A stretch of 64,000 nucleotides of DNA from a phage. Location of the stretch: the NCBI GenBank assembly GCA_029945195.1, contig GCA_029945195.1_4117.1; one strand, given 5' to 3'. This document shows, in pieces, positions 1 through 64,000 of the stretch (its first letter is position 1; the number at the start of each line of letters is the position of its first letter). The notes under the pieces are model-generated. The model was not told where the DNA came from and did not search any database. It saw only the letters and a program-made list of their open reading frames with translations. Made by a program: the position numbers and the translations under genes.

Positions 1-38
1 CCGTATTAAAAAGATCGCAGTACTTGAATAAAAAGTAC

Positions 39-66
39 TTGCAAACTAAGTTTAAACGCGTATAAT
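39..66 (+). promoter_or_regulatory. sigma70-type promoter (TTGCAA-16-TATAAT)
   Basis: -35 TTGCAA 39-44, -10 TATAAT 61-66; AGTACT in -35 flank. Confidence 0.6.
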
Positions 67-78
67 ACTTTATATCAG

Positions 79-97
79 GTGGGGAATAGTTCCCCAC
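79..97 (+). promoter_or_regulatory. 5' leader hairpin GTGGGGAA-TAG-TTCCCCAC
   Basis: perfect 8-bp inverted repeat about 13 nt after -10, upstream of SD AAGGAG 104-109. Confidence 0.6.
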
Positions 98-116
98 TAA
101 AGCAAGGAGTAATAAA

Positions 117-347
117 ATGACCACTATGTATATGATCGAATTGAAAGCCGTAAAAGATACTACCACAAATAAAACTACTTACTTACAGCGGATCTGCGGT
201 GTATGGCAACGTATTAGTAAAGTAAAGTACTATAAATTAACATCATATGCCAATCGTTCGGATTCATTCAGTACTGAAATAAAAGGTAATAAAGTACACC
301 AATACGGCACTTATTATTATTATAACCTGGACGCGATTGCAGTATAA
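117..347 (+). CDS. hypothetical early protein (76 aa)
   Basis: ORF track; SD AAGGAG 7 nt upstream; promoter+hairpin cassette. Confidence 0.6.
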   Translation: MTTMYMIELKAVKDTTTNKTTYLQRICGVWQRISKVKYYKLTSYANRSDSFSTEIKGNKVHQYGTYYYYNLDAIAV

Positions 348-377
348 GTAGTTTACAAATCTTTACAATTGCCAGTA

Positions 378-406
378 TTGACTTATTTTGTCAGTACTGG
401 CATAAT
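378..406 (+). promoter_or_regulatory. promoter TTGACT-17-CATAAT driving short noncoding unit
   Basis: -35 378-383, -10 401-406, CCAGTACTGG palindrome in spacer; conserved motif TAGCCCATAGGGTGCG at 429-444 downstream. Confidence 0.5.
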
Positions 407-521
407 GTATTCATTGGCAGATAAGCCGTAGCCCATAGGGTGCGGAAGTGTATCTATAGAAAAAGTAGTTTAGTACAGTTACAATTGTGCACCCGGTGGG
501 TTAGCTGTTGTCATGGGGTAT

Positions 522-550
522 ATTATACCAGTACTGGATAGTGCTGTCAA
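522..550 (-). promoter_or_regulatory. minus-strand promoter TTGACA-17-TATAAT convergent with 378-406
   Basis: minus-strand -35 at 545-550, -10 at 522-527; minus-strand copy of conserved motif at 488-505. Confidence 0.5.
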
Positions 551-595
551 TACCTTTTTACTATTCAGTACTGAAAACTATTTGATAAAAAGTAC

Positions 596-623
596 TTGCA
601 AACTATGTTTAAAAGCGTATAAT
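596..623 (+). promoter_or_regulatory. sigma70-type promoter (TTGCAA-16-TATAAT)
   Basis: -35 596-601, -10 618-623. Confidence 0.55.
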
Positions 624-630
624 GTTTTAC

Positions 631-705
631 ATCAGGACGGGGAACGAAATAAGTAACTTCCCGTTAAGTAGCCCAGGAGTAAGGCACACGAAAAACTCCC
701 CTGAT
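631..705 (+). ncRNA. conserved ~75-nt structured leader element, copy 1
   Basis: closed by ATCAGG/CCTGAT stem, internal hairpin ACGGGGAA..TTCCCGT; near-identical copy at 9669-9741 with the same flanking promoters. Confidence 0.4.
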
Positions 706-713
706 AAAATAGT

Positions 714-741
714 TTGACAATTGTTTTTAAAAGCGTATAAT
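714..741 (+). promoter_or_regulatory. sigma70-type promoter (TTGACA-16-TATAAT)
   Basis: -35 714-719, -10 736-741. Confidence 0.6.
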
Positions 742-773
742 ACTTACATCAACTACTGAATGAGGGTTACAAA

Positions 774-1385
774 ATGAAAACTATCACTACTACTACTTTC
801 GTTATGGATTTTTCTGAATTGAACGCAGAACAAAAAACGTCAGCTATCGAACTGGTTCGGGAACGTGAAAAAAACTCAAACGACAATTATTTTTCTGAAA
901 GTGAAATTGAATACTATAAAGAAACAGTACTACCGGAATATGGCATTAATGACGCTGAAATACAATTCAGTGGTTTTTGGTCCCAGGGTGACGGTGCATC
1001 AATCAGTACTGACCACGTTGACGCAGTGAAGTTTTTACGCAAGGTTAGAGCGTTAACTAAGTATCGCTCAATCCGTCACCTGCTGAATGAAGATGAATTA
1101 TCTATGAGGGTACAGCGTTCTCAATCCCGCTACTCACACGAAAACACTGTAAGCGGGTACATTGAATCGGGGTACACTGATTTAACAGCAAAACAGGAAG
1201 CGTTAGCCAATGAGCTTGAGGAATTGCTTACTGTTACTATTCGTGAATTATCTCGCAAGTTGTACCGTGATTTAGAGAATGCATATGAGGATCAATTCAC
1301 TACTGAGAACATCACGGCACTGATCGAGGGTAACGAGTATCAATTCAATGTTATTGATGGCGTAGTAGAATCAATCGCATATTAA
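774..1385 (+). CDS. hypothetical protein (203 aa)
   Basis: ORF track; SD GAGGG upstream; promoter 714-741. Confidence 0.65.
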   Translation: MKTITTTTFVMDFSELNAEQKTSAIELVREREKNSNDNYFSESEIEYYKETVLPEYGINDAEIQFSGFWSQGDGASISTDHVDAVKFLRKVRALTKYRSIRHLLNEDELSMRVQRSQSRYSHENTVSGYIESGYTDLTAKQEALANELEELLTVTIRELSRKLYRDLENAYEDQFTTENITALIEGNEYQFNVIDGVVESIAY

Positions 1386-1440
1386 TTTAGTACTGAGATA
1401 ATGGCGGGGAATGGTTCCCGCCTTTACTGAGGATTATCTA

Positions 1441-1647
1441 ATGAGTGATTTAATCGAACGTATCAAAGAGCTTGAAGAAAAAGAATTACAGTTAATCGGA
1501 TTGCGTAATAAAGTTTATTCAGAGCTTGGAGGCTTCATACAGGCTTGGGATAGTGGTGATCCTGATGCTTTACCTGCTAACCGCCAGGCGATGATCAATG
1601 ATGTGAGAAGTGTCTTTGATTATGTTTTAAAAAGTACTGGACACTAA
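1441..1647 (+). CDS. hypothetical protein (68 aa)
   Basis: track ORF 1411-1647 trimmed to ATG 1441: SD GAGGA 1428-1432; upstream in-frame ATG lies in hairpin 1403-1422. Confidence 0.5.
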   Translation: MSDLIERIKELEEKELQLIGLRNKVYSELGGFIQAWDSGDPDALPANRQAMINDVRSVFDYVLKSTGH

Positions 1648-1717
1648 GCAATAAAGGCGTATAATACTTTATATCGAGAGCGGGAATAGTTCCCGCTACT
1701 AATGAGGAATACTACAA

Positions 1718-1882
1718 ATGAATACTTTTACCTTCGCTCAATTGAACGCCCTGGATGTATTGTCTGATGCTTTGCGGGATGCAACTGAAAGCGGTTTATT
1801 TGACAATGTTGACATTCACCCTGATGTAATTAATAATTTTTGTGATGCTATCGCAGAAGTACTGGAAGATCTAAAAAAATAA
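1718..1882 (+). CDS. hypothetical small protein (54 aa, not in track)
   Basis: hand-translated; -10 TATAAT 1660-1665, hairpin 1679-1697, SD GAGGA 1704-1708. Confidence 0.5.
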   Translation: MNTFTFAQLNALDVLSDALRDATESGLFDNVDIHPDVINNFCDAIAEVLEDLKK

Positions 1883-1892
1883 TAGAAAGTAC

Positions 1893-1920
1893 TTGCAATT
1901 AGTTTTTAGTACTGTATAAT
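1893..1920 (+). promoter_or_regulatory. sigma70-type promoter (TTGCAA-16-TATAAT)
   Basis: -35 1893-1898, -10 1915-1920; AGTACTG immediately before -10. Confidence 0.6.
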
Positions 1921-1932
1921 AGTTTACATAGA

Positions 1933-1952
1933 GGGGAGAAATGGTTCTCCCT
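1933..1952 (+). promoter_or_regulatory. 5' leader hairpin GGGAGAA-ATGG-TTCTCCC
   Basis: inverted repeat between -10 and SD. Confidence 0.55.
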
Positions 1953-1970
1953 GGTAATGAGGAAAATAAA

Positions 1971-2192
1971 ATGGCTAATATCACTACTCTTTCTCAACTG
2001 GAAGCACTGGTTAAATCTATGCGGGAACATGCCGACAATATCGGCGTAAAAGATCCAGCCGTTTGCTTCTGCGACGAAATGAATGATGATACACTGGTAA
2101 TAGCAGAAGTACAAGATATTTCTAACTATTCATCGCGTTACACTGGCGGCGTAGCAAATAAAGGTGACTTCTGTTTATACCTTACCAAATAA
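1971..2192 (+). CDS. hypothetical protein (73 aa)
   Basis: track ORF 1941-2192 trimmed to ATG 1971 (SD GAGGA 1959-1963); upstream ATG sits in hairpin loop. Confidence 0.55.
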   Translation: MANITTLSQLEALVKSMREHADNIGVKDPAVCFCDEMNDDTLVIAEVQDISNYSSRYTGGVANKGDFCLYLTK

Positions 2193-2197
2193 CAACG

Positions 2198-2227
2198 CGG
2201 GGAGATAATAACTCCCCGTTACTTTTT
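2198..2227. terminator. rho-independent terminator-like hairpin (possibly bidirectional)
   Basis: CGGGGAG/CTCCCCG stem, then TTACTTTTT; also 3' of the minus-strand short unit. Confidence 0.5.
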
Positions 2228-2298
2228 CAGTACTGAATCATTTAATAGACGGATCTATGCACCCTGTGGGTTAGTGACTGTATCGTCTTTATGTAGTA

Positions 2299-2327
2299 AT
2301 TATGCCAGTACTGGATGCAGTTGTCAA
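2299..2327 (-). promoter_or_regulatory. minus-strand promoter TTGACA-17-CATAAT driving short noncoding unit
   Basis: minus -35 at 2322-2327, -10 at 2299-2304; conserved motif copy (minus) at 2258-2274. Confidence 0.5.
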
Positions 2328-2360
2328 CAATTATTTTTCAAATACTTTTTATTAAAATAC

Positions 2361-2388
2361 TTGCTATTAGTTTTTAAACGCGTATAAT
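2361..2388 (+). promoter_or_regulatory. sigma70-type promoter (TTGCTA-16-TATAAT)
   Basis: -35 2361-2366, -10 2383-2388; hairpin 2398-2416 follows. Confidence 0.55.
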
Positions 2389-2436
2389 GTTTTGCATAGG
2401 GGGAGCGGTTCCCCCTGGTAACTAAGGAATAAGAAA

Positions 2437-2673
2437 ATGCTTGAACAAATCAAATCAACGTCTGCTAATGTAACGGGAACGGTATCACACTTTATTGGTG
2501 ATGAATCGCGGGGCGTTCCCTATTGTGCTGTACATGTAAACACTGAGGGTAACTACTGGTTTACGGTTTACGGTTCATATTCATTTGGACGGCCAGGGCA
2601 TCAAAAAATTCTGGATAAAGTACAACCAACGGGTAAAAATATCACTGCCGAAATGTTTTATAAAAAATCATAA
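2437..2673 (+). CDS. hypothetical protein (78 aa)
   Basis: ORF track; SD AAGGA; promoter+hairpin cassette. Confidence 0.6.
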   Translation: MLEQIKSTSANVTGTVSHFIGDESRGVPYCAVHVNTEGNYWFTVYGSYSFGRPGHQKILDKVQPTGKNITAEMFYKKS

Positions 2674-2757
2674 AGTACTTGCAATTAGTTTTTAGTACTG
2701 TACAATATTTTACATCGCACGGGGGAGCGGTTCCCCCTGGTAACTAAGGATAATCAA

Positions 2758-3057
2758 ATGAAAATTGCAATCATCGCCCTGGCTTTATCTGTTTCCTCTT
2801 TCGCTGTTAACGCGTCGTTAGATGTACCTAGTGAAAAATTCATTCAGTGTACTGTTGCGATGACAGATGAAAGTACTGGCGAGATTGTTTTAAAGGATTT
2901 AGAGATCCAGCCAGAAGCATTTAAAAGCGGCCCGTTCCATGAAGAAGACGAAAAAGGTAGCACGACAATTTATTACGATGTAAGTACTAAGCGTGGATCG
3001 GTCACGGTTATGGATACTGAGAAAGTAACGCACACCGGAGTAATTAACTGTTTATAA
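2758..3057 (+). CDS. small secreted/periplasmic protein (99 aa)
   Basis: N-terminus MKIAIIALALSVSSFAVNAS is signal-peptide-like; SD AAGGA; promoter+hairpin upstream. Confidence 0.6.
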   Translation: MKIAIIALALSVSSFAVNASLDVPSEKFIQCTVAMTDESTGEIVLKDLEIQPEAFKSGPFHEEDEKGSTTIYYDVSTKRGSVTVMDTEKVTHTGVINCL

Positions 3058-3074
3058 TATAGTACTGAATCACT

Positions 3075-3103
3075 AGCCCACCTTAAACAGTGGGCTTTTT
3101 TGT
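3075..3103 (+). terminator. rho-independent terminator
   Basis: AGCCCAC-loop-GTGGGCT then TTTTTTG; exact duplicate at 3810-3837. Confidence 0.7.
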
Positions 3104-3305
3104 TTTTGTATTATCGTAGTACTGCATACTTTAAAAATAGTTTTAAAATAGTAGTTGACATTACCACAAAAAGGCGTAGAATGTATTACATCAAGACGGG
3201 GAGCACTAAGTAGACCGCCAGTAAGTCGAACGAAAAACTGGACACGTCGATAAAACTTTGATACACTAATAAACGTAAACTAAACTTTAATTGAGGATTT
3301 ATAAA

Positions 3306-3788
3306 ATGGCTAATGTAAAATCATTCCTGAAAGCACTGATTTCAAACGATACTGTTATTGCTGCTGAATTGTTGGCTGACCTGGATAACGATACCATGAA
3401 AGCAGTACGCAACAATTTTAACATTGCGTACAGTGAAGCTAAAGAACTGCAAGCCAAAAAGGTAGCAGAACTGGAAGAACAGAAAAAAGCCCGTGAAGCC
3501 GAACTGCAAGCAACAATCGAAAGTATCCAGGCGGCGGTGGCTGGATTGGATCTGGAAGTAGTTGTAGAAATGGCACATAAAGCCCTGGCGGTTAAGTATG
3601 GTGAAGATAAGCCAGAATCTAAACCTAAAAAATGGATTCAAGAACGTGTTACTGTAGTACTTGATAACGGGGAAGAACATATGATTCCTGTACGCGGTAA
3701 CTGCATTGCGGTAGTACTGGACGCTATCAAAGAAAGCGGTATGACTCGCGAGGAATGGATCGAAGCTCATCGCAAAGTTGAAGCATAA
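3306..3788 (+). CDS. hypothetical charged, helix-rich protein (160 aa)
   Basis: track ORF 3291-3788 trimmed to ATG 3306 (SD GAGGA); K/E/A-rich. Confidence 0.55.
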   Translation: MANVKSFLKALISNDTVIAAELLADLDNDTMKAVRNNFNIAYSEAKELQAKKVAELEEQKKAREAELQATIESIQAAVAGLDLEVVVEMAHKALAVKYGEDKPESKPKKWIQERVTVVLDNGEEHMIPVRGNCIAVVLDAIKESGMTREEWIEAHRKVEA

Positions 3789-3809
3789 CAATTAAAGTAC
3801 TGAATCACT

Positions 3810-3837
3810 AGCCCACCTTAAACAGTGGGCTTTTTTG
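3810..3837 (+). terminator. rho-independent terminator
   Basis: same AGCCCACCTTAAACAGTGGGCTTTTTT as 3075-3103. Confidence 0.7.
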
Positions 3838-3855
3838 TGTCTGTAGTATTCCAGT

Positions 3856-3955
3856 CCACCAGCACCGCCTAGAATCGATTCTAACGCATTAAACTGATTA
3901 TCTGATACATCGCCCTAGCTGGTGGCGTTAAGGTCGTTAGAATGCGATTGAGAGC
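3856..3955. repeat. interleaved inverted repeats containing Chi and its complement
   Basis: CCACCAGC 3856-3863 vs GCTGGTGG 3918-3925; ...AATCGATTCTAACGCATT 3874-3890 vs CGTTAGAATGCGATTGAG 3935-3952. Confidence 0.5.
3918..3925 (+). other. Chi site GCTGGTGG
   Basis: exact E. coli Chi octamer, intergenic. Confidence 0.6.
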
Positions 3956-4073
3956 GTTTAAATTATTTTGCAAAAAGTAATAAAAAGTACTTGCACGATT
4001 AAGAGATTAGCGTATAATGTTTTACATCGAGAGGGGGAAACGGTTCTCCTTCCAAATCAAAGGAATCAAAACA

Positions 4074-4301
4074 ATGGCTATTATCATTACTCGCGTATCT
4101 GGTACTACTGGCAACGAACAAGTAGTTGCAGTCATTACGAACAAGGCAGGTGCGGAATTGCAAAATGCAATGAATACCTGGGCCGTTAATGAGTTCGGTC
4201 AGTGGGCAAGTGTAGCATACATTGAAACCTATCAAGTGCCGACCATTAGTTTAACGGATCTTGGTGTGGAACGTATCCTTTGCCTGGATGAATTAAATTA
4301 A
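4074..4301 (+). CDS. hypothetical protein (75 aa)
   Basis: track ORF 4017-4301 trimmed to ATG 4074 (SD AAAGGA); MAII N-terminus shared with 4388 and 7178 genes. Confidence 0.55.
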   Translation: MAIIITRVSGTTGNEQVVAVITNKAGAELQNAMNTWAVNEFGQWASVAYIETYQVPTISLTDLGVERILCLDELN

Positions 4302-4387
4302 AAAAAGTACTTGCAAAGTAAATCGAATAAAGTATAATACATTACATCAAGGGGAGAAATGATTCTCCCCACTACAAGGAAACTAAA

Positions 4388-4600
4388 ATGGCTATCATTA
4401 CTAAAATCAAAGTTAACAAGACTATCGTTAAACTGGCAGAAGTGAAAGAAGGTTATAAAGTATCTTGGTGCGGTATGTATCGGACGTTCGCAGATATAGA
4501 TGATGCGATCAATTATTACAGTGACACGGTTAAAAACTTTGTTCGTGCTGATGTGGTTATGGCAGTGGCAACATATAAAGCAGCGAAAGAAAGTAAGTAA
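4388..4600 (+). CDS. hypothetical protein (70 aa)
   Basis: ORF track; promoter + hairpin 4351-4370 + SD AAGGA. Confidence 0.6.
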   Translation: MAIITKIKVNKTIVKLAEVKEGYKVSWCGMYRTFADIDDAINYYSDTVKNFVRADVVMAVATYKAAKESK

Positions 4601-4691
4601 AAATATTATCACAGTACTATTGACATAGTTTGATAGTACTGGCATAATAGATTTTATCAAGACGACACATATTAATTTAAGGAATACTAAA

Positions 4692-5015
4692 ATGGCTAAA
4701 ACTATCATCAACACCGTTTCCCTGGCTGCAATCCATGCAATCAATGTTGACGGTAAACGTTGGACTGATTCATATGGCAATACTTATCATTCTTGTCATG
4801 TAAGCGTTGAACTGGATAACGGCTTGAATGATCTGGCGGTTGAATCATTTACTTATGGCTATGAGGATGCATATCAACAAACGGCGGTATCACTCTTAAA
4901 GGAATCAGTAGACGGGCTTGATACTGTTGAAACCTCCCTCTATCGTTTGTGCAATGATCTTAATATCCCGTTGCATTGTACTGTACAGAATGTTAAACGC
5001 AAAAAAGATCTTTAA
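4692..5015 (+). CDS. hypothetical protein (107 aa), paralog of 10461-10784
   Basis: shares RWTDSxGNTYHSC..FTYGY..RKKD with 10461 ORF; promoter ATTGACA..CATAAT upstream. Confidence 0.65.
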   Translation: MAKTIINTVSLAAIHAINVDGKRWTDSYGNTYHSCHVSVELDNGLNDLAVESFTYGYEDAYQQTAVSLLKESVDGLDTVETSLYRLCNDLNIPLHCTVQNVKRKKDL

Positions 5016-5095
5016 TTAGCTTTACTTTATGCAGATACTTTGATATAGTGTCTGCATAGGAGAAAGAAATTAAATCAACTTAAGAGGATAGTAAA

Positions 5096-5365
5096 ATGAA
5101 AAATATCAGTACTTTAATCGATGCAGGTACACATGTTCGTCGGTCTATGGTTGCAACCAGTTCTACAAAACAAGTACCAAGCGGTTATCTTGTATTTGTG
5201 CACGATGGAAAACTCCTGGAACGTTCAATCAATTTTGATGTTAAAAACAATTGCCGTTTTATTATCTTTCGCCGTGAACAATATAAAATTGATTTGCCAG
5301 CGAAGCCCATTAGCGGGGCGTACAACGTGCAATCATTGTTTGAGCGTCAACCATACACCTATTGA
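5096..5365 (+). CDS. hypothetical protein (89 aa)
   Basis: ORF track; SD AGAGGA 8 nt upstream. Confidence 0.5.
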   Translation: MKNISTLIDAGTHVRRSMVATSSTKQVPSGYLVFVHDGKLLERSINFDVKNNCRFIIFRREQYKIDLPAKPISGAYNVQSLFERQPYTY

Positions 5366-5416
5366 TCAAATCATCGTCAGTGGTCGATTTAGGCCGCTTA
5401 TATTGGGGATTATACC

Positions 5417-5785
5417 ATGAACGTTAATCAAGTACTGAATGAGATCGAAAGCATCATTAAACCGATGAAGCGTACTGATGCTATGTTAACACCGGAAGAA
5501 TGCCGCCTTTATGAGCGTTACAGCGTCGAACAAGTCCAGGCAATGGCTAGTATCCTTCCGGTTAGTAGTACTGCTAAAGGTGGCCCAGGTTTAACCGTAC
5601 AGGATAAAATCGATCTCCTTAAGCTCAATGGCTATGTAGTTGATGTCGATAAAGAAAAAGTAATGGTATATGATAGTAGTATTGAGCAAGACTATTATAA
5701 CTATTGCATGATTGAAAATGATCCTATTGATTCTATCATTGAAAATATGGTTAACAAAGCATTAAAAGATTTAGATTTAGTTTGA
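5417..5785 (+). CDS. hypothetical protein (122 aa)
   Basis: ORF track. Confidence 0.55.
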   Translation: MNVNQVLNEIESIIKPMKRTDAMLTPEECRLYERYSVEQVQAMASILPVSSTAKGGPGLTVQDKIDLLKLNGYVVDVDKEKVMVYDSSIEQDYYNYCMIENDPIDSIIENMVNKALKDLDLV

Positions 5786-5859
5786 CAGTACTGTAAAAAG
5801 GCGTATAATGTTTTACATAGAGGGGGGAAATGGTTCTCCCCAATAACAGGAGATACAAA

Positions 5860-6012
5860 ATGAAACAATACAACGCTCGGTTTGATGTTACTATCGGTAA
5901 CGGCAAAGGTCAATTCTCTTTCAGTACTCGACGCAGTTATACAGAAAACTTCCTGCGTAATTGTGCACTGACCGCCGCACAAATTAAACATTACTTTCAG
6001 GCTAAAAAATGA
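5860..6012 (+). CDS. hypothetical small protein (50 aa)
   Basis: track ORF 5830-6012 trimmed to ATG 5860 (SD AGGAG); hairpin about 5820-5842 upstream. Confidence 0.5.
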   Translation: MKQYNARFDVTIGNGKGQFSFSTRRSYTENFLRNCALTAAQIKHYFQAKK

Positions 6013-6098
6013 AATCATTAGCTTATTACAGTTCGGCCCTGGTCGGTGCATTGATCGCGGCGTTGTTAGTAACCTATCTATTCTTTATGGTGATTTAA
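6009..6098 (+). CDS. small hydrophobic membrane peptide (29 aa, not in track)
   Basis: hand-translated MKSLAYYSSALVGALIAALLVTYLFFMVI; ATGA overlap with upstream gene. Confidence 0.4.
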   Translation: MKSLAYYSSALVGALIAALLVTYLFFMVI

Positions 6099-6233
6099 AT
6101 GAATCCTAACGGTATAGTTTACAGTACTCCTAAAACTAAAGCAGATAAAGCTAAAGCACGTAAAGCGAAAGTACAGGAATACATCAAGCAAGGCATGACA
6201 CGAAAGGCCGCAGTACTTAAAGCTAAAAAATAA
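6099..6233 (+). CDS. small basic peptide (44 aa, not in track)
   Basis: hand-translated, lysine-rich; start abuts upstream stop. Confidence 0.4.
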   Translation: MNPNGIVYSTPKTKADKAKARKAKVQEYIKQGMTRKAAVLKAKK

Positions 6234-6237
6234 ATGA

Positions 6238-6314
6238 AAAAAGTGGTTGACTTCGGTCAGCCATTTTGCTATTATATATTCATTGAGAGATAGCTCACTA
6301 GCCCACAGGGTGCA
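6238..6314 (+). repeat. composite intergenic repeat, copy A
   Basis: hairpin 6238-6267 with embedded TTGACT 6247-6252 and TATTAT 6270-6275; conserved motif CTAGCCCACAGGGTGCA 6298-6314. Confidence 0.6.
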
Positions 6315-6368
6315 GGAGTGTATCTATTGTATAATGTTTGAGTACTGAAAACTATTTTTAAAAAGTAC

Positions 6369-6396
6369 TTGCAAACTATCTCAATAAGCGTATAAT
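6369..6396 (+). promoter_or_regulatory. sigma70-type promoter (TTGCAA-16-TATAAT)
   Basis: -35 6369-6374, -10 6391-6396; hairpin 6410-6428. Confidence 0.6.
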
Positions 6397-6447
6397 GTTT
6401 TACATCGAAAGGGGAAACGGTTTCCCCTGGTAATAAGGAAACAAATC

Positions 6448-6789
6448 ATGACTATCTCAATTGCTCAATCTAACTTTGAAAATGAAATCATCGCCCAGGC
6501 ACTGCGTTTAAATGATGGTCGGGCCGAAATTAATTACGGTTTCAATTCAGGCGGTTGCGAAAAATATCAGTACTTTACAACGGCTGATGGCTGTGTCCTG
6601 GGCATCAATACAGTTATTGTAAACATTCAGAAAATTAATTTCAATGATCCAGACGATAGCCAGTTTTACATTGTAGGCGTAGACGTGAATTATGAGGATG
6701 ATTCACTAACTGATGATCACACTGGCGAGAAGTTAGAAAGTGCATACGGTGAAGATGATTATCAGTCAGTACCGGAAGATTTTGAATAA
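6448..6789 (+). CDS. hypothetical acidic protein (113 aa)
   Basis: ORF track; SD AAGGA; promoter+hairpin cassette. Confidence 0.6.
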   Translation: MTISIAQSNFENEIIAQALRLNDGRAEINYGFNSGGCEKYQYFTTADGCVLGINTVIVNIQKINFNDPDDSQFYIVGVDVNYEDDSLTDDHTGEKLESAYGEDDYQSVPEDFE

Positions 6790-6882
6790 TATTAAAAAAT
6801 AGTTTGACAATAGATTATAGTACTGTATAATAGTTTACATCAAGGGGAGAATAGTTCTCCCCACTAACAGAGAGAAAACAAA

Positions 6883-7095
6883 ATGGCTAATATCTGCACT
6901 GCTCTGAAAAATGCAAAACAAGTTTTATTTTCTGATCACGATCATTTAAACAAGGATATTACTGGCGTTCGGAATATCAAAGATGTAAAAAGTGTTATGG
7001 GTATCTATTGCAATATGAAACGTGTTGGAACGTTCGGCGACAAAGTACTATACCAGGCAGGGGATTACAATTTTACACTGACGATCATTAACTAA
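6883..7095 (+). CDS. hypothetical protein (70 aa)
   Basis: ORF track; hairpin 6844-6862 upstream. Confidence 0.6.
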   Translation: MANICTALKNAKQVLFSDHDHLNKDITGVRNIKDVKSVMGIYCNMKRVGTFGDKVLYQAGDYNFTLTIIN

Positions 7096-7177
7096 AAATA
7101 TTATCACAGTACTATTGACATAGTTTGATAGTACTGACATAATAACTTTTATCAACTACACTACTAAGGAATTAAAA

Positions 7178-7357
7178 ATGGCTATCATCGCAAAAACTGA
7201 AATCATCGGCCTGGATTCTATCATCATGACGTTTGAAGATCAAAAAGGTATGTATGTAGTTTCATATGGTGATTATGTTCGGGAGTATGAAACGGTAGAC
7301 GAAGCCTTTGAAAGTTACATTCGCCAGGTGAATAAAGCATACGACGACTACCGCTAA
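7178..7357 (+). CDS. hypothetical small protein (59 aa, not in track)
   Basis: hand-translated MAIIAKTEIIG...; promoter ATTGACA..CATAAT and SD AAGGA upstream. Confidence 0.5.
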   Translation: MAIIAKTEIIGLDSIIMTFEDQKGMYVVSYGDYVREYETVDEAFESYIRQVNKAYDDYR

Positions 7358-7456
7358 AATATATTACCAGTACTATTAAAGATATTGACAACGTTTGATA
7401 GTACTGTATAATAAGTTTTATAAACAGTAGTTAACTTAACCTAAGAGAGAAACAAA

Positions 7457-7600
7457 ATGATCGCACTGGATTCATTCATCGACGCAGTACTGGCAAAAAC
7501 TGGCGAGGATCTTACCGCAGAACAATACGCGATGATCGAACAATGTCAACAGGACGGTAAATCGGTGAAAGATACTGTTAAGATTATCCGCAAGATGTAA
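7457..7600 (+). CDS. hypothetical small protein (47 aa, not in track)
   Basis: hand-translated; promoter TTGACA..TATAAT and SD AGAGAGA upstream. Confidence 0.45.
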   Translation: MIALDSFIDAVLAKTGEDLTAEQYAMIEQCQQDGKSVKDTVKIIRKM

Positions 7601-7606
7601 GATTAT

Positions 7607-7634
7607 AGCCCACTGGTTAACGCTGGTGGGCTTT
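7607..7634 (+). terminator. terminator-like hairpin containing Chi
   Basis: AGCCCAC/GTGGGCT stem 7607-7613/7626-7632 with Chi 7622-7629 spanning loop and 3' arm; weak T tract. Confidence 0.45.
7622..7629 (+). other. Chi site GCTGGTGG
   Basis: exact octamer. Confidence 0.6.
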
Positions 7635-7699
7635 AATTCATTACCCTATACAATGCCAGTACTAAACCGTTTATCTCGTTAGAATGCGTTACAGGACGT

Positions 7700-7903
7700 T
7701 TGACAATGATTAGCATGAAATCAGTACAAAAACAAATAGAAACATTATCAAAAATTAAACGTAAACAGTACTCCTTAGAATATACAATCAATGGTAACTA
7801 TCATCTAATGAAAGAAAATAATTTTATAGTCATTGATGAATCATTGCAAATCATTAGTATAGTACTGAAAGCATTAATCAATGACAGAAAAAAATTAAAA
7901 TAA
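7700..7903 (+). CDS. hypothetical protein (67 aa)
   Basis: ORF track; AT-rich, no strong SD. Confidence 0.35.
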   Translation: MTMISMKSVQKQIETLSKIKRKQYSLEYTINGNYHLMKENNFIVIDESLQIISIVLKALINDRKKLK

Positions 7904-7907
7904 TCTA

Positions 7908-7977
7908 TTGACAAATTATGCCAGTACTGGCATAATACTTACATCAAGACGAGAACGTCACTAACCCATAGGGTGCA
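7908..7977 (+). promoter_or_regulatory. promoter TTGACA-17-CATAAT plus conserved motif CTAACCCATAGGGTGCA
   Basis: -35 7908-7913, -10 7931-7936, motif 7961-7977. Confidence 0.5.
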
Positions 7978-8234
7978 CAAATGTAACTGTATAATATTGA
8001 TCAAAAAATGATCTGATCAATACTTGTTCAATTTGCGTAAAGTAGTATAATTCTATGCAGTTGGTTAGACGAAAGGTTATGATTAGTAGTGGAAGTGTAT
8101 AAAAATTTTCATGGTGTGGTGTTCCGCACATATGGGGATGAATATGTCGTGTCGTATGGATTGGAAAAAGTAAAAACAAGTAATATACTTGTCGCGTTAC
8201 AGTACTATAGTAATTTTATAATGAGGTTAAAATA

Positions 8235-8492
8235 ATGGCTGTAGGATTCACGAAAGATGGGGCCGAGCAAGACGAGATTAACGCAGTGATTCAGGCCGCT
8301 GTTAACCACGCTAGAACGCAAATTAACGCACAAATAGAATCACTGATACATTGCCTCGACTGCGGCGATAAAATCCCTGAGAATCGCCGCCAGGCAGTTA
8401 AGGGGTGTAAGTACTGCATAACTTGCCAGGAGGATCATGATAGTATTTTTAAACGTCAACCGCGTAATTGTTGGCATAGATCTATGAGATAA
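8235..8492 (+). CDS. TraR/DksA-family C4 zinc-finger protein (85 aa)
   Basis: CLDCGDKIPENRRQAVKGCKYCITCQ matches the CxxC-x17-CxxC TraR/DksA C-terminal zinc finger. Confidence 0.6.
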   Translation: MAVGFTKDGAEQDEINAVIQAAVNHARTQINAQIESLIHCLDCGDKIPENRRQAVKGCKYCITCQEDHDSIFKRQPRNCWHRSMR

Positions 8493-8573
8493 AAAGTATT
8501 GACAGTACTGAAAGATAGTGTATACTGTATTACATCAAGGGGAAACGTCTTCCCCTACTAAGAGGAAATGAAA

Positions 8574-8762
8574 ATGGAAAACTTATCAAGTATTTTAGTA
8601 CAAGATGATTTCGGTAATCCTGGAAGTGCTATCATCGTTCGGGGCAATAAGGCAACGTTTGTTATTGCTGGTGGGCCTGTACAGCGTAGCATTAAAAACA
8701 ATGCAGTTACAATCAATAATGTTCGCTATCGCTTAGATAAAGAATTGATTCATAAACTTTAA
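8574..8762 (+). CDS. hypothetical protein (62 aa)
   Basis: track ORF 8568-8762 trimmed to ATG 8574 (SD AGAGGA 8561-8566); hairpin 8538-8556. Confidence 0.5.
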   Translation: MENLSSILVQDDFGNPGSAIIVRGNKATFVIAGGPVQRSIKNNAVTINNVRYRLDKELIHKL

Positions 8763-8848
8763 AAAAAGTATTTGACAAAGCATCGTAGTACTGTATAATA
8801 GTTTACATGAAGGGGAGAAATGATTCTCCCCACTAAGAGGAAAGAAAC

Positions 8849-9061
8849 ATGCAAGGTCAACTAATCGTTCGTAAATGGTCTGATACTAACGAAAAACCGT
8901 GGGATGTTCAATATATCGGACCAGACGGTGTTTCACGTTATCAACCTGGCGTAACGCATAGTACTGAGCAATATGCCGCCGCTCACCGTGAACGCCTGTT
9001 AGAATCTATGAAACAGGGATTCTGTGAAAAATTCATTCAAGATCATTGGCTGAAAGATTAA
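8849..9061 (+). CDS. hypothetical protein (70 aa)
   Basis: ORF track; promoter + hairpin 8812-8831. Confidence 0.6.
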   Translation: MQGQLIVRKWSDTNEKPWDVQYIGPDGVSRYQPGVTHSTEQYAAAHRERLLESMKQGFCEKFIQDHWLKD

Positions 9062-9080
9062 TATATAAGGAGTACAGCTT

Positions 9081-9173
9081 ATGCAAATGAATCCGATGAT
9101 TGTTGTGTTAGCTGTACTTATGATCATTCATGCCATCGTAGAAGTACTAACACAATCAGGAGTAATACAATGA
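9081..9173 (+). CDS. small hydrophobic membrane peptide (30 aa, not in track)
   Basis: hand-translated MQMNPMIVVLAVLMIIHAIVEVLTQSGVIQ; SD AAGGAG upstream. Confidence 0.45.
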   Translation: MQMNPMIVVLAVLMIIHAIVEVLTQSGVIQ

Positions 9174-9340
9174 TCCAGGTGGAATTATCAGTACTGAAAG
9201 ATCTGTTTTATCGGTTAGGCACTACTGGCGAATACCCTAAAGGGGATACTGCTAAACTATACATTGCATTGGATGTATGGCAACGTAATGAACTGGCTAA
9301 CGCCTGGCGTAAAGGTAAATCAGAGGGGATTGCAGCATGA
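9170..9340 (+). CDS. hypothetical small protein (56 aa, not in track)
   Basis: hand-translated; ATGA overlap with neighbours. Confidence 0.45.
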   Translation: MIQVELSVLKDLFYRLGTTGEYPKGDTAKLYIALDVWQRNELANAWRKGKSEGIAA

Positions 9341-9486
9341 AAGAATTTTTATTCGAAGTAGTGTTCCAGGGCGTAGGAAGTAACCAACTGATACGATCAA
9401 GTGGTTACAATGTTAACCAGGCATGGAATAACATTAAACAAATGTACCCGAACGCTATCACCTATCGCAACCCAAAACAAGTTTAA
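9337..9486 (+). CDS. hypothetical small protein (49 aa, not in track)
   Basis: hand-translated; ATGA overlap. Confidence 0.45.
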   Translation: MKEFLFEVVFQGVGSNQLIRSSGYNVNQAWNNIKQMYPNAITYRNPKQV

Positions 9487-9497
9487 AAAGAATTGAA

Positions 9498-9567
9498 AAA
9501 GGGATTGACTCCGGTCAGTCCCTTTGCTATTATATATTCATTGAAACAATCTAGCCCACAGGGTGCA
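9498..9567 (+). repeat. composite intergenic repeat, copy B
   Basis: hairpin 9498-9525 with embedded TTGACT 9505-9510 and TATTAT 9528-9533; motif CTAGCCCACAGGGTGCA 9551-9567. Confidence 0.6.
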
Positions 9568-9585
9568 TAAATGTATCTATTGTTT

Positions 9586-9593
9586 GCTGGTGG
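9586..9593 (+). other. Chi site GCTGGTGG
   Basis: exact octamer, intergenic. Confidence 0.6.
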
Positions 9594-9633
9594 CTAGTAC
9601 TATCAAGTACTGAAAACTATTTTTAAAAAGTAC

Positions 9634-9661
9634 TTGCATTGTACTTAGAATCAAGTATAAT
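9634..9661 (+). promoter_or_regulatory. sigma70-type promoter (TTGCAT-16-TATAAT)
   Basis: -35 9634-9639, -10 9656-9661. Confidence 0.55.
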
Positions 9662-9668
9662 GTTTTAC

Positions 9669-9741
9669 ATCAGGACGGGGAACGAAATAAGTAACCCCGT
9701 TAAGTAGTCCAGGAGTAAGACATACGAAAACCTCCCCTGAT
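9669..9741 (+). ncRNA. conserved ~75-nt structured leader element, copy 2
   Basis: about 90% identical to 631-705 with the same flanking promoters. Confidence 0.4.
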
Positions 9742-9748
9742 AAAATAG

Positions 9749-9777
9749 TTTGACAATAGAAATTAAACGAGTATAAT
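9749..9777 (+). promoter_or_regulatory. sigma70-type promoter (TTGACA-17-TATAAT)
   Basis: -35 9749-9754, -10 9772-9777. Confidence 0.6.
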
Positions 9778-9807
9778 ACTTACATCAACCACAAAGAGGA
9801 ATACAAA

Positions 9808-10008
9808 ATGAAACATTTTACTTTCGGTGTAGTAGGCTTTACAGTATCCAGCGGCGTTTATAAATCAGAACGCGGTGCTAAAAATGCAGCAAGTCGGGCG
9901 TATGGTTCACAGCGTGACTTACAGGTCGGTTATATTAGTAACATTAATAACATGTTTATTCCTGTTTCACAGCGTAAAGCGGGTAACATGAAATGGGAAA
10001 CAATTTGA
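9808..10008 (+). CDS. hypothetical protein (66 aa)
   Basis: ORF track; SD AGAGGA. Confidence 0.6.
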   Translation: MKHFTFGVVGFTVSSGVYKSERGAKNAASRAYGSQRDLQVGYISNINNMFIPVSQRKAGNMKWETI

Positions 10009-10097
10009 TAAAATAGTTTGACAATAGTTTTTAGTACTGTATAATATTTTACATCAAGTGGGGAATAGTTCCCCACCTAACAAAGAGAGAAATTAAA

Positions 10098-10373
10098 ATG
10101 CGGATTCTACTGACAGCTAACGAAATCGAGCAAGTACTGACTACTAACCTGGAACAATGGAAACGTGATGCAGATATCCAGGCGGTACAATGGCTTAACG
10201 ATAAGTTAACGCCGGATGACTTAAGCAAGATTGTAGATCCTCAATTCTACGAAGATATTCACGACACCGCGTTAAGCGTCGAGGATGTACTTGATAAGCA
10301 CTATATTGATACTGATTTACAGGTTTACGGTCGTAAAAACTTTATCACTATTCACGACATTTACAATACTTAA
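10098..10373 (+). CDS. hypothetical acidic protein (91 aa)
   Basis: ORF track; hairpin 10059-10077. Confidence 0.6.
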   Translation: MRILLTANEIEQVLTTNLEQWKRDADIQAVQWLNDKLTPDDLSKIVDPQFYEDIHDTALSVEDVLDKHYIDTDLQVYGRKNFITIHDIYNT

Positions 10374-10460
10374 GTATTGACAAAGTATCTTAGTACTGTA
10401 TAATAGTTTACATCAAGGCAGGGGAATGGTTCCCCTCCTAACTAAAAGAGAGAAATTAAA

Positions 10461-10784
10461 ATGGCTATGATCCTTACCCAGAAAGTAGAAATGAAAATTG
10501 TAACTTCCTTTGACATTAAAGTTAATCGGTGGACTGATAGCCACGGCAATACTTACCACTCATGCTACGTGTCTGCATTGATTGGTGACCGCTGGGAAGA
10601 CCTGGGACACGAAACATTTACTTACGGTTACGGCACACAAGGCGAGTACACTGGTTTGGAAATCATTAAGGAAACTGTAATAGGTTTCAACCCGAAAGAG
10701 AAAGTACTACACAGAATTGAGAAAGAGATCAACAAAGAAATTACAGTTCGATACTACGATGTAAAACGTAAGAAAGACATGTAA
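10461..10784 (+). CDS. hypothetical protein (107 aa), paralog of 4692-5015
   Basis: shared RWTDSHGNTYHSC / FTYGY / KRKKD motifs; hairpin 10420-10436. Confidence 0.65.
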   Translation: MAMILTQKVEMKIVTSFDIKVNRWTDSHGNTYHSCYVSALIGDRWEDLGHETFTYGYGTQGEYTGLEIIKETVIGFNPKEKVLHRIEKEINKEITVRYYDVKRKKDM

Positions 10785-10883
10785 TAGAATCCATTTAAAG
10801 TACTATTTGACATTGCCCAGATAGTACTTTATAATAGACTCTAACTTGTAGTACTAATTAACTTAACTAATAGGATGTACACC

Positions 10884-11279
10884 ATGATTACTAAATTCTT
10901 CGCTACCCGTGAACAAGCTCGCATCGTTGCCCGTGAAGAAGGTGAAACATTTAAAGACATGGGCAAAGATGCACCGAAAGGACAACGCTGGGCGGTACAG
11001 TTCAAAGAGATCTCTGATATTGTGAATTCACCTGAGCCTGTACTTACAGCAGCAGAACTAAAGCAAGCTCAAGAACTGGCTGAAGTACTGAACGCTCAAG
11101 ATGACTTTTTGAAAGGTTCTGATATTGAAGTTACAGTTAACGCAAATGCATGGACTCACGCGGATCACCTGGCAAACCTTAAGCGTCCAAGTGAACTGAT
11201 TCGTAACCAGAAAGAGATCCGTCATGACCGTAAAGGAAACCGTGTAACAGTATACAGTAAACGCCGCCAGGTTATCTAA
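10884..11279 (+). CDS. hypothetical protein (131 aa)
   Basis: track ORF 10875-11279; second ATG 10884 better spaced from AGGA. Confidence 0.55.
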   Translation: MITKFFATREQARIVAREEGETFKDMGKDAPKGQRWAVQFKEISDIVNSPEPVLTAAELKQAQELAEVLNAQDDFLKGSDIEVTVNANAWTHADHLANLKRPSELIRNQKEIRHDRKGNRVTVYSKRRQVI

Positions 11280-11302
11280 TAACTTTGCAGTACTAACAAC
11301 AC

Positions 11303-11327
11303 GGCGGGAACTATTCCCGCCTTTTTT
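11303..11327 (+). terminator. rho-independent terminator
   Basis: GGCGGGAA-CTA-TTCCCGCC then TTTTTT. Confidence 0.7.
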
Positions 11328-11341
11328 ATAGGATAAACAAA

Positions 11342-11596
11342 ATGATTAAGGTTCAACTATCAAACGATAATGTATTACGGGTACACTATAAAGCCCCACA
11401 GAGAATCATCACAAAGGCCGTACAGCTTGCTAATGAGTTTATTAATGGTAGTCTATTGCCTAGGAAGTTAAGCAACGGGAAACTACGTGTAATCGACGTA
11501 GACACTAACAATAGAATAGTGATCGAGAGTACTGGAAAAATTAATCTATATGAACACCAACAATACAATAAAAAAATAAAACTAATATCACGTTGA
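11342..11596 (+). CDS. hypothetical protein (84 aa)
   Basis: ORF track; SD AGGA. Confidence 0.55.
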   Translation: MIKVQLSNDNVLRVHYKAPQRIITKAVQLANEFINGSLLPRKLSNGKLRVIDVDTNNRIVIESTGKINLYEHQQYNKKIKLISR

Positions 11597-11621
11597 CAGT
11601 ACTCAAATGTTTTAGTATTAT
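11593..11621 (+). promoter_or_regulatory. promoter TTGACA-17-TATTAT
   Basis: TTGACAGTACTCAAATGTTTTAGTA block duplicated at 11874-11902. Confidence 0.5.
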
Positions 11622-11654
11622 GTATCTATACCAACACAGAGAGAGAGAAACAAA

Positions 11655-11873
11655 ATGAAATTATCTAAAATCGAAAAGAAAACTATTGATGAAGCAGTGA
11701 AGCACGGTTATACCTTTCGTAATGATTCACACTTCACTAGTTTTCAACAGGGAAACCGTACCATCAAAAAACTCATTGATAAAGGTTTACTCACTAAGGT
11801 TGATAACGGGAACGGTGTAGAATATCAACCGACAGAAGACGCATTATCACTAAAGAAATATTCTATTATCTAA
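11655..11873 (+). CDS. hypothetical protein (72 aa)
   Basis: ORF track. Confidence 0.55.
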   Translation: MKLSKIEKKTIDEAVKHGYTFRNDSHFTSFQQGNRTIKKLIDKGLLTKVDNGNGVEYQPTEDALSLKKYSII

Positions 11874-11902
11874 TTGACAGTACTCAAATGTTTTAGTACT
11901 AT
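11874..11902 (+). promoter_or_regulatory. promoter TTGACA-17-TACTAT (duplicate of 11593-11621)
   Basis: near-identical 30-nt block. Confidence 0.5.
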
Positions 11903-11930
11903 GTACGCATACCAACACGGGGAAAACAAA

Positions 11931-12173
11931 ATGATTACTTTAGAAAAACGTATCAAAGAGACTACAACGCTGGTGGAACTGTTAACCGTTCTTAAATGCC
12001 GGGTAACTCCATTCAGTACACCGGACTTTATCAACATGGTGGACGTTAACGGTCGATATCGTATTGCGGTCGAACAAGGTACGGCAAAAGTATTCAGTAC
12101 TAAAAATACGCGTGAAGTATTCCACGCAGTTCAAGTAAAAAAAGTAGTTGCCATTGATAGTAAAGTACTGTAA
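11931..12173 (+). CDS. hypothetical protein (80 aa)
   Basis: track ORF 11874-12173 trimmed to ATG 11931 (SD GGGGAAAA). Confidence 0.5.
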   Translation: MITLEKRIKETTTLVELLTVLKCRVTPFSTPDFINMVDVNGRYRIAVEQGTAKVFSTKNTREVFHAVQVKKVVAIDSKVL

Positions 12174-12204
12174 TATAGTTTCATTAACTCAAGGAGTCAA
12201 CACA

Positions 12205-12789
12205 ATGCGTAACTATACTAAATTCATCCGTTCACTTCATGCAATGGAAACCAACAAAGAGATCCTTTCAGCTTGTCGGTTAGCTGGACTGGAGATCGTC
12301 GGTGCGGGTTCTTCCCGTATTGTATTCGCTTTAAATGATCGGTTAGTGATTAAGGTCGCGAATTGTGATGCGGGTGTAGAACAAAATGAAACTGAATGTA
12401 AGGTATGGAATTTTTTAGATTATGACCGTCCGCACCTTAAACAGTACTTTGCTAAAGTGCATATGCATTTATGCGATCCTGATAATCTGTTTATTGTTAT
12501 GGATCGTTTGAGTACTGCAAGCAAAGGCAGTGTAAAGCATGTAAACGCGTGCAATGAGTTAAAGTACAATATTAAACGTAATACGGTAGAACGCCATCAC
12601 CATTTCGCTGATGCTCTCAATCACGTTGATGATACATTATCCACACTAACGATAAGAGATATCAGAAAACAGAATATCGGCCAGGATCGCAACGGCTTGA
12701 TTAAAGTACTTGATTACGGTTTAACCCGCAATATCTGGAATCAGTACTATAAAAAACGTGATGTTAACGCGATAACTATAACACGATAA
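12205..12789 (+). CDS. minimal eukaryotic-like protein kinase fold (194 aa)
   Basis: track ORF trimmed to ATG 12205 (SD AAGGAG); Gly loop VGAGSSRIVF, LVIKV lysine, hinge FIVMDRL, catalytic loop IRDIRKQNIG, DYG; C-lobe subdomains VIII-XI absent. Confidence 0.55.
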   Translation: MRNYTKFIRSLHAMETNKEILSACRLAGLEIVGAGSSRIVFALNDRLVIKVANCDAGVEQNETECKVWNFLDYDRPHLKQYFAKVHMHLCDPDNLFIVMDRLSTASKGSVKHVNACNELKYNIKRNTVERHHHFADALNHVDDTLSTLTIRDIRKQNIGQDRNGLIKVLDYGLTRNIWNQYYKKRDVNAITITR

Positions 12790-12800
12790 AAAAGATTAAA

Positions 12801-12875
12801 AAAGGGATTGACTCCAGTCAGTCCCTTTGCTATTATATATTCATTGAGAGATAACTCACTGACCCATAGGGTGCG
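12801..12875 (+). repeat. composite intergenic repeat, copy C
   Basis: hairpin 12801-12828 with embedded TTGACT 12808-12813 and TATTAT 12831-12836; motif CTGACCCATAGGGTGCG 12859-12875. Confidence 0.6.
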
Positions 12876-12930
12876 GAAGTGTATCTATTATATAAGTATT
12901 CAGTACTGAAAACTATTTTATAAAAAGTAC

Positions 12931-12958
12931 TTGCAAACTATCTCAATGAGCGTATAAT
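12931..12958 (+). promoter_or_regulatory. sigma70-type promoter (TTGCAA-16-TATAAT)
   Basis: -35 12931-12936, -10 12953-12958. Confidence 0.6.
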
Positions 12959-13013
12959 GTTTTATATCGAGAGGGGGAAATGGTTCTCCCTGGTACTAAA
13001 AGGAATCAAGACG

Positions 13014-13235
13014 ATGACTACTATGACATGCGTTCACGCTTCAAATCTTCTGAATGATGCAGCATTTAAAGCAGGTGAAGAATATCAATGCTATCGGGAT
13101 GAAAATAAAAAAGTTTTCGTCGTTGATGCTAACGGTTTCCATATTGAATTACAATCCGGCTTCACTGGTTTAAATGGTAAATCAGTATGGGGCGTTAATG
13201 ATGATAATGGTCTTTATCACTTTATCCGTAATTAA
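13014..13235 (+). CDS. hypothetical protein (73 aa)
   Basis: track ORF 12957-13235 trimmed to ATG 13014 (SD AAAGGA). Confidence 0.55.
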   Translation: MTTMTCVHASNLLNDAAFKAGEEYQCYRDENKKVFVVDANGFHIELQSGFTGLNGKSVWGVNDDNGLYHFIRN

Positions 13236-13318
13236 GTATTGACAAAGTATATCAGTACTGTATAATAGTTTACATCAAGGGGAGAATAGTTCTCCCCACA
13301 ATAAAAGGAAACAAAATT

Positions 13319-13591
13319 ATGTCCAGCTACTCCGCTACTATGATTATTAAAGATATGAACGGTAATCCTACTTCTGCTGGTGGATCATTTGGTAACATTA
13401 ATTTAGATGGGCGGTTATCAATTGAATCAGCCATCAATGCCGCGAAAGAAGTTTTTAAGAATGAATGTACTGTAAGCAAACTGGATTATATGGGCTTCGC
13501 TATCGAGAAAACTAATCGTTTTGTGGACTACAAAAAACCACTGATGATCGATACTAACCTGAAAGCTAACGAAGTGGAATACTTATTATGA
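13319..13591 (+). CDS. hypothetical protein (90 aa)
   Basis: ORF track; hairpin 13279-13297; contains in-frame Chi 13376-13383. Confidence 0.6.
   Translation: MSSYSATMIIKDMNGNPTSAGGSFGNINLDGRLSIESAINAAKEVFKNECTVSKLDYMGFAIEKTNRFVDYKKPLMIDTNLKANEVEYLL
13376..13383 (+). other. Chi site GCTGGTGG (inside CDS)
   Basis: exact octamer. Confidence 0.55.
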
Positions 13592-13779
13592 CAGTTGAAG
13601 AAGTTAAAAAAGTACTGGCAGTACTACGCTATCATAATCATTGCAAGGTGAAGAATGATCCTGATTATGTTGATTCATCCCTGGAGGAAGACACCTTAAA
13701 CGCGATAAGCTATATGCAAACATTAGCAAAGCGTATGACCGAAAAGAATAGGCCGGACTATATCGGAAATAAAATTTAA
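13588..13779 (+). CDS. hypothetical protein (63 aa)
   Basis: ORF track; ATGA overlap with upstream gene. Confidence 0.5.
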   Translation: MTVEEVKKVLAVLRYHNHCKVKNDPDYVDSSLEEDTLNAISYMQTLAKRMTEKNRPDYIGNKI

Positions 13780-13867
13780 AAAGTACTTGCATTGTAGTTA
13801 GATTAACGTATAATGTTTTATATCGAGAGGGGGGAAATGGTTTCCCCTCAAGTCCAGGAGATACACC

Positions 13868-14131
13868 ATGAACACTATCGAAATCACTATCAATGCACAC
13901 GTATACGACAACGTAGTACTGCAAACTACTATGACCGCTAATGATACCAGTACTTTGCGGAATATCGTTATTAGTTCAGTATGTGCCGCTATCGGTGATG
14001 TTGCCCTGGAAAATGCAAAACACGTCAACGATGCCTTTACGATGTGCAAACGTGATAACTCAAAACATATCATCTGCGAAGGTTACGGCGGTGTAGAATA
14101 CAATGTTTATATGAAAAAAGTACTTGCATAA
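13868..14131 (+). CDS. hypothetical protein (87 aa)
   Basis: ORF track; SD AGGAG; hairpin about 13825-13847. Confidence 0.6.
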   Translation: MNTIEITINAHVYDNVVLQTTMTANDTSTLRNIVISSVCAAIGDVALENAKHVNDAFTMCKRDNSKHIICEGYGGVEYNVYMKKVLA

Positions 14132-14199
14132 TAACTAAAACAAAGTATAATGTTTTGCATAGGGGGAGATATCCTCCCCCACTAATAAGGAGTACTAAA

Positions 14200-14424
14200 A
14201 TGGCTAACTTTGATGAACTGATGCGGGAAGTAGCTACCCTGGCAGAAGAGAAGAAATCATTTGATTCTATCTATAACACCGCTTACAGTGATTCAGTACT
14301 GGCATGTACTCAGGATCAAAAAGATGAACTGATCGCCACCTATCATGAAGCATGGAAGTATTACCGCCAATGGGAGAAAGAAGAAAGCGAGTCTACCATC
14401 AACGGCATCAATAATCTAATCTAA
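14200..14424 (+). CDS. hypothetical protein (74 aa)
   Basis: track ORF 14155-14424 trimmed to ATG 14200 (SD AAGGAG). Confidence 0.55.
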   Translation: MANFDELMREVATLAEEKKSFDSIYNTAYSDSVLACTQDQKDELIATYHEAWKYYRQWEKEESESTINGINNLI

Positions 14425-14499
14425 AGTTTTATTTCAGTACTATTGACATAGCTTGATAGTACTGATGTAATAACTTTACTAACTACAAGGGGAAACATA

Positions 14500-14757
14500 A
14501 TGGAACAGTTCACACAATATCGGGTAAATCCTCAAGCTATGGCCTACGTAGAAGACCATAAAACATTACCAGTACAGACACCAATCAAAGGCCGTATCTA
14601 TCGTGCTATGCAGTGGAATAACGCCTATAATGGCTATAAAGCGGTATCCGCTGCAATGTACTTAGGGGATGGCGAATGGTTTGATCCAAATAATCCTGGT
14701 GCACTCGATAGTACTGAACAAATGACATGGGCCGACTATATCGAAGATATCTCATAA
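14500..14757 (+). CDS. hypothetical protein (85 aa)
   Basis: ORF track. Confidence 0.55.
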   Translation: MEQFTQYRVNPQAMAYVEDHKTLPVQTPIKGRIYRAMQWNNAYNGYKAVSAAMYLGDGEWFDPNNPGALDSTEQMTWADYIEDIS

Positions 14758-14845
14758 AAACTATTTGACAGTACTACAAGATAATGTATAATGTTTTACA
14801 TAGAGCGGGGGAATAGTTCTCCCGCACCTTTAGGAGTAAAACATT

Positions 14846-15046
14846 ATGTCAATCGCTAACGAATTGGTTGCAGTACTGAATGAAGCAAAAGCCAACTGCA
14901 TCGATGTACAGATCAAAGAGCTTGGCAATGGCTTGATCGGCTGTACTTGTTCCGTGCAAACGGCTACCGATTATCGGGAAGTGGAATCACTCGAATCACT
15001 GGTACGGTATATTAAAATCCTGGTAGAAGATTGGAGAATCATCTAA
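14846..15046 (+). CDS. hypothetical protein (66 aa)
   Basis: ORF track; SD AGGAG. Confidence 0.55.
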   Translation: MSIANELVAVLNEAKANCIDVQIKELGNGLIGCTCSVQTATDYREVESLESLVRYIKILVEDWRII

Positions 15047-15061
15047 CAAAAAAGAATAAAA

Positions 15062-15132
15062 AAAAGGGATTGACTCCGGTCAGTCCCTTTGCTATTATAT
15101 ACGCATAGACAAAAATTAGCCCACAGGGTGCA
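15062..15132 (+). repeat. composite intergenic repeat, copy D
   Basis: hairpin with embedded TTGACT 15070-15075 and TATTAT 15093-15098; motif TAGCCCACAGGGTGCA 15117-15132. Confidence 0.6.
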
Positions 15133-15175
15133 GAGAAGTATCTATAAGATAGTTAATAACGGTGAGTAACTATCT

Positions 15176-15183
15176 GCTGGTGG
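15176..15183 (+). other. Chi site GCTGGTGG
   Basis: exact octamer, intergenic. Confidence 0.6.
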
Positions 15184-15303
15184 ATGTAATGCCAGTACTC
15201 AAAACTATTTCAAAAAAAGTATTGACAAAGTATATCAGTACTGCAATAATGTATCTCGTAGGGCGGCAATGGTGCGACGGCCCACAAAGTTAGGAGATTC
15301 AAA

Positions 15304-15630
15304 ATGAGTACTTCAATCGCTATCGTTAAAGCTTTCATCCGTACCAATTTCGACCGCATTACTGTTGATGGTAATGATCGGGAAGTAGAATACTCTTTCA
15401 TCGTTGCACAAACCGCAAACGGTGCACGCTATATCTTAAACGATAGTGAAGCTAACCACTACTTCTATAATAAGGGATTACATTATATCCCTAGCGAAGT
15501 AGTCTACACTAAGATGAATAAGCTAGTAGACAAGATTAACGCAAAGGGTACTATAGATTTACAGTACTGGACCGAAACCGATCCAGAATACGGATCACAT
15601 CGTTACCTGAATCCAGGAATTAAAATGTAA
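15304..15630 (+). CDS. hypothetical protein (108 aa)
   Basis: ORF track; SD AGGAG. Confidence 0.6.
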   Translation: MSTSIAIVKAFIRTNFDRITVDGNDREVEYSFIVAQTANGARYILNDSEANHYFYNKGLHYIPSEVVYTKMNKLVDKINAKGTIDLQYWTETDPEYGSHRYLNPGIKM

Positions 15631-15719
15631 AAAGTACTTGCATTGTACTTAGAATCAAGTATAATGTTTTACATAGAGAGGGGGAAATGGTTCTCCCTCC
15701 TAAATTAAGGAGTTTTATC

Positions 15720-16121
15720 ATGACCTTCTCAATCACTTCCTTCGCTGACGTTTTAGTACTGGCTCGGACTTTTGGTAAAGATGCACTGGAGTACGCTGTA
15801 AGTAATGGCACTCTCCAACCGGAACAATGCCGCATCATTGGAAACTGCAAACGTTGGGCGGTATCCAATACTATTGCACTAGAAAACTTCAACGATGGTA
15901 ACAATGAGTATTCAGTTGATGCAGTATTCGAAGCCGTTGATCTTGGCGGTATCTATAACACTAACCTAAATGATGTGCGTATCGTTCGCACGGGGTTCGG
16001 TGCTTATGATGTATCTATCCGTGAAGCTATGAACACCGGATACATTAGTAAGGACTTACTTGCTCACATCATGCAGCTATGGACGGAACGTAACGAAGCA
16101 CGCACTATCTTAGGGCTGTAA
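15720..16121 (+). CDS. hypothetical protein (133 aa)
   Basis: track ORF 15687-16121 trimmed to ATG 15720 (SD AAGGAG). Confidence 0.6.
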   Translation: MTFSITSFADVLVLARTFGKDALEYAVSNGTLQPEQCRIIGNCKRWAVSNTIALENFNDGNNEYSVDAVFEAVDLGGIYNTNLNDVRIVRTGFGAYDVSIREAMNTGYISKDLLAHIMQLWTERNEARTILGL

Positions 16122-16189
16122 GCATTACACATCACCAAACATCATAGGCCGCTCTCTAGCGGCCTTAACTATATCAGGAGGGCATACAT

Positions 16190-16399
16190 ATGTTCTATAC
16201 AGTATACAGCGTTCTAGGTACTATTGCTGGCGTACATGATAACGTCAGTGATGCTATGCGTACAGTACTGCAACAGGTTCCACTAAAGCCTAAGACCATT
16301 AAGCAGATGACAGCACGACTAACCAGGGCGACCGCTGGCGTGGAAGTATGGCAGGACTACGGGGATACACAGATAATCGTTAGCGTAACGAAGGATTAA
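16190..16399 (+). CDS. hypothetical protein (69 aa)
   Basis: ORF track; SD AGGAGG; 5' hairpin 16146-16165. Confidence 0.55.
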   Translation: MFYTVYSVLGTIAGVHDNVSDAMRTVLQQVPLKPKTIKQMTARLTRATAGVEVWQDYGDTQIIVSVTKD

Positions 16400-16570
16400 T
16401 GCGTAAAGGGATCTAGTACTGATTCAGAAAAAAGTCAAGGCGTTTTTAAAATAATGCGTTAAAAAAATGCATAGGTAATCCCTTGACTTTTTTAAAATAA
16501 AAGGGATTGGACTATGGCAAAATGCGTAGGGGGCTAAAGGGCGGGTAACCTTAGCGACTTCGATAAAGGG
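16398..16570 (+). repeat. iteron-like direct repeats (AATGCGT x3, TAAAGGG x3-4)
   Basis: TAAAGGG at 16404, 16535, 16564 plus AAAAGGG at 16499; AATGCGT at about 16399, 16454, 16521. Confidence 0.45.
16434..16493 (+). terminator. terminator-like long hairpin
   Basis: GTCAAGG 16434-16440 / CCTTGAC 16481-16487 then TTTTTT; large loop. Confidence 0.35.
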
Positions 16571-16590
16571 GTATTACGAATAAAATGTTA

Positions 16591-16618
16591 TTGACTTTTT
16601 ATACAATTCATATATTAT
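16591..16618 (+). promoter_or_regulatory. promoter TTGACT-16-TATTAT at head of family-A array
   Basis: -35 16591-16596, -10 16613-16618. Confidence 0.5.
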
Positions 16619-16648
16619 ATGATTGATATTATTTTCAAGGGAGTCCCT

Positions 16649-16846
16649 ATGCGTATTTTAACTCAAGCAGAACACCACGAAAGACTTATCAATAACATGG
16701 CTATGATAATGTATAAGTCACATGACCGTGGTATTGCCTATAAGCGTGAATTAATTATGGCACTATTCATTGGGACTAACTATCAGGAAAGGTATGTCAA
16801 GGATTGGATTTGGTATTTAATTGAAGATGTAACGAGTAAACTATGA
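16649..16846 (+). CDS. family-A array protein (LGTNYQ motif)
   Basis: track ORF trimmed to ATG 16649 (SD AAGGGAG); MRILTQ N-terminus typical of family. Confidence 0.65.
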   Translation: MRILTQAEHHERLINNMAMIMYKSHDRGIAYKRELIMALFIGTNYQERYVKDWIWYLIEDVTSKL

Positions 16847-17043
16847 AAATGCGTAAATTAACCGAAAAAGAATATCAAGCACTGTTACGTAAAAACTTCA
16901 CAAAGATTTATAATACAGACTCACACGTAGAACGAATGGAGTTATACCTTTTGATTACATTGGGAACTAACTATCAGGATGCATGGGTAACGAAATATGT
17001 GGATACATTGAAAAATGAAATTTTGTCCACGAGGAAACAATGA
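16843..17043 (+). CDS. family-A array protein (LGTNYQ motif)
   Basis: tandem paralog; ATGA stop-start overlap. Confidence 0.65.
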   Translation: MKMRKLTEKEYQALLRKNFTKIYNTDSHVERMELYLLITLGTNYQDAWVTKYVDTLKNEILSTRKQ

Positions 17044-17249
17044 AAACTATAACACGAACCCAATCATACGGTCTTATCTTGAAATACATGGACTTAATGG
17101 TGGATATCAGCAAAGACCTTCCTAAAACTGAAATTGAAGTTGCAAGAGCAGAGATCCGTATGTTGGCTGTACTGAACACAAACCATCAGGAAGAGTATGT
17201 TCAAGATTGGATTCGATTTTTAATAGAAGATATTAAGAGTAAACTATGA
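17040..17249 (+). CDS. family-A array protein (LNTNHQ)
   Basis: tandem paralog; ATGA overlap. Confidence 0.65.
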   Translation: MKTITRTQSYGLILKYMDLMVDISKDLPKTEIEVARAEIRMLAVLNTNHQEEYVQDWIRFLIEDIKSKL

Positions 17250-17458
17250 TTATATTAACACCTGAAGAATATAAGAAACGTTTTAAATCTGTCCAGGCTG
17301 AAATATTACTTATATACCTTTCAAATGCAGATCTTAACTTATCAAGGGTAATGGAGAAGGATTTACTTATGGGTGCATTTTTGGATACAGACTTTCAGGA
17401 GTATTATGTAGGAGAATACTTTATTGCACTTCAGAACCACATTAAGAGTAAACTATGA
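17246..17458 (+). CDS. family-A array protein (LDTDFQ)
   Basis: tandem paralog; ATGA overlap. Confidence 0.65.
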   Translation: MIILTPEEYKKRFKSVQAEILLIYLSNADLNLSRVMEKDLLMGAFLDTDFQEYYVGEYFIALQNHIKSKL

Positions 17459-17670
17459 TTATTCTAGAAAAATCATATCAATATACTGAACGCATCGCTG
17501 CCAGACAACTTGAAATCCTCATAATATACGAAGAGACTTCTGATTTAAACTTAGCCGAGGTATTGGAAAATGAAATACTTTTGGGTGCATTCTTGGGAAC
17601 AGACTATCAGGAGTATTATGAGGAAAAGTATTTGTCATCTCTTGAGAAATACGTCAGGAGCAAACTATGA
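17455..17670 (+). CDS. family-A array protein (LGTDYQ)
   Basis: tandem paralog; ATGA overlap. Confidence 0.65.
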   Translation: MIILEKSYQYTERIAARQLEILIIYEETSDLNLAEVLENEILLGAFLGTDYQEYYEEKYLSSLEKYVRSKL

Positions 17671-17894
17671 AACATTTAAGTAATATAGAGAAGAATAAAA
17701 TTATCATTGCTGTAATAAACAAATATTTTACACTTCCACAAAAAGAATGTTTATCTATAAGGGAACACAGGATAAACACCACCGAGATTCGCATGTTGGC
17801 TGTACTGGGGACTAACTTCCAAGAAGGCTATGTTCATGAGCACATCGTTGCACTCACTAATTACATAATGGACAAATGTAATGAACATCATTAA
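17667..17894 (+). CDS. family-A array protein (LGTNFQ)
   Basis: tandem paralog; ATGA overlap. Confidence 0.65.
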   Translation: MKHLSNIEKNKIIIAVINKYFTLPQKECLSIREHRINTTEIRMLAVLGTNFQEGYVHEHIVALTNYIMDKCNEHH

Positions 17895-18105
17895 TAACTT
17901 TGAATACGAGGCCCGTGCTAAGAGTGCCAGAAAAAAAGAGAACACCATTTACTTCACTATGATGTACTTACAATGGACTGAAATTGAAGAAAAGGTTGCT
18001 GAAGTATGGATGTTGGAATTCATGGGGACGCAGTATCAGAATAGGTTTGCGGGTGAGTATATCAATGTTCTTATGAAACAAATAGAAAGAAAGGAAAAGA
18101 ACTAA
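17881..18105 (+). CDS. family-A array protein (MGTQYQ)
   Basis: tandem paralog. Confidence 0.6.
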   Translation: MNIINNFEYEARAKSARKKENTIYFTMMYLQWTEIEEKVAEVWMLEFMGTQYQNRFAGEYINVLMKQIERKEKN

Positions 18106-18263
18106 TGGTTTTCATTAACATATCTGACCAACTCGATACTAAACTAAAAGTCGAGCAGAGTGAGGGATGGATGCTGTACTTTCTTGGAACTTCTCATCAG
18201 AATTTTTATGTCCATGAACACATAGTTGCACTCACAAATCTAATAAGGGATAAATGTAAATGA
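18105..18263 (+). CDS. family-A array protein, short member (52 aa, not in track)
   Basis: hand-translated; LGTSHQ motif; TAATG and ATGA junctions. Confidence 0.5.
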   Translation: MVFINISDQLDTKLKVEQSEGWMLYFLGTSHQNFYVHEHIVALTNLIRDKCK

Positions 18264-18517
18264 AACACTTGACGAACGATGAATATTCACTTAGAATTCG
18301 AAAGCTCACCCCAGAAGCAAGACTAATCTACGATGACGGTGAACTTTCATGGAACGAGATGAAAGTTAAAGTTCATGAGCTATGGTTGCTGTACTTTGTG
18401 GGAACCCAATATCAAGAGAAATATTGTACCGATTATCTTGAACAACTAATGGATCTTATACAGATAAAACTAAATGAACGAATTGTGGAAAAATATGAAG
18501 ACTTTATCAAGCACTGA
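18260..18517 (+). CDS. family-A array protein (VGTQYQ), 3' extended
   Basis: reads past usual KL stop into next gene, consistent with a 1-nt shift at the junction. Confidence 0.55.
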   Translation: MKHLTNDEYSLRIRKLTPEARLIYDDGELSWNEMKVKVHELWLLYFVGTQYQEKYCTDYLEQLMDLIQIKLNERIVEKYEDFIKH

Positions 18518-18746
18518 GTATCAGACTGCCCTCTTCTCTCTTCTTAACACCCTTAGAAAAAACTATGCATTACATGGTGCACCTGAATTGGATGTTATCA
18601 ACGGTGATGTTTATCTTATGAAATTCATTGGAACAAACTATCAAGAACTGTTCACTCAACGATATATCTCTGCACTGAGAAACGAAATATCAGATAAAAC
18701 CCGCCAAGCCCAAAGAGAATGGAAGAGACAATGCAACAAAGACTAA
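18474..18746 (+). CDS. family-A array protein (IGTNYQ)
   Basis: tandem paralog; start at canonical junction. Confidence 0.6.
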   Translation: MNELWKNMKTLSSTEYQTALFSLLNTLRKNYALHGAPELDVINGDVYLMKFIGTNYQELFTQRYISALRNEISDKTRQAQREWKRQCNKD

Positions 18747-18982
18747 ATCACAAAATGTATTTTAAACTATTACAGAATCTAGGACAAAAACACTATGATA
18801 CAGTATCTGAAATATTACCCTATGATATCATGCGTTTAATTCATAGTGAGGCAGAGATGCTTGTACTGATGACAGGCACTGATAAAACAGCAATTACCAA
18901 ATCTATAGATATGTTCATCGATGCACACTGCCAACACATTAGAACCGAGATATGGAGACGTGAGAATGAAAATCCTGACTGA
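18719..18982 (+). CDS. family-A array protein, divergent (MTGTDKT)
   Basis: tandem position; degenerate motif. Confidence 0.5.
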   Translation: MEETMQQRLNHKMYFKLLQNLGQKHYDTVSEILPYDIMRLIHSEAEMLVLMTGTDKTAITKSIDMFIDAHCQHIRTEIWRRENENPD

Positions 18983-19181
18983 GCATGAGTATTACAATAG
19001 GTTAAGAACTATACAAGGAAAAGTCTCGTGGACTTTTTTAGATAATTCTATTGCAGAAGCGGACCGATGTGTTATAATAGCTGAAATGAAGCTATTACTC
19101 TTCATTGGGACAAACTATCAAAGTATCTACATAGACGCATGGTTAAGCAGCTTACGTCTGAAGTCGGTGAGTTTAAAATGA
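18966..19181 (+). CDS. family-A array protein (IGTNYQ)
   Basis: track ORF trimmed to ATG 18966 (MKILTEHEY). Confidence 0.6.
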   Translation: MKILTEHEYYNRLRTIQGKVSWTFLDNSIAEADRCVIIAEMKLLLFIGTNYQSIYIDAWLSSLRLKSVSLK

Positions 19182-19396
19182 GAAAATTAATAGGTTTCGA
19201 ATATGTTAAGCTTCTACAAACCTGTGGAATCAGAAGGAGAATGATTCAAAAGGATAAAAGAATTGCCGAAGAACGAAAGTATATAATGATAACTGAACTT
19301 TATGTCTTAACACTCTTAGGCACAAACTATCAACACACTTATGTAGACCTATGGATCGATGCACTACAGAAAGAGGTTAAAAGTAAATGCAAATGA
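19178..19396 (+). CDS. family-A array protein (LGTNYQ)
   Basis: track ORF trimmed to ATGA-junction ATG 19178. Confidence 0.6.
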   Translation: MRKLIGFEYVKLLQTCGIRRRMIQKDKRIAEERKYIMITELYVLTLLGTNYQHTYVDLWIDALQKEVKSKCK

Positions 19397-19605
19397 TTAA
19401 TTTAAGTAAAGACGAATTTTATGTTATACTGGCGAAAACTTATCCAGCACGTAAGGCCGTTTATGATAGTCACATTATTGAACCCTCAAAGAAGTTGATT
19501 TTAGTAAATGAGATAAAGATGCTTTCAGTCTTAGGAACAAACTATCAAGAGAATGCTGTACTGTTGTTAATTGATGCCCTCAAGAGAGAGATACAAAGTA
19601 AATGA
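19387..19605 (+). CDS. family-A array protein (LGTNYQ)
   Basis: tandem paralog. Confidence 0.65.
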   Translation: MQMINLSKDEFYVILAKTYPARKAVYDSHIIEPSKKLILVNEIKMLSVLGTNYQENAVLLLIDALKREIQSK

Positions 19606-19826
19606 TTAATTTAACTTACCATGAATATCAAAAACGTTTAAATGCATCCAGAGATATAAGGATTCAAATATTCAATAACAAAAGATTGAAGCCTGATATC
19701 AGGAAAATCAAAATCATAGAAGCAGAGTTGTGCAACTTTCTAGGGACGAACTATCAGGCAGGTAAGGTAAAAAACTATCTTAAAGAACTCATGAATAGTA
19801 TTGAAAATAAATGTAAGGGTAATTAA
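19602..19826 (+). CDS. family-A array protein (LGTNYQ)
   Basis: tandem paralog; ATGA overlap. Confidence 0.65.
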   Translation: MINLTYHEYQKRLNASRDIRIQIFNNKRLKPDIRKIKIIEAELCNFLGTNYQAGKVKNYLKELMNSIENKCKGN

Positions 19827-19827
19827 C

Positions 19828-20094
19828 ATGAAAATGATCAATTTAAGTAAAGATGAATATAACGAGCGACGTGCAAAAATCTCAACTAAACGCACCGAAA
19901 TCTATTACAGCGAAGAAATCAAACACGACAAGAAGATGATTATGATACGTGAGTTGATAATGGGTGCTATGCTAGGAACTAACTATCAAGAACAAGAGGT
20001 ACAACTCGTATTAAATGAATTACTAATGGAAATCAGAGGTAAGCTGTACTTTCATCAAATGACCCGCCCACTAAGGTGTACTAGGAATGATTAA
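19828..20094 (+). CDS. family-A array protein (LGTNYQ), C-terminal extension
   Basis: track ORF (TTG 19801) trimmed to ATG 19828. Confidence 0.6.
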   Translation: MKMINLSKDEYNERRAKISTKRTEIYYSEEIKHDKKMIMIRELIMGAMLGTNYQEQEVQLVLNELLMEIRGKLYFHQMTRPLRCTRND

Positions 20095-20302
20095 CATCAC
20101 ATTACAAGAAAGGTTCATACGCATCAACTATGCAATTTCCAAATTAGATGCTACAATAGGATTTCAAAGTCTACCATACAAAACCAGATTGTTATTAGAG
20201 TGTGAAGCTAAGTTGGGTGTACTGTTAGGGACGCAACACCAACAACGATATGTGGAAATCTGGATTGACCTTTTAACCCAAAATATATATGAGAGAATGT
20301 AA
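20087..20302 (+). CDS. family-A array protein (LGTQHQ)
   Basis: tandem paralog. Confidence 0.65.
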   Translation: MINITLQERFIRINYAISKLDATIGFQSLPYKTRLLLECEAKLGVLLGTQHQQRYVEIWIDLLTQNIYERM

Positions 20303-20533
20303 ATGCAAAATGAAATGATATACATAACGAATGAAGAATTTCAAGAGAAGATGTTAAAAACAAAAAACATTAATCTTAAGTTCGTTCCAAATCAATCAAT
20401 ATATGAAGTATCTGCAAATGTATTGTTTCAGAAGTTACCATACGTTCTTGGAACTGATAAACAAGAATTTATGGTTCAAAATATGATTGAACATCTTATG
20501 ATGAGTATTAAGGAAAAAGTAAATGCAAAATGA
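20303..20533 (+). CDS. family-A array protein (LGTDKQ)
   Basis: tandem paralog; MQNEMIY N-terminus shared with next gene. Confidence 0.65.
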   Translation: MQNEMIYITNEEFQEKMLKTKNINLKFVPNQSIYEVSANVLFQKLPYVLGTDKQEFMVQNMIEHLMMSIKEKVNAK

Positions 20534-20768
20534 AATGATATACTTAACATATAATGAATACGTCGAGAGATTAGTTAGTGCCAAGAGATATACAAATCAA
20601 CTTCCTCACAACCCAAACCAAACCCCAGAGGAAAAGAATGCGGAAGCTCTATTCCAAGCACTACCATACCTTCTTGGAACTGATAGGCAGGAGTATCACG
20701 TTGAACGTATAATTAAATCTCTTAAAATCACTATTAAGGAAAAGATACATGAAACACTTGACAGATGA
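20523..20768 (+). CDS. family-A array protein (LGTDRQ)
   Basis: tandem paralog. Confidence 0.65.
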   Translation: MQNEMIYLTYNEYVERLVSAKRYTNQLPHNPNQTPEEKNAEALFQALPYLLGTDRQEYHVERIIKSLKITIKEKIHETLDR

Positions 20769-20979
20769 TGAACATGGGCTTATAGTAATGGATGTAATCA
20801 ACATCGAATACAAAAAGTTGATACGCTATCGTTGTTATGAAGATAAGCAACTAGTTCTAGCAGAACAGAAGTTGTTTCGACTCTTAAACACAAACTACCA
20901 AGCACAATACGAAGAATCGTATATGTACCTTTTGGCGAGGAAAGCAAAAAGAGATTATGAAAATTTTAAGCAAAGGTGA
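20749..20979 (+). CDS. family-A array protein (LNTNYQ)
   Basis: tandem paralog. Confidence 0.65.
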   Translation: MKHLTDDEHGLIVMDVINIEYKKLIRYRCYEDKQLVLAEQKLFRLLNTNYQAQYEESYMYLLARKAKRDYENFKQR

Positions 20980-21178
20980 TTCAGTAATATTACTTATAGA
21001 GAGTTCAAGTAAATTCTTAAACATAACACTGTCTGATATAGATGAAGATGATAAAGAAGTACTGAGAGCAGATTTAAGAGTACTGTTACATCTCGGAACA
21101 AACCTACAAGAAGAATATGTAGAGTACTACATTGATGAACTTAAAGAATCAGTACTGAGAAGATGCAAATGCGAATGA
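20957..21178 (+). CDS. family-A array protein (LGTNLQ)
   Basis: tandem paralog. Confidence 0.65.
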   Translation: MKILSKGDSVILLIESSSKFLNITLSDIDEDDKEVLRADLRVLLHLGTNLQEEYVEYYIDELKESVLRRCKCE

Positions 21179-21390
21179 TTACCGACGAAGAATACCTAAC
21201 AATTATAAATGGATTGTTTTTGAAGTTGTTTGTTATTAACACATCAGATATACCAGATATGGATAAAATTATTAAGAGAAATGAAATCTATGTTCTAGCT
21301 ACCCTGGGAACTAACTATCAAGAATACGATATTAATGATTATATTAATACACTTAAAGGAGCAATTGAACTAAAATGCCAAAACCACTAG
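21163..21390 (+). CDS. family-A array protein (LGTNYQ)
   Basis: tandem paralog. Confidence 0.65.
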   Translation: MQMRMITDEEYLTIINGLFLKLFVINTSDIPDMDKIIKRNEIYVLATLGTNYQEYDINDYINTLKGAIELKCQNH

Positions 21391-21590
21391 GAACAGCAGA
21401 ATACATTGAACTCATGGGATTACACTTCTCATCCTTTCAGAAACTTATGCGAGAATCAAAGAATGATTTAGAATATACCATCAGAGGTTCAGATTTAAGA
21501 ATGCTTCTCACCCTAGACACAGATTCCCAAGAGCGTTTTGTCAATGAGCACATTAGAGCACTTTTAATGGAAATTCAAAGTAAACTATGA
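21375..21590 (+). CDS. family-A array protein (LDTDSQ)
   Basis: tandem paralog. Confidence 0.6.
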   Translation: MPKPLGTAEYIELMGLHFSSFQKLMRESKNDLEYTIRGSDLRMLLTLDTDSQERFVNEHIRALLMEIQSKL

Positions 21591-21802
21591 AGGTAATATC
21601 AAACCAAGAGTACTTGGCACTATTCAGGAAGAATAATCACAAATATATGGCACTTGATTCAAGAACTGATATAAGTGAACTTGAAAAAAATCTTTTGCGT
21701 TCAGAGATGATAGTACTGACACTCTTAGGAACACAGCATCAAGAAAGAACTGTTAATTCACACATAGAAATACTTAAGAAGCTTATACAGGAAAAGTTAT
21801 GA
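21587..21802 (+). CDS. family-A array protein (LGTQHQ)
   Basis: tandem paralog; ATGA overlap. Confidence 0.65.
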   Translation: MKVISNQEYLALFRKNNHKYMALDSRTDISELEKNLLRSEMIVLTLLGTQHQERTVNSHIEILKKLIQEKL

Positions 21803-22020
21803 GAATCATAACACAACAAGATATGTTTAAGTTCACAAGGGATTATGCATCTGAATTTGATGCTATATTATCAAAAAGTTACAACAACCCTTATACAGAA
21901 GATGTACACTACAATGAATTATGGGTGTATATACTTTTAGGTACAGATCATCAAGAGCAAGCCGTACAGAGGTATTTGAGTGCTTTAAGTACTGCTACTG
22001 CTAATGGAGTATGTGTTTAA
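21799..22020 (+). CDS. family-A array protein (LGTDHQ)
   Basis: tandem paralog; ATGA overlap. Confidence 0.65.
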   Translation: MRIITQQDMFKFTRDYASEFDAILSKSYNNPYTEDVHYNELWVYILLGTDHQEQAVQRYLSALSTATANGVCV

Positions 22021-22021
22021 T

Positions 22022-22264
22022 ATGAAAGTACTGACAGAATTAGAAATGTATCATAGATTTAATAAGTACTATCATTTACTTAAACCTATACAGAGGATTA
22101 AGTGTCCCTTTGTAGTGAAACAGGTATTAATTTATGAGCATAAGTTATTTGTATCATTAGGTACGAATGAACAAGATTATTATTTGAAGTTGTACTTAAT
22201 TACTTTAATTGAATTGATTAATTCCAAAACTCAGAAAGCGAAGAAATATAAAAATGAAAACTAA
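22022..22264 (+). CDS. family-A array protein (LGTNEQ)
   Basis: track ORF trimmed to ATG 22022. Confidence 0.6.
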   Translation: MKVLTELEMYHRFNKYYHLLKPIQRIKCPFVVKQVLIYEHKLFVSLGTNEQDYYLKLYLITLIELINSKTQKAKKYKNEN

Positions 22265-22595
22265 AATTCAACTCAGGGTATACATATCGTATGAAAATAT
22301 ATACGTTAAAAGTAGTCTATGTAAAGATGTAATGGACTACAAAGGTAAACCATTCACAGTTACTTACAGTTTAACAGGAGGTTTATATATCTCTTTTGCT
22401 AATTACGAAAATAATATGTACGAACACATTGACATTGAAGATTTAAGTACTTTATCACCAGAGGAATACTTCCAGGAATCATTAGTATGGGATTTAGAGT
22501 TCCCTATGCCATTAGTACATAAGATGATAGTACTAATGAAAGAATCTAAACAGGAGCCTAATGGTGATTATGAAGAACACATTATTGAGTATTAA
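22254..22595 (+). CDS. family-B array protein (EExYFQxS motif)
   Basis: LSPEEYFQESLVWD; first family-B member. Confidence 0.6.
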   Translation: MKTKIQLRVYISYENIYVKSSLCKDVMDYKGKPFTVTYSLTGGLYISFANYENNMYEHIDIEDLSTLSPEEYFQESLVWDLEFPMPLVHKMIVLMKESKQEPNGDYEEHIIEY

Positions 22596-22685
22596 GAGTT
22601 CTGATAGTACTGAGAGTACAAATGTTCTTGACAGTACTTTTCATTACTGATATAGTGCACCAACGTTAATCATAGGGTACAGATT

Positions 22686-22931
22686 ATGTTGAATTTTTTA
22701 AATTTCCTTATCGTCTTGTGTATTGTTCTTGGGATTGCACCATTTGTATTGTATTTCATGGATTCAGATGAAATGCAGAAGATGAATTGCACAAGGACAG
22801 GACAGAGTAGAGTAGAGACGATTCTTATGCCTGTTACGGTTATTGTTAACAACATGCCAATTACGAACATGGTCCCTACCCTAACGACAACGTACCAGTA
22901 CTCTTGTACAGACGGAGAGAGGTGGAGATAA
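22686..22931 (+). CDS. small membrane protein (81 aa)
   Basis: hydrophobic N-terminus LNFLIVLCIVLGIAPFVLYF; promoter-like TTGACA..TATAGT upstream. Confidence 0.45.
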   Translation: MLNFLNFLIVLCIVLGIAPFVLYFMDSDEMQKMNCTRTGQSRVETILMPVTVIVNNMPITNMVPTLTTTYQYSCTDGERWR

Positions 22932-23254
22932 TGCGTAAATTCAATTGTATTGTACGTAAGAATTCATGTTACATTGTAGTAGCTGATTTTAATACGGGTT
23001 CTGGGTTGAAGATATTTGAGTACAGAAAATGTAATAATTCTTTTCATTGGAAATTAGGTGCAAGAAAAACAAATACAATTTCAGTACCGAATTTATGTTC
23101 TATCTCTGAAGAAGAAGAGTTTCAGTACATGTTAGTACACGATGATTCTTTAGGTTTTACATTAGAAGATATGAAGAAAGTGCAACAGCAGATGATTGCA
23201 CATTGTCATCTTCCAAAGAATTTTGTTCAACACGTATGTGAATTCCACATATAA
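22931..23254 (+). CDS. family-B array protein
   Basis: track ORF trimmed to ATG 22931 (SD GGAG); SEEEEFQYMLVHDD. Confidence 0.55.
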   Translation: MRKFNCIVRKNSCYIVVADFNTGSGLKIFEYRKCNNSFHWKLGARKTNTISVPNLCSISEEEEFQYMLVHDDSLGFTLEDMKKVQQQMIAHCHLPKNFVQHVCEFHI

Positions 23255-23362
23255 GAGAAGAATATGAAATTTAATATTCACAGAATGAAGATCAATGTTG
23301 ACACTCCATTTGAATAGTGTTAACATGTTTACCTATTCAATTTTAAGATAAGGTACAATGAT

Positions 23363-24172
23363 ATGAAATTTTTAACAGAATCTGAAGCAACCAATTTGAT
23401 TATGAAAAAATTTAGTTCTGGTGATTTAAAGAAATCAGCATCTTACAAAGGTTCAGTTGCCTTGAGTTTATATCTTGGTACAAATTATCAGGAAGCAGCA
23501 CAAGAGCAATATATTAATGCATTAAAGGAAGAGATTCGAGAAAAAATTAAAATTAATAAAGATTGCAGTACTGATTTTTCAATTGAAAAGTTATTGAATA
23601 TGTTTGTCAATACAACAGAGACACCAAGAAAAGAAGATGTTGGTTTAGGTCATGTAAGTGATTTTATGTACGCAGCATATGAATCTTTAGTACAGACTGG
23701 GATTGCTAAATCTGTAATTGAAGTGCATCGTAAATTTGAAGAAGGTGATGAAATTAGACAATTAGTTAAAGATAAAGAAAATAAGATTGGTCGTTTATTT
23801 GTTATTAAGGACAATGATAGTTCTTCATATATTTTGATTAATACAGATAAGACATTCAATTATTACAAGGATTTACATTATTATATGATTACCAATTACG
23901 GAATATCCTATTTAAGAAGTAATTGGGAAGTTGAATATGTATTTTATTTTAACAAACATTCGCATGGTTCAACAAGAACAAAAGATTTATATGAGCAAGC
24001 ATTAATGATTGCTACGCCTAATGAAAATGGCATTTTCAGTAAAGATTACGATAAGGTATTGGAACGTTTAAAACACAGAGCTTCGTGCGGGACAATGCCG
24101 TGTGATTATAGTATTACACAATACAATAAAAATTATCATTGTGGTGTTTTTAAGGAACAATATAAATCATGA
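23363..24172 (+). CDS. chimeric protein: family-A motif N-terminus + about 200-aa unique C-terminal domain (269 aa)
   Basis: LGTNYQEAAQEQYINALKEEIREK at residues 38-61, then unrelated C-terminal region. Confidence 0.6.
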   Translation: MKFLTESEATNLIMKKFSSGDLKKSASYKGSVALSLYLGTNYQEAAQEQYINALKEEIREKIKINKDCSTDFSIEKLLNMFVNTTETPRKEDVGLGHVSDFMYAAYESLVQTGIAKSVIEVHRKFEEGDEIRQLVKDKENKIGRLFVIKDNDSSSYILINTDKTFNYYKDLHYYMITNYGISYLRSNWEVEYVFYFNKHSHGSTRTKDLYEQALMIATPNENGIFSKDYDKVLERLKHRASCGTMPCDYSITQYNKNYHCGVFKEQYKS

Positions 24173-24489
24173 AATTTAATATAGCAAAAACATCTAATGT
24201 ATGTATATTTGGTTATGCTGATGAGTTAGGTGATCTTGACATTCTATTGTACAAAAAGGATGGTGTTATGCATTTCAAGTACCAGGATGAAGAGGCAGAC
24301 AATTATCCTTTACCTAATTTAGTACAAATGCAGGAAGAGGAATTATTCCAGTACAGCTTAGTATATGACATTGATATTTGCACGATGCCAGTACTAATTA
24401 ATATTCAAAAAGTGATGCTCGATGTGTTTGATAGGCTAATACAAGGCACACAAGGAAGAACCATATATGTCAATGTACAAGACAATTAA
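24169..24489 (+). CDS. family-B array protein
   Basis: QEEELFQYSLVYD; ATGA overlap. Confidence 0.6.
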   Translation: MKFNIAKTSNVCIFGYADELGDLDILLYKKDGVMHFKYQDEEADNYPLPNLVQMQEEELFQYSLVYDIDICTMPVLINIQKVMLDVFDRLIQGTQGRTIYVNVQDN

Positions 24490-24682
24490 TCAAGAATGGA
24501 AGACCCAAAAGTACAGGGAATTCAGTACTAGTTTAACAAAAGATGCATTGAATTTAAAAAGAACAGAGTTTGATATGTTTATTTTTCTTGGAACACGTTC
24601 ACAAGAACAATACATTCATTATTATATAAGTTCATTGCGAACGGAGATCGTATGCAAAACACAGGGTATTATAAAAAAGTAA
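24467..24682 (+). CDS. family-A-like protein (LGTRSQ) inside family-B zone
   Basis: motif FLGTRSQEQYIHYYISSLRTEI. Confidence 0.55.
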   Translation: MSMYKTINQEWKTQKYREFSTSLTKDALNLKRTEFDMFIFLGTRSQEQYIHYYISSLRTEIVCKTQGIIKK

Positions 24683-24918
24683 ACCAATATTTGTACGCTA
24701 CAAAGTACAGGGATTTTTGTTTAAAGGGTGGTGATGAAGATTTTTCTTTGCGATTATCAGAATTTAATCTGTTATTTTATCTTGGTACATCGGAACAAGA
24801 AGAAATGGCACAGAAATTTATCAAGCACCTTGAACAAAAAATTCATATGCAAATTTTGATGCTTAAGGTACATAATGAGATAAACAAATATGAACCCAAC
24901 AATAGTACAGGATCTTAA
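24652..24918 (+). CDS. family-A-like protein (LGTSEQ)
   Basis: motif YLGTSEQEEMAQKFIKHLEQKI. Confidence 0.55.
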   Translation: MQNTGYYKKVNQYLYATKYRDFCLKGGDEDFSLRLSEFNLLFYLGTSEQEEMAQKFIKHLEQKIHMQILMLKVHNEINKYEPNNSTGS

Positions 24919-25276
24919 ACAAGTAATATTCCTTTTGAATACAAGAAGTGAAATGTATACAGAGTTAAAAGAGATTAATGCATTTTATCAGAATTTTGTA
25001 ATTCAAGAGTTCAGTGATTTAATTACAGATGCATTATTTGAATTCTCGGAGAAATACAAAGGAACAGAGTTCAGTGTTAAGAATGTTATTCGTCCAATTA
25101 CAAGGAAAATTATATTATCACATTTTACATTTGACAATAAAGATTTATTCAGTCATAATCCAAGTACAGCTTTATATTTTATTCCTGATTCAGACAAAAA
25201 TCATCCTATTCATTACGGATGGATTTTGTCGTACATAGTACAAGGAAAGGAGTATCCTATTAAATGGAACGATTAG
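24890..25276 (+). CDS. hypothetical protein (128 aa)
   Basis: ORF track; no clear family motif. Confidence 0.45.
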   Translation: MNPTIVQDLKQVIFLLNTRSEMYTELKEINAFYQNFVIQEFSDLITDALFEFSEKYKGTEFSVKNVIRPITRKIILSHFTFDNKDLFSHNPSTALYFIPDSDKNHPIHYGWILSYIVQGKEYPIKWND

Positions 25277-25424
25277 GGCGATTAGATTATTACACAATTA
25301 ATACAAATTATTTGTTGCGTAATATAAAATCCGATTACAAAATATGGATAAAGAACAGAGATAGTATGTGTTATGAATTTTATTTAGATTATGCCATCAA
25401 ACGCTTTTTAAGAGAAGAACATTA

Positions 25425-25625
25425 ATGCACACACCGCACAAAGAGCACACAGAGCACAAAAATACAAAAACGATAAATGTTTTAAATGATTCTTTATTGG
25501 TGAGTATAAATTTATATTATAAAATTCATTTAAATGGTGGTATTGAAAATTTTAGTTATTATTTGAGTGCAATATCGCAAGAGCATTTAATATACCAAGA
25601 TCATTTATTGCACCCGAATCCATAA
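25425..25625 (+). CDS. hypothetical protein (66 aa)
   Basis: ORF track; weak SD. Confidence 0.35.
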   Translation: MHTPHKEHTEHKNTKTINVLNDSLLVSINLYYKIHLNGGIENFSYYLSAISQEHLIYQDHLLHPNP

Positions 25626-25633
25626 GGCGAATT

Positions 25634-26179
25634 ATGAATGAGATAGAATTATTAGCACACAAGATTAGTACAATAATGCTTATCCTCAATAACAACCATC
25701 CTATATCGCAGATAGATGGAATCCTGAGTCAGAGGACAGGTGGTAGTTTATATTTGACATTAACAGAGGTTATCGCAAGGAATTACATTGATATTGAAAT
25801 CGAGAACAGTGATGCATCAGGAAAGGTTGATGTAGGTGCATTAATCAGTTCAAATCCAGTATCAGCATCCCCATTGACCAAAGGTGTTAGTACAGGATTC
25901 GAAGGGTATTTGTGGTACAATACCAATGATGATTATTTTATATATCAGCATTCCAATACAAATTATGATGAAGACAAATTTCAGTTCATAGACCCTTATG
26001 ATGAAGCTGAAGTATTTCAAAAATCATTAATCACAAAACCGCATGAGATGATGTATCTAATGTTATTCAGTACAATGCATTTGAATCCATTAATTAAAGG
26101 TTTAAAATTTTATATTCAATTGAATTTAGTCCATGTAGTTTATGATTTATTAATGCAAGGATATAGTTATGAAGTATAA
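25634..26179 (+). CDS. family-B array protein
   Basis: DEAEVFQKSLITKPHEMMYLMLF. Confidence 0.55.
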   Translation: MNEIELLAHKISTIMLILNNNHPISQIDGILSQRTGGSLYLTLTEVIARNYIDIEIENSDASGKVDVGALISSNPVSASPLTKGVSTGFEGYLWYNTNDDYFIYQHSNTNYDEDKFQFIDPYDEAEVFQKSLITKPHEMMYLMLFSTMHLNPLIKGLKFYIQLNLVHVVYDLLMQGYSYEV

Positions 26180-26486
26180 AATGCTTAATACAGTATCAGG
26201 GGTATATGTAGAATTAGAATCCGATTATTCAGATGGATGGAATTTTATTAAACGACACGATAGAAATACATGGTACATGGCACATTTGGATAATGACGTA
26301 ATAATAGATAATTTTGTCGATTTTAATACATTATCAGAAGAAGAATTTTTCCAAATGCAATTTGTGCTTGATACAAATGGATTTGATTTGCTATTATTAA
26401 GGAATATTCAGAAAGCGGTTAATGAATTCATAATCCAAAATAATTCAGGTAAAATGGGGATGTTCCATGATCTGGAAGTACAATGA
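26169..26486 (+). CDS. family-B array protein
   Basis: LSEEEFFQMQFVLD. Confidence 0.6.
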   Translation: MKYKMLNTVSGVYVELESDYSDGWNFIKRHDRNTWYMAHLDNDVIIDNFVDFNTLSEEEFFQMQFVLDTNGFDLLLLRNIQKAVNEFIIQNNSGKMGMFHDLEVQ

Positions 26487-27024
26487 AATTCAGTACACCT
26501 ACGCTAATGCAATCCTTATGGGACAAAAGTTAGCTTGTATTGTTGCAGCCTTATATAATGCACAGAAAGATTACAAGCGTCATATTCACAAATGTATTGG
26601 TATTATTCCATCGAAGTACAATACATATATTGCGTGCACGAGTCATTTTGATAAACGATTCAATACACCTGATACCCCAAATTCCCGTAGTGTTATTGGT
26701 CTTTTGGATTTCGCCCCTGGTGCTGTTATTGGAAAGAATGATTTAGAGTACGCATGGTATAATAAAAATGCCCCGTTAGTAATGGTAAAATATGATACAG
26801 AAACGAACAAAACAATAGAGTACAATACATATAAATCAGAGGAAGAATTTTTCCAAGGTTCATTGCTTGTGCCAGTGCGTTTGTTGTTTTATAATGTCCT
26901 TATTAGTACAGTACACAATAGTCCATTACACAAGAATCACAAAATTAATTTCAATTTTTGTGCTTATGCAATTGATGGTGTGTATGAGTGTTTAATGGAG
27001 GTATTGAGTTATGAAGCTGAATAA
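26467..27024 (+). CDS. family-B array protein
   Basis: KSEEEFFQGSLLVP. Confidence 0.6.
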   Translation: MIWKYNEIQYTYANAILMGQKLACIVAALYNAQKDYKRHIHKCIGIIPSKYNTYIACTSHFDKRFNTPDTPNSRSVIGLLDFAPGAVIGKNDLEYAWYNKNAPLVMVKYDTETNKTIEYNTYKSEEEFFQGSLLVPVRLLFYNVLISTVHNSPLHKNHKINFNFCAYAIDGVYECLMEVLSYEAE

Positions 27025-27352
27025 TACATTTGATATTAATAAGTTAAGAGAATGGTTTTATAGTATTGAAATTGAAGCCATCCCATATCATAGATATGAA
27101 CAATATAATTTAACCAGTATTGATATCAGTGAGTTGTACGCGTATTATCAAAGTGCATTAGAGATGCATAAGTTATTTTTGAGTACAGATTTTGTTCTAA
27201 ATTACAATTTTGAGGAATTTAATAATTATAATTTAGTACAGAAATATGTAGTAGCAAAGTATATGTACCTTCAAGGAATTACAAGTAATTTGGAATTCAA
27301 TACAGTCCTTGCTTTAGTTGAGGTAATTTTATGCAGTACATGTATGATTTAG
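27011..27352 (+). CDS. hypothetical array protein (motif degenerate)
   Basis: ORF track; tandem position. Confidence 0.45.
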   Translation: MKLNNTFDINKLREWFYSIEIEAIPYHRYEQYNLTSIDISELYAYYQSALEMHKLFLSTDFVLNYNFEEFNNYNLVQKYVVAKYMYLQGITSNLEFNTVLALVEVILCSTCMI

Positions 27353-27837
27353 AGTTTAGTTTAGATGCTGCCTTTAAATTTGTTCACAAGATAGAAACAA
27401 TATACAGTACATTATGTGCAATACAATCAGTATCATCTGAGTTTGATGTTGGTGAAAAATATCAGGTATGGAATAATACATTTCTTAACAAAGAACGTTG
27501 CTCTACGGGGTTTAATATTTTAACATTTAATCCCAGCAATTGTTACCCAGAGAAGCATGAACGTTATCCGAATGACGACATGTGGTTTGATTACACAAAA
27601 GATGGTGATATGTCATCCCTTGTAGTTCCTGATGATTTTAATGCCGAAGATTTAACGGAAGAGTGGTGGTTTCAACAGAATTTAGTACACGATGATATTG
27701 ATTTATTTTTTTATGTAGTATTTAAAATGCTTTACCACAACAATATATTAAAAGATAGTGTGTTTTTTTCATGTCTATATATTGATGATTTGTACAATGA
27801 AATCCAAATCAACATACCCAGAACGCCTGTATCGTAA
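27331..27837 (+). CDS. family-B array protein
   Basis: LTEEWWFQQNLVHDD. Confidence 0.6.
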   Translation: MQYMYDLEFSLDAAFKFVHKIETIYSTLCAIQSVSSEFDVGEKYQVWNNTFLNKERCSTGFNILTFNPSNCYPEKHERYPNDDMWFDYTKDGDMSSLVVPDDFNAEDLTEEWWFQQNLVHDDIDLFFYVVFKMLYHNNILKDSVFFSCLYIDDLYNEIQINIPRTPVS

Positions 27838-27852
27838 GATATGGGCTTTTTT
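27825..27852 (+). terminator. terminator-like hairpin inside array
   Basis: GCCTGTATC-GTAA-GATATGGGC then TTTTTT; overlaps stop of upstream gene. Confidence 0.45.
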
Positions 27853-27919
27853 CGTTTTGGTATTGACAAAGAAGTGCAAAGCTGTTATCATGTGTAATCA
27901 TTTTAAAGGAGAACATATA

Positions 27920-28432
27920 GTGAGTTTCATAATCCCTAGTACATACGAAGATGCATCAAGTGCAGTTCATAAGATTCATTATATTTTTAATTTAATTATT
28001 AGATCTGCAAAAATTAAAATGTATGCACCTCTTGTGGAATACGATAAAAATGAGGAAATTTTTGTTAGCACAGACCAAATTATTTTTCCATATTTCAATG
28101 AAGATAGATTGTGGTTCATGCATTTAGCTGCATTACAAAAATATAAAATGTCAATTCGTAATAATTTGGATATACCGTTATATCATCCTGATATTGGAGA
28201 GGATGAATATTTTCAGTACAGTACAGTACACCGCCATGAAGATATCTTTGTTGCTATGCTTATTGCTAAATTGAATACCGTTGATTTGGAGCAGTACAAA
28301 TACAATAATAAATCATGTAAGATCATAATCCCTGCATTCATAGCTCTTTATGATTATGTGGTGCATAACAAAAAAGATGATACATATGCTTTCAATGAAG
28401 AGTATTTGAATTTTTTTAAGGAGAACATATGA
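27920..28432 (+). CDS. family-B array protein (GTG start)
   Basis: track ORF 27758-28432 trimmed to GTG 27920: SD AAGGAG 27906-27911; GEDEYFQYSTVHRHED. Confidence 0.5.
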   Translation: MSFIIPSTYEDASSAVHKIHYIFNLIIRSAKIKMYAPLVEYDKNEEIFVSTDQIIFPYFNEDRLWFMHLAALQKYKMSIRNNLDIPLYHPDIGEDEYFQYSTVHRHEDIFVAMLIAKLNTVDLEQYKYNNKSCKIIIPAFIALYDYVVHNKKDDTYAFNEEYLNFFKENI

Positions 28433-28956
28433 GCAGTGAAGTGCTGAAATCAATGACATTCAATGAAATTGGTACATTTAAAGATAAGATCATTGATTGC
28501 ATTGAATACATGATTTGTAGTAATATCGAAAGTATCGAGATATTTAACAAGACAAATCGCTCTTACCATATGATGTACATTGCAAACAATAATGGTATCA
28601 TTCCATTTATTTCGGATAGTACAATATGGTACGCATGTGATACGAAAAAATACACAGCAGGTTCGTATAGCTTAGGGTCACATACGGAATTGATTATTCC
28701 TGAGCATTGTATGAAAGAAGAAGAATATTTTCAAATGCAATGTATACATTCACCATTAGTGTTGTTTAGTTTATATATTATACCTTATATCACCAAATGT
28801 GTTCATGAGAATAAAGCTCCGTGGAATCATGAATTTGTATCGTTGAAGTTATTGTATAATGTATTAGTAGAATATTATGATTACAGGCACAATGGTACAA
28901 TCAGTGATGTATGGGATTTTGAATCGCTAAGGGTGAAAACATACACAGGTGAATGA
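28429..28956 (+). CDS. family-B array protein
   Basis: MKEEEYFQMQCIHSP; ATGA overlap. Confidence 0.6.
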   Translation: MSSEVLKSMTFNEIGTFKDKIIDCIEYMICSNIESIEIFNKTNRSYHMMYIANNNGIIPFISDSTIWYACDTKKYTAGSYSLGSHTELIIPEHCMKEEEYFQMQCIHSPLVLFSLYIIPYITKCVHENKAPWNHEFVSLKLLYNVLVEYYDYRHNGTISDVWDFESLRVKTYTGE

Positions 28957-29572
28957 TATGACCAGAATTAAAATGTATGATTTGATGCAGTACAGTAAAA
29001 TTGCCATTCCAGTGCTTAATAAAGTGCTGGATGCATTCATTGCCAAATACCCTGAGAATTCAGTGTTATGTATTCCATTTAGTGTTCCAGATAAAGATGA
29101 TATATTCCAAGTGAATGTCAGTACACGTGGTATTACATTACAGCAGAAATACATGGATACGGAATATTATGGAATAAAGTTGGATTCAGTACAGGGTTCA
29201 AAATCAGCCTATGATTTTTTTGTTCCTAATAATATAGAGTCATGGGAAACAAACATTTCAAAGAAAGATGAAAATGATGTTCCTATTAGTGGTGTGTTCA
29301 ACAATAAAGTTTTTTATTATTACGAAACCGACAAATTCCCTGAAGAGTTATATTACAATTCAGAAATGAATGAAGATGTAGATGCATTCATGTTTCAATT
29401 ATCTTTAGTACATGATATCATTGATGTTCAAGAGTTAAGAGCAGAAATCAATTTAGCTAAAGAGTTATCGGACATGCTGCCACCGTTTAGTATGCTTTTT
29501 TGTGAAGGTGGTTATTTTTCAAAAGAAGTGTTTGAACATTTCGTAGATGTTGTAAAAGGGTTGGATATATAG
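28949..29572 (+). CDS. family-B array protein
   Basis: EDVDAFMFQLSLVHD. Confidence 0.55.
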   Translation: MNDMTRIKMYDLMQYSKIAIPVLNKVLDAFIAKYPENSVLCIPFSVPDKDDIFQVNVSTRGITLQQKYMDTEYYGIKLDSVQGSKSAYDFFVPNNIESWETNISKKDENDVPISGVFNNKVFYYYETDKFPEELYYNSEMNEDVDAFMFQLSLVHDIIDVQELRAEINLAKELSDMLPPFSMLFCEGGYFSKEVFEHFVDVVKGLDI

Positions 29573-29573
29573 T

Positions 29574-29768
29574 ATGCTTACAGTTGATGTTAAACAAAAA
29601 TACCGTAAGTTTGATTGGTTCACCGACAGTTTCCAGCTTGAATTATTACATTTGAATATCTGTGAAACATTATGTGCAGAAACACAAGATGAATTTGATG
29701 ATAGAGTGATGAACATAGTAATGCTTTCTTGCTTTAAACATTTTGGTTATTTTTTCGGACAGAATTGA
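29574..29768 (+). CDS. hypothetical protein (64 aa)
   Basis: ORF track. Confidence 0.4.
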   Translation: MLTVDVKQKYRKFDWFTDSFQLELLHLNICETLCAETQDEFDDRVMNIVMLSCFKHFGYFFGQN

Positions 29769-29776
29769 GGTAAAAA

Positions 29777-30292
29777 ATGCATCAACACAAGCATCATTCA
29801 TATGATTTTGCAATTAACATTATGAAGTTCATTCGAGCGTTGGAGGATGGGAAGCTTAGTCATAAGTACACCAAAGTAGGTGACAATTGGTTCAGAAATG
29901 ATGATGAGTTCAGAAGTCATAAGATTGTTTACAGCAATAATTACAGTGCCAATTACCTACAAGATGTAGTGATGTGTTTTGAATACGTGTTGCAGTTCAG
30001 GGGTTCAATCCAGGATGAGTTGATGGAGCACATGTACATCCGATACCTTCCAATGCTCAAAGATGAAAATGTATTATTAAATTCAATATACCAACGAGTT
30101 CGTGAAATTGAGTGCAGGGATATATTAGATACAGAAGAATCGTATTTCCAGCAATCCCTGATTTATGCACCTGATTTATTACAGGTACATAATTTGTTTA
30201 ATACATTACGTCAAAACATCAGTACAGACATATTTTTGTCATTATCGGATTATGATACATTTGTCAAAGATTTAGAGGAAATAGGTTTATGA
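29777..30292 (+). CDS. family-B array protein
   Basis: DTEESYFQQSLIYAPD. Confidence 0.6.
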   Translation: MHQHKHHSYDFAINIMKFIRALEDGKLSHKYTKVGDNWFRNDDEFRSHKIVYSNNYSANYLQDVVMCFEYVLQFRGSIQDELMEHMYIRYLPMLKDENVLLNSIYQRVREIECRDILDTEESYFQQSLIYAPDLLQVHNLFNTLRQNISTDIFLSLSDYDTFVKDLEEIGL

Positions 30293-30633
30293 GTCGATTT
30301 TCGGTTTATATAGTAAACGTCAGTAAAGATGGTAGTTTAATTGAATTTGATGTAGTTGATAACAATGATAATTCATATGGTATTAAGGTACAGGACAATG
30401 ATGTACAGTTCAGTACAAGGACAAATTTTGAGAATCCAGTCCAAGTTCCGAATTTCATAGAAGATGAAGCTGCACGATTCCAATACGAAACGGCATATGA
30501 CAATGTACATATGCATATTATTATGCAAACGAGTTTAGTTCAATTAGTTCCTTTGTTCAGACAAAATATATATGTACATGAAGTGTCGATTAATGGCATT
30601 CAAAGTTCCGTTTTGTTCGGTACAAATATGTAA
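30289..30633 (+). CDS. family-B array protein (divergent)
   Basis: EDEAARFQYETAYD; ATGA overlap. Confidence 0.55.
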   Translation: MSRFSVYIVNVSKDGSLIEFDVVDNNDNSYGIKVQDNDVQFSTRTNFENPVQVPNFIEDEAARFQYETAYDNVHMHIIMQTSLVQLVPLFRQNIYVHEVSINGIQSSVLFGTNM

Positions 30634-30643
30634 GGAAAGTACA

Positions 30644-31195
30644 ATGAGTTCAATGAGTTTATTAGATACATTAGAAAAAGACAGAAGTGCAATTAAGCGT
30701 TTAAAAGAGCAAGTACAAAAGATTGTATACAACGTTGATAAGTTTGAAGTCCCAGGAAGATTTGGTGATATTTCCCATACGGAGATCAAATCCCTTAAGT
30801 CAGATTTGTTGATTAAAAATAAAAATGGGTTGATTTTAGTTTTGAGTTCAGATATGATGGGGGCAACACATAGTTATAATGCAGTATCGGTGCGTTCAGA
30901 GTGTGAAGGTATATATCTATCACAGGGTTTCAATAGCGAGACACAGGTTTGTTTTTGTGATGCAGTACATGACCCTATGAAGTTCACGAGAAGTGAAGCC
31001 CAAGCGTTATTAGAGCTATCAGACGAGAGTTTGTTTCAGTACAGTACAATGTATGACAATGATAAGCTTCGTTGTATGTACGCTGTAAAGCATTATACAC
31101 AGGAGTTTTCTGGATTTGCATACCTTTTAGTTAGAACCAATACCAGATATATTGATATGTTAGAAGATTACATCGATAAAGTTGTTAATGTATGA
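30644..31195 (+). CDS. family-B array protein
   Basis: track ORF trimmed to ATG 30644 (SD AAGGA); SDESLFQYSTMYDND. Confidence 0.55.
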   Translation: MSSMSLLDTLEKDRSAIKRLKEQVQKIVYNVDKFEVPGRFGDISHTEIKSLKSDLLIKNKNGLILVLSSDMMGATHSYNAVSVRSECEGIYLSQGFNSETQVCFCDAVHDPMKFTRSEAQALLELSDESLFQYSTMYDNDKLRCMYAVKHYTQEFSGFAYLLVRTNTRYIDMLEDYIDKVVNV

Positions 31196-31377
31196 TGTAT
31201 GATTATGTGATGGTATAATGCTGATGAAAGAGTTATTTGAAGATCAGTTCAATACATATGTGGATAATATTCTTTATTCCAGCCGTGCTAGTCAACGAGG
31301 AAATCGTGCTTACAATATAGATTACCTATTAGTGGTGCTGAGTTCACAGTACACCTACGCTGTACAGAGGACATATT

Positions 31378-31581
31378 ATGAATAATTTTAGAGATGTTGC
31401 TAAGGAGAAGTTCAAGTGCAGTTTAGATTTTGGGTTAAATGATTTTCTGACATGCACAATGTACAGGAATGATGATTATGAGCAATCCGTAATTTCGTTG
31501 CACAGATATTTCGAAATAATTTACGCAAGATATCTTAGAAGGTTAGAGGGAATAGGGGATTGGAATTATGATTACGTTTGA
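31378..31581 (+). CDS. hypothetical protein (67 aa)
   Basis: ORF track. Confidence 0.45.
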   Translation: MNNFRDVAKEKFKCSLDFGLNDFLTCTMYRNDDYEQSVISLHRYFEIIYARYLRRLEGIGDWNYDYV

Positions 31582-31792
31582 AGAGCCGGAAGTGGCATAT
31601 TGCTTTAGTGTGAAAGGTTTTGAATTCATGATGGATTCTATTTTGAAGGATACATATTTGGTTCAGATTGCAGTTGCAGATAATACAGATAATGCATTAC
31701 AGCGAGTATTGAATATATACGAGAGGACGAGTCGAAGGCTTTGTGCAATGAAAAGGATTGAAGAAATCAAGGTTTCTAGGCTGAATAAATAG
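31568..31792 (+). CDS. hypothetical protein (74 aa)
   Basis: ORF track. Confidence 0.45.
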   Translation: MITFEEPEVAYCFSVKGFEFMMDSILKDTYLVQIAVADNTDNALQRVLNIYERTSRRLCAMKRIEEIKVSRLNK

Positions 31793-31810
31793 AGACGTTT
31801 CATTTTGACA

Positions 31811-31840
31811 GGCCGCAGGGGGGGGTCAAAAAAATTTCCG
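31811..31840. repeat. G8/A7 homopolymer element
   Basis: GCCGCAGGGGGGGGTCAAAAAAATTTCCGCTG; related inverted copy at 55905-55938. Confidence 0.5.
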
Positions 31841-31990
31841 CTGAAAAACATGCTAAGGTATATGTTTAATATAAAGTTTTATATTGTGTTTTTCAGAGTA
31901 CAGTTCATGTTTCTTGAAACAAAAAATACCCCGCCGCCGAACGTTCTCCTTATATTGGAGTTTACCTTATTAATTATAGTAGAGATTAAG

Positions 31991-32368
31991 ATGGAAATAA
32001 AATATAATGAATTTTGTGCAAGGACATGGATGTACACTGGTGAGTTAGTTACGCACTCTAACTTATACAAGGGTGATTTAAACTACGCTAGGGACAAGAT
32101 TTTAAAGTACTGGAATGCTGACTTTTATTTGATGGATTTTAGTACTGGGTTTAGGGGTAAAGCAACCGAGATGTTGGACTATACAGTACTTGATGATGCT
32201 GCACTGTTTCAGGCGGCATTAGTATTTGATAAGAAGTACATCTGTACATTAGAAGAGATGATTGAATTACAGCGTAGAATTAAATGTATTCACAGGGAAT
32301 GTATAGATATCTGGTGCAGTACTGGTGAAGATGATTTTTGTAATCATTTCAATCTAGGGGAAGTGTGA
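31991..32368 (+). CDS. family-B array protein
   Basis: track ORF 31805-32368 trimmed to ATG 31991; DDAALFQAALVFDKKY; upstream part is G-tract noncoding. Confidence 0.55.
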   Translation: MEIKYNEFCARTWMYTGELVTHSNLYKGDLNYARDKILKYWNADFYLMDFSTGFRGKATEMLDYTVLDDAALFQAALVFDKKYICTLEEMIELQRRIKCIHRECIDIWCSTGEDDFCNHFNLGEV

Positions 32369-32529
32369 TGGAATTTGATTTTTTAATATCAGTACATTCT
32401 TTTAAGCACAGTTATCAGTACTTTTGTAATTTAAACAAAGGTGATTTGATTATGGATACAGATACAGAGGCTGTATACAGTTCTAATATTCTGTACAAAT
32501 TCAGTACTAATCTGAAGGAGATTTTATGA
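32368..32529 (+). pseudogene. truncated duplicate of the N-terminus of gene 32894-33250
   Basis: first ~85 nt ~85% identical to 32894-32981 (MEFDFLIS..HSYQYFCNLNKGDL), then diverges to early stop (53 aa). Confidence 0.5.
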
Positions 32530-32894
32530 AAAAAGAAATTAGAATTCAATTCGGTATGAGGAAAAGAGAGGTCATCTGTACACTGAATCATGCGGACGTG
32601 GAAATGGGTGGTGCATTACAAAAATTCTCCCATTTTGTTCTTGTACTATATGAAAATGGGTCTTTTAAAATCTTCACATATGATGATTCAAAAAATTACC
32701 GTAATGATTTTGTAAATCTTACAGTACTGTCAGAAGAGGAATTCTTTCAGGAAAGTACTGTTTGGAATTTACCAAGAGCACCAATTGAATACGTCCGTGC
32801 TACACAGGTAGAGATGATCAAAACAATGCAGAACTATCCAGAAGATTATATGACTAAGTTTCCTGAATCTTTTAATGTAGAGGTTGAGTACTGA
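32526..32894 (+). CDS. family-B array protein
   Basis: LSEEEFFQESTVWN. Confidence 0.6.
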   Translation: MKKEIRIQFGMRKREVICTLNHADVEMGGALQKFSHFVLVLYENGSFKIFTYDDSKNYRNDFVNLTVLSEEEFFQESTVWNLPRAPIEYVRATQVEMIKTMQNYPEDYMTKFPESFNVEVEY

Positions 32895-33250
32895 TGGAAT
32901 TTGATTTTTTAATATCTACACATACGTTCAAGCACAGTTATCAGTACTTTTGTAATTTAAACAAAGGTGATTTAATGCACAGTGCAAATGAGTATATTCA
33001 TTACACTCAGGGTAAATTTACATTCATTGATTACAGTTCATTACAGTATCCACACCAAGATATGCCGGACTATACATTAATGGATACCGCAGAACTATTC
33101 CAAGAATCATTAGTATTTGATAAAAAGTACTTGTGTACATTTGAAGAAGTTATTGCAATACAAAATGAAATGAAAGAGTATGCTGCTTTGAATAAACCCA
33201 ATGCAAGTATTAATCAAGAATACAAATTCAATTTAGGAATTCAAGAATGA
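32894..33250 (+). CDS. family-B array protein
   Basis: DTAELFQESLVFDKKYLCTFEEV. Confidence 0.6.
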   Translation: MEFDFLISTHTFKHSYQYFCNLNKGDLMHSANEYIHYTQGKFTFIDYSSLQYPHQDMPDYTLMDTAELFQESLVFDKKYLCTFEEVIAIQNEMKEYAALNKPNASINQEYKFNLGIQE

Positions 33251-33606
33251 CATATGATTATTCTATGTACTATTATAAGTTACCTAAAGGATGGGACTTG
33301 TGCTGTAATCTTATTAAGGGCGACTCGGAACATGAGTTGAGTTTATATATGCATTACAAAGATTCTTGTTTTAAATTTATTCATGTATCACATGACGACT
33401 ATGACTATGAATCTGAGAGTCTTATAGATTATACAGTACTGGACGATGGCGAACTATTTCAGGCTGCATTAGTGTTTGATAAGAATAAGTACTCCTGTAC
33501 ATTTGAAGAAATGGTTTCTTTGCAAAATGAAATGAAGAGATTTGAAAAAGAAAACGTATTTAATCCATCCCCATCAAGAACGAATAATTATTATTTCAAT
33601 ATATGA
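33247..33606 (+). CDS. family-B array protein
   Basis: DDGELFQAALVFDKNKYSCTFEEM. Confidence 0.6.
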   Translation: MTYDYSMYYYKLPKGWDLCCNLIKGDSEHELSLYMHYKDSCFKFIHVSHDDYDYESESLIDYTVLDDGELFQAALVFDKNKYSCTFEEMVSLQNEMKRFEKENVFNPSPSRTNNYYFNI

Positions 33607-33615
33607 GATTATAAA

Positions 33616-34107
33616 ATGACATTACAGAGTTCATTGGAAAAAGCAAAGAAGATTCATGAGTACATGAATATGGCAAAAGAAGGTTCAGTTTACGGTGTTT
33701 TCAAAGACACAAGTACTCAATATTATGTACCAGATAACCTCCTTTATAATGACTGCTCAGATACAGAAACGTGCGTACTGGATACAGAAACGTGCATACT
33801 AGATACCGACCCTAATGATTATGAATGCTTCATTAATATGCATAATGAGTACATGGTCTATATTAATGATACAGATACCATTAACAGTACTGACAGCGAT
33901 TCCAATGACATTATAATTCCGAGTGAAGTTCTGGAAGGTCCGTGGGATAGTGAAGAGTATTACTTCCAACAAAGTACTGTATATGATAATGAAGTACTTG
34001 ATGTTATTATAATTATGTGGTACTTTAAAAGTATTGGTTCTGGGAACTTCTATTTCGATTACAAATACGTAAAGAAAACTGTAGATAACGGTATTAACAG
34101 GGGTTGA
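33616..34107 (+). CDS. family-B subfamily protein (EEYYFQQS, WYFKS)
   Basis: GPWDSEEYYFQQSTVYDNEVLDVIIIMWYFKS. Confidence 0.65.
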   Translation: MTLQSSLEKAKKIHEYMNMAKEGSVYGVFKDTSTQYYVPDNLLYNDCSDTETCVLDTETCILDTDPNDYECFINMHNEYMVYINDTDTINSTDSDSNDIIIPSEVLEGPWDSEEYYFQQSTVYDNEVLDVIIIMWYFKSIGSGNFYFDYKYVKKTVDNGINRG

Positions 34108-34108
34108 A

Positions 34109-34579
34109 ATGAGTTTAGAAAGAGCATTAGAGATTGCGAAGTTAATTGATTTATGCAGCAAAGAAATTGTAGCAAATTGTCTTAATGGATATCTATTCAA
34201 GGAAGGTAAATCATATTGTCGAATGAGATACGATGACAGTAGTGAGTACATTCACATGTATGAAGAAAACTTAGATTCTTCTGAAACAACACTCAATGGG
34301 TGTGATGTTAATTTGGAAGATAATTACATGTACTTCTGTCGTGATGCTGATATTTTAATACAAGATTCTGACATTATATCTGGTGCAGCAGAGAAACATC
34401 TTCCGTATTCAGTACTGGATAATGACTGGGGAAGTGAAGAGTACTACTTCCAGCAGAATACTATCTACGAGGAAGATGTACTTGACAAGCTTGTCATTCT
34501 GTGGTACTTTAATAATACAGATTGTCCTAGCTTCTATTTGGACTTGGATCTACTACGAGTTATTAAAGAGGATATATGA
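34109..34579 (+). CDS. family-B subfamily protein
   Basis: DWGSEEYYFQQNTIYEEDVLDKLVILWYF. Confidence 0.65.
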   Translation: MSLERALEIAKLIDLCSKEIVANCLNGYLFKEGKSYCRMRYDDSSEYIHMYEENLDSSETTLNGCDVNLEDNYMYFCRDADILIQDSDIISGAAEKHLPYSVLDNDWGSEEYYFQQNTIYEEDVLDKLVILWYFNNTDCPSFYLDLDLLRVIKEDI

Positions 34580-35019
34580 GTTTAGCAAGTGCACTTGAAC
34601 TAGCACACAGAATACATCACTTCCACGATAACATAAAAAGTGGGTTCTATGGTGATAAAGTAAGTGCATTTGGTGATGAGTATTATCTATCAGGTATAAA
34701 GACATACTCTGATGATATTTTACTTATGGGACAGGATAAAGACAATACTATACAGTACTCTTCATGTAGTCAATATACTAATTTTTTTGTATATATTCCA
34801 GGTACTAAGATTACTTTTGACACAACAAATACACCTGTTGACTTCGGGGTACTTGATGGCCCGTGGGGTACTGAAGAGTATTACTTCCAACAGAGTCTCA
34901 TTTTTAACCAAGAAATTCTTGATTCCTTGGTTGTGTTGTGGTACTTTAAGGAATTGAATTTTGAACCATTCTTTCTTGACTGGGGAGCATGTGAATATTT
35001 AAGTACAGGGGATTTGTAA
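34576..35019 (+). CDS. family-B subfamily protein
   Basis: GPWGTEEYYFQQSLIFNQEILDSLVVLWYF. Confidence 0.65.
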   Translation: MSLASALELAHRIHHFHDNIKSGFYGDKVSAFGDEYYLSGIKTYSDDILLMGQDKDNTIQYSSCSQYTNFFVYIPGTKITFDTTNTPVDFGVLDGPWGTEEYYFQQSLIFNQEILDSLVVLWYFKELNFEPFFLDWGACEYLSTGDL

Positions 35020-35507
35020 TGTCATTACAAAGTGCATTGAAAGAAGCAAAGAAGATTCATGAGTACATGATTATGGTACAGGAAGGTTCAGTACCAGGTG
35101 TATATAAAACATCTGATACTGAATTTTTTGTAAAAGACCGTGACGATTATGACGAGTCCGAGATATGTGCAGAAACATTAGTACTGCACACTGATACTGG
35201 TGACAGTGATAACTGTGAATATCATATGTACAATCAGTACATTAGTTATTGTCGTAATGAAGATATTACCATCTACAACACAGATAGTGATGCTGATGAC
35301 ACTATCATTCCTTATTCAGTACTGGAAGGACCGTGGGATAGTGAAGAATATTACTTCCAGAATAGTACGTTGTACAATGAAGAAGAATTAGATGTTATTG
35401 TAATTATGTGGTATTTCAAAAGTATTGACTCCAGTAGTTTCTATTTTGATTATGAATATGTAGAGAATACTGTAGGAGAAGGTAATGTCATTACAAAGTG
35501 CTCTTGA
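35019..35507 (+). CDS. family-B subfamily protein
   Basis: GPWDSEEYYFQNSTLYNEEELDVIVIMWYF. Confidence 0.65.
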   Translation: MSLQSALKEAKKIHEYMIMVQEGSVPGVYKTSDTEFFVKDRDDYDESEICAETLVLHTDTGDSDNCEYHMYNQYISYCRNEDITIYNTDSDADDTIIPYSVLEGPWDSEEYYFQNSTLYNEEELDVIVIMWYFKSIDSSSFYFDYEYVENTVGEGNVITKCS

Positions 35508-35937
35508 AAAAGCAAAAGAACTACATGGATACTTTGACGATATAAAGGCAGGAAAGTTCAAAGAAGTGTACAAAGCCGAGAACGGCAACTACTACAAGGA
35601 TGAAATGTATAATAACTCCGTTGGTGTAAGGGTTATTCTTGGGTTGAATTCCAATAGTCCTATATCGTTTTCTGAATACAATAGAGATGCAGAATTTATT
35701 AGTTATGTTGAAAATGGTAGCATTCGTTTTATTAATCGCAAAAAACCATTAATTTTGAATTATGAAGTACTGGAAGGTCCGTGGGATAGTGAAGAGTATT
35801 ACTTCCAAAACAGTACTGTTTACGATGATGAAGTACTTGAAGCATTAGTTATTATGTGGTACTTAAAGAGTGTTAACTGTCCTCGATTTTATTTGGATTT
35901 CGAAGAACTTCGTAAAGATCCAGAAGGTATAGAATGA
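35485..35937 (+). CDS. family-B subfamily protein
   Basis: GPWDSEEYYFQNSTVYDDEVLEALVIMWYL. Confidence 0.65.
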   Translation: MSLQSALEKAKELHGYFDDIKAGKFKEVYKAENGNYYKDEMYNNSVGVRVILGLNSNSPISFSEYNRDAEFISYVENGSIRFINRKKPLILNYEVLEGPWDSEEYYFQNSTVYDDEVLEALVIMWYLKSVNCPRFYLDFEELRKDPEGIE

Positions 35938-36248
35938 AAAACTTATTCAGTGTTCAGTACGTCCCTGGTGAAATTAGTTTATTGTATCTGTTTGATCATG
36001 ATAATTCATTATTACTAGTAGTAAAGAAATGCCAAGCTAGTTCATTTGTTGAATACATTCACGATAGTGAATATATACCTGATTTTTTAGAGTGTGATTA
36101 TTACGATGAACATGAATCATTTATTTTCCAGGAATCGCTCGTGTGGGATAAATCGATCAACTTCTTTACGTTAATTGAATTACAAAAGCAGGTGAAGTAT
36201 CATTGGAATTACTTAATCACACAGGATTACATTGAGATAGAAATATAA
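35934..36248 (+). CDS. family-B array protein (divergent)
   Basis: DEHESFIFQESLVWDK. Confidence 0.55.
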   Translation: MKNLFSVQYVPGEISLLYLFDHDNSLLLVVKKCQASSFVEYIHDSEYIPDFLECDYYDEHESFIFQESLVWDKSINFFTLIELQKQVKYHWNYLITQDYIEIEI

Positions 36249-36556
36249 TGACTAAAAATGAATTTGATTCACTTTGTACGGTTTATAATTCATTGACAGA
36301 AATACCTGACTTTATTAATTACATTTCAGCTTTAAATCAAATTATGCATAGTTTTGAACAATCGTTTGAAGAGAAATATGCTGGTAGAAAAGTTCTATGT
36401 CATATGTCAATGTACTTAGGAGATGGTGAGCCTTACACTACAAGTACTACATGTGAAATAAAAAAATATAATATATTATTGGGGACAATAGAATTCACAG
36501 TATCCAATGGTGGTAGTTATATGTACTTTAGAGATGGAGTGGTTGAATTATTATGA
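36248..36556 (+). CDS. hypothetical protein (102 aa)
   Basis: ORF track; no family motif. Confidence 0.45.
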   Translation: MTKNEFDSLCTVYNSLTEIPDFINYISALNQIMHSFEQSFEEKYAGRKVLCHMSMYLGDGEPYTTSTTCEIKKYNILLGTIEFTVSNGGSYMYFRDGVVELL

Positions 36557-37002
36557 GTTACGAAAGTGCAATCAAGAAAGCAAATGATATTCTACGCGTC
36601 GTTAAATTCTTCAAAGAAAATCCTGAATACTTAGCTGATGAAAACCATGATCACGATGAGAGATTGAGACGAAAAATTGTCGCTTTATTTGACACTAATG
36701 CGGATAATTATAGTCTAATTGAGTTAGCATACGATTATATTTCATTGAACCGAAACGGACATTTAGTTAATATAGAAAGACATGCGAGTGAAGAATCTTT
36801 TAAAATTTCAGACATTTTATCCCTGAGTACTGAAGAAGGGTACTTCCAGGGTAGTACTGTTTATGAACAAGGAACACTTGACAATCTATGCACATTCAGT
36901 GTAATATATCAGAAATCAGTACTGGATGTATTTTATCTTGACACTGCTGAACTGGATACACTAATCAATTTTGTTACTACTGAAGAGGCCACATTTGAGT
37001 GA
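36553..37002 (+). CDS. family-B array protein
   Basis: LSTEEGYFQGSTVYEQG. Confidence 0.6.
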   Translation: MSYESAIKKANDILRVVKFFKENPEYLADENHDHDERLRRKIVALFDTNADNYSLIELAYDYISLNRNGHLVNIERHASEESFKISDILSLSTEEGYFQGSTVYEQGTLDNLCTFSVIYQKSVLDVFYLDTAELDTLINFVTTEEATFE

Positions 37003-37535
37003 TGAAAGTTAACATCAATGACTTTGATGCATTACAAGATTTATCAAAAAAGATTCGTATCATCGTACCAGTACTCAAAAAATGCAGTACTGGTTTAATC
37101 GATCCTAGTACTGTTGTTAATGAGAAGTACAATTTTCATTATGTATTACAGGGTACTGGGGCATTCCAGAAGTGTGAGGTGCGTGAGACACACGTAATTG
37201 ATACATCATTGTTTTCTATTGGTGCACCTGTGTCGAATAATACTATTTTCCTAGACAACGCTGGAAATATTCAACAATTAACATTTAAGAAAAGGAAAAA
37301 GAACAATAACATTGGTGTGTATGCGATGAAGTGGGGTCAACCTGATTTGAAGCGTGAAATTCACATCCCTAAGTACAATTACAATGCATTTGACGAACAG
37401 TGTTTTCAACTATCGTGTACTGACCCTGACTATGCTATCATTCAGTTCTATATGGAATTGCAGATAGCATTTAACAGTAATTTGTATATTAACTTATTGG
37501 CGATTAACATTGATGAAGTATTCAAAAACATTTAA
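36999..37535 (+). CDS. family-B array protein (divergent)
   Basis: FDEQCFQLSCTDPD. Confidence 0.5.
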   Translation: MMKVNINDFDALQDLSKKIRIIVPVLKKCSTGLIDPSTVVNEKYNFHYVLQGTGAFQKCEVRETHVIDTSLFSIGAPVSNNTIFLDNAGNIQQLTFKKRKKNNNIGVYAMKWGQPDLKREIHIPKYNYNAFDEQCFQLSCTDPDYAIIQFYMELQIAFNSNLYINLLAINIDEVFKNI

Positions 37536-37731
37536 TCGAATTGAATACATGAGAACTGTGAGTGCAGTGTGGGACATATGGTTCACTACTAAACCAAAAA
37601 TGGATTACCATGACTTTAAGCTCTTGTTCTTCGTTGGCTCTAACAAACAGGATGTTGCAATGAAGGGTTATATTCAGCACTTACAGGAACTAATCCAGAA
37701 GAGAATATATGAAAATAATAGACCAAAATGA
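37510..37731 (+). CDS. family-A-like protein (VGSNKQ)
   Basis: FFVGSNKQDVAMKGYIQHLQELI. Confidence 0.5.
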   Translation: MMKYSKTFNRIEYMRTVSAVWDIWFTTKPKMDYHDFKLLFFVGSNKQDVAMKGYIQHLQELIQKRIYENNRPK

Positions 37732-37900
37732 CATTGCTAAACTATTCAATATATATTCTACTAGAATGATGCAAACAGACTCATATAGTACTGAATTCAA
37801 AGAGTTGAAAGTCCTGATGTACTTGGGAACCCAATATCAGGAACAAGTTATTTTGGAATATATTAATTCGCTGAAGAAGGATATCCGTTATGTACGATGA
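37709..37900 (+). CDS. family-A-like protein (LGTQYQ)
   Basis: MYLGTQYQEQVILEYINSLKKDI. Confidence 0.55.
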   Translation: MKIIDQNDIAKLFNIYSTRMMQTDSYSTEFKELKVLMYLGTQYQEQVILEYINSLKKDIRYVR

Positions 37901-38450
37901 TTTAGATATTGCGTTTGAACGTATGGTAATTTTAATGCAATGTGCAGAAATGCATGAAACAATCCGTCGCACCAAAGGGATTGAATATACAAGTAAACTA
38001 TTCTCATACGAAAGTCGTCGAGGGATGGATCATTTTTACTGCACTGATTGTTCAAAGTTTTCAGTACTGAAATATTATCATCCTACTGTTTCCAATAATA
38101 GTTTAATATCCACATATGACGGTGTTCTGTTTAGTGTAATGTATGACACATTACATCCATCAATTTCAATCTATAAAGATTGCGATAGTAGTTTATCGTA
38201 TATAATTGAAGATTACTTATCTCCTAATACTGAAGAGAATATTTTTCAGAACAGTGTGTTGCATGATGAATTAAGCATAAAATGCATCTATATGTTCAAT
38301 AAGTTAAAAGAGTACGCCGATAATAATTACTTAATTGATAAGTTAGCAGTATTGTCTGTTTCCGTTTTTAATACAAATGACATTGATATGAAATACTATA
38401 ATGAGATTTGTAAAGTACATCATATGTATAAGGAACTATTATGTCAATAA
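37890..38450 (+). CDS. family-B array protein
   Basis: NTEENIFQNSVLHDE. Confidence 0.55.
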   Translation: MYDDLDIAFERMVILMQCAEMHETIRRTKGIEYTSKLFSYESRRGMDHFYCTDCSKFSVLKYYHPTVSNNSLISTYDGVLFSVMYDTLHPSISIYKDCDSSLSYIIEDYLSPNTEENIFQNSVLHDELSIKCIYMFNKLKEYADNNYLIDKLAVLSVSVFNTNDIDMKYYNEICKVHHMYKELLCQ

Positions 38451-39043
38451 ATGCAAATAAATGTTGTAGTGCAGATGTGCATTTGTTTTTTAAGAAATTA
38501 GCAAATGATATTATATATATGCAGGAAATGATTTATCACAAACGAGCGGATTTAGAAAAAGCATTAGTACAGTTCTCATTTATGCTTGATGGTGATATAT
38601 TTCTAGAGAGTGATGCATTGCGAATAGTATTAGATAAAAATGCTAAAAGATTTTTATTTCATATAGATAATAAATTATGTTCCTCCGTATGTCGTACTTT
38701 TTATAATCGTGATTCGGACTTATATCAATTCCTTTATTCTAAAGGTGCAGTAGAAGCATCATATGGTGATGGTTATGCCCTAGGAAAGAGTATTCCATTT
38801 ATGAAATCATTTAAAATAGAACACATCAGTACTGATGAAGATGCAATGTTCACAAATGATATAACTATGGGACGTGAAGATGCAATGCGATATATTACAA
38901 ATTCTATGCATACATTCTTTCAACGAACAGAATTTGATAATGTATATATATCAAATGTAAATATTTTCAATGACCTGTGTCAGTACTTGAGAAGTGTTTG
39001 TGATTTTGATGAAAGCTATTGTAAGCTTTATACTGAGGTATAA
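38441..39043 (+). CDS. hypothetical array protein (motif degenerate)
   Basis: ORF track; tandem position. Confidence 0.45.
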   Translation: MSINANKCCSADVHLFFKKLANDIIYMQEMIYHKRADLEKALVQFSFMLDGDIFLESDALRIVLDKNAKRFLFHIDNKLCSSVCRTFYNRDSDLYQFLYSKGAVEASYGDGYALGKSIPFMKSFKIEHISTDEDAMFTNDITMGREDAMRYITNSMHTFFQRTEFDNVYISNVNIFNDLCQYLRSVCDFDESYCKLYTEV

Positions 39044-39048
39044 AACAA

Positions 39049-39411
39049 ATGAACACATTAAGTATTACATACTATACAACTAAAAAATTAGTTACTTGTT
39101 TAATATCATTGAAGACAAACCATGATGATATGTTTGATATGGCTGCATATGAATTAGAATTATCAGAAGATGGCTTCAAGAGCTATGAAGTATATAGCTA
39201 TGTTCGTGAAGATGTAATTGACACTACACTAATGCAAGAGGATGAGTTATTCCAAGAAAGTTTAGTATGGGATAATAAGTACGATTGTAACTTTGATTTC
39301 TTATGTTTAATCCAGAAAGAAATGAAAAGAATCTTTGATAATTATCCAATCAAACGTTTCAGTACTGCACCTGAGCAATATAAAAGGATTATATTCACCT
39401 ATGAAGATTGA
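39049..39411 (+). CDS. family-B array protein
   Basis: MQEDELFQESLVWDNKY. Confidence 0.6.
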   Translation: MNTLSITYYTTKKLVTCLISLKTNHDDMFDMAAYELELSEDGFKSYEVYSYVREDVIDTTLMQEDELFQESLVWDNKYDCNFDFLCLIQKEMKRIFDNYPIKRFSTAPEQYKRIIFTYED

Positions 39412-39778
39412 ATTTGAAGTTATTACATATAGTATAGGTGATGGTATCCGTTGCTATGTACAAGCAAGGCATATGGTTCCTGATGATAAACTGTCACCCA
39501 AAAGCTTCTGTATCACACAAGATCTCTTAGATATCAACGGAGAGTACAAGTACATATATTATCTTACTAAGGGTTATTGTAGTACACGCGGTTTTAATAT
39601 TGTAGCTGTTTCTAGAGATGAAATTGATGATTTAACTGAGTACGGGGAAGAAGAGATGTTCCAGTACAGTACTGTTTTTAATGAACTGGATGTGTTTCTG
39701 TTACGAAAAATACAACACATTATGCAAGAATGTTTGCATCATAAGAGAGGTATGGTATGCGACGTGAATCTGAATTAG
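39401..39778 (+). CDS. family-B array protein
   Basis: track ORF trimmed to ATGA-junction ATG 39401; GEEEMFQYSTVFNE. Confidence 0.55.
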   Translation: MKIEFEVITYSIGDGIRCYVQARHMVPDDKLSPKSFCITQDLLDINGEYKYIYYLTKGYCSTRGFNIVAVSRDEIDDLTEYGEEEMFQYSTVFNELDVFLLRKIQHIMQECLHHKRGMVCDVNLN

Positions 39779-40098
39779 TTAAAGTAATGTACGCTACTCA
39801 TATTAAACTACTACTTGTTAAATTTGATTATAATAAAAAACATAATGATTTCTATACTTTAATTCGTGATGAAAATACATTCTCCTTGCGATGCAACAAT
39901 ATACCCTTGAAGATAAATGATTTTACTTCACTTGACGAGGGGGAATTATTTCAAGAATCATTAGTTTTTAATAGTAATATAAAAATTGATATAGAAGTTA
40001 TTAAAAAATACCAGATTCTATTGAACAAAATTATGAATTGTTATCCATGTGAAATAGGTGGTCATATGCAGTTCAAATCAAAAATGTATGAATTATGA
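39757..40098 (+). CDS. family-B array protein
   Basis: LDEGELFQESLVFNSN. Confidence 0.6.
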   Translation: MRRESELVKVMYATHIKLLLVKFDYNKKHNDFYTLIRDENTFSLRCNNIPLKINDFTSLDEGELFQESLVFNSNIKIDIEVIKKYQILLNKIMNCYPCEIGGHMQFKSKMYEL

Positions 40099-40105
40099 GG
40101 TTTAT

Positions 40106-40642
40106 ATGTTAGATAAAAAAATGAACTCTGGAACCCAATATAATCATCTTAAGTTGGATACATTCGAATCAGCTATCAGTACAGCACAAGATATAATTGA
40201 TATTATCAAGTTCATTAAAGAAGATAAGTTCAAATGTTTGAAAATACTAAATCGTTCAATGTACCGTGATAAAAATATTCATGTATCAGTACGTAGACCG
40301 AAAGATCAAGAAAGTGGGAGAGATTTCTATAACAACAGTGAGCAGTTCGAATGTGAATATGATCCAGAATTTAGAGGTGGTTTCATGTGTTACAGTATGA
40401 AGGATACCTCACACATTGAGATACGTTCATCGAAAGGTGGCATACGTACATTAGAGTTTATTGATATAGTTTTAAATCAGGAATACTACTTTCAACTATC
40501 ATTATTGTTTCCTTCATACGATTTAGGAGTTCTATTCATGTATAAGTACTTTCATGAGCACTGGAATGAAGACTTCTATCTGGACTTAGAAGATTACCAA
40601 TTAGTTTGGAAAGAAATGGTAGAACTTCGCAACCCATCTTGA
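40106..40642 (+). CDS. family-B array protein
   Basis: track ORF trimmed to ATG 40106 (SD GAGG); NQEYYFQLSLLFP. Confidence 0.55.
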   Translation: MLDKKMNSGTQYNHLKLDTFESAISTAQDIIDIIKFIKEDKFKCLKILNRSMYRDKNIHVSVRRPKDQESGRDFYNNSEQFECEYDPEFRGGFMCYSMKDTSHIEIRSSKGGIRTLEFIDIVLNQEYYFQLSLLFPSYDLGVLFMYKYFHEHWNEDFYLDLEDYQLVWKEMVELRNPS

Positions 40643-40701
40643 CACCCTCCGATTCTTTGTGATATAATCTCTTTATATTAATTGTAAAGGGTTATATCAC
40701 A

Positions 40702-41178
40702 ATGTCCAAAGACCTATCATTTAGCAATGCACAAAAAATAGCAAAAGACATTATCAGGGTTTATAAATTCCTTACAAATGTTACTGAAGATTTTTCCGTA
40801 GGCAAACATACAGTCAAAAAACGAAATGGATACCTTTCCTTTATGGATGGGTTACTCTATAGTTCAGATGAATCAACTTGTAGTATTAGAGTGCTTGATG
40901 AAGTACCAAGTGGTGATTTTATTTCATACCATTTCCCAAGTTCAGATAATTTCAAATACTACAATCATCATCTTATAAATGAAGGATTTGATACGGCTGA
41001 AATTAACACTGAAGAAGAGTTCTTCCAGTACAGTACTGTGTATCCAGAGAGGATTGTTTTCAGTTCAGTGATTTACACTGCCCTTAAAAATGAACTAAAT
41101 TCAGATAGTGATCATTTCTACTTGGACCTGAACAATCTCGATTGTATTATTGAGTACCTGGAGAAAAATGGTTTATGA
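40702..41178 (+). CDS. family-B array protein
   Basis: NTEEEFFQYSTVYPE; promoter-like TTGTGATATAAT upstream. Confidence 0.6.
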   Translation: MSKDLSFSNAQKIAKDIIRVYKFLTNVTEDFSVGKHTVKKRNGYLSFMDGLLYSSDESTCSIRVLDEVPSGDFISYHFPSSDNFKYYNHHLINEGFDTAEINTEEEFFQYSTVYPERIVFSSVIYTALKNELNSDSDHFYLDLNNLDCIIEYLEKNGL

Positions 41179-41645
41179 TTACTACAGAATATGATTACGA
41201 TGGTGTTTTAGAATTTGCAGAAAATATCTATCGCATTGCAAAGGAGTTCAGAAGTCCTGACCCATTTGGTGGTATGTTCGAATACGATGAGTTTAGTTCA
41301 TCCAAAGGAAGACTTGCGTTTACTAATGAAAGAGGTAATCAAATCTATGCCGAGTACTTTGATGATAATGACTTTCATTACAAAGCCGAATACATTTCAT
41401 ATTGCCCTGGGTCTGATTTGAAGATTAATATTGATACATTTAGAGAAGCAGTATTTGTTCCGTATAATGATTTAGTCTTCATGTCAGAGGAAATGTACTT
41501 TCAGGGTTCTTGTATTCATGATGTAAAAGTACTTAATGCTATGTTATTTTATGGTGCACTACTTAATCATTACAAATACAATCAACGATTCTTTTTAGAT
41601 TTAGCAGTCTACTATAAATGCGTGGATTATTTGAATGCAAAATAA
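41175..41645 (+). CDS. family-B array protein
   Basis: MSEEMYFQGSCIHD; ATGA overlap. Confidence 0.6.
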   Translation: MITTEYDYDGVLEFAENIYRIAKEFRSPDPFGGMFEYDEFSSSKGRLAFTNERGNQIYAEYFDDNDFHYKAEYISYCPGSDLKINIDTFREAVFVPYNDLVFMSEEMYFQGSCIHDVKVLNAMLFYGALLNHYKYNQRFFLDLAVYYKCVDYLNAK

Positions 41646-41997
41646 GAAAACAATTCAGTACATGACTGATGGTTCTGAATACTTTGTTTCAAGATATGTA
41701 ATCAACTACAACCATTATGTAACCTATATTCCAGAGTACAATCAATTTTATATTCAGATTTATCAAAATAATGGAAAGATAAATGATATATATTCAGAAA
41801 TAAAAATCCCTGATTATAGTACTTTATCAGAAGAGGAATTGTTTCAGGAGAACACTATAAGTACTGAAGATGTGTACGAAATAATGGAATACCAAAAGGT
41901 ACTTAAACATTTTCATGAAGCAAATGATATACAAATAGATATTGTTAAACCGTGGTGTTACAATACATATGAGGTAAATTATGTTAGAAATGATTAA
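41635..41997 (+). CDS. family-B array protein
   Basis: LSEEELFQENTIS. Confidence 0.55.
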   Translation: MQNKKTIQYMTDGSEYFVSRYVINYNHYVTYIPEYNQFYIQIYQNNGKINDIYSEIKIPDYSTLSEEELFQENTISTEDVYEIMEYQKVLKHFHEANDIQIDIVKPWCYNTYEVNYVRND

Positions 41998-42394
41998 AAT
42001 TATGCAACGCTGTCTTGTTGATCAACACGGGGTATATGGATATCGTTTAAGTGCTCCTATTGACAAAAATAAAACAACCTATGTAAGCTATAATGCTGTA
42101 CATGGATTTGATATATTCATTGATGCCAACAATAAAATCAAACAAGCTAAGGATGTGTCTATAATGACCCCTGATGAGTTATTCCAGTACAGCTTAGTTC
42201 TTCCTACATGTATCGATTTACAACGTCTAGGAGCGATACAGAAGGTTTTACGCGAACATAAAGTACAACCCAATAAAGTCACACACATTCCAGAAACAAT
42301 CTTCAAAACCATAGAAGTAGAAACTCCTGATTATATGTTAAGTGATGATGAGTACTACGAAAAACACTTCCCTGGTAAAGTTTGGAGAGACTAA
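41981..42394 (+). CDS. family-B array protein
   Basis: TPDELFQYSLVLP. Confidence 0.55.
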   Translation: MLEMIKIMQRCLVDQHGVYGYRLSAPIDKNKTTYVSYNAVHGFDIFIDANNKIKQAKDVSIMTPDELFQYSLVLPTCIDLQRLGAIQKVLREHKVQPNKVTHIPETIFKTIEVETPDYMLSDDEYYEKHFPGKVWRD

Positions 42395-42885
42395 TGAACC
42401 GAAAGTACAGAGAAACTATGAAGTTCGCTAAGGAGTGTTTAGAAGTGTTTGAGTTCATCAATGCTCATAAAGATTTACTCCATAGATACATTGCAATCAG
42501 TGAGACAGATGACCATAGGTACATATGTTCTCGAATTCACGATAAGATATATAAGATTGTGTTCTCGGAAACATACACAGATACATCTAATTCACTATAT
42601 GATTTTGCACGTACTGATTACGTTTCATACAAATCTTGGTCTGATAGTATTAAAATTGTGCACAAGCAAAATACATTTTATTCTTTTCTTACGGACATTT
42701 CCGAAGAAAGTTACTTTCAAAACAGTTTAATTTATACAGAAAAAGAACTCAAAATGTTATTCATAATGTCGTACTTTAAAAAGTACTGCAAATTTAATAC
42801 ATTATCTTTTGAGATTTCTGCAATGAAAGTATTCATTAAAAATGTAAAAGAATTAAAGAGGGCTTTTAATGTACATAGAAAATGA
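42382..42885 (+). CDS. family-B array protein
   Basis: SEESYFQNSLIYTEKELKMLFIMSYFKKY. Confidence 0.6.
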   Translation: MERLMNRKYRETMKFAKECLEVFEFINAHKDLLHRYIAISETDDHRYICSRIHDKIYKIVFSETYTDTSNSLYDFARTDYVSYKSWSDSIKIVHKQNTFYSFLTDISEESYFQNSLIYTEKELKMLFIMSYFKKYCKFNTLSFEISAMKVFIKNVKELKRAFNVHRK

Positions 42886-43411
42886 GAATGTAAAATGCAT
42901 TACTGACATTTGTATAAAATTAATGAAAATTTTCATTAACCCAAAATACAAGACTCGTTCTTTACGTCATAATATTGATGAGCATTGTACCATTAATATA
43001 CTAGGTAGTATTCTTGATGTAAAATATGATGGTAAAATGTTATTCGGTATAAGAGAAGAGAAGATAGATGATGCATTCTTTTCTTCTAAAGATAAATTTG
43101 AACCTTCTGATTATAAAGTGATTATTCGTGATGATAGCATCTATATTAGTAGTGATTATTCAAATTACTTCGATAAAATATACACTGAAAACGTTGACTA
43201 CCATTATGAAATGATTGATTTACCAGTAACAGACATTGATATGGAGAGAATCAAATTTTCATTATCAGATAATGAGTACTTAGGTATACAAACATATTAT
43301 TCACTACAAGGAAAGATTCCACCTGCTATGTATATAAGGATTGAGATTGGTAATGTATTCAATGATAAGGTTATATCAATTGCTGATAAAATATTGGGGG
43401 TTGAATTATGA
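42869..43411 (+). CDS. hypothetical array protein (motif degenerate)
   Basis: ORF track. Confidence 0.45.
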   Translation: MYIENENVKCITDICIKLMKIFINPKYKTRSLRHNIDEHCTINILGSILDVKYDGKMLFGIREEKIDDAFFSSKDKFEPSDYKVIIRDDSIYISSDYSNYFDKIYTENVDYHYEMIDLPVTDIDMERIKFSLSDNEYLGIQTYYSLQGKIPPAMYIRIEIGNVFNDKVISIADKILGVEL

Positions 43412-43971
43412 ATATCAATGATTACCAATTTCATAGGCTTGAATTTCGTCATTGTGTTGCATTTGCAAAAACATTGATGTGCATCATTGACACTCTTTCA
43501 TCCAAACAATTTCGTAAGGATAATGATTTATTTCTGAAAAAAGGTCGTGTAACATCATCCGATATCTGTGTTGAACTATTTGTTGATATCAGTGTTGATA
43601 CCGGAGACAGTACAAGGGTTGGTTGTATAGGTCATATTGGTACACATTGCTTCACATGGAATCCAAATACAAGTCAAGTACGAATTGATTATAGAAATTC
43701 ACGTTGGGTTGATCTTAGTACTGAATCCGATTTAGAATCAGCTATGTTCCAGCTAAGTTTAATTCACAATCCTAATGAACTTCTTTACATTATTACTTTC
43801 AGTTATCTGTTACAAAACTACGATAAACCATCAGGGTTTTTCATAGAATCGGATATAGAAGAAATTATGGAAGAGTTTCCTAGTTTAAAGGATATTCTGG
43901 TAGAAAAAGATTTCTATGAAGACTTCAGAGATTTATACGACATGCACTTGGAGTTATTTAAGAATGGATAA
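43408..43971 (+). CDS. family-B array protein
   Basis: LESAMFQLSLIHNP. Confidence 0.55.
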   Translation: MNINDYQFHRLEFRHCVAFAKTLMCIIDTLSSKQFRKDNDLFLKKGRVTSSDICVELFVDISVDTGDSTRVGCIGHIGTHCFTWNPNTSQVRIDYRNSRWVDLSTESDLESAMFQLSLIHNPNELLYIITFSYLLQNYDKPSGFFIESDIEEIMEEFPSLKDILVEKDFYEDFRDLYDMHLELFKNG

Positions 43972-44482
43972 AGATGATATTCTAATTAGACTAATCAACA
44001 GTCTGTTAAATTTCGTGAATAGTGCCAGTGATACACACAATATAGGTGACATTGAATTCAAATCATTTGGAATGTACGGTGAGGAAAAAACATATTATGC
44101 ATCAATGAAATTCCAAGATTATTATGAAATGTTAGTTTCATTATCATACGAAGATGTGGACCCAAGATGGAGTTCCAGTATTTCACTATCGAGAATGGTA
44201 ATTCGTAGTAAACATCGTTACATTTCGTCAAAGAATACTCCCAACTTGTTTGATATTGTTTTAAATGAAAATACCAATCCTATATCTAAACATGATATCG
44301 TACCTTTAACTGATGAAGTACTTTTTCAATTGAGCACCATTTGTGATGAAGATGTGATATCATGTATGAAAATTTATGAGAAGGTTGGGAGTGATATTCC
44401 CATGAACTATTACCTAACGATAGATGGAACATACCTCAGAGATGAAGCTCTAGCGTACATTGACAGTGTTTTACCAAAATAA
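43964..44482 (+). CDS. family-B array protein
   Basis: track ORF trimmed to ATG 43964; TDEVLFQLSTICDED. Confidence 0.55.
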   Translation: MDKDDILIRLINSLLNFVNSASDTHNIGDIEFKSFGMYGEEKTYYASMKFQDYYEMLVSLSYEDVDPRWSSSISLSRMVIRSKHRYISSKNTPNLFDIVLNENTNPISKHDIVPLTDEVLFQLSTICDEDVISCMKIYEKVGSDIPMNYYLTIDGTYLRDEALAYIDSVLPK

Positions 44483-44504
44483 AGACCCGTATTGGGTCTT
44501 TTTG
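44483..44504 (+). terminator. rho-independent terminator inside array
   Basis: AGACCC-GTATT-GGGTCT then TTTTG. Confidence 0.6.
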
Positions 44505-44570
44505 TGTTTACGTCTTTACAGTAGCATTCAGATGTGTTATAATCGCTTTTAATAGAGTACAGGAGAAGAT

Positions 44571-45137
44571 ATGAGTACTGAATTAATTAAAGAAGTTACC
44601 TTACTTCTGAAGCATTGTTTTAAGTTCATTCCTGATACTGGTTCACGCCAGTACATTAAAGTTAATGAGAAATATAACATCAATATCCTTGTATCTGAAA
44701 CTGCGAGCAGTTATGCTAACATTGAGTTGGATTCTGAAGAAAAATATACAGTATTACAAATCATAGCAGATGTACAACGTAAACAAGATTATCGTTCTTC
44801 ATTTTACAACGATTATCTGTGTGTTTGCTCAAACTTCAGTGAGAATAAAATTGTGTATAAGAATTTATACACACATGAAGTGATTGATACATATAATTAT
44901 AAAATTTCATCTGATGAATACAATGTGCTAATGTTCAACGCAAACCTTTTGTATGATGCCAGTACTGTACGCTGTTTAGAGTTAGCATATAAAATTCCAA
45001 AGATCATGGAAAGAAAAGATTTGATTCACTTTAAAACTATTTTAAAATACAGTACAAAAGAATTAGAGGATTTAGTACAGGCTCTTAAGAATTTCATTAA
45101 TGAACATGTACCTGTTAAATTCGAGGATGCACAATGA
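44571..45137 (+). CDS. hypothetical array protein (motif degenerate)
   Basis: ORF track; SD AGGAG; promoter-like TGTGTTATAAT upstream. Confidence 0.5.
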   Translation: MSTELIKEVTLLLKHCFKFIPDTGSRQYIKVNEKYNINILVSETASSYANIELDSEEKYTVLQIIADVQRKQDYRSSFYNDYLCVCSNFSENKIVYKNLYTHEVIDTYNYKISSDEYNVLMFNANLLYDASTVRCLELAYKIPKIMERKDLIHFKTILKYSTKELEDLVQALKNFINEHVPVKFEDAQ

Positions 45138-45718
45138 ACCATATCAGAACTAAAATTTTGAGACTCATGCATGACATTGCAGAACTTTCAGAGATTCATG
45201 ACATTACAGAAATTGTTGAATTTGATGATTATCGACTGAAAATTGAAAACAAATCCAAACATCGTTTTGGATCAGTTCAGTTGGATGTATATAAAACTTA
45301 TGAATTTTCTAAAAAAATTAAAAGTTCATGGGATACGATTACTATGTACATTCGCACATCCAGAAATCGTGAACGTATTGGTTCTATTTCTTCTAATATG
45401 GTATTTGCGAATGCATTACATGAAAAAATGAATAAAATTGTAGAATCTAATTTCAGTGAAGATGATGGATTTATTGGGTTGGATGTTCCACCAGAATTAG
45501 ACCAAAGTGAAGATATTCGAGATGCATTCATTTTCCAGAAATCCTTGTTGGACAATTACAAAGAATTCGAGTACTTAATGCTTTGTTACGATACTGCAAA
45601 AGTTCTTGATTGTGGTGAACTAGTTATGTACAATGATTTTATCAATTACAAGACTGATGTTCTGAATACACTACTTCAAAATATAGAATCGGTTAAGGAA
45701 AAATATGAACGCTTATAG
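45134..45718 (+). CDS. family-B array protein
   Basis: IRDAFIFQKSLLDN. Confidence 0.55.
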   Translation: MNHIRTKILRLMHDIAELSEIHDITEIVEFDDYRLKIENKSKHRFGSVQLDVYKTYEFSKKIKSSWDTITMYIRTSRNRERIGSISSNMVFANALHEKMNKIVESNFSEDDGFIGLDVPPELDQSEDIRDAFIFQKSLLDNYKEFEYLMLCYDTAKVLDCGELVMYNDFINYKTDVLNTLLQNIESVKEKYERL

Positions 45719-46283
45719 TTATATGACAGAACGCCATCAGTTATTATATGATATCAGTACAAAAATGTTATCAATTGTTAGTAGTGCAAAAGAAATTGAA
45801 AAACAATACCTCATCCGTGATGTAGCAATTTCATCTAAATGTTGGTCCAATGAATATTACGATCACGGTATTCTTACTATTTCTGGGGCTAGAAATATTT
45901 GTATTGTAAAAAATAAAAATAAAAGTAATGAAGAGTGTGAGATTAGAACCGATATACAAATTAAGGATGATGGAAGTTTTTCACACCACCCATTCCATAT
46001 TAGTACTATTAGTGTTTTATATAATATTAAAGTACTATTCGGTGATGAAGAGTATGTGTTAAAAGCTATCAATCCAGATTCAAGTACAGTTGAAGAAGAA
46101 CTGTTCCAGATGAGCACTGTTATACCTGAAGAGGTTCTTAGTACTGTTATTTTTTGTAGTTTAATTTATCATGAATACAAAAAGTTCCAGTTCGATTTCC
46201 ACATGTTAGGAACATACATCTTCAATAATTTGAATGTAGATCGTTTAACAGCATTAAATGCAGCAATGGATAAGGTGCTATAA
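45705..46283 (+). CDS. family-B array protein
   Basis: TVEEELFQMSTVIPEE. Confidence 0.6.
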   Translation: MNAYSYMTERHQLLYDISTKMLSIVSSAKEIEKQYLIRDVAISSKCWSNEYYDHGILTISGARNICIVKNKNKSNEECEIRTDIQIKDDGSFSHHPFHISTISVLYNIKVLFGDEEYVLKAINPDSSTVEEELFQMSTVIPEEVLSTVIFCSLIYHEYKKFQFDFHMLGTYIFNNLNVDRLTALNAAMDKVL

Positions 46284-46711
46284 TGACAAGAGATGATTGT
46301 TTGTACATATGGGATATAATTGAAACTACACTTTCAAATCCAGAAAATTATAAAACAAAAAAAAGACAACGACACAAAATATGGATAGATTTGTTCGTTG
46401 AGGGCATACACGCAGTGACTATTTGGGATTCACCGAGGGCATCAGCATCTACTCTGTTGGACAATGAATGCATTGATTGCATTAATTCCACTTTTCATCT
46501 CCACGGTACTACAATTTTTGGTACATTTCTGGATATTGAAAGTAAAGATGATATTGATTCACTTGCGTTACAATACCAAGTACTATATAATACTAAATTA
46601 ATTTACGATTTAGTACTAGCTTCTTATGTGTATAAATTAATGATGAAATATAATCATATTTCTGTTTCAGTTTATACTAAGGATATTCTTTCATTAAGAG
46701 ACAAAACATGA
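46283..46711 (+). CDS. hypothetical array protein (motif degenerate)
   Basis: ORF track. Confidence 0.45.
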   Translation: MTRDDCLYIWDIIETTLSNPENYKTKKRQRHKIWIDLFVEGIHAVTIWDSPRASASTLLDNECIDCINSTFHLHGTTIFGTFLDIESKDDIDSLALQYQVLYNTKLIYDLVLASYVYKLMMKYNHISVSVYTKDILSLRDKT

Positions 46712-47217
46712 GTTTATTAAATGCACGAGAATTAGTTGAGATGTATGAGATCTTATCTTCATATAAAAATTCTCCAAAAGATGTAATTCTAAACAAAAAG
46801 TTCCATGTCAGTGTTGAACATATAACAAATATAGATATGATTTCTTTGGTGGAAAGTAATAAGTCAGGTCTGGAGCGTGATATCATGCGTTTGATTTATA
46901 TTCCTAAACCATCATATACTAATGATAGTACTATTAGCAATGAGACATTCATGTATAGTCCTGGTACGGATTCTACTATAGTATCGCTGTCCAATAAATC
47001 AATGGATACTTTCCAATTCATCTATACCAGTACTGATAACATTGAAGAAATTGAATTTCAAAACAATACATTAAGTCCATGTAGTAGTGTTATAACCTTT
47101 ATGTCATATCTATGGTCAACTAAAACAAGTGCTGTTGTATATAGTTCAAATTATACACAAGATAGTATTGTTGAATCATATAAAGTTCTAAAGGAATACT
47201 ATGAAAATAACAAATGA
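46708..47217 (+). CDS. family-B array protein (divergent)
   Basis: NIEEIEFQNNTLSP. Confidence 0.5.
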   Translation: MSLLNARELVEMYEILSSYKNSPKDVILNKKFHVSVEHITNIDMISLVESNKSGLERDIMRLIYIPKPSYTNDSTISNETFMYSPGTDSTIVSLSNKSMDTFQFIYTSTDNIEEIEFQNNTLSPCSSVITFMSYLWSTKTSAVVYSSNYTQDSIVESYKVLKEYYENNK

Positions 47218-47782
47218 TTTTATTAAAAGTGTAGTACACCCTATGCTTAGTATTATGAAAAAAATACAGAATCTACCGGAAGATAACGATTACAAGTTTA
47301 ATCGTTTTGATTCAGATGTGTTTTGTATTGAAATTGAAATTAATAACAATCGTAATTTACATTTAAAATTCAAAGAATCTTCGAGTCCGTACTACAACTT
47401 TGATATGAATTTTAAAATAGATACTGACATTGAAGAAAACATAATATCAAATCATACTAGCAAAAATGGTTTTATGCATAGAACTACTATGTACAATAAT
47501 AAAAATAGTATTATATCTAAATGGAATCAACAATTCACTAAAATTTGTGAAATTGAATATAATGATTTTGGTGAAGAACATTACTTTCAGTTAAGTACAA
47601 TTCATGAACTTCCACCATATGATTATGTTAAAACATGGTTTGATATTCATAATATAATTGATGATGCAATCAAACTTCCATTTGGTGTGTCAATATCATA
47701 TACTGCTCCTAAAACATTTGTTTTTACTGAAGATATGATTATGAAAAAGATATGGGCAATCATCCCACTTATGATGGATTAA
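47201..47782 (+). CDS. family-B array protein
   Basis: FGEEHYFQLSTIHE. Confidence 0.6.
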   Translation: MKITNDFIKSVVHPMLSIMKKIQNLPEDNDYKFNRFDSDVFCIEIEINNNRNLHLKFKESSSPYYNFDMNFKIDTDIEENIISNHTSKNGFMHRTTMYNNKNSIISKWNQQFTKICEIEYNDFGEEHYFQLSTIHELPPYDYVKTWFDIHNIIDDAIKLPFGVSISYTAPKTFVFTEDMIMKKIWAIIPLMMD

Positions 47783-47788
47783 ATTTGT

Positions 47789-47813
47789 ACCAGGGGTTGA
47801 CTCTGGTTTTTTT
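47789..47813 (+). terminator. rho-independent terminator inside array
   Basis: ACCAG-GGGTTGACT-CTGGT then TTTTTTT. Confidence 0.55.
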
Positions 47814-47843
47814 GTATGATACATTGTTCTCAAGGAGAATTTT

Positions 47844-48395
47844 ATGAACTACAATCATGATCTTTTTACATTATGTGCATCCAAATGTGTTGAAGGATGG
47901 GCAGATAAAATCAATACCATAATTCATCGATATCTCGTCTTTAGTTCCCGTGCACGAAGTGAGGGGGCTATGGATTTCAAATATACACTATCTATTGATG
48001 GTGTAACTATCCATGCAGACGAAGAACGTCTGAACATTAATTTGTATGATTCCTGTGTATTTGCTATTCACCAAAAGATGGGGAAAGGATGGGGTTGTAA
48101 TAACATTAACTCCAAAGCTATCTTTTGGGTTGGTCACCATCAGACAGTACTTGATCCTTCAATCAAATCTAATCTTTTATCCGATAATATGGTTTATGAT
48201 TTATTGTACTCCGAAGAACAACATTTTCAGTTAAGTACATTACATGATCTGGCACAGTACGAGGATTGTTACAAAACATTAGAACTATGCCATTCCCTTG
48301 AACTTAAAGATAAATTGATACAAGTTTACCCTTCATTCTTTCATGAAGAAGTACAAAGTACACTAGATCATATTTTATATGGATACGATAAATGA
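47844..48395 (+). CDS. family-B array protein
   Basis: YSEEQHFQLSTLHD; SD AAGGAG. Confidence 0.6.
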   Translation: MNYNHDLFTLCASKCVEGWADKINTIIHRYLVFSSRARSEGAMDFKYTLSIDGVTIHADEERLNINLYDSCVFAIHQKMGKGWGCNNINSKAIFWVGHHQTVLDPSIKSNLLSDNMVYDLLYSEEQHFQLSTLHDLAQYEDCYKTLELCHSLELKDKLIQVYPSFFHEEVQSTLDHILYGYDK

Positions 48396-48994
48396 GAAAA
48401 AGTTATCAAGAAGCTATTGACTTAATTCGTGAAGTTATCAAGGTGGCTCCTGCTGCTATTGAGTTCAAGAAGTCCATATACAAGAAGTATGGTTCAATGT
48501 CGAGTATGTGCTTTCAAAAGAAACGTAGAGCATTCACTACCCAGTACTGGAATGATTCTATCATCCTGAGCAATGAGACTCAGCGTATTTTAACACTAGA
48601 ATCTGAACCTAATGAGTACGGGGAAGGGAACATTTGTGTACCTGATTATGATGAAATTAACTTCAACTGCGGTGATTTTGAAACAACATTATTACTTCAT
48701 GAGGGTTATCCAGAAGGTGATGTATTAGCTGAGTACAATCCAAAAACTAAAATTCTCAAAAGAGGAATCCAGTTCACTATTAATAACAAAGATGATGTTC
48801 AAGCAGCACTGATGCAACTGAGTACAAGTGAACCTATCACTATTAGTGTAGAAGAGTTATGGGGAATTATTTCAGTACTCAATGAGTGCTACAAAGTAAA
48901 ATCATTGCGTAAACACAGCATTATATTACATACCAATATGGCAAATATAAAATGTAAGCACATTCAAGAAATGGTGGTTCCAGATGGACTTTAA
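48392..48994 (+). CDS. family-B array protein (divergent)
   Basis: DVQAALMQLSTSEP. Confidence 0.5.
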   Translation: MRKSYQEAIDLIREVIKVAPAAIEFKKSIYKKYGSMSSMCFQKKRRAFTTQYWNDSIILSNETQRILTLESEPNEYGEGNICVPDYDEINFNCGDFETTLLLHEGYPEGDVLAEYNPKTKILKRGIQFTINNKDDVQAALMQLSTSEPITISVEELWGIISVLNECYKVKSLRKHSIILHTNMANIKCKHIQEMVVPDGL

Positions 48995-49568
48995 AGAAAT
49001 TGAAAGTAAATTAAAGTACTTCAAAGATATCAAACTTCTTTGGAAAAAGTATAAAGTTGATTACAATTTCAGTGATGATGAGACAATAAAATACATTGAG
49101 ATTAATATCAAAATCAAGTTCAAGAATAATAATTATGGTGAAGTAACCTTAAATCATACTGGTATATCACTCAAGGACTATGATGGTACAACACTCGCAT
49201 ATTTTGACTTCACACCAGAACCAGGTGAAACACTACTTAGTGAGATAAATTCCTATGACATGGAAGTGTTCGGCGGGAATCCGTTACTGTTCCGACTTTC
49301 TGAAGAGTGGAGTGAAGAGTACTACACTTACAAAGATGGTGTAGTACTTGATATTCATGGAGAAGTTGTGAATGACTTGGAAGAACGTTTGTTCCAAGAA
49401 TTGTGTGTTTCAAATACTTCATATGCATACAATCATATCCTTGACATGTTTGATTTATATAGTAAAATAGATGCTGAAATGAAGGCACATGGTATTCATT
49501 ACCTTACAATTAACGACTATGCTCAACTCGAAACCGCTGTGAAAGCATTGACTAAAGTACTGAAATAG
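48984..49568 (+). CDS. family-B array protein
   Basis: LEERLFQELCVSN. Confidence 0.5.
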   Translation: MDFKEIESKLKYFKDIKLLWKKYKVDYNFSDDETIKYIEINIKIKFKNNNYGEVTLNHTGISLKDYDGTTLAYFDFTPEPGETLLSEINSYDMEVFGGNPLLFRLSEEWSEEYYTYKDGVVLDIHGEVVNDLEERLFQELCVSNTSYAYNHILDMFDLYSKIDAEMKAHGIHYLTINDYAQLETAVKALTKVLK

Positions 49569-49577
49569 GAATGAAAT

Positions 49578-49991
49578 ATGAAACTGTATCATGCGAGTAC
49601 TGTAAAAATTGATAACTTTTATATCCCGTATGGTGGTCTTCATATGGGAGGTAAACACAGTGCTTTGGAAGCTGCATTACGCAAGCTGAGAAGCCCACTG
49701 AACGTAGTAGACGCATGTACAGTATACTTGCATACCTTAGAAGTTGATGTTGATAACGTGCTTCTGTGTGAAGATTTAGGCAGTGATGATGAGTGGCGTT
49801 CACTTATTGAGAATTGCACTGCTCAAGGTTATGATGCTGTTCAGTACAAAAATGATTACGAGCCAGACAATGTTCCTAGCTTTATGATTTGGGATGCATC
49901 TAAAGTTCGCATCATTGAAGTTGATGCTATGCATATGGATGAAGCTGAAATGATTATCGAAGATTTTCTTGATGAATATGAAGGTGTATAA
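49578..49991 (+). CDS. hypothetical protein (137 aa), non-family insert in array
   Basis: ORF track; no family motif, composition looks less AT-rich by eye. Confidence 0.5.
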   Translation: MKLYHASTVKIDNFYIPYGGLHMGGKHSALEAALRKLRSPLNVVDACTVYLHTLEVDVDNVLLCEDLGSDDEWRSLIENCTAQGYDAVQYKNDYEPDNVPSFMIWDASKVRIIEVDAMHMDEAEMIIEDFLDEYEGV

Positions 49992-50527
49992 TGTCTGAAC
50001 CGATGGTAGCACTGGCACGTACAAAATTACTATTAAAGATTGGTGAGATTTTTACGGTTCTTCTGTCCAATAATATTGATATCACTGAGCTAGATATTAA
50101 GCAACCGTGGGAAGTGACTATGTTCTCGGCGTTCCACCGATTGTCATATAAAGGTGAAAGTGTTCTTGATTTTAACCCTAAAGCAAAATTCATAGATTAT
50201 GCTGCGTTGTACAGAGAGTTGCACAGAAATATTTATTCCGGTTGTATAACCAATAACTTCAAAGAAATTAAAGTTCAAACTGCATCACATGAGTTCAATG
50301 ATTTACTTTATCCAGAATTTAATCTAACAGAAGAATTACTCTTTCAGTACTCGTTAATTCTCACAAATCTCGAAACACTAGAGTTCTACAAAGAGTTAGT
50401 AGATATTTTTATGAATACACGACTTTCAAAAGATATTGTGATATTCTGGTATACAGAGCATGTTACGGAGGAATTGCTTACTGAATTTCTTCTAAATATG
50501 ACAGCTATAAAGGAGAAGTTATGTTAG
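49991..50527 (+). CDS. family-B array protein
   Basis: LTEELLFQYSLILT. Confidence 0.55.
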   Translation: MSEPMVALARTKLLLKIGEIFTVLLSNNIDITELDIKQPWEVTMFSAFHRLSYKGESVLDFNPKAKFIDYAALYRELHRNIYSGCITNNFKEIKVQTASHEFNDLLYPEFNLTEELLFQYSLILTNLETLEFYKELVDIFMNTRLSKDIVIFWYTEHVTEELLTEFLLNMTAIKEKLC

Positions 50528-50994
50528 ATATTTTAGGAAACATCGATACTGCAAATTATTTTATCCAGGACGCACTGTTCAATACAGTTCAACAAGGATT
50601 AGAAGTTCGTCATAACGTTTACCAAGGTGATGGTTATTTCGTTGATATTGTTGAGGCACGAAAGAATACGTTTAATGTTAACATTACAACACTGGGTAGA
50701 CAGAACATTGCACGAATTTTAGTAAGTAAAGATGAAATTGTATTGAGATACAGTGCTAAGTTTATGTTGACTTATAAGAAAAAAACTGATATGTTCAGTA
50801 CTAATTTATTTGATGAGCCATTTGACCTTGAAGATATTGAAGCTACTTTCTTTACTCAAAGTACTATGGTAAAATACACTGATGTTCAATTTTCTGCTGA
50901 TGTAATGTCAGAAACATTACAAATGATCAAGGTATTATTTTATGCATTTGAGCAATTTAGAGAAGAAAGAAACAAGGTTAACAACCACAGATGA
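50521..50994 (+). CDS. family-B array protein (divergent)
   Basis: EDIEATFFTQSTMV. Confidence 0.5.
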   Translation: MLDILGNIDTANYFIQDALFNTVQQGLEVRHNVYQGDGYFVDIVEARKNTFNVNITTLGRQNIARILVSKDEIVLRYSAKFMLTYKKKTDMFSTNLFDEPFDLEDIEATFFTQSTMVKYTDVQFSADVMSETLQMIKVLFYAFEQFREERNKVNNHR

Positions 50995-51007
50995 ACTAAT
51001 AGAGGCG

Positions 51008-51355
51008 ATGACTAAGGAGTCAAAATACCACAAAGGGATTCGTCTATATTTTATAGATATTGGTTCAATGGAAGGCATATACATTTATGGTTCACAATCT
51101 TTATCTTATGATGTAATGCCAAAAAAACATGTAAAAATCTTTTTAGGTTCAAATAAAAAAACTTTCTTGACAATTAATGATAAAAACGTTATTATGAATT
51201 CGTTGGGTCATGATAAGGTGGAAATTGATCTAAACACACTGGAGGATATTGATTTTTTTCAATACGAGTGTTTAGGTGTTGACTTACATGGCATTAGTAG
51301 CGATATGATAAAATCATTAATCAAATATTTCGAAGGTGTTCATAAATGTATCTAA
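51008..51355 (+). CDS. family-B array protein (divergent)
   Basis: track ORF 50942-51355; start uncertain, ATG 51008 chosen to avoid overlap; EDIDFFQYECLGVD. Confidence 0.45.
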   Translation: MTKESKYHKGIRLYFIDIGSMEGIYIYGSQSLSYDVMPKKHVKIFLGSNKKTFLTINDKNVIMNSLGHDKVEIDLNTLEDIDFFQYECLGVDLHGISSDMIKSLIKYFEGVHKCI

Positions 51356-51843
51356 CTAAATCAATGAAAAATTCATTTGATAAAATCAAGAGTTGTCTTG
51401 ATGGGGAAAATATTACAAGTGTTACACAAACTGCTGACCAAATTCAAAGCAGTTCAAGTGATTGTACTGTTATTTTAGGTTTACATAGTCTACGTTTATC
51501 AATAGTAAATAATATTGACAACACTGCTATTGTAATCACACCATGCCATATTCAAAATGAGAATGGTGTATATCTTCATCACATGGGAACAGTATTTCAT
51601 ATTTTCAATACAAACGAAAACATTGTTAAGGAATACAAATCTCTTAATATTGATTCAGGTGAATTATTTCAAATGAGTACTTTGTACTCATGTAATTTTA
51701 CAGATACTTCATGTATTTTGCCATTTTTCTTGGAAATTATTAAGAAAATGGAAAATTTAAAACGTGAATACAATAAAGAAATGGTTCCTGAAGCTATATT
51801 AAATATTACTAATGCTATAGAGAAGTATAATGCAGTGACTTAA
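51346..51843 (+). CDS. family-B array protein
   Basis: DSGELFQMSTLYS. Confidence 0.55.
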   Translation: MYLTKSMKNSFDKIKSCLDGENITSVTQTADQIQSSSSDCTVILGLHSLRLSIVNNIDNTAIVITPCHIQNENGVYLHHMGTVFHIFNTNENIVKEYKSLNIDSGELFQMSTLYSCNFTDTSCILPFFLEIIKKMENLKREYNKEMVPEAILNITNAIEKYNAVT

Positions 51844-51885
51844 TAAAAACGCACATGGAGTGCATTAGAAGATCAAGGATAGATC

Positions 51886-52359
51886 ATGGAGATTAAAACT
51901 GTTGAAAATGGGAAAATTGATGACATTTTAGAGTTGGACGCATTCAAAGTTCATGATATAATGTTTAATGTGAAGGACATTATTCAATGTCTATTTTTGT
52001 GTAGCAAGACAATGCATGATTTTTTTCACAACCCAAATACTAACGTTTTTATACTAACAATCAGTACTGAAAACTCGTTTATCATGGGTATGCCTATGAG
52101 TACAAATGAACAATATATTGATTGTGTTATTCGTAATAACGATAGTATTACGCCACAATCTGAAGTACGTAAAAAGAAAAACACCTACACAATCAAAGAT
52201 GATAAAATTATGATGTGCTGTAGTAAAGGGTTTATATTAGATAATTTTATCGTCAAAGACAGTTATCACGACTTTAAAGTGTCTGAAAATCAATCCAATG
52301 TAGTTCTTTATGCGAGTGACATAGAAAGTCTAACAGTTAAAGATCCCAGTTTGGAGTAA
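51886..52359 (+). CDS. hypothetical protein (157 aa)
   Basis: ORF track; SD AAGGA. Confidence 0.5.
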   Translation: MEIKTVENGKIDDILELDAFKVHDIMFNVKDIIQCLFLCSKTMHDFFHNPNTNVFILTISTENSFIMGMPMSTNEQYIDCVIRNNDSITPQSEVRKKKNTYTIKDDKIMMCCSKGFILDNFIVKDSYHDFKVSENQSNVVLYASDIESLTVKDPSLE

Positions 52360-52361
52360 GT

Positions 52362-52493
52362 ATGGCTAAGAAAGTAAACAATTTCGTACAGAAACACATG
52401 AATGAGTTTAACAAGCCTCAGACACATGTGGATCGTAAAAAAGAAATGAAAAATGGTAAAGTAAAACACAAGTCGAGATTTATTCTCGACTAA
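52362..52493 (+). CDS. small lysine-rich basic protein (43 aa, not in track)
   Basis: hand-translated MAKKVNNFVQKHMNEFNKPQTHVDRKKEMKNGKVKHKSRFILD; SD GGAG. Confidence 0.45.
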   Translation: MAKKVNNFVQKHMNEFNKPQTHVDRKKEMKNGKVKHKSRFILD

Positions 52494-52522
52494 TTTTTTG
52501 TCTAAATTTATGAGGATTGTAT

Positions 52523-53371
52523 ATGTTAGATATTTCAGATTTTCTTAATTTTAAAAAGTATTCAGTACTTGAACATATCAACGAATTTCTGAATTCTACT
52601 ACACCATTTGGTATCAGTACATCAGATGCATACGATGGATATACAATCTTCCCATACAATGACTTTCAAATTTCCGTCAAAAAAGGTTTTACAAAAGAAG
52701 TTGCAATTCGTGATGTAGTAATGTATAGCGATTCTTCTATTTCTTACTGTCATGACGTGAACAAGTTTGAATCTCTTTCAACACCTAATTGTTCATACTA
52801 CAAATCCCATGACACGATGATGTATAAAGAACAACATATCAATGGTGTTTCGTTCTATAAAACTAGCAGTGATAAATCATATACATCTAGAGATGATTTT
52901 GGAAAATACACATGTACTATGCACACGGATAATGAAAAAACAAATTACACTCATTCATTCGAGTCCAAATTCCAAGAGAGTGAAGTTTCAAATATCACTA
53001 TACAAGAACAGGTTTCAGAAGGCATTGTATATCGTAGTACTGCATTCTTTCGCATGAAAGATATTGCCACAGGCAGACCAATGATGTACAATATTGACAT
53101 ATACATGAAAGGTGATATATCCGAAGTAGTGATTAGTACTGGTTATCGTGAAAAATATACAGTTACAATGGAATCACCAGATGCATCATTAGTTCACCTC
53201 TTTAACAATTTATATACATTCCAATTCGAACTTAGTTTCGATCCAAATGAATATCAAATATTTGATATATTAAAAAGTAATATTATTAATAAGTTAGAAT
53301 ATTACTACAAGTTAGGTGGTAAGATGTGCATAGTTAATACTATGTTACATAACATAAAAGAAACATTATAA
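52523..53371 (+). CDS. hypothetical protein (282 aa)
   Basis: track ORF (TTG 52517) trimmed to ATG 52523; SD GAGGA. Confidence 0.6.
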   Translation: MLDISDFLNFKKYSVLEHINEFLNSTTPFGISTSDAYDGYTIFPYNDFQISVKKGFTKEVAIRDVVMYSDSSISYCHDVNKFESLSTPNCSYYKSHDTMMYKEQHINGVSFYKTSSDKSYTSRDDFGKYTCTMHTDNEKTNYTHSFESKFQESEVSNITIQEQVSEGIVYRSTAFFRMKDIATGRPMMYNIDIYMKGDISEVVISTGYREKYTVTMESPDASLVHLFNNLYTFQFELSFDPNEYQIFDILKSNIINKLEYYYKLGGKMCIVNTMLHNIKETL

Positions 53372-53387
53372 ATCTGGAGGATTTGGT

Positions 53388-53681
53388 ATGGATACTAAAT
53401 TCAAAATTATTTTTAAAACTAAGCCGTATATTCCACATACAGCAGAACGTTTTATACCACATGGTGCTGAGGAAATTATTCACCAAGATGGTACTAAGTT
53501 ATACCTTGTTCCTTGTTCTTATGAACGTGCAGTAGAAATGTTACTAATGAATGCTAGACTATGCAAAAACAAGTACATTAGTTACCTATACAATGAACAT
53601 ATTTTAGATTTCAATGATGAAAATATGTTCATTCTAGCAATTGAGGATTTTGATAACTGGTACAATATTATTAAAATCTAA
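53388..53681 (+). CDS. hypothetical protein (97 aa)
   Basis: ORF track; SD GGAGG. Confidence 0.55.
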   Translation: MDTKFKIIFKTKPYIPHTAERFIPHGAEEIIHQDGTKLYLVPCSYERAVEMLLMNARLCKNKYISYLYNEHILDFNDENMFILAIEDFDNWYNIIKI

Positions 53682-53752
53682 TGAAAATAATGTGAACATA
53701 TTAGATTCTTGTGATATAATGTTCACATCTTTTTTTGATAACGGAGATATAG

Positions 53753-54139
53753 ATGAATACAAGTTCAGTCCTAAAAGCAATTGGTGGTGTTTTACTCATT
53801 GAAGTAAAAGGTGAGCCAAAGCTATGCTGTTTAGAAGATATGAAGAATACAAAACACTTCAGTACTGGTCAGATTTTCAATGCCATTCGTATTCTAAATG
53901 ACAAATCCATTGCTGATTATGGAAAAGTTTGGCCTGTATATCAAAATGCTGATGGTGATATCAGTACTGATTGGAAAACAATTGAGGCGGTACGACAAAG
54001 TTGTGAGAGTGATTGGGACTTCATTGTTGAAGTTTGTGATCAACTACAAGAAGATGTTCCAGAAATTGTTGAACGAAAAGAAGTTCTAGCACGACTTGAA
54101 AAATTCCGTCACGGAACACTACAGTATGACACAATCTAA
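53753..54139 (+). CDS. hypothetical protein (128 aa)
   Basis: ORF track; promoter-like TTGTGATATAAT upstream. Confidence 0.55.
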   Translation: MNTSSVLKAIGGVLLIEVKGEPKLCCLEDMKNTKHFSTGQIFNAIRILNDKSIADYGKVWPVYQNADGDISTDWKTIEAVRQSCESDWDFIVEVCDQLQEDVPEIVERKEVLARLEKFRHGTLQYDTI

Positions 54140-54188
54140 TCTGCTTATTAAAAATATCTAATTAACATTATATAAAAGGAATTTAAAA

Positions 54189-54494
54189 ATGGAAGACAAT
54201 GGAATGAAATTTGATATGTTTGAAGGTGTACCAGAGTTCGATTTCAACAAACTTGAAGAAGGTGAGGAATCAGAACTAGTTAGTGTTACACTTAAAGCAG
54301 ATTCTAAAAAGAAATATTCATCATCAGTACGTTCACGTTCACAAGAAGAATACGAAACATTTATTGAAAGTATTCATTATGAAACATTCCATCACGCAGA
54401 TGGAACTCCATATGAAGTACGTGTAACAGTACTGAAGCCTGAAGTAAATCCAATGGAAAATCTACGTCCTGTTTACTGCTGGGCAAGTCACTAA
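54189..54494 (+). CDS. hypothetical protein (101 aa)
   Basis: ORF track; SD AAGGA. Confidence 0.55.
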   Translation: MEDNGMKFDMFEGVPEFDFNKLEEGEESELVSVTLKADSKKKYSSSVRSRSQEEYETFIESIHYETFHHADGTPYEVRVTVLKPEVNPMENLRPVYCWASH

Positions 54495-54503
54495 TAAACC
54501 AAA

Positions 54504-54534
54504 GGACGGGATTTGTTATCTCGTCCTTTTTTTT
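54504..54534 (+). terminator. rho-independent terminator
   Basis: GGACG..CGTCC stem then TTTTTTTT. Confidence 0.65.
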
Positions 54535-54546
54535 GTCTGGAGATGT

Positions 54547-55401
54547 ATGAAACTTTATCTAATCGTTGACTACAATAAGGATTATGCTGGTAACTTCACC
54601 GAAGATTCGGATGGATATTGCACATCGACTAATGTCAATGTACGTAGCAGTAGTGCTCATGAACATGAATCTTGTAAAAATCTAAAAGATTTTATCGCAT
54701 ACCGAGCATTTGAAAAGAACTTCTGCCGCAGTAGATATTCGAAGTTTGAGTACCCGTTAATTGATGTTCCTGATGATTTAATGTTCCAGTTAATGCTAAC
54801 TGGAGTTCAAGATTATGATTACATAGCATATAATCATATTACTAAGAAAATTTATATTGGTACATCATCACATGACACTTCTATGTATGCATCATGCCCA
54901 GATGATCGAATGAATGATAGAAAATCATACTATAGTGGATCAGTTGGTTTAAATGATTCATTAAATAAAAATATATTCTTTGAGTATGTTTATGATTACC
55001 ATCATGAGAAAAAAGAACGTGAAGATTACTGTATAGCAATTGATAGTACTAATGGGTATGAAGACGTGAAAGAAGCACTTATGCCGTACATTATTGAAAA
55101 GTACTACAAAGATTTTCAGTACTGTAGTAATTTTCTAATCAGAAATTCTATTATAATCGGTCGCCAATCTAGTGCATACTCTCAGTACTATAATGATTCA
55201 CCAGTAGCATCGGCAAATGAAATGTGTGATATTTTACAAATTCCACGTGAAGATATGGCATTCATTTTTACATCTTTTATTGAAGATGATGAATTGTACG
55301 TTAAAAATAAACACCGTTTAATGCCAAGTAAGATTGAAATTATTAGATGCGTAAGCGTTGATATACTGACAAATTTTACTGAAAAAACAGAATATAACTG
55401 A
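54547..55401 (+). CDS. hypothetical protein (284 aa)
   Basis: ORF track; SD GGAGA. Confidence 0.6.
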   Translation: MKLYLIVDYNKDYAGNFTEDSDGYCTSTNVNVRSSSAHEHESCKNLKDFIAYRAFEKNFCRSRYSKFEYPLIDVPDDLMFQLMLTGVQDYDYIAYNHITKKIYIGTSSHDTSMYASCPDDRMNDRKSYYSGSVGLNDSLNKNIFFEYVYDYHHEKKEREDYCIAIDSTNGYEDVKEALMPYIIEKYYKDFQYCSNFLIRNSIIIGRQSSAYSQYYNDSPVASANEMCDILQIPREDMAFIFTSFIEDDELYVKNKHRLMPSKIEIIRCVSVDILTNFTEKTEYN

Positions 55402-55430
55402 GACAAAGAATAAGTTAATGATATAATGTA

Positions 55431-55465
55431 AGGTGACAACATAATATGTTGGTCACCTTTTTTAA
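55431..55465 (+). terminator. rho-independent terminator
   Basis: AGGTGACAACAT..ATGTTGGTCACCT then TTTTTT. Confidence 0.65.
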
Positions 55466-56004
55466 TCCTGAAAGGTTCCCATAAGGAAATGATTAAAAGC
55501 CTAATCCACTCGAAAATGTAGAGGGTAGATGAGTAGTCCTTTCAGTACGAACAGCAGATGAAACCCGTTAGATGATGGCATAGTTTGAACCACTCACGGC
55601 AATGCGGCTGTATAAAGAACTCCAATAGGATAAAGAGAGTTCCTCGATAGACATATAAGGATCGCACCTTACCAATTATCTAAGGGAGATTTCATAAGAA
55701 ATATGCGGTCGGAATTATACAATATAGTTGCGTCCAAATTTTGTGAAATCAAATACAAGTACTGGTCATATGGTATTTGTATTATGTGTCGGGATGTTTA
55801 AGACCGACGACCGTTGCTACAAGAACCGCGATAGAGAGAAACAGAGCAACCCGCTTTCGTCTCGTAAGAGAATTCGTGATATGAACTATGTGAAGGCCAC
55901 CAGCGTCAAATTTTTTTGTTCTTTCCCCTGCGGGGGGGATGAAATATGCTCAAGCAAACCCCGTCAATATTAATTAAAAGAAAATAGTACTTGTAGAATT
56001 AGAC
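55466..56004. other. ~540-bp noncoding island, visibly less AT-rich than flanks
   Basis: no convincing ORF (track ORF 55728-55973 has no SD and odd composition); holds CCACCAGC 55897-55904 and T7..G7 element. Confidence 0.4.
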
Positions 56005-56079
56005 ATGCGTAGCATGATAATTCTACTGATGTTGATGCAATCAACGTCACGTATATTCATTGATGTTTCCATAGGAATA

Positions 56080-56625
56080 ATGATGGCATTTATTAGAAAA
56101 GAAAAAACTGTTACTTATAAAACTTTGAATTTTGATGATTGCATTAATCAGTCACAAGACGAAGATATCTTTACTGGATATGTGGTTATTAAAGAAAAAG
56201 GATGCATTTCTTATATAAAGGAATTACAAAATGGAATTGAAGTGACTTCAGTTAAATTACTTCCTACTCAAAAACCAACAATATCAAAAGCCCAGTATGG
56301 TAATTATTTTGAAGAAAGATATAGTAATAATTCAATAAGTGTTAAGGCTCATATTATTAAAGGAGAACTAGAAGGAGAATATAGAAAATACAACCCACAA
56401 GGAAAATGTGTTTGGGTTAAATACTTCAATTCAGGATATGATGTAACATCTGAAATTATAGAATTCTTGGGTTTAAAATGTACCCCTGAGACTATTCATG
56501 ATTACAAGTTCAATACTGAAGAAGAGTTTAATCTGATGATGCGTTACGGTTCACATTTTAAATTTTTATATGAATATAACATTGACAGTAGTACTTTTGA
56601 TAAGATAGTACACAACTGTCTCTAA
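56080..56625 (+). CDS. hypothetical protein with MORN-like repeats (181 aa)
   Basis: track ORF 56005-56625 trimmed to ATG 56080; GEYRKYNPQGKCVWVKYFNSGYD resembles MORN/YwqK-type repeats (weak). Confidence 0.4.
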   Translation: MMAFIRKEKTVTYKTLNFDDCINQSQDEDIFTGYVVIKEKGCISYIKELQNGIEVTSVKLLPTQKPTISKAQYGNYFEERYSNNSISVKAHIIKGELEGEYRKYNPQGKCVWVKYFNSGYDVTSEIIEFLGLKCTPETIHDYKFNTEEEFNLMMRYGSHFKFLYEYNIDSSTFDKIVHNCL

Positions 56626-56641
56626 CAAAAGGAATTATATA

Positions 56642-57163
56642 ATGTCGAAGAAGGATGCTTCGAAAAAACATTCAGTACATTTCAGTACTGGAAAGGACAA
56701 CTGGACAACTCCCAAAGATTTCTTTGAAGATTTGGATGAGTTATGGGGATTTACACTTGATGCTGCTTGTGTTGATGAGACTGCATTGTGTGATAACTAT
56801 TTTACACCTGATGATAATTCTCTTGAACAAGACTGGGGAAAAAATATTGTTTGGTTAAATCCCCCATATAGTGATTTAAAAACTTGGTTAGCCAAGGCAG
56901 TAGATGCGTATAATAAAGGTGCTACAGTACTGATTCTAGTACCATCCAGGACTGATACAATAGCATTTCAGGAATATGCAGCCAAAATATGTGATTGTAT
57001 TTGTTTTATCAAAGGTAGATTACGTTTTGGTATTCCAGAAGAACCTGATAAGAAAACAGATTCAGCACCATTTCCTTCGTGTCTTATAGTCCTTGATAAG
57101 TACCTCACTACTGCTAAAATTAATTATCTTAAATCTCTCGGATTGGTGATGAAGAATCTATGA
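56642..57163 (+). CDS. DNA N6-adenine methyltransferase, phage Dam-like (173 aa)
   Basis: WTTPKDFFEDLDELWGFTLDAAC N-terminal block and NPPYS catalytic motif; SD AAAGGA. Confidence 0.6.
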   Translation: MSKKDASKKHSVHFSTGKDNWTTPKDFFEDLDELWGFTLDAACVDETALCDNYFTPDDNSLEQDWGKNIVWLNPPYSDLKTWLAKAVDAYNKGATVLILVPSRTDTIAFQEYAAKICDCICFIKGRLRFGIPEEPDKKTDSAPFPSCLIVLDKYLTTAKINYLKSLGLVMKNL

Positions 57164-57693
57164 AAGAAACATGTGTATTAACGTTTGGTCGTATTAATCC
57201 TGTACATCGTGGACATGGTTTAGTTTTTGAAAAGGCCAAAACATTACAAGAACAGTACAATGCTGATTTAAAAATATATCTAAGCACCAGTACTGACAAT
57301 ATAAAAAACCCACTCCCACCTGAACTAAAAATGTATTATACAGAGGGATTCTATCCTTCAGTGCAAGAGAACATCTACACAGAAGACAATCTATTTGATA
57401 TAATGAGAGAACTGGATGGAAAGTACTTAGATGTTCTTTTCATTTGTGGTTCTGACCGTATTGATTCTTTTCAAAAAACTCTTGACATGTACAATGGTAA
57501 GTTGTATAATTTTTGTAGTATAAAAGCAATTCAGGCAGGTATTGACCGTAATGTAAGTCAATATAGCTCAACACAAATGCGTAACTTCGCAAAAAATGAA
57601 GATTTTGATAGTTTTCGTGAGTTTTTACCTGGAAATGACGAGGACTTAAAAATACAATTATTTGAAGACGTTATAAAATACATGAGGAAATAA
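57160..57693 (+). CDS. NadM-type nucleotidyltransferase, likely NMN adenylyltransferase (177 aa)
   Basis: FGRINPVHRGH (HxGH motif as in NadM GRFQPFHKGH) and SSTQMR (SxTxxR); ATGA coupling to upstream MTase. Confidence 0.6.
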   Translation: MKETCVLTFGRINPVHRGHGLVFEKAKTLQEQYNADLKIYLSTSTDNIKNPLPPELKMYYTEGFYPSVQENIYTEDNLFDIMRELDGKYLDVLFICGSDRIDSFQKTLDMYNGKLYNFCSIKAIQAGIDRNVSQYSSTQMRNFAKNEDFDSFREFLPGNDEDLKIQLFEDVIKYMRK

Positions 57694-57695
57694 TT

Positions 57696-57989
57696 ATGTC
57701 AGTACTGTTCAAAACCAATCCAGTACTTTGGGATCAAAATGAGCAATCAGGATTTCGTTCCATCCATGTTGAATACAAAGGTAATACTGTAGTTGCAATT
57801 ATTGCTAACAAAACTCTAGGAAACTGGACTGCACAGGTTGTTCCTATGGGATATTCTTACACATCTGATGAGGTACAATTCCTGGCTGAACTATATCGCC
57901 AAGTGCCGTTTATCATTAATGTACTAGAAGGTAATGATACATTATCACATGCAGATGTGATTAATTTTCTTGGAAACTTGCATGTGTGA
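57696..57989 (+). CDS. hypothetical protein (97 aa)
   Basis: ORF track. Confidence 0.5.
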   Translation: MSVLFKTNPVLWDQNEQSGFRSIHVEYKGNTVVAIIANKTLGNWTAQVVPMGYSYTSDEVQFLAELYRQVPFIINVLEGNDTLSHADVINFLGNLHV

Positions 57990-58269
57990 TGAAATAAATC
58001 TTACAGGATATTTTTTACAAGAATCAATGATTAAATTTAGTGAAAAATTTTCAGTACTGGATGGTATCGAAATGTGGCATGTCAAACCACTGTTCCACAC
58101 TTTCAGTAAAGAGCACAAAATGTTATTGACTGAAGCGAGTAAATCAAATAACATATGTGAAATCAAAATTGGTGTAAATGTCTATAAAGGGATGGTTATC
58201 TTTTTTGACAATAACAGCAACTACTTTTATATTGTTAAGGAGCATTACGTTGACAAATACAAATACTAA
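57982..58269 (+). CDS. hypothetical protein (95 aa)
   Basis: track ORF (TTG 57970) trimmed to first ATG 57982. Confidence 0.45.
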   Translation: MCDEINLTGYFLQESMIKFSEKFSVLDGIEMWHVKPLFHTFSKEHKMLLTEASKSNNICEIKIGVNVYKGMVIFFDNNSNYFYIVKEHYVDKYKY

Positions 58270-58864
58270 TACATACTTCCGTTATCTTCGCTTAGGTCTT
58301 TCCCTACGTCCGATCCGTGGAAAGTGCGATTCACTCGCTGACCTTGACTATGCATATGCATTACATCATGAAGGTGTACAGTATGTATTGGGTGATTATG
58401 GTGAATTTGAAGAAACAAATGACAGTACTGGAATTAATGCTGGTGTAGAAAATCTTAACAACATTGCTAACAGTTCTCGCCATGACATTGTGTTACAGAT
58501 TCAAAACTTTATTGAGCAGCACACAGGTAAACGTGTTTGGTGCTATGTCGGTACTGATGCACAAATGTCAATTTCATTCGGTAACGATGAAGGATATGTT
58601 GCACAGCTTATTATGGATTTTGAATCTGAAGAGAAGTTTTTAGAATTCAAAGAAAAGATTATTCAGTCACTTGTTGATATGGGTATCCCCGAAGATAAAA
58701 TGCCAGAAGTTCAAAACATTGATGAATTTGTTTTGATTCCATCTGATGAGAAATATGATGCAATGTTTACTGCTCTTAATATTCCAGGAGTTATTGTGGA
58801 GTACTTTGATGATGGTGATGATAGTATCTATATCGATCTAGATGACGATGACGACGATGAATAA
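58250..58864 (+). CDS. hypothetical protein with poly-Asp C-terminus (204 aa, TTG start)
   Basis: track ORF 58178-58864 trimmed to TTG 58250: SD AAGGAG 58237-58242, 7-nt spacing; ends DLDDDDDDE. Confidence 0.5.
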   Translation: MTNTNTNTYFRYLRLGLSLRPIRGKCDSLADLDYAYALHHEGVQYVLGDYGEFEETNDSTGINAGVENLNNIANSSRHDIVLQIQNFIEQHTGKRVWCYVGTDAQMSISFGNDEGYVAQLIMDFESEEKFLEFKEKIIQSLVDMGIPEDKMPEVQNIDEFVLIPSDEKYDAMFTALNIPGVIVEYFDDGDDSIYIDLDDDDDDE

Positions 58865-58871
58865 TGTACAT

Positions 58872-58898
58872 AGCCCGACATAAGTTCGGGCTATTTTT
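58872..58898 (+). terminator. rho-independent terminator
   Basis: AGCCCGA-CATAAGT-TCGGGCT then ATTTTTG. Confidence 0.65.
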
Positions 58899-58910
58899 GT
58901 AAGGGGATAT

Positions 58911-59186
58911 ATGAATTATAAAGTTCTACAATATACATACAGTGTTTTGTTTGATTTACATCACAATGGAAGATATCTCAATACAATACGAGAAAACACA
59001 TTCACTCATACTATCTGGATTAATCACTTAATAATGATACGTGAATATTTTGTTAATAGTGAGATAATCATTCGTGGTAAAAAACAGAAGATAGAACAAG
59101 TTAATAGTTTTGGTGGTAAATTAGTACTATCATTTATAGATAGTAATACTAATGAAAGATATAGTATAGATTTGGTGGACATATGA
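58911..59186 (+). CDS. family-C tandem small protein
   Basis: MNYKVLQYTYSVLFDL..; tandem paralogs follow. Confidence 0.55.
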   Translation: MNYKVLQYTYSVLFDLHHNGRYLNTIRENTFTHTIWINHLIMIREYFVNSEIIIRGKKQKIEQVNSFGGKLVLSFIDSNTNERYSIDLVDI

Positions 59187-59449
59187 ATTATAAAGATTTC
59201 CTACTAACATACAAGATTATTCGAGATTTAGCACACGACAATGATAGCCCTAGTCTAGAAGACACATGCACTGAAATGATTCATACAATTCGTGGTAAGA
59301 TTAAAAAAAAATTCAGTACTGTTATTATTGGTGATGACCATGCAGAATTTTCTGATATAATCATTAGACGTGATGGTAAAGTTGAGGTTCAGTACTACAC
59401 TGATTTTGGATTTACCAGTATTCCGTTGGAGATATTCCCTTGGGATTAA
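59183..59449 (+). CDS. family-C tandem small protein
   Basis: MNYKDFLLTYKIIRDL; ATGA overlap. Confidence 0.55.
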   Translation: MNYKDFLLTYKIIRDLAHDNDSPSLEDTCTEMIHTIRGKIKKKFSTVIIGDDHAEFSDIIIRRDGKVEVQYYTDFGFTSIPLEIFPWD

Positions 59450-59751
59450 ATTTAAATGATATACAATTCACTTATAAGATCCTATATGATTTGTATGATG
59501 TATACCTTGTTAGTAACAAAATAGGTTCACATAACCCATACAAAGAACAACCATTTATTGATTTATATATTGAGTACTTAGATTCAGTAGGTGAATATAT
59601 AAAAAAGAATTACAGTACTTTTATCGACGGAAATGATATATTCGAGTTCTCTGGAGTTAAATCATACAATGGGATTATCCATGTTGAATTTCTTGAAATA
59701 ACCGATAGGGGATTTATCGAGATTAAAGTTGTGAAGTTGGTGAATTTATAA
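59440..59751 (+). CDS. family-C tandem small protein
   Basis: LNDIQFTYKILYDLYD. Confidence 0.55.
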   Translation: MGLNLNDIQFTYKILYDLYDVYLVSNKIGSHNPYKEQPFIDLYIEYLDSVGEYIKKNYSTFIDGNDIFEFSGVKSYNGIIHVEFLEITDRGFIEIKVVKLVNL

Positions 59752-59761
59752 GAGGTTACAT

Positions 59762-60073
59762 ATGTTATTAAATGATATACAATTCACATACAAATTTTTG
59801 TATATCCAATACGCTACGGTTGATGCTGGAGAATATCTCTACGGTGAAATCTATCGTTCGGTATGGATAAAGTTTTTGGATGAATTACATGAATATTACC
59901 ATGATTTGTGTATAGTTCGTGATAATAAAATATACAAATTCCGCGATATTGTTAGTCATAGCGGTAAGCTACGATTGGAATTGAGTACTGATAGTGATGT
60001 TGATTGGATTGGTGTAAATTTACTGGAGTTGGAGAATGAAAAACAACTTAAAGGAAATACAAGTATTTTATAA
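59762..60073 (+). CDS. family-C tandem small protein
   Basis: LNDIQFTYKFLYIQY. Confidence 0.55.
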   Translation: MLLNDIQFTYKFLYIQYATVDAGEYLYGEIYRSVWIKFLDELHEYYHDLCIVRDNKIYKFRDIVSHSGKLRLELSTDSDVDWIGVNLLELENEKQLKGNTSIL

Positions 60074-60320
60074 ATTCTTATACTTGTCATATGTAAAAGA
60101 TGAGTACTATGAAAGTGTGTATTATTTTTTATGGCAACATTACCGTACTATAGTAAGAGATTTATATATAGGAAAATCTATCATATCCAATGGTGAAAAA
60201 TGTATATGTACTGATGTTGTTAGTTTTAATGGTTCTTTAACACTGTGTTTCAGATGCGATAATAATAGTGGGTCATTTTCATTAAACGTATATCAGTTAG
60301 AAGGAATAAATTTTGAATAA
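60036..60320 (+). CDS. family-C tandem small protein
   Basis: LKEIQVFYKFLYLSY. Confidence 0.55.
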   Translation: MKNNLKEIQVFYKFLYLSYVKDEYYESVYYFLWQHYRTIVRDLYIGKSIISNGEKCICTDVVSFNGSLTLCFRCDNNSGSFSLNVYQLEGINFE

Positions 60321-60513
60321 ATGTCCATATTGTAACAGTACTCAATTAGCTCGTTTCCGTTTAGATTCAGACTGGGCGACTGGTGCTGGTGATTTCTTCC
60401 CTATTAATGATGATGCAGAATACACCGAAGAACAGCACAAAGATTTTGATAAATCATGGCGACCTGACATTGAGTGCATTTATTGCCTTAATTGTGAGCG
60501 TGTTCATGACTAA
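60313..60513 (+). CDS. zinc-ribbon small protein (66 aa, TTG start)
   Basis: CPYC..(x45)..CIYCLNC, two CxxC pairs; TTG start in track; overlaps neighbours. Confidence 0.35.
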   Translation: MNKCPYCNSTQLARFRLDSDWATGAGDFFPINDDAEYTEEQHKDFDKSWRPDIECIYCLNCERVHD

Positions 60514-60769
60514 AGCTGAACTAATAGTTCATACATATAAAATGATATCAAGTACTGAGTTATCATATAGTGCAGATAATCCAGTACTGGATTATTTTGT
60601 TGAATTATTGAAAGAGCATTATATTGGTAAATCACTGATTCTTAATAATATTAATTTCACGGTAAAGGATGTAGCACCTGGAAAAAACGTACTAATAGTA
60701 TGTGTTACTTCATCTGATAACCCAGTATACCCAATATCAATAATTTTTGAGATATTAGGAGATTTATGA
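60506..60769 (+). CDS. family-C tandem small protein
   Basis: track ORF 60383-60769 trimmed to ATG 60506; ELIVHTYKMISS. Confidence 0.5.
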   Translation: MTKAELIVHTYKMISSTELSYSADNPVLDYFVELLKEHYIGKSLILNNINFTVKDVAPGKNVLIVCVTSSDNPVYPISIIFEILGDL

Positions 60770-61056
60770 ATATCATTTTAATGCAGAAAACATATGCTAT
60801 ATTGGTGAAAGATTATTCCATTACTTTCGATTCACAAGAAAGTGCTCTACATAACCTATACAAAAACGTAACACAAGAATACAGAAATATGTTTTCTGAC
60901 TTAGTAGTAGGAAGGTATTTCAGTACTAGAAAATACCCAAAACTTCAAATAGTTGATGTTTCTTTTTATTTCAATGGTCATATTACTATTCATAGTTTAG
61001 ACCAAGATTCAACAACGTACTTAAACTTTTCATTTGATGAGGTAACATTTTTATGA
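60766..61056 (+). CDS. family-C tandem small protein
   Basis: MQKTYAILVKDY; ATGA overlap. Confidence 0.55.
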   Translation: MNIILMQKTYAILVKDYSITFDSQESALHNLYKNVTQEYRNMFSDLVVGRYFSTRKYPKLQIVDVSFYFNGHITIHSLDQDSTTYLNFSFDEVTFL

Positions 61057-61229
61057 GAACAGTATTTTTTATCTGGAGTCTTTTTTCATTGGCAGTACTG
61101 ACAGTATGTGGGATTTGTTTCCTTTCATCAATTAATACTTGGTATATCAATTTACTATTTCCATTTGTCGGTGTTGGATTAGGATTTACTTTACATAGTG
61201 TATGTAAGGATTACAATGAGAACAAATGA
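61053..61229 (+). CDS. small membrane protein (58 aa, not in track)
   Basis: hand-translated MRTVFFIWSLFSLAVLTVCGICFLSS..; two hydrophobic segments. Confidence 0.45.
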   Translation: MRTVFFIWSLFSLAVLTVCGICFLSSINTWYINLLFPFVGVGLGFTLHSVCKDYNENK

Positions 61230-61494
61230 AGTACTTGTTGCTGAAACAATGAAGATGATTTACGATATCACGTCAGCACAGAATATGCCATATCCAACTA
61301 AGTCTTTATTGAGGACTGTGTATCTGGGGATAGTACAGGAGTACTACAAATCCAAGCACAGAAGCATTATTAGTGTTTATCGTGATTATGAAAGGATTCG
61401 TATTTTATTCTGGAACAAGAATCGAGTACGTTCTGAATGTGATCTAGTAGATTTTAAATTAGAGAATCTTTATTGCTATAAACAGGGACAATAG
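61216..61494 (+). CDS. hypothetical protein (92 aa)
   Basis: track ORF 61198-61494 trimmed to ATG 61216. Confidence 0.45.
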   Translation: MRTNEVLVAETMKMIYDITSAQNMPYPTKSLLRTVYLGIVQEYYKSKHRSIISVYRDYERIRILFWNKNRVRSECDLVDFKLENLYCYKQGQ

Positions 61495-61552
61495 TTTAAT
61501 TCATGATATAATAATGGGTAAGGAACAATAATTAACACAAGGAGTGTGTGAA

Positions 61553-62281
61553 ATGCTTGACCGTATCCGTTTCGCTACAGAGATGGCGAATGAATTAAAC
61601 ATGGCAAATTTCCAAATGTTAACATCAGTAATGGCTGAACATGCATGTGCTTATTCTGTAAGTGGTGTGCAGTGTGGTCAGGAGAATATGTTAGCAGATG
61701 TTTATAGTGAAGTACAAAGTAAGCAATATAGTGTAAAGACATATAAGGATAAGTTTGTTAGTCTTTATATGAACGAAGATATTGCCGAAGACCGCAAATT
61801 CACTGATTTTATTATTGAACGCCGAGTATCAGGTGTATCTAATCCTAATGCATCAAGCGATGAAGTTTTTGCAGAAGTACTGAAAGATATATACGAAAAT
61901 GAATTAAAAAGTAAGAATCATTACAATGTACGTGAAACTAACACAGTGCTCTTGGGATATGATGAAGACGAAGAATACTATTATTTTCGTATGACTGAAG
62001 TTCCTTTTGAATACAAATCTCCATATACAACTACAGTGAAAGAATTTACTGAAAAAAGTAAAAACTTTATGAAGCATGAAGGAAATCGTTGTAGTATAAA
62101 TGGTTATGACGAAAATGGCATTCACATTTATGAATGGGTTCACCCAAATTGTCAGACATACACTCGTTGCTTGAAAAAACGTTATAATTTAGAAGAGCAT
62201 GAATCATTCTATTTTAAAGTTAAGAAGCAAGGTTATACTCGCCCCGCCGATTCTGAATTGATGGGTATGATATATTTCTAA
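61553..62281 (+). CDS. hypothetical protein (242 aa)
   Basis: track ORF (GTG 61544) trimmed to ATG 61553: SD AAGGAG 61539-61544; promoter-like GATATAAT upstream. Confidence 0.6.
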   Translation: MLDRIRFATEMANELNMANFQMLTSVMAEHACAYSVSGVQCGQENMLADVYSEVQSKQYSVKTYKDKFVSLYMNEDIAEDRKFTDFIIERRVSGVSNPNASSDEVFAEVLKDIYENELKSKNHYNVRETNTVLLGYDEDEEYYYFRMTEVPFEYKSPYTTTVKEFTEKSKNFMKHEGNRCSINGYDENGIHIYEWVHPNCQTYTRCLKKRYNLEEHESFYFKVKKQGYTRPADSELMGMIYF

Positions 62282-62291
62282 GGAAACTGCT

Positions 62292-62573
62292 ATGGATTTT
62301 TATCTACACACATGGACATACGAACAATATATTACATTATATCTTGAAATTATTAACACAGAACCTAGGTGTGGTTGTTGGTTCGCAGATATCATAAAAG
62401 AGTATGCGGACGAATTTGAGTTCGTGTATCTTGGTACTGATATATTTGTAAAAAGTGTAGGTAAAACCGGACGAATCACTGATATAGATTACGACACTGT
62501 TAGTGTGAATTTCTATGTTGATTTTCCTGATGCTGGCGTTGATGGTGTATATTGTCTTTATGAAATAATTTAA
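62292..62573 (+). CDS. hypothetical protein (93 aa)
   Basis: ORF track. Confidence 0.55.
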   Translation: MDFYLHTWTYEQYITLYLEIINTEPRCGCWFADIIKEYADEFEFVYLGTDIFVKSVGKTGRITDIDYDTVSVNFYVDFPDAGVDGVYCLYEII

Positions 62574-62580
62574 ATTTTTA

Positions 62581-62604
62581 GGCCAGCGTTTGCTGGTCTT
62601 TTTT
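62581..62604 (+). terminator. rho-independent terminator
   Basis: GGCCAGC-GTTT-GCTGGTC then TTTTTT. Confidence 0.65.
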
Positions 62605-62617
62605 CGCAGGTACAAAG

Positions 62618-62920
62618 ATGTTCAGTATAGATTTAATTAACAGTACTATCAAAATGTTGGCAGATTTGGTGAGACAATCCAATGGAACTTTATATTCTGC
62701 AATGTATAAAATGTTTGACCGATATATCAAGGATTGTAACATATCATTATATGGACTTGCTGTTGATATAGACGATTACTATGGAATTAATACTTCATAT
62801 AAAACAGGAATTTTAATTGGTATTAATATAAAGATGGGGTATTTCCCTTATTACTGTATAGGATTACCAGATAATACTTTGGTAGAATATCCAGCCAGTA
62901 CTATAAAAATAAGAGGATAA
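62618..62920 (+). CDS. hypothetical protein (100 aa)
   Basis: ORF track. Confidence 0.5.
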   Translation: MFSIDLINSTIKMLADLVRQSNGTLYSAMYKMFDRYIKDCNISLYGLAVDIDDYYGINTSYKTGILIGINIKMGYFPYYCIGLPDNTLVEYPASTIKIRG

Positions 62921-62927
62921 AACTAAA

Positions 62928-63506
62928 ATGAATGTATTAGAATTAAGTACTAAGCTGATTACTATGCGTAACGAGTGGTACGATTGGTTTTATAATGGTA
63001 CTGATATGGATTTTTCAAAATATCCATTTATGGAATCAGGATGTGATGCAAGATACCGCTGGTTGAGCAAAGATTGTTCTGGTTTACATATTCTAGTTGA
63101 CGATAGTGGTCAGGGAATTATAAAAGATTTACTTCAAGTTGAACAACTCGTCCATGATAATTGGTGTGATAACGATCCATACCTTGGAAATATGATTTAT
63201 GTAAGTGAAGATGATTGCATATTCGTTATCCAGCGTCATGGTAATTCTATGTTTTATGTAGCAGACAGCAGTACTCCAGAAGGTGCAGCAGCCGATGGTC
63301 TTATGCCTAAGATTGATATATTGGAATTTGGATTACCTGAGCACTTCCAGATTAGTACTTTATACGATATTCCACCACTTGAGTTCTTTGAAGAATTTAA
63401 ATTGTACTACAATGATCTTCAAAAATTGAGTACTGAGAGTCGCCTTGAAATAACCGTCAAGTACATGGACGGAACGAAATTAACCGATACGGGGATAGAA
63501 TTTTGA
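62928..63506 (+). CDS. family-B-like protein (192 aa)
   Basis: LPEHFQISTLYDIPPLEFFEEF; SD AGAGGA. Confidence 0.55.
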   Translation: MNVLELSTKLITMRNEWYDWFYNGTDMDFSKYPFMESGCDARYRWLSKDCSGLHILVDDSGQGIIKDLLQVEQLVHDNWCDNDPYLGNMIYVSEDDCIFVIQRHGNSMFYVADSSTPEGAAADGLMPKIDILEFGLPEHFQISTLYDIPPLEFFEEFKLYYNDLQKLSTESRLEITVKYMDGTKLTDTGIEF

Positions 63507-64000
63507 TTAAAGATTTAGATAGAATTTTATATGTACTAAGGGGTGTAATTACATTACATCCACAAATCAATCGAATTGAAAGTACATTTCAGTTGGAGTC
63601 AAGAGAAACTCCATATTCACATATATCAAATGTAGTTGGTTCACTCAGTACTGAAGACTCGTCTTACGATATTTGTGTATGTGAAGTACAACCAAGTTCG
63701 GATCTTGGATTTGCTATTTTTGATAAAGAACAAAATCTCATTAGTATGTTTCAGTGCAATAATCCTTTTTGGAAAACATGCCTGTATCCAGAGTGGGCTA
63801 TGCTTGATCCAACCAAGAGTACCATTAAAGTTTATGACTCTAAAAATGATGAAGTCGTTATTGATTTGGATGAGTCAATGTCAGAGGAAGAACACTTTCA
63901 GCTAATGATGATGCGTGCTATGCCTGAGTACAATGCAATGATTAATACTATACAATACATTAAGGATACCATGCCATCATTGCGTACACATGAGTTTTGC
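63503..64000 (+). CDS. family-B-like protein, 3' partial (TTG start, runs off window)
   Basis: hand-traced frame from TTG 63503 (SD GGGGA) with no stop to 64000; contains MSEEEHFQLMMMRAM. Confidence 0.4.
   Translation, partial: MIKDLDRILYVLRGVITLHPQINRIESTFQLESRETPYSHISNVVGSLSTEDSSYDICVCEVQPSSDLGFAIFDKEQNLISMFQCNNPFWKTCLYPEWAMLDPTKSTIKVYDSKNDEVVIDLDESMSEEEHFQLMMMRAMPEYNAMINTIQYIKDTMPSLRTHEFC

Follow-up and report, generated by a model that had tools for sequence, protein, structure and literature searches.

A repeated terminator-promoter cassette of Rak2-group jumbo phages that very probably transcribes a conserved RNA element

Introduction

An intergenic module that begins at position 9498 recurs in a 64,000-nucleotide stretch of phage DNA (the whole of which is here called the window). 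It combines a hairpin, a promoter and a short, nearly invariant motif, and the question is what these parts do together between small genes. The preliminary description of this DNA offered two answers: a family of short promoter-proximal RNAs, or a conserved site for protein binding or processing.

The question matters because of the phages concerned. Phages of the Rak2 group (121Q, PBECO4, RaK2, K64-1, GAP32, CBB, BF and relatives) are under development for therapy. Their early programme is almost uncharacterised, and most genes of the terminal repeat of about 20 kb are annotated as hypothetical. A near-invariant RNA element that occurs across seven host genera would be a concrete molecule for probing host take-over.

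The source phage and its terminal repeat

Judging by its sequence matches, the window belongs to an Asteriusvirus-like (121Q/PBECO4/Rak2-group) jumbo coliphage. With a 10-kb slice around the 9498 module as the query, the Asteriusvirus genomes JP4, CRJP21, BF17, phAPEC6, 121Q, PBECO4 and G17 matched at 89-97% identity. The homologous module of phage vB_Ec-M-J lies at 14,008-14,098, within the annotated direct terminal repeat (1-21,525), and the terminal repeat of phage Sharanji has been determined to be 20.7 kb (PMC11895373). The window holds a promoter-rich array of small plus-strand genes until about 16.5 kb and tightly overlapping genes from there on. Because of the vB_Ec-M-J and Sharanji repeats and this change of gene layout near 16.5 kb, we take the first 16.5 kb or so of the window to be the right-hand portion of the direct terminal repeat, carrying small early genes. 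The early region of Rak2-group phages is expected to use the host polymerase and RpoD-type promoters (PMC5259590). The open reading frames (ORFs) around the modules encode 40-200 amino acids, and relatives list them as hypothetical proteins. Genes for tRNA or tmRNA were not found.

Four hairpin modules and four further promoter units lie within 15 kb. All eight copies of the RNA element described below fall inside 413-15155 of the window, and all 11 copies of vB_Ec-M-J fall inside its annotated 21.5-kb terminal repeat; the element is confined to the direct terminal repeat. The Chi octamers that had been described as following the motif are present in two modules (at 9586 and 15176). They are not part of the RNA element: Chi occurs nine times in the window versus 0.43 expected, and this enrichment belongs to the whole region and is not specific to the modules.

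Copies of the module and the motif in the window

The reported recurrence of the module was borne out, with hairpins at 6240, 9498, 12801 and 15063 (Table 1). The 16-mer TAGCCCACAGGGTGCA has seven occurrences in the window at ≤3 mismatches (0.09 expected), and its relaxed core, CCCAYNGGGTGC, has eight (0.29 expected). The modules are followed by a CAGTACTGAAAACTATTT-like block at 6340, 9605, 12901 and 15193, in agreement with the earlier mention of a conserved stretch leading to the next gene promoter. The motif sequence UAGCCCACAGGGUGC is suited as a target for a hybridisation probe.

Two of the motif copies are in reverse orientation, from which transcription from either strand had been proposed. 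This part of the description finds no support: the copies at 489-503 and 2259-2273 have their own minus-strand promoters, and every copy would therefore be read in the sense direction only. The first belongs to the unit 465..550 (-), which forms a convergent pair with the unit 378..467 (+). The second belongs to the unit 2327-2197 (-), which is predicted to yield about 100 nt of RNA with no gene in it. This unit has its terminator in common with the convergent gene, and the U tract is poor in the minus direction.

To describe the wider family, 72 distinct copies were gathered from related phages by a collection scan and a relaxed pattern. A covariance model built from 14 copies matched eight copies in the window and about 108 in the related-phage DNA scanned. 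A weak model match at 38450-38496 of the window was dismissed (E 0.24, motif absent).

Table 1. Coordinates of the modules, promoter units and predicted RNA elements in the window (bits are covariance-model scores)
Feature	Coordinates	Strand	Details
Core copy starts	432, 6302, 7965, 9555, 12863, 15120	+
Core copy starts	489, 2259	-
Predicted start A residues	413, 6282, 7946, 9540, 12843, 15105	+	9540 is the inferred start site of the 9498 module
Predicted start A residues	514, 2290	-
9498 module: terminator-like hairpin	9498..9525	+	12-pair stem, TCCG loop; 12 nt past the stop of ORF 9337..9486
9498 module: -35 box	9505-9510	+	TTGACT, in the hairpin 5' arm
9498 module: embedded sigma-70 promoter	9505..9533	+	TTGACT, 17-nt spacer, TG 9525-9526, TATTAT 9528-9533
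9498 module: conserved 5' RNA element	9540..9590	+	short class without P1; 38.8 bits, E 2.9e-9
9498 element: leader and motif	9552-9566 (motif)	+	A-rich leader AUUGAAACAAUC; based on column conservation
9498 element: P2 and tail	9554-9557 paired with 9561-9564; 9576-9580	+	tail UCUAU at 9576-9580
9498 module: Chi octamer	9586..9593	+	GCTGGTGG; in the intergenic module, outside the RNA element
9498 module: A/T-rich stretch and second promoter	9596..9661	+	stretch flanked by AGTACT, then a gene-type promoter
9498 module: second promoter boxes	9634-9639, 9656-9661	+	TTGCAT, 16-nt spacer, TATAAT
Module A	6240..6337	+	hairpin 6240-6267 (compensatory GTGG/CCAT), promoter 6247-6275
Module A: long-class element	6282-6337	+	P1 UGAG/CUCA; motif 6299-6313; 66.6 bits
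Module C	12801..12898	+	hairpin 12801-12828, promoter 12808-12836
Module C: long-class element	12843-12898	+	motif TGACCCATAGGGTGC 12860-12874; 70.1 bits
Module D	15063..15183	+	hairpin 15063-15090, promoter 15070-15098
Module D: short-class element	15105-15155	+	motif 15117-15131; Chi 15176-15183; 38.8 bits
Stand-alone promoter unit	378..467	+	TTGACT-N17-CATAAT 378-406; long-class element 413-467; 57.8 bits
Minus-strand promoter unit	465..550	-	TTGACA-N17-TATAAT 550-522; short-class element 514-465; 26.1 bits
Minus-strand promoter unit	2197..2327	-	TTGACA-N17-CATAAT 2327-2299; element 2290-2235; 41.4 bits
Bidirectional terminator	2219-2197	-	belongs to plus-strand gene 1941..2192; downstream of element 2290-2235
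Stand-alone promoter unit	7908..8000	+	TTGACA-N17-CATAAT 7908-7936; long-class element 7946-8000, P1 GACG/CGUC; 40.4 bits

The hairpin holds the -35 box of a promoter

The 28-nt hairpin, AAAGGGATTGAC-TCCG-GTCAGTCCCTTT, recurs unchanged at 9498 and 15063 and with one mismatch at 12801. At 6240 all 12 pairs are kept through GTGG/CCAT changes on both arms, and the compensation claimed for this copy is real. In all four modules the hairpin has a T-rich tail and starts 7-17 nt past the upstream stop codon, and the homologous hairpins in the record of phage G17 are annotated as terminators (ARNOLD). At each of the four, TTGACT sits in the 5' arm and is followed after 17 nt by TATTAT, which is preceded by TG. 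The modules are therefore described here, in line with the preliminary description, as putative intrinsic terminators with an embedded promoter, whose -35 box they hold; this sigma-70 promoter is near-consensus and of the extended -10 type.

The association of promoter and motif extends to the whole family. In 72 out of 72 distinct copies defined by the regular expression, a -10 box precedes the motif by 17-26 nt, and the motif is on the strand that this promoter transcribes. The distances form two clusters, of 17-19 nt (24 copies) and 22-26 nt (48 copies). For the covariance-model matches, a promoter was counted when it ended 3-10 nt upstream of a distinct match. A sigma-70 promoter matching ≥9 of the 12 consensus positions was found for 94 out of 100 distinct matches, versus 3.8% of random positions, and 66 of the 100 have the TG extension. 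An upstream hairpin of ≥6 bp, the terminator-embedded type, precedes 62 of the 100, and the other 38% have no upstream hairpin. Orientation relative to transcription is fixed in about 108 out of 108 copies. The converse fails: the same type of promoter at 4620, 7115 and 15222 drives genes without the motif.

The genes behind the four window modules have their own promoters (TTGCAA/TTGACA-N16-TATAAT), followed by a 5'-UTR hairpin and a Shine-Dalgarno sequence. In the early region, the 5' hairpin of mRNAs from such gene-type promoters is GGGGAAnnGTTCCCC. Because these genes own N16 promoters, the embedded promoter is not needed simply for their expression. Untranslated leaders of 110-250 nt follow the modules.

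Architecture and covariation of the RNA element

The copies define an element, with a conserved length of 35-55 nt, at the 5' end of the inferred transcript. It consists of either two unpaired nucleotides or an A-rich leader, an optional hairpin (P1), a second hairpin (P2) and a single-stranded tail. Columns of the motif are 97-100% invariant, versus 50-60% in the flanks.

The preliminary description called for a covariation check on the aligned copies, and P1 gave a clear signal. The extra 5-8 nt of the long class form this hairpin immediately 5' of the motif, and a stem of 3-5 bp is present in 48 out of 48 long-class copies. The mean stem is 3.79 bp, versus 2.09 ± 0.15 in shuffled sequences. 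Pairing is kept through more than 15 different stem sequences, including UGGC/GCCG, UGAG/CUCA, GACG/CGUC, CAAA/UUUG, GCCA/UGGC, GGAG/CUCC, GGAA/UUCC, AGCA/UGCU, ACCG/CGGU and ACCAC/GUGGU. In a fixed-geometry alignment, all four pairs vary on both sides and 100% of the cells are paired; in the 101-row model alignment, the helix is 91.5% paired. In mutual information the P1 pairs (0.84-1.57) rank above every other pair of columns, the best of which reaches 0.57. In most copies of the long class, P1 starts 2 nt in from the inferred 5' end. P1 is absent from the short class (24 out of 72 copies), which has a 12-nt unpaired A-rich 5' end.

P2 is a 4-bp hairpin, RCCC-loop-GGGU, that stands between UA and GC. 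It is closed by A-U in 57 copies and by G·U in 38, and the innermost C-G is replaced by U-A in three copies and by U·G in five. The loop has 3 or 4 nt and is variable in sequence (ACA, AUA, ACC, UAUA, UAGA, CAGA and others). The 14-nt tail, RGARRU-SYR-UCUAU, is purine-rich and then ends in UCUAU; it is conserved in sequence and not in structure.

From the covariation of P1, the alternation of G·U and A-U in P2 and the compensatory changes in P2, we infer that selection acts on the RNA. Single copies fold weakly, with minimum-free-energy z-scores of -1.9 to +0.4, a profile that seems to suit recognition by a protein better than a fold that suffices by itself. It is very probable that the repeat combines a terminator and a promoter in one cassette, and that this promoter gives rise to a conserved RNA element under selection.

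Other structures and signals were considered and rejected. The small AGATA..TATCT stem that had been described around the motif can be drawn in three window copies; it finds no support in the comparison across copies, in which AGAUA lies within the loop of P1. For pairing of the 5' end with the tail, or of AGAUA with UAUCU, the within-copy duplex energy (-4.32) equals that with swapped partners (-4.30 ± 0.17). A tail hairpin P3 in the registers 59-63/68-72 and 59-61/68-70 was no different from shuffles or slid controls. A mini-ORF (NUG-UAU-CUA-stop, like the lambda bar minigenes) has a start codon in 44 out of 100 copies, and its frames are not conserved. Sigma-dependent or elemental pause signals, and a likeness of the tail to the T7 class II signal ATCTGTT, gave partial matches by eye.

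Spread among jumbo phages and downstream context

The element occurs in phages of seven host genera, namely Escherichia, Klebsiella, Cronobacter, Pectobacterium, Serratia, Yersinia and Erwinia. Yersinia phage fHe-Yen9-03 has at least 11 copies and Erwinia phage pEa_SNUABM_19 at least 13. By BLAST, jumbo phages of these seven genera and of Salmonella have 4-10 such places per genome. The covariance model gave zero matches in the first 30 kb of the related Pseudomonas jumbo phage PA5oct. A link to the non-coding RNAs of PA5oct defined by RNA-seq was rejected, as the motif is absent from those 30 kb, including both abundant non-coding RNAs.

We classified the 100 distinct copies by what follows them. 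A convergent partner is faced by 29, and the spacing is then always 47, 58 or 65 nt. For at least 10 the next feature is an intrinsic terminator, in most cases a bidirectional one that belongs to a converging gene; its distance is 37-42 nt in seven copies and 57-69 nt in three. Another 44 precede a gene or a second promoter. The remaining 17 were unclassified under these crude rules, and several of them, for example window 2290-2235, end at a terminator. The next feature begins about 40-50 nt past the motif, which makes for a compact unit of about 70 nt, counted from the inferred start.

For roughly 40% of the copies, to judge from the sequence that follows, there is no gene that can be the target. 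The convergent and terminator-facing copies appear to have the short RNA itself as their product, and for these the family of short promoter-proximal RNAs proposed earlier is plausible. Overall, the downstream context seems to fit an RNA product or tag better than an antiterminator. Only a few copies, all in relatives, are followed immediately by a gene (at 12602 in one of these phages, for example). The gene directly behind the element in three relatives was considered as a clue and set aside; it belongs to a 'virion structural protein' family with no informative domain.

Searches for known counterparts

The possibility that the motif is part of a known RNA family was addressed with Rfam 15. 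There were zero matches in the whole window at the gathering threshold, and nothing overlapped the element among matches at E up to 10 in positions 1-16500. BLAST against 5,426 E. coli genomes, on either strand, returned no match to the element. A pattern scan of one representative genome per species, for 100,044 bacterial and archaeal species, returned one chance match, in a coding region. The rRNAs and tRNAs of the E. coli rrn operon show neither mimicry of the element nor complementarity to it at ≤3 mismatches, and a complementary site is absent elsewhere in the 64-kb window. In the literature we found no paper describing the motif and no transcriptome for Rak2-group phages.

Interpretation of the element

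We propose the following explanation. The terminator hairpin would end the upstream small gene and double as the carrier of the -35 box for an extended -10 sigma-70 promoter. Host RNA polymerase would fire this promoter once the DNA enters the cell, writing at the start of the transcript the element of 45-55 nt that has the '16-nt motif' as its core. The element would be a recognition tag for a putative trans-acting factor, either a host protein or an injected or early phage protein. Units that face a convergent partner or a terminator would yield abundant immediate-early short RNAs, and some early mRNAs would also carry the element as their leader. We tentatively prefer to see the element as a 5' tag or decoy for such a factor, made immediately and abundantly from the terminal repeat, and put the chance of this a little below even. 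We prefer this reading because of the gene-independent copies, the use of the strongest promoter type, the invariant stem with conserved single-stranded bases on its flanks, and the weak intrinsic folding. Three points count against it: the weak folding of the element by itself also speaks the other way, a conserved stem with a variable loop would also suit a palindromic DNA site (ACCC-N3-GGGT), and a position always so near the 5' end would be just as natural for an element that acts in cis on the transcribing polymerase.

The latter possibility, a nascent RNA that folds, binds the host polymerase in cis and makes it resist pausing or termination (by Rho or at the cassette terminators) without any protein, as the put sites of phage HK022 do, we consider unlikely. 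The element is promoter-proximal, sense-only and made of small hairpins in a region transcribed by the host polymerase, it precedes the untranslated leaders, and HK022 putL likewise lies just past an early promoter and is protein-independent (PMC9378689). However, read-through would be useless or harmful for the copies, about 40%, that point at a convergent partner or a gene-less terminator, and the genes downstream of the window modules own separate promoters. The element is also about half the size of put, it can dispense with P1, and it has no sequence or family match. Rather unlikely, too, is a 5' determinant of stability or processing, which would shield the transcript from decay by RppH and RNase E or direct cleavage in the tail to release a short RNA. 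The position of P1 so close to the inferred 5' end fits such a role, as does the 5' hairpin of the mRNAs from gene-type promoters in the same region. Protection requires a hairpin, though, and not an invariant sequence; the short-class copies begin with unpaired nucleotides; and neither the pairing of 5' end and tail, which lacks co-evolution, nor the candidate tail hairpins found support. That the conserved unit is DNA, an operator comprising ACCC-N3-GGGT and the tail at +12 to +45 where a bound phage or host protein would act as a roadblock and silence the strongest early promoters, with P1 unrelated, strikes us as about equally unlikely. The core is an inverted repeat whose compensatory changes keep the palindrome too, a site just past the promoter suits a roadblock, and a Fur-box-like palindrome between convergent units in related phages shows that DNA-binding sites occur in these cassettes. 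Against this, 38% of the copies have G where DNA symmetry demands A, yet this G pairs with U in RNA; the half-sites are spaced by 3 or 4 nt; a symmetric operator would not require the fixed orientation; and a covarying P1 insertion is tolerated between promoter and motif. The alternation of G·U and A-U, the variable spacing and the fixed orientation are together hard to reconcile with a symmetric DNA site.

It is also conceivable that the motif has no function and that the whole module is a homology patch kept uniform by frequent recombination or gene conversion, which would reshuffle small early genes, like the promoter-early stem-loop (PeSL) cassettes of T4-like phages, which are documented recombination points (PMC2839356, PMC4122927). 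Breaks of homology at positions 221-227 and 3486 of the query (window 6220-6226 and 9485) agree with this, and caution is in order, since recombination can keep PeSL-type repeats alike and inflate the apparent conservation within one genome. We nevertheless hold it to be improbable: it leaves unexplained why the 15-mer is identical across seven host genera despite diverged flanks, promoters and hairpins, why more than 15 different P1 stems are all still paired, and why P2 shows compensatory changes. Least probable is a small RNA that acts by base pairing, with the 15-30 conserved nucleotides as a seed against a host or phage transcript. Some units do consist of a strong promoter, an RNA of about 95-100 nt and a terminator, with the highest conservation near the 5' end. 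However, the searches of the window, the rrn operon and the E. coli genomes gave no partner, and the core is locked in a hairpin whose pairing is under selection.

Returning to the tag or decoy, a bolder form of the idea would make the element a new class of phage RNA, namely a 5' tag on the transcripts that host polymerase makes from its strongest promoters in the terminal repeat during the first minutes of infection, in about 20 gene-independent copies per genome and throughout the lineage. It would either reprogram the polymerase without a protein, as a miniature analogue of put, or titrate an RNA-binding or immunity protein common to many enterobacterial hosts. This we regard as possible but doubtful. 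If a role of the RNA is confirmed, it could reveal factor-independent control of the host polymerase or a new RNA decoy.

Comparison with known phage systems

A known kind of element explains the cassette; the RNA part is a conserved motif that is new and is limited to a single lineage of jumbo phages. PeSLs combine strong sigma-70 promoters with terminator stem-loops, are repeated in hyperplastic regions and serve as recombination points (Arbiol et al. 2010, PMC2839356; Comeau et al. 2014, PMC4122927). The modules share with them the form of small repeated intergenic cassettes amid small, variable early genes, with a terminator stem-loop, a strong sigma-70-type promoter and A/T-rich flanks. 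The promoter here (TTGACT/TTGACA-N17-TATTAT/CATAAT with TG) is of the PeSL type (TTGACA-N17-TATAAT), and the nt-1 stem consensus of PeSLs, A3-4G3-loop-C3T3-4, is close to AAAGGG...CCCTTT. A stem-loop, here a predicted terminator, accompanies four of the eight window units and 62 of the 100 family copies. An association with homology breakpoints between related phages may be a further likeness, as the homology blocks of many relatives start just before the hairpins at 6240 and 9498.

Unlike in PeSLs, the -35 box lies inside the stem and not downstream of it, and the promoter is not directly followed by a Shine-Dalgarno sequence and a start codon; the RNA element comes next, and then a second promoter, a convergent unit or a terminator. 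The 38% of element copies without an upstream hairpin and the many that face no gene also differ, as does the setting, a Rak2-group jumbo phage with cassettes confined to the terminal repeat. A conserved transcribed motif is not described in the PeSL papers (PMC2839356, PMC4122927). The present cassettes would extend the PeSL idea to mobile terminator-promoter cassettes beyond the classical T4-like phages, able to carry an RNA payload. Units of promoter and element are compact, very strong and self-insulated, and may serve synthetic biology.

Among antitermination RNAs, HK022 put resembles the element as an early-region RNA made by the host polymerase, with stem-loops in the sense orientation and, for putL, a position just downstream of an early promoter (PMC9378689). 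It differs in having about 70 nt and two obligatory stem-loops, whereas the element has 35-55 nt, an optional P1 and the 4-bp P2. The genome carries put twice, each time in front of an operon that depends on read-through, against 8-11 copies of the element per terminal repeat, many without downstream genes, and the sequences are not similar.

The lambda nut site (boxA and boxB, bound by N) also has a small hairpin with a G/C stem in an early leader RNA; the boxB stem is GCCCU/AGGGC, compared with GCCC/GGGU here. The identity of boxB resides in its GNRA-like pentaloop, whereas here the loop of 3-4 nt varies and the stem is invariant. A conserved block like boxA is absent, an N-like gene was not found, and neither the number of copies nor their convergent layout matches. 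We regard put and boxB as functional analogies only, the defining features of both being absent from the element.

RNA anti-CRISPRs (solitary repeat units) and pseudo-ToxI mimics are likewise short, promoter-driven, multicopy RNAs, and the conserved hairpin would titrate a host protein in the same manner. Those RNAs copy a host repeat almost exactly, whereas at BLAST sensitivity nothing similar to the element occurs in the 5,426 E. coli genomes, and the resemblance is one of logic only. By sequence, the features of a small-RNA gene, that is a promoter, no ORF and a putative terminator within about 100 nt, are seen in the window at 2327-2197 (-) and in at least 10 copies of relatives.

Promoter classes and a candidate non-coding RNA

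The gene-proximal promoters of the early region have the form TTGCAA/TTGACA-N16-TATAAT, without the TG extension, and are followed in order by a stereotyped 5'-UTR hairpin of the GGGGAAnnGTTCCCC type, whose stems vary, then by AAGGAG and ATG. These promoters have a stereotyped leader hairpin of their own, and the region therefore contains two separate promoter-plus-leader classes, the other being the promoter-element units, in which a sigma-70 promoter lies just upstream of the conserved RNA element.

A second repeated region has no ORF and is a candidate for a non-coding RNA of ~78 nt. As judged from its sequence, transcription would be driven by a gene-type promoter, and the predicted fold is closed (AUCAGG...CCUGAU; -19.2 kcal/mol, z -2.3). 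A further promoter sits downstream of the repeat.

Coordinates of the features (window positions, or positions in related-phage records, designated L)
Feature	Sequence	Strand	Position	Remark
Gene-proximal promoter with 5'-UTR hairpin	window		60-110, 1670-1700, 1925-1955, 2395-2425, 2715-2745	many more
ORF-less repeat	window		628-705, 9668-9745	two copies, 92% identity
AGTACT/CAGTACTG repeat	window		392, 529, 566, 2228, 7922, 32317-63646	examples
Chi	window	+	3918, 7622, 8667, 9586, 11969, 13376, 15176	terminal-repeat part
Chi	window	-	3856	terminal-repeat part
Chi	window	-	55897	outside terminal-repeat part
Fur-box-like palindrome	L037		3117-3133
Fur-box-like palindrome	L068		8085-8101
Fur-box-like palindrome	L071		1283-1299
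Fur-box-like palindrome	L004		1031-1047
Fur-box-like palindrome	L034		6095-6104
Convergent promoter-element pair	L093 (vB_Ec-M-J)		1069-1340	left end of terminal repeat; pair plus a third unit
Convergent promoter-element pair	L089		285-412	left end of terminal repeat
Convergent promoter-element pair	L090		976-1101	left end of terminal repeat

Chi sites and the AGTACT palindrome

Chi (GCTGGTGG) occurs nine times in the window against 0.43 expected. Eight of the nine sites (3856-15183) fall in the terminal-repeat part, seven of these eight on the plus strand, the orientation that RecBCD reads when it enters the terminal repeat at its right-hand end. A possible role of this arrangement is protection of the genome end. 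In other phages (L008, L034, L066, L067 and L068), the spacers of same-family promoters contain either Chi or its complement.

The AGTACT palindrome occurs 237 times across the whole window, both inside genes and intergenically, and CAGTACTG is present in 53 copies (0.75 expected). In the early region the palindrome flanks -35 boxes (AAAAGTACTTGCAA) or occupies promoter spacers (CCAGTACTGGCATAAT). It could be a protein-binding or modification site used across the genome.

Convergent units in related phages

The exact midpoint between convergent promoter-element units is occupied, in related phages, by a palindrome that resembles a Fur box (GCGAATGATTATCATTTCGC, core AATGATTATCATT); it is absent from the window's own convergent pair (413-514). 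At this site host Fur might serve as a roadblock or an iron-dependent switch. In records opening with the left end of the terminal repeat, the initial 0.3-1.7 kb has no annotated gene, yet a convergent pair is present, and vB_Ec-M-J has a third promoter-element unit in this gene-free stretch. Such left-end units would be among the earliest sequences entering the cell.

Homology breakpoints and shared small genes

Homology blocks common to many related phages begin or end at 6220-6226 and 9485, directly upstream of module hairpins, and small genes of the region also occur in unrelated coliphages (~140-150 kb) at 82-93% identity. Both observations are as expected if the cassettes serve as recombination linkers. 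Three 'Campylobacter phage' records (MG065656, MG065650 and MG065662; 140-150 kb) match small genes at 6870-7090 and 13586-13752. They fall with rV5/phAPEC8-like coliphages in the match list, and their Campylobacter host labels look doubtful.

Follow-up and report, generated by a model that had tools for sequence, protein, structure and literature searches.

The window, a stretch of 64,000 nucleotides of phage DNA, contains a gene for a kinase-like protein that ends soon after its predicted Mg-binding motif, and this protein belongs to an uncharacterised and unusually truncated phage kinase-like family, PHROG 4301. The finding is correct and reasonably interesting. A kinase is not newly discovered by it, as the protein already goes by that name in several GenBank records and in one paper. 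We consider the family-level picture and the extreme truncation to be only modestly new. What is added here is a family-level signature, the essential restriction of the family to phages, and its exclusion from the named families of minimal kinases. The window DNA is that of an Asteriusvirus-type jumbo coliphage resembling 121Q and phAPEC6. When bases 11000-14000 were compared at the nucleotide level, they matched phage 121Q at 97%, and phAPEC6, Turkey5, G17, Sharanji and about 85 more records at 80-92%.

The kinase gene, its motifs and its family

The open reading frame of the kinase gene starts with ATG at 12205, ends with TAA at 12787-12789 and encodes 194 amino acids. The preliminary description of this DNA had proposed a 194-aa gene at 12205-12789, which is borne out by the open reading frame, by a ribosome-binding site, and by the identical 585-nt CDS annotated in phages Turkey5, ph0011 and Sharanji. 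The pairwise dN/dS values among four orthologues were 0.04-0.17, and the gene is under purifying selection. The features of the gene and its surroundings are as follows, with the basis of each in brackets.

11874..11902, + strand: sigma-70-like promoter, TTGACA, 17 nt, TACTAT (consensus scan, 10/12 matches)
11931..12173, + strand: 80-aa ORF without assigned function, directly 5' of the kinase gene (ORF list)
12191..12196, + strand: Shine-Dalgarno sequence AAGGAG, 8 nt 5' of the kinase ATG (read from the sequence)
12205..12789, + strand: CDS of the 194-aa minimal protein-kinase-like protein, PHROG 4301 (ORF, ribosome-binding site, orthologues, phrog_4301 match at E 2.6e-42)
12214..12282, + strand: two N-terminal helices, residues 4-12 and 17-26 (AF2 pLDDT 91-97, conservation)
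12301..12324, + strand: modified Gly-rich loop, G33-A-G35-S36-S37-R38-I-V40 (conservation; β1-β2 hairpin in the model)
12352..12354, + strand: K50, the β3 lysine, in VIKV (invariant in all alignments)
12373..12396, + strand: start of helix C with the signature G57-x-x-Q60-N61-x-x-E64 (conservation; helix 55-70 in the model)
12490..12510, + strand: β5 strand and hinge, FIVMDRL, residues 96-102 (model strand 96-100; alignment)
12658..12675, + strand: putative catalytic loop, D152-I-R-K155-Q-N157 (conservation; aligned to MKK4 RDIKPSN)
12712..12720, + strand: D170-Y-G172, the DFG-equivalent Mg-binding motif (conservation)
12727..12750, + strand: short C-terminal helix, residues 175-182 (AF2 secondary structure, conservation)
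12801..12836, + strand: 12-bp GC-rich terminator-like hairpin, 12 nt after the kinase stop codon

Five kinase motifs had been recognised previously in this protein, and all of them lie where they were placed: VGAGSSRIVF (residues 32-41), LVIKV (47-51), FIVMDRL (96-102), IRDIRKQNIG (150-159), and DYG (170-172). Their reading as a Gly-rich loop, a β3 lysine, a hinge, a catalytic loop and a DFG-like motif is upheld by sequence profiles, by conservation within the family, and by the predicted fold.

In the profile searches, the 194-aa protein matched the Pfam models Pkinase (PF00069; 17.5 bits against a cut-off of 31.7, E 0.003) and PK_Tyr_Ser-Thr (PF07714; 18.3 bits against a threshold of 23.1, E 0.0015), and it passed the gathering threshold of none of the curated Pfam kinase models. 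The preliminary description had suggested a comparison with protein kinase, RIO and Kdo profiles; the kinase part of that expectation stands through these sub-threshold matches, while RIO1 and Kdo gave no match at E <= 10. When phmmer was run against PDB sequences, 79 matches were obtained at E <= 10, and the 60 matches listed are all protein kinases; in the match to MKK4, RDIRKQNIG...LDYG is aligned with RDIKPSNILLD...CDFG. A profile of 14 sequences (A1) matched MKK7 from the Gly-rich loop to DFG (query residues 29-182, E ~5e-4), and over the same span the family profiles matched MKK4 and MKK7 at E 1.4e-4 to 5e-4. Among 56 relatives of the protein, Pkinase was the commonest Pfam match (9/56 at E <= 1), the best being that of P0018 (E 5.7e-6; 26.2 bits, under 31.7). 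A search of NCBIfam with the kinase-like protein returned nothing meaningful, and among defence-system kinases only sub-threshold PD-T4-6 matches to the catalytic loop were found (E 0.002-0.04); the protein does not belong to the kinases known from defence systems. The sequence E-values of the kinase matches are only 1e-3 to 1e-4.

The match to phrog_4301 covers residues 1-190. PHROG 4301 carries the label "unknown function", and Pfam has no model for the family. A profile search of 1.8 billion cluster representatives retrieved 2,061 proteins at E <= 1e-3, 244 of them at E <= 1e-10. When ten diverse members were sampled, all ten fell in PHROG 4301 and none reached a Pfam threshold.

In 56 diverse members, which are 22-50% identical to the query, R38, K50, G57, Q60, E64, D170 and G172 are invariant, and S36, V48, A52, N61, D152 and G159 are at least 90% conserved, with D152 present in 55 of the 56. 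The invariant positions of 108 members are G35, S36, R38, K50, A52, G57, Q60, E64, G159, D170 and G172. Judged from these alignments, the top-conserved positions are the residues that a kinase needs together with some that are specific to the family, namely the P-loop Arg, a QN pair located one turn ahead of the Glu in helix C, and a helix with the pattern [VI][YW]xx[YH]Y after DYG. The family signature can accordingly be written, at the level of sequence, as GxGSSRxV ... VxKxA ... GxxQNxxE ... D-x-x-[KR] ... D[YF]G, followed by the end of the chain.

Along the protein, the two N-terminal helices ahead of the kinase core are kept family-wide, with C24 and L29 nearly invariant or invariant. In the Gly-rich loop, where G35 and S36 are invariant or nearly so, the third Gly of GxGxxG is replaced by the invariant R38, and the P-loop of PHROG 4301 is GxGSSR. 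K50 would hold the α- and β-phosphates of ATP; it falls inside the alignment of profile A1 with MKK7, and its VIKVA segment aligns with the VIKV β3 segment of T7 kinase. E64 is the helix-C glutamate, which would pair with K50. FIVMDRL aligns with the β5 strand and hinge of CTR1 and PKC-theta, and the 10-residue blocks spanning residues 81-100 have pLDDT values of 96-98 in the AF2 model. In the catalytic loop, D152 is the putative catalytic base and N157 the putative metal-binding Asn, a position occupied by S, H or N across the wider family. Compared with an HRD-type loop, D152 and N157 are present, the His is missing, the residue before the Asp is variable, and the basic residue lies at D+3 (K155; R in the wider family), where Ser/Thr kinases have a Lys at D+2 and Tyr kinases an Arg at D+4. 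Within the Asteriusvirus orthologues, D152, K155 and N157 are constant and positions 151, 154 and 156 vary. Position 171, between the invariant D170 and G172, is Y or F in at least 93% of members.

Predicted fold and C-terminal truncation

When AF2 was run with only 14 close homologues, the resulting model was unusable (pLDDT 51). With an alignment of 108 sequences the pLDDT was 86.4 and the pTM 0.84, residues 101-140 being the only less confident part. In order along the chain, the model has helices 4-12 and 17-26, strands 30-34, 38-42 and 47-52, helix C (55-70) and strand 96-100, and after the hinge helices 109-117 and 133-145, strands 158-160 and 166-168, and helix 175-182. The parts of a bilobal kinase fold are found in it, namely a β-sheet with helix C, a hinge, helix E, a catalytic loop and a metal-binding loop, and the model indicates kinase topology up to the DFG strand pair.

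Foldseek comparison of the model with the PDB gave 23 matches at E <= 1e-3, and the kinase fold is common to all of them, 22 being protein kinases and the other APH(2'')-IIa. These include MEK1, OSR1, MKK4, Lpg2603, PRPK and PknB, with Foldseek probabilities of 0.99-1.00 and TM values of 0.36-0.48. Among the predicted viral structures of BFVD, the homologue of phage RaK2 was found with 34% identity and a TM value of 0.80. Other BFVD homologues include those of PBECO4, Pectobacterium phage CBB (two copies), Ralstonia RP12 and Aeromonas D6 and are mostly labelled 'uncharacterized', and T7K-type kinases appeared much lower in the ranking (A0A7L7SMK1 and the 'protein kinase' of Pantoea phage SK1, E ~1e-4). 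The structure prediction that the preliminary description had called for, carried out with the 108-sequence model and Foldseek, points to the kinase fold, and we consider a kinase-like fold very likely. That description was to be abandoned if there were no significant match to any kinase-like profile and the predicted fold were unrelated to that of kinases; neither turned out to be so.

Past DYG the protein continues for 22 residues and then ends. This agrees with the earlier statement that it stops soon after DYG without a substrate-binding C-lobe. The single 8-residue helix modelled in this tail, residues 175-182, would be the sole structured element past DYG, at the place where the activation segment and helix F would begin, and it contains the nearly invariant Y182 within the conserved [VI][YW]xx[YH]Y pattern. 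In the 160 members that were retrieved, the tail past D[YF]G measures 10-30 residues. Since D[YF]G lies near the chain end family-wide, PHROG 4301 as a whole is without the activation segment, its APE motif and helices F-I (subdomains VIII-XI). Furthermore, some metagenomic polypeptides contain 3-4 tandem units; every unit has the complete set of G-loop, Lys, QNxxE and DYG and stops some 12 residues past DYG. Because the tandem units are complete in their motifs, the unit of about 190 aa appears to be a complete domain.

Relation to known kinases and distribution

The best sequence matches of the phage protein are to eukaryotic-type Ser/Thr/Tyr kinases (MKK4, MKK7, PknB), with which it shares the order of elements and the topology of the N-lobe and the proximal C-lobe. 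However, it differs from them in several respects: it stays under the Pfam thresholds, its P-loop is GxGSSR rather than GxGxxG, it has the extra invariant QN before the helix-C Glu, it is without the His or Arg of HRD, and the basic residue of its catalytic loop stands at D+3 rather than D+2. In addition, the members of the phage family are about 190 aa long, whereas eukaryotic-type kinases have about 260 aa, and the distal C-lobe (subdomains VIII-XI) is absent.

Small kinase domains with a depleted C-lobe are also found in OspG, NleH and SteC, which are used by a parasite against its host, as the phage protein may be. Membership of the OspG/NleH family was rejected. The OspG_kinase model (PF22303), which detects NleH1 at E 1.3e-10, was not matched by the window protein at E <= 10, it is not among the 25 families listed of 35 for the 56 relatives, and hhalign of profile A2 against NleH1 gave a probability of 1.6%. 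The N-lobe of SteC is a weak profile match (8jbi, E 0.002, residues 18-60). The minimal active kinase domain of SteC comprises residues 210-429 and includes helix F, while a fragment of residues 210-375 is inactive and truncation at 375-377 kills activity; OspG activity requires an E2~Ub partner, and SteC requires phosphorylation (PMC13395416). The tail of the phage protein past its DFG-equivalent (~22 residues) is shorter than that of SteC. The requirements of OspG and SteC suggest how a minimal kinase domain might be regulated.

T7K, the early gp0.7 kinase of phage T7, resembles the window protein, which is probably early too, in being encoded by a phage and in belonging to the same superfamily. 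Membership of the T7K family was likewise rejected, as hhalign gave a probability of 4% and aligned only the G-loop/β3 segment. T7K homologues have a DPV motif in the place of DFG (PMC13645617), in contrast to the DYG of the phage protein, and T7K consists of a 242-aa kinase domain plus a shut-off domain rather than 194 aa. A T7K-like ORF was not found in the 64-kb window, and the Asteriusvirus phages G17 and Sharanji have a T7K homologue elsewhere in addition to the PHROG 4301 gene.

The families RIO1 (PF01163), Kdo/Bud32-type (PF06293), WaaY and APH (PF01636) gave no profile match, either with the window protein at E <= 10 or among the families listed for the 56 relatives. The likeness to Bud32, RIO and Kdo kinases suggested by the preliminary description is kept as an analogy of the general fold, but not as membership of any of these families. 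The fold scores of Rio1/Rio2 and PRPK are no better than those of ordinary protein kinases, and the RIO/Bud32/Kdo-type chains in the fold comparison have 230-269 residues against 194 in the phage protein. RIO kinases have a loop motif of their own, STGKEA, and the catalytic loops of the RIO, Bud32 and Kdo types are not known to contain a basic residue. Protein kinases typically have such a residue there, while none is known from the loops of APH, RIO and Bud32.

A further minimal kinase is ArkI, the archaeal tRNA U47 2'-kinase (AQ578/COG2112), which is without subdomains VIII and X (PMC9095486) and was listed as a 'hypothetical Ser/Thr kinase' until its true substrate became known. Subdomains IX and XI, absent from the phage family, are kept in ArkI, which also has a positively charged patch for binding tRNA. 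No sequence relationship was detected between ArkI and the phage family.

Orthologues of the kinase gene from Asteriusvirus phages show 90-98% identity, and those from RaK2-like phages 35-40%. A tblastn search of sequenced isolates gave 58 records; the 40 listed are all jumbo phages of 310-386 kb, with Escherichia, Salmonella, Klebsiella, Erwinia, Yersinia or Xanthomonas as hosts. The position of the gene is often within or close to the direct terminal repeat, in which case there are two copies of it. Wider relatives are encoded on large phage contigs from metagenomes, one of them a 286-kb contig from freshwater, and fusions to a GNAT acetyltransferase, with or without DUF5661, are seen in some members of the family. 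When 185,579 species genomes were searched with sequence patterns, a method of limited sensitivity, the close-family patterns gave no match and the bulk-family patterns gave ten, every one from a MAG contig and not one from the genome of an isolate. We conclude that PHROG 4301 is essentially confined to phages.

The orthologue is labelled 'serine/threonine-protein kinase' in Turkey5, with PknA or PRP4 variants of the label in Turkey3 and fEgEco12, 'protein kinase domain-containing protein' in ph0011 and PBECO4, and '(putative) protein kinase' in K64-1, Muenster and fENko-Kae01. The authors of the Sharanji genome described WNN14351.1, the Sharanji orthologue of the window kinase gene, as a second protein kinase of unknown function (PMC11895373). 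Our literature search found no functional or structural study of PHROG 4301.

Proposed function and expression

As the best explanation in full, we propose that the protein is an active ATP-dependent phosphotransferase of the protein-kinase-like (PKL) fold, made early and acting on host or phage proteins, an account towards which we lean slightly. It would be a phosphotransferase reduced to little beyond the nucleotide-binding and catalytic core, with two N-terminal helices, a five-stranded N-lobe carrying GxGSSRxV and the K50-E64 pair, and after the hinge two helices matching D and E by position, the catalytic loop, DYG, the 8-residue helix and the end. By analogy with T7 kinase, it may phosphorylate host (or phage) proteins on Ser/Thr early, leading to takeover or to disarmed defences; a possible role of this kind for host proteins had been put forward in the preliminary description. 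Since the substrate-docking lobe is absent, a low intrinsic specificity or the need for a partner might be expected.

Regarding the parts of this proposal, catalytic activity as a phosphotransferase appears likely, because the full catalytic set is under strong constraint, and the fixed D152, K155 and N157 among changing neighbours fit an active enzyme better than a pseudokinase. The activity of so short a domain is not guaranteed, given that helix F is missing, that the SteC fragment is inactive, and that OspG depends on a partner. We give a protein substrate about an even chance, and favour it over the alternatives because the sequence affinities are only to protein kinases and the basic residue of the catalytic loop is kept; T7K is a precedent in function.

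An active phosphotransferase of the same fold might instead act on a non-protein substrate, such as a small molecule, a nucleotide or second messenger, or RNA (tRNA), which we regard as a serious, if less likely, alternative. The missing subdomains VIII-XI are the very parts that bind peptide substrates, and the model fits APH and ArkI no worse than it fits protein kinases. The GNAT fusions of some family members also point in this direction, and a similar two-domain arrangement is known from AAC(6')-APH(2''), an aminoglycoside-modifying enzyme. Within the same fold, the minimal kinase ArkI phosphorylates tRNA (PMC9095486), and aminoglycoside phosphotransferases also act on non-protein substrates. 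However, the family profiles match Pkinase and PK_Tyr_Ser-Thr while APH, choline-kinase and Kdo are absent, the catalytic loop retains its basic residue (K155, or R), and no genes that point to a metabolite pathway lie nearby. The window protein is basic (pI 9.2), as might suit a nucleic-acid substrate, but acidic proteins make up most of the wider family (median pI 5.1 in A3), which speaks against a common substrate of this kind; net charge was discarded as a clue, being inconsistent across the family.

It is less probable still that the protein is a nucleotide-binding pseudokinase or a partner-dependent module, that is, one that serves as a scaffold, that inhibits a host protein or acts as its decoy, or that becomes active once a partner takes over the functions of the missing C-lobe. 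The absence of helix F and the activation segment, the non-canonical P-loop and the variable metal-binding Asn of the wider family would agree with this reading, the tandem multi-copy forms hint at units working together, and SteC cut at 375-377 and OspG without E2~Ub set precedents (PMC13395416). Yet K50, E64, D152 and D170 are invariant or nearly so in more than 100 sequences of only ~22-25% identity, and the catalytic-loop triad is under strong purifying selection. Pseudokinases usually lose at least one catalytic residue of this set. As for a partner, no neighbour gene is conserved across distant members in the neighbourhoods of contigs L005 and L007. Finally, the motifs could be a chance resemblance in a protein that is not kinase-like, as the unreached Pfam gathering thresholds and the poor shallow-alignment model (pLDDT 51) might suggest. 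But the order and the spacing of the motifs are canonical, it is on the motifs that the invariant columns of this family with more than 2,000 clusters fall, and the deep-alignment model is confident, so that we judge this extremely improbable and effectively excluded.

Returning to the proposal of an active early phosphotransferase, it can be taken a step further: PHROG 4301 may be the smallest self-sufficient PKL catalytic domain, restricted to phages and serving jumbo phages as an early second kinase against host defence or takeover targets, although this we advance tentatively and with more doubt than belief. The core has ~165-190 aa without an activation segment or helix F, sometimes in 3-4 copies per polypeptide. 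Helix F is regarded as the scaffold of protein kinases; activity of the domain on its own would mean that catalysis by a kinase does not depend on this scaffold. As the chain stops right past the Mg-binding motif, with a shorter tail than in SteC and ArkI, the family offers a natural test of the minimal fold for catalysis and for substrate choice. PHROG 4301 also represents a second phage kinase-like family, unrelated to T7K and much larger. T7 kinase disarms many bacterial defences by promiscuous phosphorylation (PMC13645617), and any other phage kinase thus becomes an immediate candidate for such a strategy. If this holds for PHROG 4301, phosphorylation-based counter-defence would be far more widespread in phages than the T7K lineage suggests.

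The expression of the gene was considered from its genomic context. The window has 33 near-consensus sigma-70 promoters on the + strand and 4 on the - strand, and the ORFs of at least 150 aa share the + strand direction with these 33 of 37. Twenty-one of the 33 lie within 1-16 kb, the block with the kinase gene, and in the first 16 kb short ORFs of no assigned function stand among the promoters. In the related phage CBB, an argument for early expression was based on promoters (PMC5259590). The placing of the gene in an 'early region' by the preliminary description is supported indirectly, in that the gene lies in this promoter-dense 16-kb block, with the timing argued as for CBB; the promoter context fits an early unit read by the host polymerase. 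No paralogue of the kinase was found in the window. Contig L005, which is more distant, has several neighbour genes in common with the window, including a ParE-like gene, and no match was found for an ORF of L005 (6594-6860) that runs across the 3' end of the kinase gene there. On the distant contig L007, the kinase gene is the only gene in common with the window.

Turkey5, ph0011 and Sharanji have the 80-aa ORF directly upstream as an annotated CDS of 243 nt; this ORF had no match in a Pfam search and is missing from L005. Its stop codon lies 31 nt 5' of the kinase ATG, so that the two are probably co-transcribed. The promoter at 11874 is the nearest one 5' of the kinase gene, and no terminator-like site was found on the + strand between them. 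This promoter, whose use is inferred, probably drives the 80-aa ORF and the kinase gene as one transcript. We consider it most likely that host RNA polymerase reads the gene early from sigma-70 promoters, probably together with the 80-aa ORF, up to the hairpin at 12801. The 5' arm of this hairpin contains the -35 element of the next promoter (TTGACT), whose -10 element is TATTAT, and the hairpin probably ends the kinase transcript and starts the next. An identical hairpin/promoter module occurs again at 9498 and at 15063.

Promoters and a repeated module of the probable early region

When we scanned the whole window (1-64000) for the sigma-70 consensus, near-consensus promoters, defined as those with at least 11 of 12 matches, were found 33 times on the + strand versus 4 times on the - strand. 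Most of those on the + strand (21 of 33) lie within positions 1-16000, corresponding to about one per 760 bp, and the promoters of these first 16 kb are surrounded by short ORFs of unknown function. Three copies of a roughly 90-nt module occur:

9498-9590, repeat module
12801-12895, repeat module
15063-15150, repeat module

The first element of the module is the 12-bp hairpin AAAGGGATTGACTCCRGTCAGTCCCTTT, the 5' arm of which is the -35 hexamer TTGACT, and this hexamer is separated by a 17-nt spacer from the -10 hexamer TATTAT. Past the promoter, the module continues into a conserved leader with GCCCAYAGGGTGC and GTATCTAT. The module looks like a terminator plus promoter cassette placed between early transcription units.

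Conserved upstream sequence also appears at the start of two mechanically called ORFs:

12957-12980, MFYIERG start, read-through of conserved upstream sequence
13813-13836, MFYIERG start, read-through of conserved upstream sequence

The protein P0009 has the counterpart MYYIERR at its N-terminus. Such starts come from translation of conserved promoter- or leader-like sequence, and the annotated CDSs of relatives begin downstream of them. Read-through of this kind is one probable origin of the gene calls that are too long among these phages.

Surroundings and copy number of the kinase gene

Two ORFs precede the kinase unit, which probably comprises an 80-aa ORF and the mini-kinase gene:

11342-11596, +, 84-aa ParE-like ORF
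11655-11873, +, 72-aa ORF, downstream of the ParE-like gene and upstream of the kinase unit

The ParE-like ORF scores above threshold (E 3e-10) against PF24732, the ParE-like toxin domain. Comparison with L005, a metagenomic contig sharing several neighbour genes, revealed that it is the most conserved gene of its block, with 78.6% identity to its counterpart compared with 51% between the two kinases, and in L005 this counterpart sits directly upstream of the kinase homologue. The 72-aa ORF has no counterpart in L005; it is annotated as a 'transcriptional regulator' in phage Turkey5, and its Pfam matches, for example to a linker histone/winged-helix-like domain (E 0.04), are all sub-threshold.

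The related phages G17, WPEC3/5, vB_Ec-M-J, CRJP21, fENko-Kae01, and Muenster carry the kinase gene within an annotated direct terminal repeat or twice per record, and in fENko-Kae01 it is in the direct terminal repeat and present as two copies. This placement is relevant to any knockout design.

Multidomain relatives of the mini-kinase

Five metagenomic relatives (P0021, P0023, P0027, P0030, and P0032) are polypeptides of 640-970 aa, each consisting of 3-4 mini-kinase domains in tandem, all of them motif-complete. These could be true 'poly-kinases', or they could instead be neighbouring paralogues that gene calling has merged where the phages recode stop codons. In three further proteins, P0181, P0216 and the predicted viral structure BFVD A0A6J5LUL6, the mini-kinase domain is fused to a GNAT acetyltransferase that lies N-terminal to it, and DUF5661 may or may not be present. 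This two-enzyme layout recalls that of AAC(6')-APH(2''), a bifunctional aminoglycoside-modifying enzyme.

Follow-up and report, generated by a model that had tools for sequence, protein, structure and literature searches.

Large eukaryotic dsDNA viruses have multigene families, such as MGF110/360/505 of ASFV and the Bcl-2-like and ankyrin/PRANC host-range families of poxviruses, that modulate host range and innate immunity. Among bacteriophages, the SPO1 terminal-redundancy module, the T5 pre-early genes, the T4 hyperplastic regions and the early genes of PA5oct are unidirectional small-gene blocks near a genome end; these early host-takeover blocks have host-type promoters and terminators, and their products are not in the virion. 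[quoted passage not shown] Hua et al. (2017) proposed that phages can reach jumbo genome size through tandem duplication and cited an array of >30 genes in phage 121Q (PMC5646251), and ~35 zinc-ribbon copies are known from Bacillus phage G (Iyer et al.).

Here we describe a 30-kb stretch of the 350-kb genome of an E. coli "jumbo" phage that is packed with diverged copies of one family, designated family B, of which no description was found in the literature searched. The array seems to be among the largest expansions of a gene family seen in a phage. It resembles the ASFV and poxvirus families in comprising tens of diverged tandem paralogs toward the end of a very large dsDNA genome, which appear to be non-structural, to vary in copy number by birth and death and to combine a conserved core with variable surfaces, but its host is a bacterium and it has no sequence or fold similarity to them. 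It shares orientation, small gene size, position, putative host-type promoters, terminators and the apparent absence of its products from the virion with the early host-takeover blocks, but these consist mostly of unrelated genes, whereas the array is mostly one homologous family over 30 kb. The expansions in phage G and 121Q likewise inflate a jumbo genome by tandem duplication; family B is different, larger and far more diverged.

The window, i.e., the whole stretch of DNA analyzed, comprises 64,000 nt. Its region 22254-52359 is 98% coding and contains 70 head-to-tail ORFs, all on the + strand, with 4-nt overlaps at 15 junctions (13 of them ATGA) and only seven gaps of >20 nt, just as the first-pass annotation had reported head-to-tail genes with ATGA overlaps and few interruptions. 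In records that apparently include a terminal repeat, the array occupies a stretch ~25-55 kb from the left end. Family B accounts for 77% of the region and for ~70% of the ORFs across the 30 kb; the remaining ~20 ORFs comprise five genes of family A along with small, unrelated ORFs.

Of the 70 region ORFs, 24 contain the strict motif [DE]E.[YFLMW]FQ, which is absent from all 97 other ORFs of the window; composition-preserving shuffles yielded a mean of 0.07, so the motif is not a low-complexity artefact. The looser pattern FQ.[STNQ] was found in 41 of the 70 ORFs (~4 expected). The median relative position of the motif within the ORF is 0.67, matching the two-thirds estimated earlier. E105, Q109 and S111, all polar, are invariant or nearly so among paralogs that are only ~20% identical, and the form of the motif is unchanged across four phage genera and two metagenomic lineages. 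Invariant E, Q, S and D at such divergence could also mean a shared ligand or catalytic site and not a purely structural core.

An HMM of the 60-residue module surrounding the motif matched 40 window ORFs at 23-70 bits, cleanly separated from noise, and matched none of 3340 shuffled and none of 167 reversed sequences; iteration with pooled relatives yielded no decoys either. Full-length alignments hold within each of two size classes, long and short, which matched each other in hhalign with an E-value of 3e-7 and a probability of 93%. The decoy-free module HMM, the class alignments and the class-to-class match argue that the array genes are homologous beyond the short motif, and by these comparisons family B is a genuine tandem multigene family. 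Firm members number 42 (41 in the region and one outside, at 62928-63506), to which five probable (hhalign E<1e-3) and three possible ones are added, giving a family that we estimate at about 45-50 copies. Thus, of the 30-kb paralog array proposed in the first-pass annotation, the tandem family with its conserved mid-to-C-terminal core and divergent N-terminal parts was upheld, but the count of about 60 copies was lowered to about 47-50 by HMM and hhalign, and the final ORF before 52359 (51886-52359) has no detectable membership.

The link to the adjoining family A also fell. Family A comprises 30 copies at 16.6-22.3 kb, and this neighboring family is most likely the array that Hua et al. reported for 121Q. 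The two families form separate BLAST clusters, and the hhalign probabilities of family A with the long and short classes were 0.1% and 0.15%, i.e., 0.1-0.2% compared with 93% between the two classes of family B; on these scores family A is unrelated to family B, and the two are not one paralog system. Together they occupy 48% of the window, not the more than half that had been supposed.

All members described below are on the + strand and match the HMM firmly unless another value is given. The short class begins with a 113-aa protein at 22254-22595 (SPEEYFQESLVWD; HMM E 1e-13; alignment A3), followed by genes at 22931-23254 (SEEEEFQYMLVHD; reciprocal best hit (RBH) RaK2 ORF r22780), 24169-24489 and 26169-26486. 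Further members of this class are located at 31991-32368, 32894-33250 and 33247-33606 (all three in alignment A3), 39049-39411 (phrog_13866), 39401-39778 (absent from Ecwhy_1), 39757-40098 and 41635-41997. The gene at 41981-42394 has a C-terminal extension (HMM 24 bits), and a divergent member at 35934-36248 was matched with pooled relatives (HMM E 2e-6).

Long-class members at the proximal end are encoded at 25634-26179 (DEAEVFQKSLITK), 26467-27024 (phrog_19795, unknown function), 27331-27837 (TEEWWFQQNLVHD), 27920-28432 (GEDEYFQYSTVH; start as in the G17 annotation), 28429-28956 (without an Ecwhy_1 ortholog), 29777-30292 (alignment A1) and 30644-31195, together with a divergent one at 28958-29572 (DAFMFQLSLVHD) that was detected only with pooled relatives (E 4e-5). 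Alignment A1 further includes the genes at 36553-37002, 37890-38450, 40106-40642, 42394-42885 and 45705-46283, and the class continues at 41175-41645 (RBH RaK2 r29823), 43408-43971 (RBH r32429), 43964-44482 and 47201-47782 (RBH r36328). Toward the distal end, members were matched at 47844-48395 (27 bits), 48984-49568 (41 bits), 49991-50527 (32 bits; RBH r39109) and 51346-51843 (30 bits; RBH r40564), the final one of the array. Probable members, by hhalign, are the ORFs at 37002-37535 (DEQCFQLSCTD; E 1.7e-4; RBH r23117), 42869-43411 (E 7e-7; RBH with the RaK2 family member r33569), 45134-45718 (DAFIFQKSLLDN; E 1e-4 over 60 columns), 46708-47217 (IEEIEFQNNTLS; E 6e-6; RBH r35849) and 48392-48994 (AALMQLSTSE; E 5e-4; RBH r38097), and possible ones those at 30289-30633 (ARFQYETAYD; E 2e-3), 46283-46711 (E 1.6e-3) and 50942-51355 (DIDFFQYECLG; E 4e-3).

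The proteins are acidic (median pI 4.8, net charge -9.5) and contain neither transmembrane segments nor a conserved N-terminal targeting sequence. Confident fold models were obtained for one sequence of each class, the long-class member at 40702-41178 (+ strand; pLDDT 82, pTM 0.81) and the short-class member at 32526-32894 (+ strand; absent from Ecwhy_1; AlphaFold pLDDT 74, pTM 0.71). Members are predicted to consist of a variable antiparallel beta-sheet and, after it, a conserved helix beginning at [S/T]-E-E and containing the invariant F-Q; a tight turn, S-T-V-x-D, would join this helix to a second, largely hydrophobic one. Long-class members would have a further helix at the N-terminus and, at the C-terminus, an FYLD strand and another helix. 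The divergent N-terminal parts still yield a common beta-sheet in the predictions, and the motif segment is a predicted well-packed helix (pLDDT ~90).

Searches of Pfam, NCBIfam and PADLOC gave no match at the curated threshold or common to the members, only isolated sub-threshold chance matches; a PDB profile search gave no match at E-values up to 10, and fold searches gave no match to the family B fold. Likeness to a characterized host-takeover or anti-defence protein was not found in Pfam, NCBIfam, PADLOC or PDB (sequence and fold). As modelled, family B has an unmatched alpha+beta fold. The same proteins are represented in PHROGs by phrog_9317, 12674, 13866, 19795, 33775, 38467, 34636, 35972 and 37163 (full-length matches, E 1e-43 to 1e-136), all annotated as 'unknown function'; whereas PHROGs splits the family into many groups with weak cross-hits only, the HMM and hhalign comparisons used here unite it in one superfamily.

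A search for homologous arrays in other phage genomes, as suggested by the first-pass annotation, found at least 27 copies in RaK2, 39 HMM matches in Ecwhy_1, arrays on two metagenomic contigs, and about 3-5 copies each in GAP32 (counted at 3-4) and in Yersinia phage fHe-Yen9-03 (about five motif-bearing ORFs, 2-4 by HMM). Judged by these genomes, only RaK2-like jumbo phages carry the family. Syntenic 1:1 orthologs in Ecwhy_1 exist for 36 of 40 members, some members having been gained or lost between the two phages, and the median dN/dS over the 36 ortholog pairs is 0.25, compared with 0.26 for neighboring genes, which argues that the array genes are functional; by this measure the copies are maintained genes and not decaying duplicates. 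In the orthologs, dN/dS is 0.30 for the N-terminal parts and 0.25 for the core, indicating purifying selection on both, and at the coarse resolution of dN/dS nothing pointed to positive selection. The N-terminal regions, previously called hypervariable, are indeed divergent, but the common predicted beta-sheet and these ratios speak against ongoing diversification.

For 24 of 47 members a RaK2 protein is nearer than any paralog from the same genome. Reciprocal best hits with RaK2 number 17, the array in its distal part follows the RaK2 gene order, and the orthologs of the Escherichia and Klebsiella phages are conserved in order at 25-50% identity; many paralogs are thus older than the split of these phages. 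Five long-class members at 33616-35937 (33616-34107, 34109-34579, 34576-35019, 35019-35507 and 35485-35937; + strand) share EEYYFQ[QN]S, 35-56% mutual identity, HMM scores of 61-70 bits and DNA-level repeats (D1-D3), and make up a recent 5-gene burst at 33.6-35.9 kb. Copy-number differences between relatives, this burst and the gains and losses point to birth-and-death evolution.

Consensus or near-consensus extended -10 promoters, identified as sequence matches, occur in four of the seven gaps of >20 nt, although the total of promoter-like sites is not above that in shuffles. These sigma-70-like + strand sites, each with a TG, are TTGACA-17-TATAGT at 22628-22656 (90-nt gap; 11/12 match), a 10/12 match at 23298-23326 (108-nt gap), the full consensus TTGACA-18-TATAAT at 40639-40668 (59-nt gap; 12/12; -10 extended by the preceding TG) and TTTACA-17-TATAAT at 44515-44543, which follows an intrinsic terminator hairpin at 44481-44501; TGnTATAAT is carried by two gap promoters. 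Matches of at least 11/12 on the + strand number roughly ten in the 40 kb scanned, three of them within the ~450 nt of intergenic gaps. Another intrinsic terminator, also present in the G17 annotation, is located at 47789-47807 (+ strand; 61-nt gap).

The orthologs in phAPEC6 are gp402c-gp466c, and none of them is among the 62 virion proteins identified by mass spectrometry in the one published study, in which low-copy packaged proteins could have escaped; the list passes directly from gp347 to gp549. The earlier question of packaging is thus answered in the negative for this close relative. We give about an even chance to the reading that family B is a clade-specific family of early, non-structural host-interaction proteins. 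The multigene family of RaK2-like jumbo phages would have arisen by successive tandem duplications from a single small soluble protein; host RNAP would transcribe the array early from the sigma-70 promoters, and the products would be non-virion, cytoplasmic proteins in which the conserved helical hairpin forms the common core of the scaffold, while the divergent sheet and surface provide each paralog with a separate host or phage partner. The family would then supply many different binders for host takeover or anti-defence, kept by birth-and-death evolution. In favor of early expression are the promoter matches in the gaps, the position of the array toward the left end and the analogy with PA5oct; a search for Asteriusvirus or Alcyoneusvirus transcriptomes found none. 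Early timing, cytoplasmic action and the binding or effector role are what we infer here, and long-term 1:1 retention with ordinary dN/dS fits a fast arms race poorly.

Other readings were weighed against this one. Processing of the proteins at a common TEV/NIa-like site has a next to negligible probability: the consensus of these proteases is E-x-x-Y-x-Q|G/S, and a subset of members has it exactly, e.g., TEEGYFQGS at 36553-37002, but the position that follows Q varies widely (Q, N, Y, E, M, G, L, K, H), the segment is a predicted well-packed helix (pLDDT ~90) where an exposed flexible site is needed, and we know of no 3C/NIa-like protease in RaK2-like jumbo phages. That the products are packaged or structural, e.g., as internal head proteins or as parts of the 'hairy' fibres of 121Q and phAPEC6, is highly improbable; virions of such phages are unusually complex with many proteins unassigned, and T4 and phiKZ have acidic internal proteins, but the phAPEC6 virion data, the lack of a conserved N-terminal targeting sequence and the position of the genes, in a putative sigma-70-promoter block distant from the structural modules, all argue against it. 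Near-neutral duplicates that fill an enlarged capsid and have no individual function would follow from the ratchet envisaged by Hua et al. (2017); these authors tie tandem duplication to jumbo genome size and cite the >30-gene array of 121Q (PMC5646251). The lack of functional annotation and the wide variation of copy number among genera would fit, but the 36 ortholog pairs have dN/dS of ~0.25, the ORFs are intact and the Escherichia/Klebsiella orthologs keep their order, all of which shows long-term selection on individual copies; purifying selection has largely refuted this idea, which we regard as very unlikely.

Less remote, but still doubtful, is the suggestion that the members are adaptors whose invariant EE-x-x-FQ-x-S...D hairpin binds one shared partner (a host protease, RNA polymerase, the ribosome or a phage enzyme) while the variable sheet recruits different targets, much as poxviruses use F-box or PRANC adaptors. 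The invariance of E105, Q109 and S111 at ~20% identity exceeds the usual demand of fold maintenance, and the motif form is constant in four phage genera and two metagenomic lineages; however, the motif may be purely structural, given that [S/T]-x-x-E is the usual N-capping box of a helix and that F108 is probably buried. It is distinctly unlikely that this extends to an adaptor system of modular design found in RaK2-like jumbo phages alone, in which the hairpin docks all paralogs on one shared machine and ~50 beta-sheet surfaces each deliver or neutralize a different host factor or defence protein; if true, this would give phages an equivalent of the F-box/PRANC or MGF families known from large eukaryotic viruses, on a new fold.

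Apart from the array proper, the outlying member at 62928-63506 (+ strand; EHFQISTLYD; HMM 23 bits) lies beyond the range given by the first-pass annotation, and within the array one truncated duplicate was seen, at 32365-32529.

The range 22254-52359 contains 70 non-nested ORFs on the + strand and is 98% coding. Fifteen of its junctions have a 4-nt overlap (13 of them ATGA) and seven gaps exceed 20 nt, which agrees with the tight, rarely interrupted head-to-tail packing described in the first-pass annotation. Of the 70 array ORFs, 24 carry the strict motif [DE]E.[YFLMW]FQ, which is absent from the 97 ORFs elsewhere in the window (average in shuffled sequences, 0.07). An HMM seeded with the motif converged on 40 ORFs of the window (23-70 bits; next-best ORFs at most 14 bits) and matched none of 3340 shuffled and 167 reversed sequences; the similarity within this family (family B, the paralogs sharing the core E-E-x-[YF]-F-Q-x-S) therefore extends well beyond the motif. 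When ORFs of the relatives Ecwhy_1, RaK2 and GAP32 were added to the search, along with as many decoys, the number of window members rose to 42 and no decoy was included. The leftover ORFs were each aligned with their orthologs and compared with the family B profile, which added five ORFs with E<1e-3 and another three with E between 1e-3 and 1e-2; the nine control ORFs all had E values of at least 0.04. From the pooled HMM and this profile comparison, the window therefore holds approximately 47-50 copies, 49 of them within 22254-52359, where they cover 77% of the range; the original estimate of about 60 paralogs was too high. An artefact of repeated DNA was considered and rejected, repeats at the DNA level being limited to the motif codons and a recent five-gene burst.

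Members of family B fall into two size classes, a long one of 150-200 aa and a short one of 105-125 aa, which are homologous to each other (hhalign probability 93%, E 3e-7). Long members align along their full length. Their N-terminal part consists of a helix (consensus SALExAKxI) and a beta region, followed by [ST]-E-E-x-Y-F-Q-x-S-T-x-Y-D, the hydrophobic helix already noticed behind the motif, an F-Y-L-D strand and a last helix. In short members, the motif is preceded by a five-strand sheet and followed by a helix carrying a conserved Q. AlphaFold2 models based on paralog alignments are reasonably confident for both classes (long class, pLDDT 82 and pTM 0.81; short class, 74 and 0.71), and in both the motif is predicted to form the start of a helix that packs on the sheet. 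Family B proteins are soluble and, for the most part, acidic (median pI 4.8, net charge -9.5). A transmembrane reading of the hydrophobic helix was rejected (median maximum Kyte-Doolittle-19 score 0.94); the only two exceptions are due to over-extended ORF calls.

A search with Foldseek against viral models matched only uncharacterised proteins, belonging to 121Q, SP27, RaK2, GAP32, Yersinia phages fHe-Yen9-03/04, Serratia phage BF and Erwinia phage pEa_SNUABM_47, and a sequence-profile search of the PDB with family B gave no matches; as modelled, the fold matches nothing solved. Pfam, NCBIfam and PADLOC returned nothing meaningful for family B, for the non-family ORFs of the array or for family A, a separate family of small paralogs adjoining the array. 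PHROGs splits the family B proteins among many separate groups of 'unknown function', and a word-indexed homolog search recovered only 23 close relatives. An exhaustive HMM search covering 1.84 billion representative sequences yielded only 107 clusters at E values up to 1e-3, all of proteins of 55-208 aa. Membership was inspected for 10 of the 107 clusters; their named members are all labeled 'hypothetical protein' and come from Asteriusvirus or Alcyoneusvirus phages or from an E. coli 'genome' with a longest contig of phage size (~350 kb), and no bacterial or distant viral relative hinted at a function.

The window itself falls among the Asteriusvirus jumbo coliphages, test segments of 10-12 kb being 96-99% identical to 121Q, PBECO4, G17, Sharanji, SHEFM2K and phAPEC6 (megablast). 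The array genes are annotated as 'hypothetical protein' in every annotated relative record, and lie approximately 25-55 kb from the left end of the long records CRJP21 and E9.1, which probably include the terminal repeat. Homologous arrays were found in other phages when the HMMs were run on the syntenic regions upstream of a conserved dam methylase / cytidylyltransferase pair: Klebsiella phage RaK2 has 28 matches at E values up to 0.01 (27 at the stricter pooled threshold), GAP32 has 3-4 members within an 11-gene array, and Yersinia phage fHe-Yen9-03 has two firm and two marginal matches, with approximately five motif-bearing ORFs altogether. The same architecture is present on two metagenomic contigs (members, 18 of 59 ORFs in one case and 29 of 42 in the other), namely Logan contigs SRR30815946_997 (L007; 28.5% G+C) and SRR31913103_3234 (L009; 34% G+C). 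Their proteins are only ~35-40% identical to known phages, and L009 holds a run of approximately 17 consecutive short-class genes; judged by sequence, the contigs suggest that further lineages, so far unsampled, have expanded family B independently. Family B is established as confined to RaK2-like jumbo phages. Salmonella phage SD-1_S14 (OR699183.1, 72000-121000; a 311-kb Asteriusvirus record) was compared with regard to host-linked gene loss and then dropped. Because its many truncated or split genes include the conserved methyltransferase (19% covered), the record is uninformative for presence or absence; the truncations stem from a poor assembly or from true decay of the genome.

Regarding the evolution of the copies, syntenic reciprocal best hits in Ecwhy_1 (~86% nucleotide identity) were found for 36 of 40 members. 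Median amino-acid identity to Ecwhy_1 was 77% for members, whereas it was 85.5% for non-family neighbours; the median dN/dS was 0.25 and 0.26, respectively. Pooled dN/dS was 0.30 for the region before the module (the ~60-residue HMM core around the motif), against 0.25 for the module together with the tail. Of 47 members, 24 have a closer relative in RaK2 than in their own genome, 17 are paired with a RaK2 protein as reciprocal best hits, and gene order is shared with RaK2 over the distal third of the array; a large part of the duplication is therefore older than the split between Asteriusvirus and Alcyoneusvirus. A recent burst is represented by five genes at 33.6-35.9 kb, in which DNA repeats are still detectable. 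The 54-aa ORF 32365-32529 duplicates, in truncated form, the N-terminus of member 32894-33250 (85 nt, 92% identical; 32892-32976), and neither it nor member 32526-32894 has an ortholog in Ecwhy_1; the two resemble the trace that a recent duplication or insertion would leave. The family shows birth-and-death evolution of maintained genes; the pattern is not that of neutral filler, and no fast arms race is detectable.

Individual copies have been under purifying selection since before the lineages of the Escherichia and Klebsiella phages split, and family B therefore does something these phages need. The same selection disfavours the view that the array copies are neutral genome filler. Family B is established as a real and ancient multigene family that selection has maintained and whose fold is unmatched. 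The invariant polar residues (E, Q, S, D) may reflect a shared docking or ligand site. That the motif is instead a protease cleavage site is disfavoured by the variable residue following Q and by the predicted helical state of the segment. The recognition consensus of TEV protease is E-x-x-Y-x-Q-G/S. An exact match is present in member 36553-37002 (TEEGYFQGS) and in RaK2 ORFs 27977-28399 and 29823-30314 (coordinates of the RaK2 region L003); it is probably a coincidence, and such members might be cleaved if TEV-cleavable tags were used for expression.

A role as virion component is likewise disfavoured: the family B orthologs of phAPEC6 are gp402c-gp466c, whereas its published virion proteome lists 62 proteins, none of them between gp347 and gp549 (PMC7247149). 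In PA5oct, a related phage that relies on the RNA polymerase of its host, the early genes are the small uncharacterised ones in the terminal repeat (PMC7318152). Of the seven gaps above 20 nt, four (at 22.6, 23.3, 40.6 and 44.5 kb) contain near-consensus sigma-70 promoter matches, with a whole-scan total of promoter-like sequences not above that of shuffles; approximately ten + strand matches of at least 11/12 occur in the 40 kb scanned, three of them, by our own count, inside the gaps, which add up to ~450 nt. Putative + strand promoters include TTGACA-18-TGaTATAAT at 40639, with an extended -10, and one at 44515, also with an extended -10, directly after a terminator hairpin. From this context, there is an even chance that the members are early, non-structural, cytoplasmic proteins, adaptors among the variants of this reading, in which a common core would carry diverse surfaces, each for different partners. 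Hairpins 44481-44501 and 52471-52491 score as intrinsic terminators on both strands; the genes are nearly all on the + strand.

One protein family takes up ~7% of a 350-kb phage genome and has no name in any database. With 42-50 copies, it is larger than the ~35-copy expansion of phage G, which was termed unprecedented by Iyer et al. The authors of the RaK2 genome reported that ~10% of its proteins are paralogs and noted nothing further on them. Neither family B nor its motif was found described in the papers searched, and literature searches on paralog arrays or transcriptomes of this phage group, some of them too broad, gave generic remarks only. Its function would bear on host takeover or evasion by jumbo phages that form no nucleus and on the ways in which phage genomes enlarge; it is also relevant to phage therapy, for which Asteriusvirus and Alcyoneusvirus phages are candidates. 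With phages in culture and the gene set defined here, the family is amenable to experiment now.

Family A consists of approximately 30 tandem copies of ~70 aa at 16619-22264 (motif L-G-T-N-Y-Q-E...Y-I..L...I), with five copies inside the family B array (23363-24172, 24467-24682, 24652-24918, 37510-37731 and 37709-37900). It is most likely the tandem array of 121Q mentioned by Hua et al. (2017; PMC5646251). No homology between families A and B was detected, and the proposal that they form one paralog system was abandoned. ORF 23363-24172 (269 aa) clusters by BLAST with the ~70-aa family A proteins and may thus combine a family A domain with additional sequence; neither Ecwhy_1 nor SD-1_S14 has an ortholog of it. 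The clearest foreign gene inside the distal array is the 137-aa ORF 49578-49991 (MKLYHASTVKIDNFYIPYGGLHMGG...), a non-member of family B without a Pfam match that has a conserved, 88% identical counterpart in Ecwhy_1. Five consecutive genes of ~90-100 aa at 58911-60320 form one BLAST cluster and represent a third small paralog family, and two paralog pairs were found (4017-4301 with 12957-13235; 4692-5015 with 10461-10784).

The G+C content is 37-40% in positions 1-16000 and falls to 30-33% over the two paralog arrays and the sequence after them, and the GC skew is strongly positive across the whole window (maximum 0.19-0.24 at 28-36 kb). The upstream, early-type region 5000-9000 is highly mosaic: 79 phage records match it in 5-8 separate pieces each, among them a few named for Campylobacter, Acinetobacter and Erwinia hosts, and relatives have genes inserted at the equivalent position, e.g., for an acetyltransferase and a DksA-like zinc finger protein.
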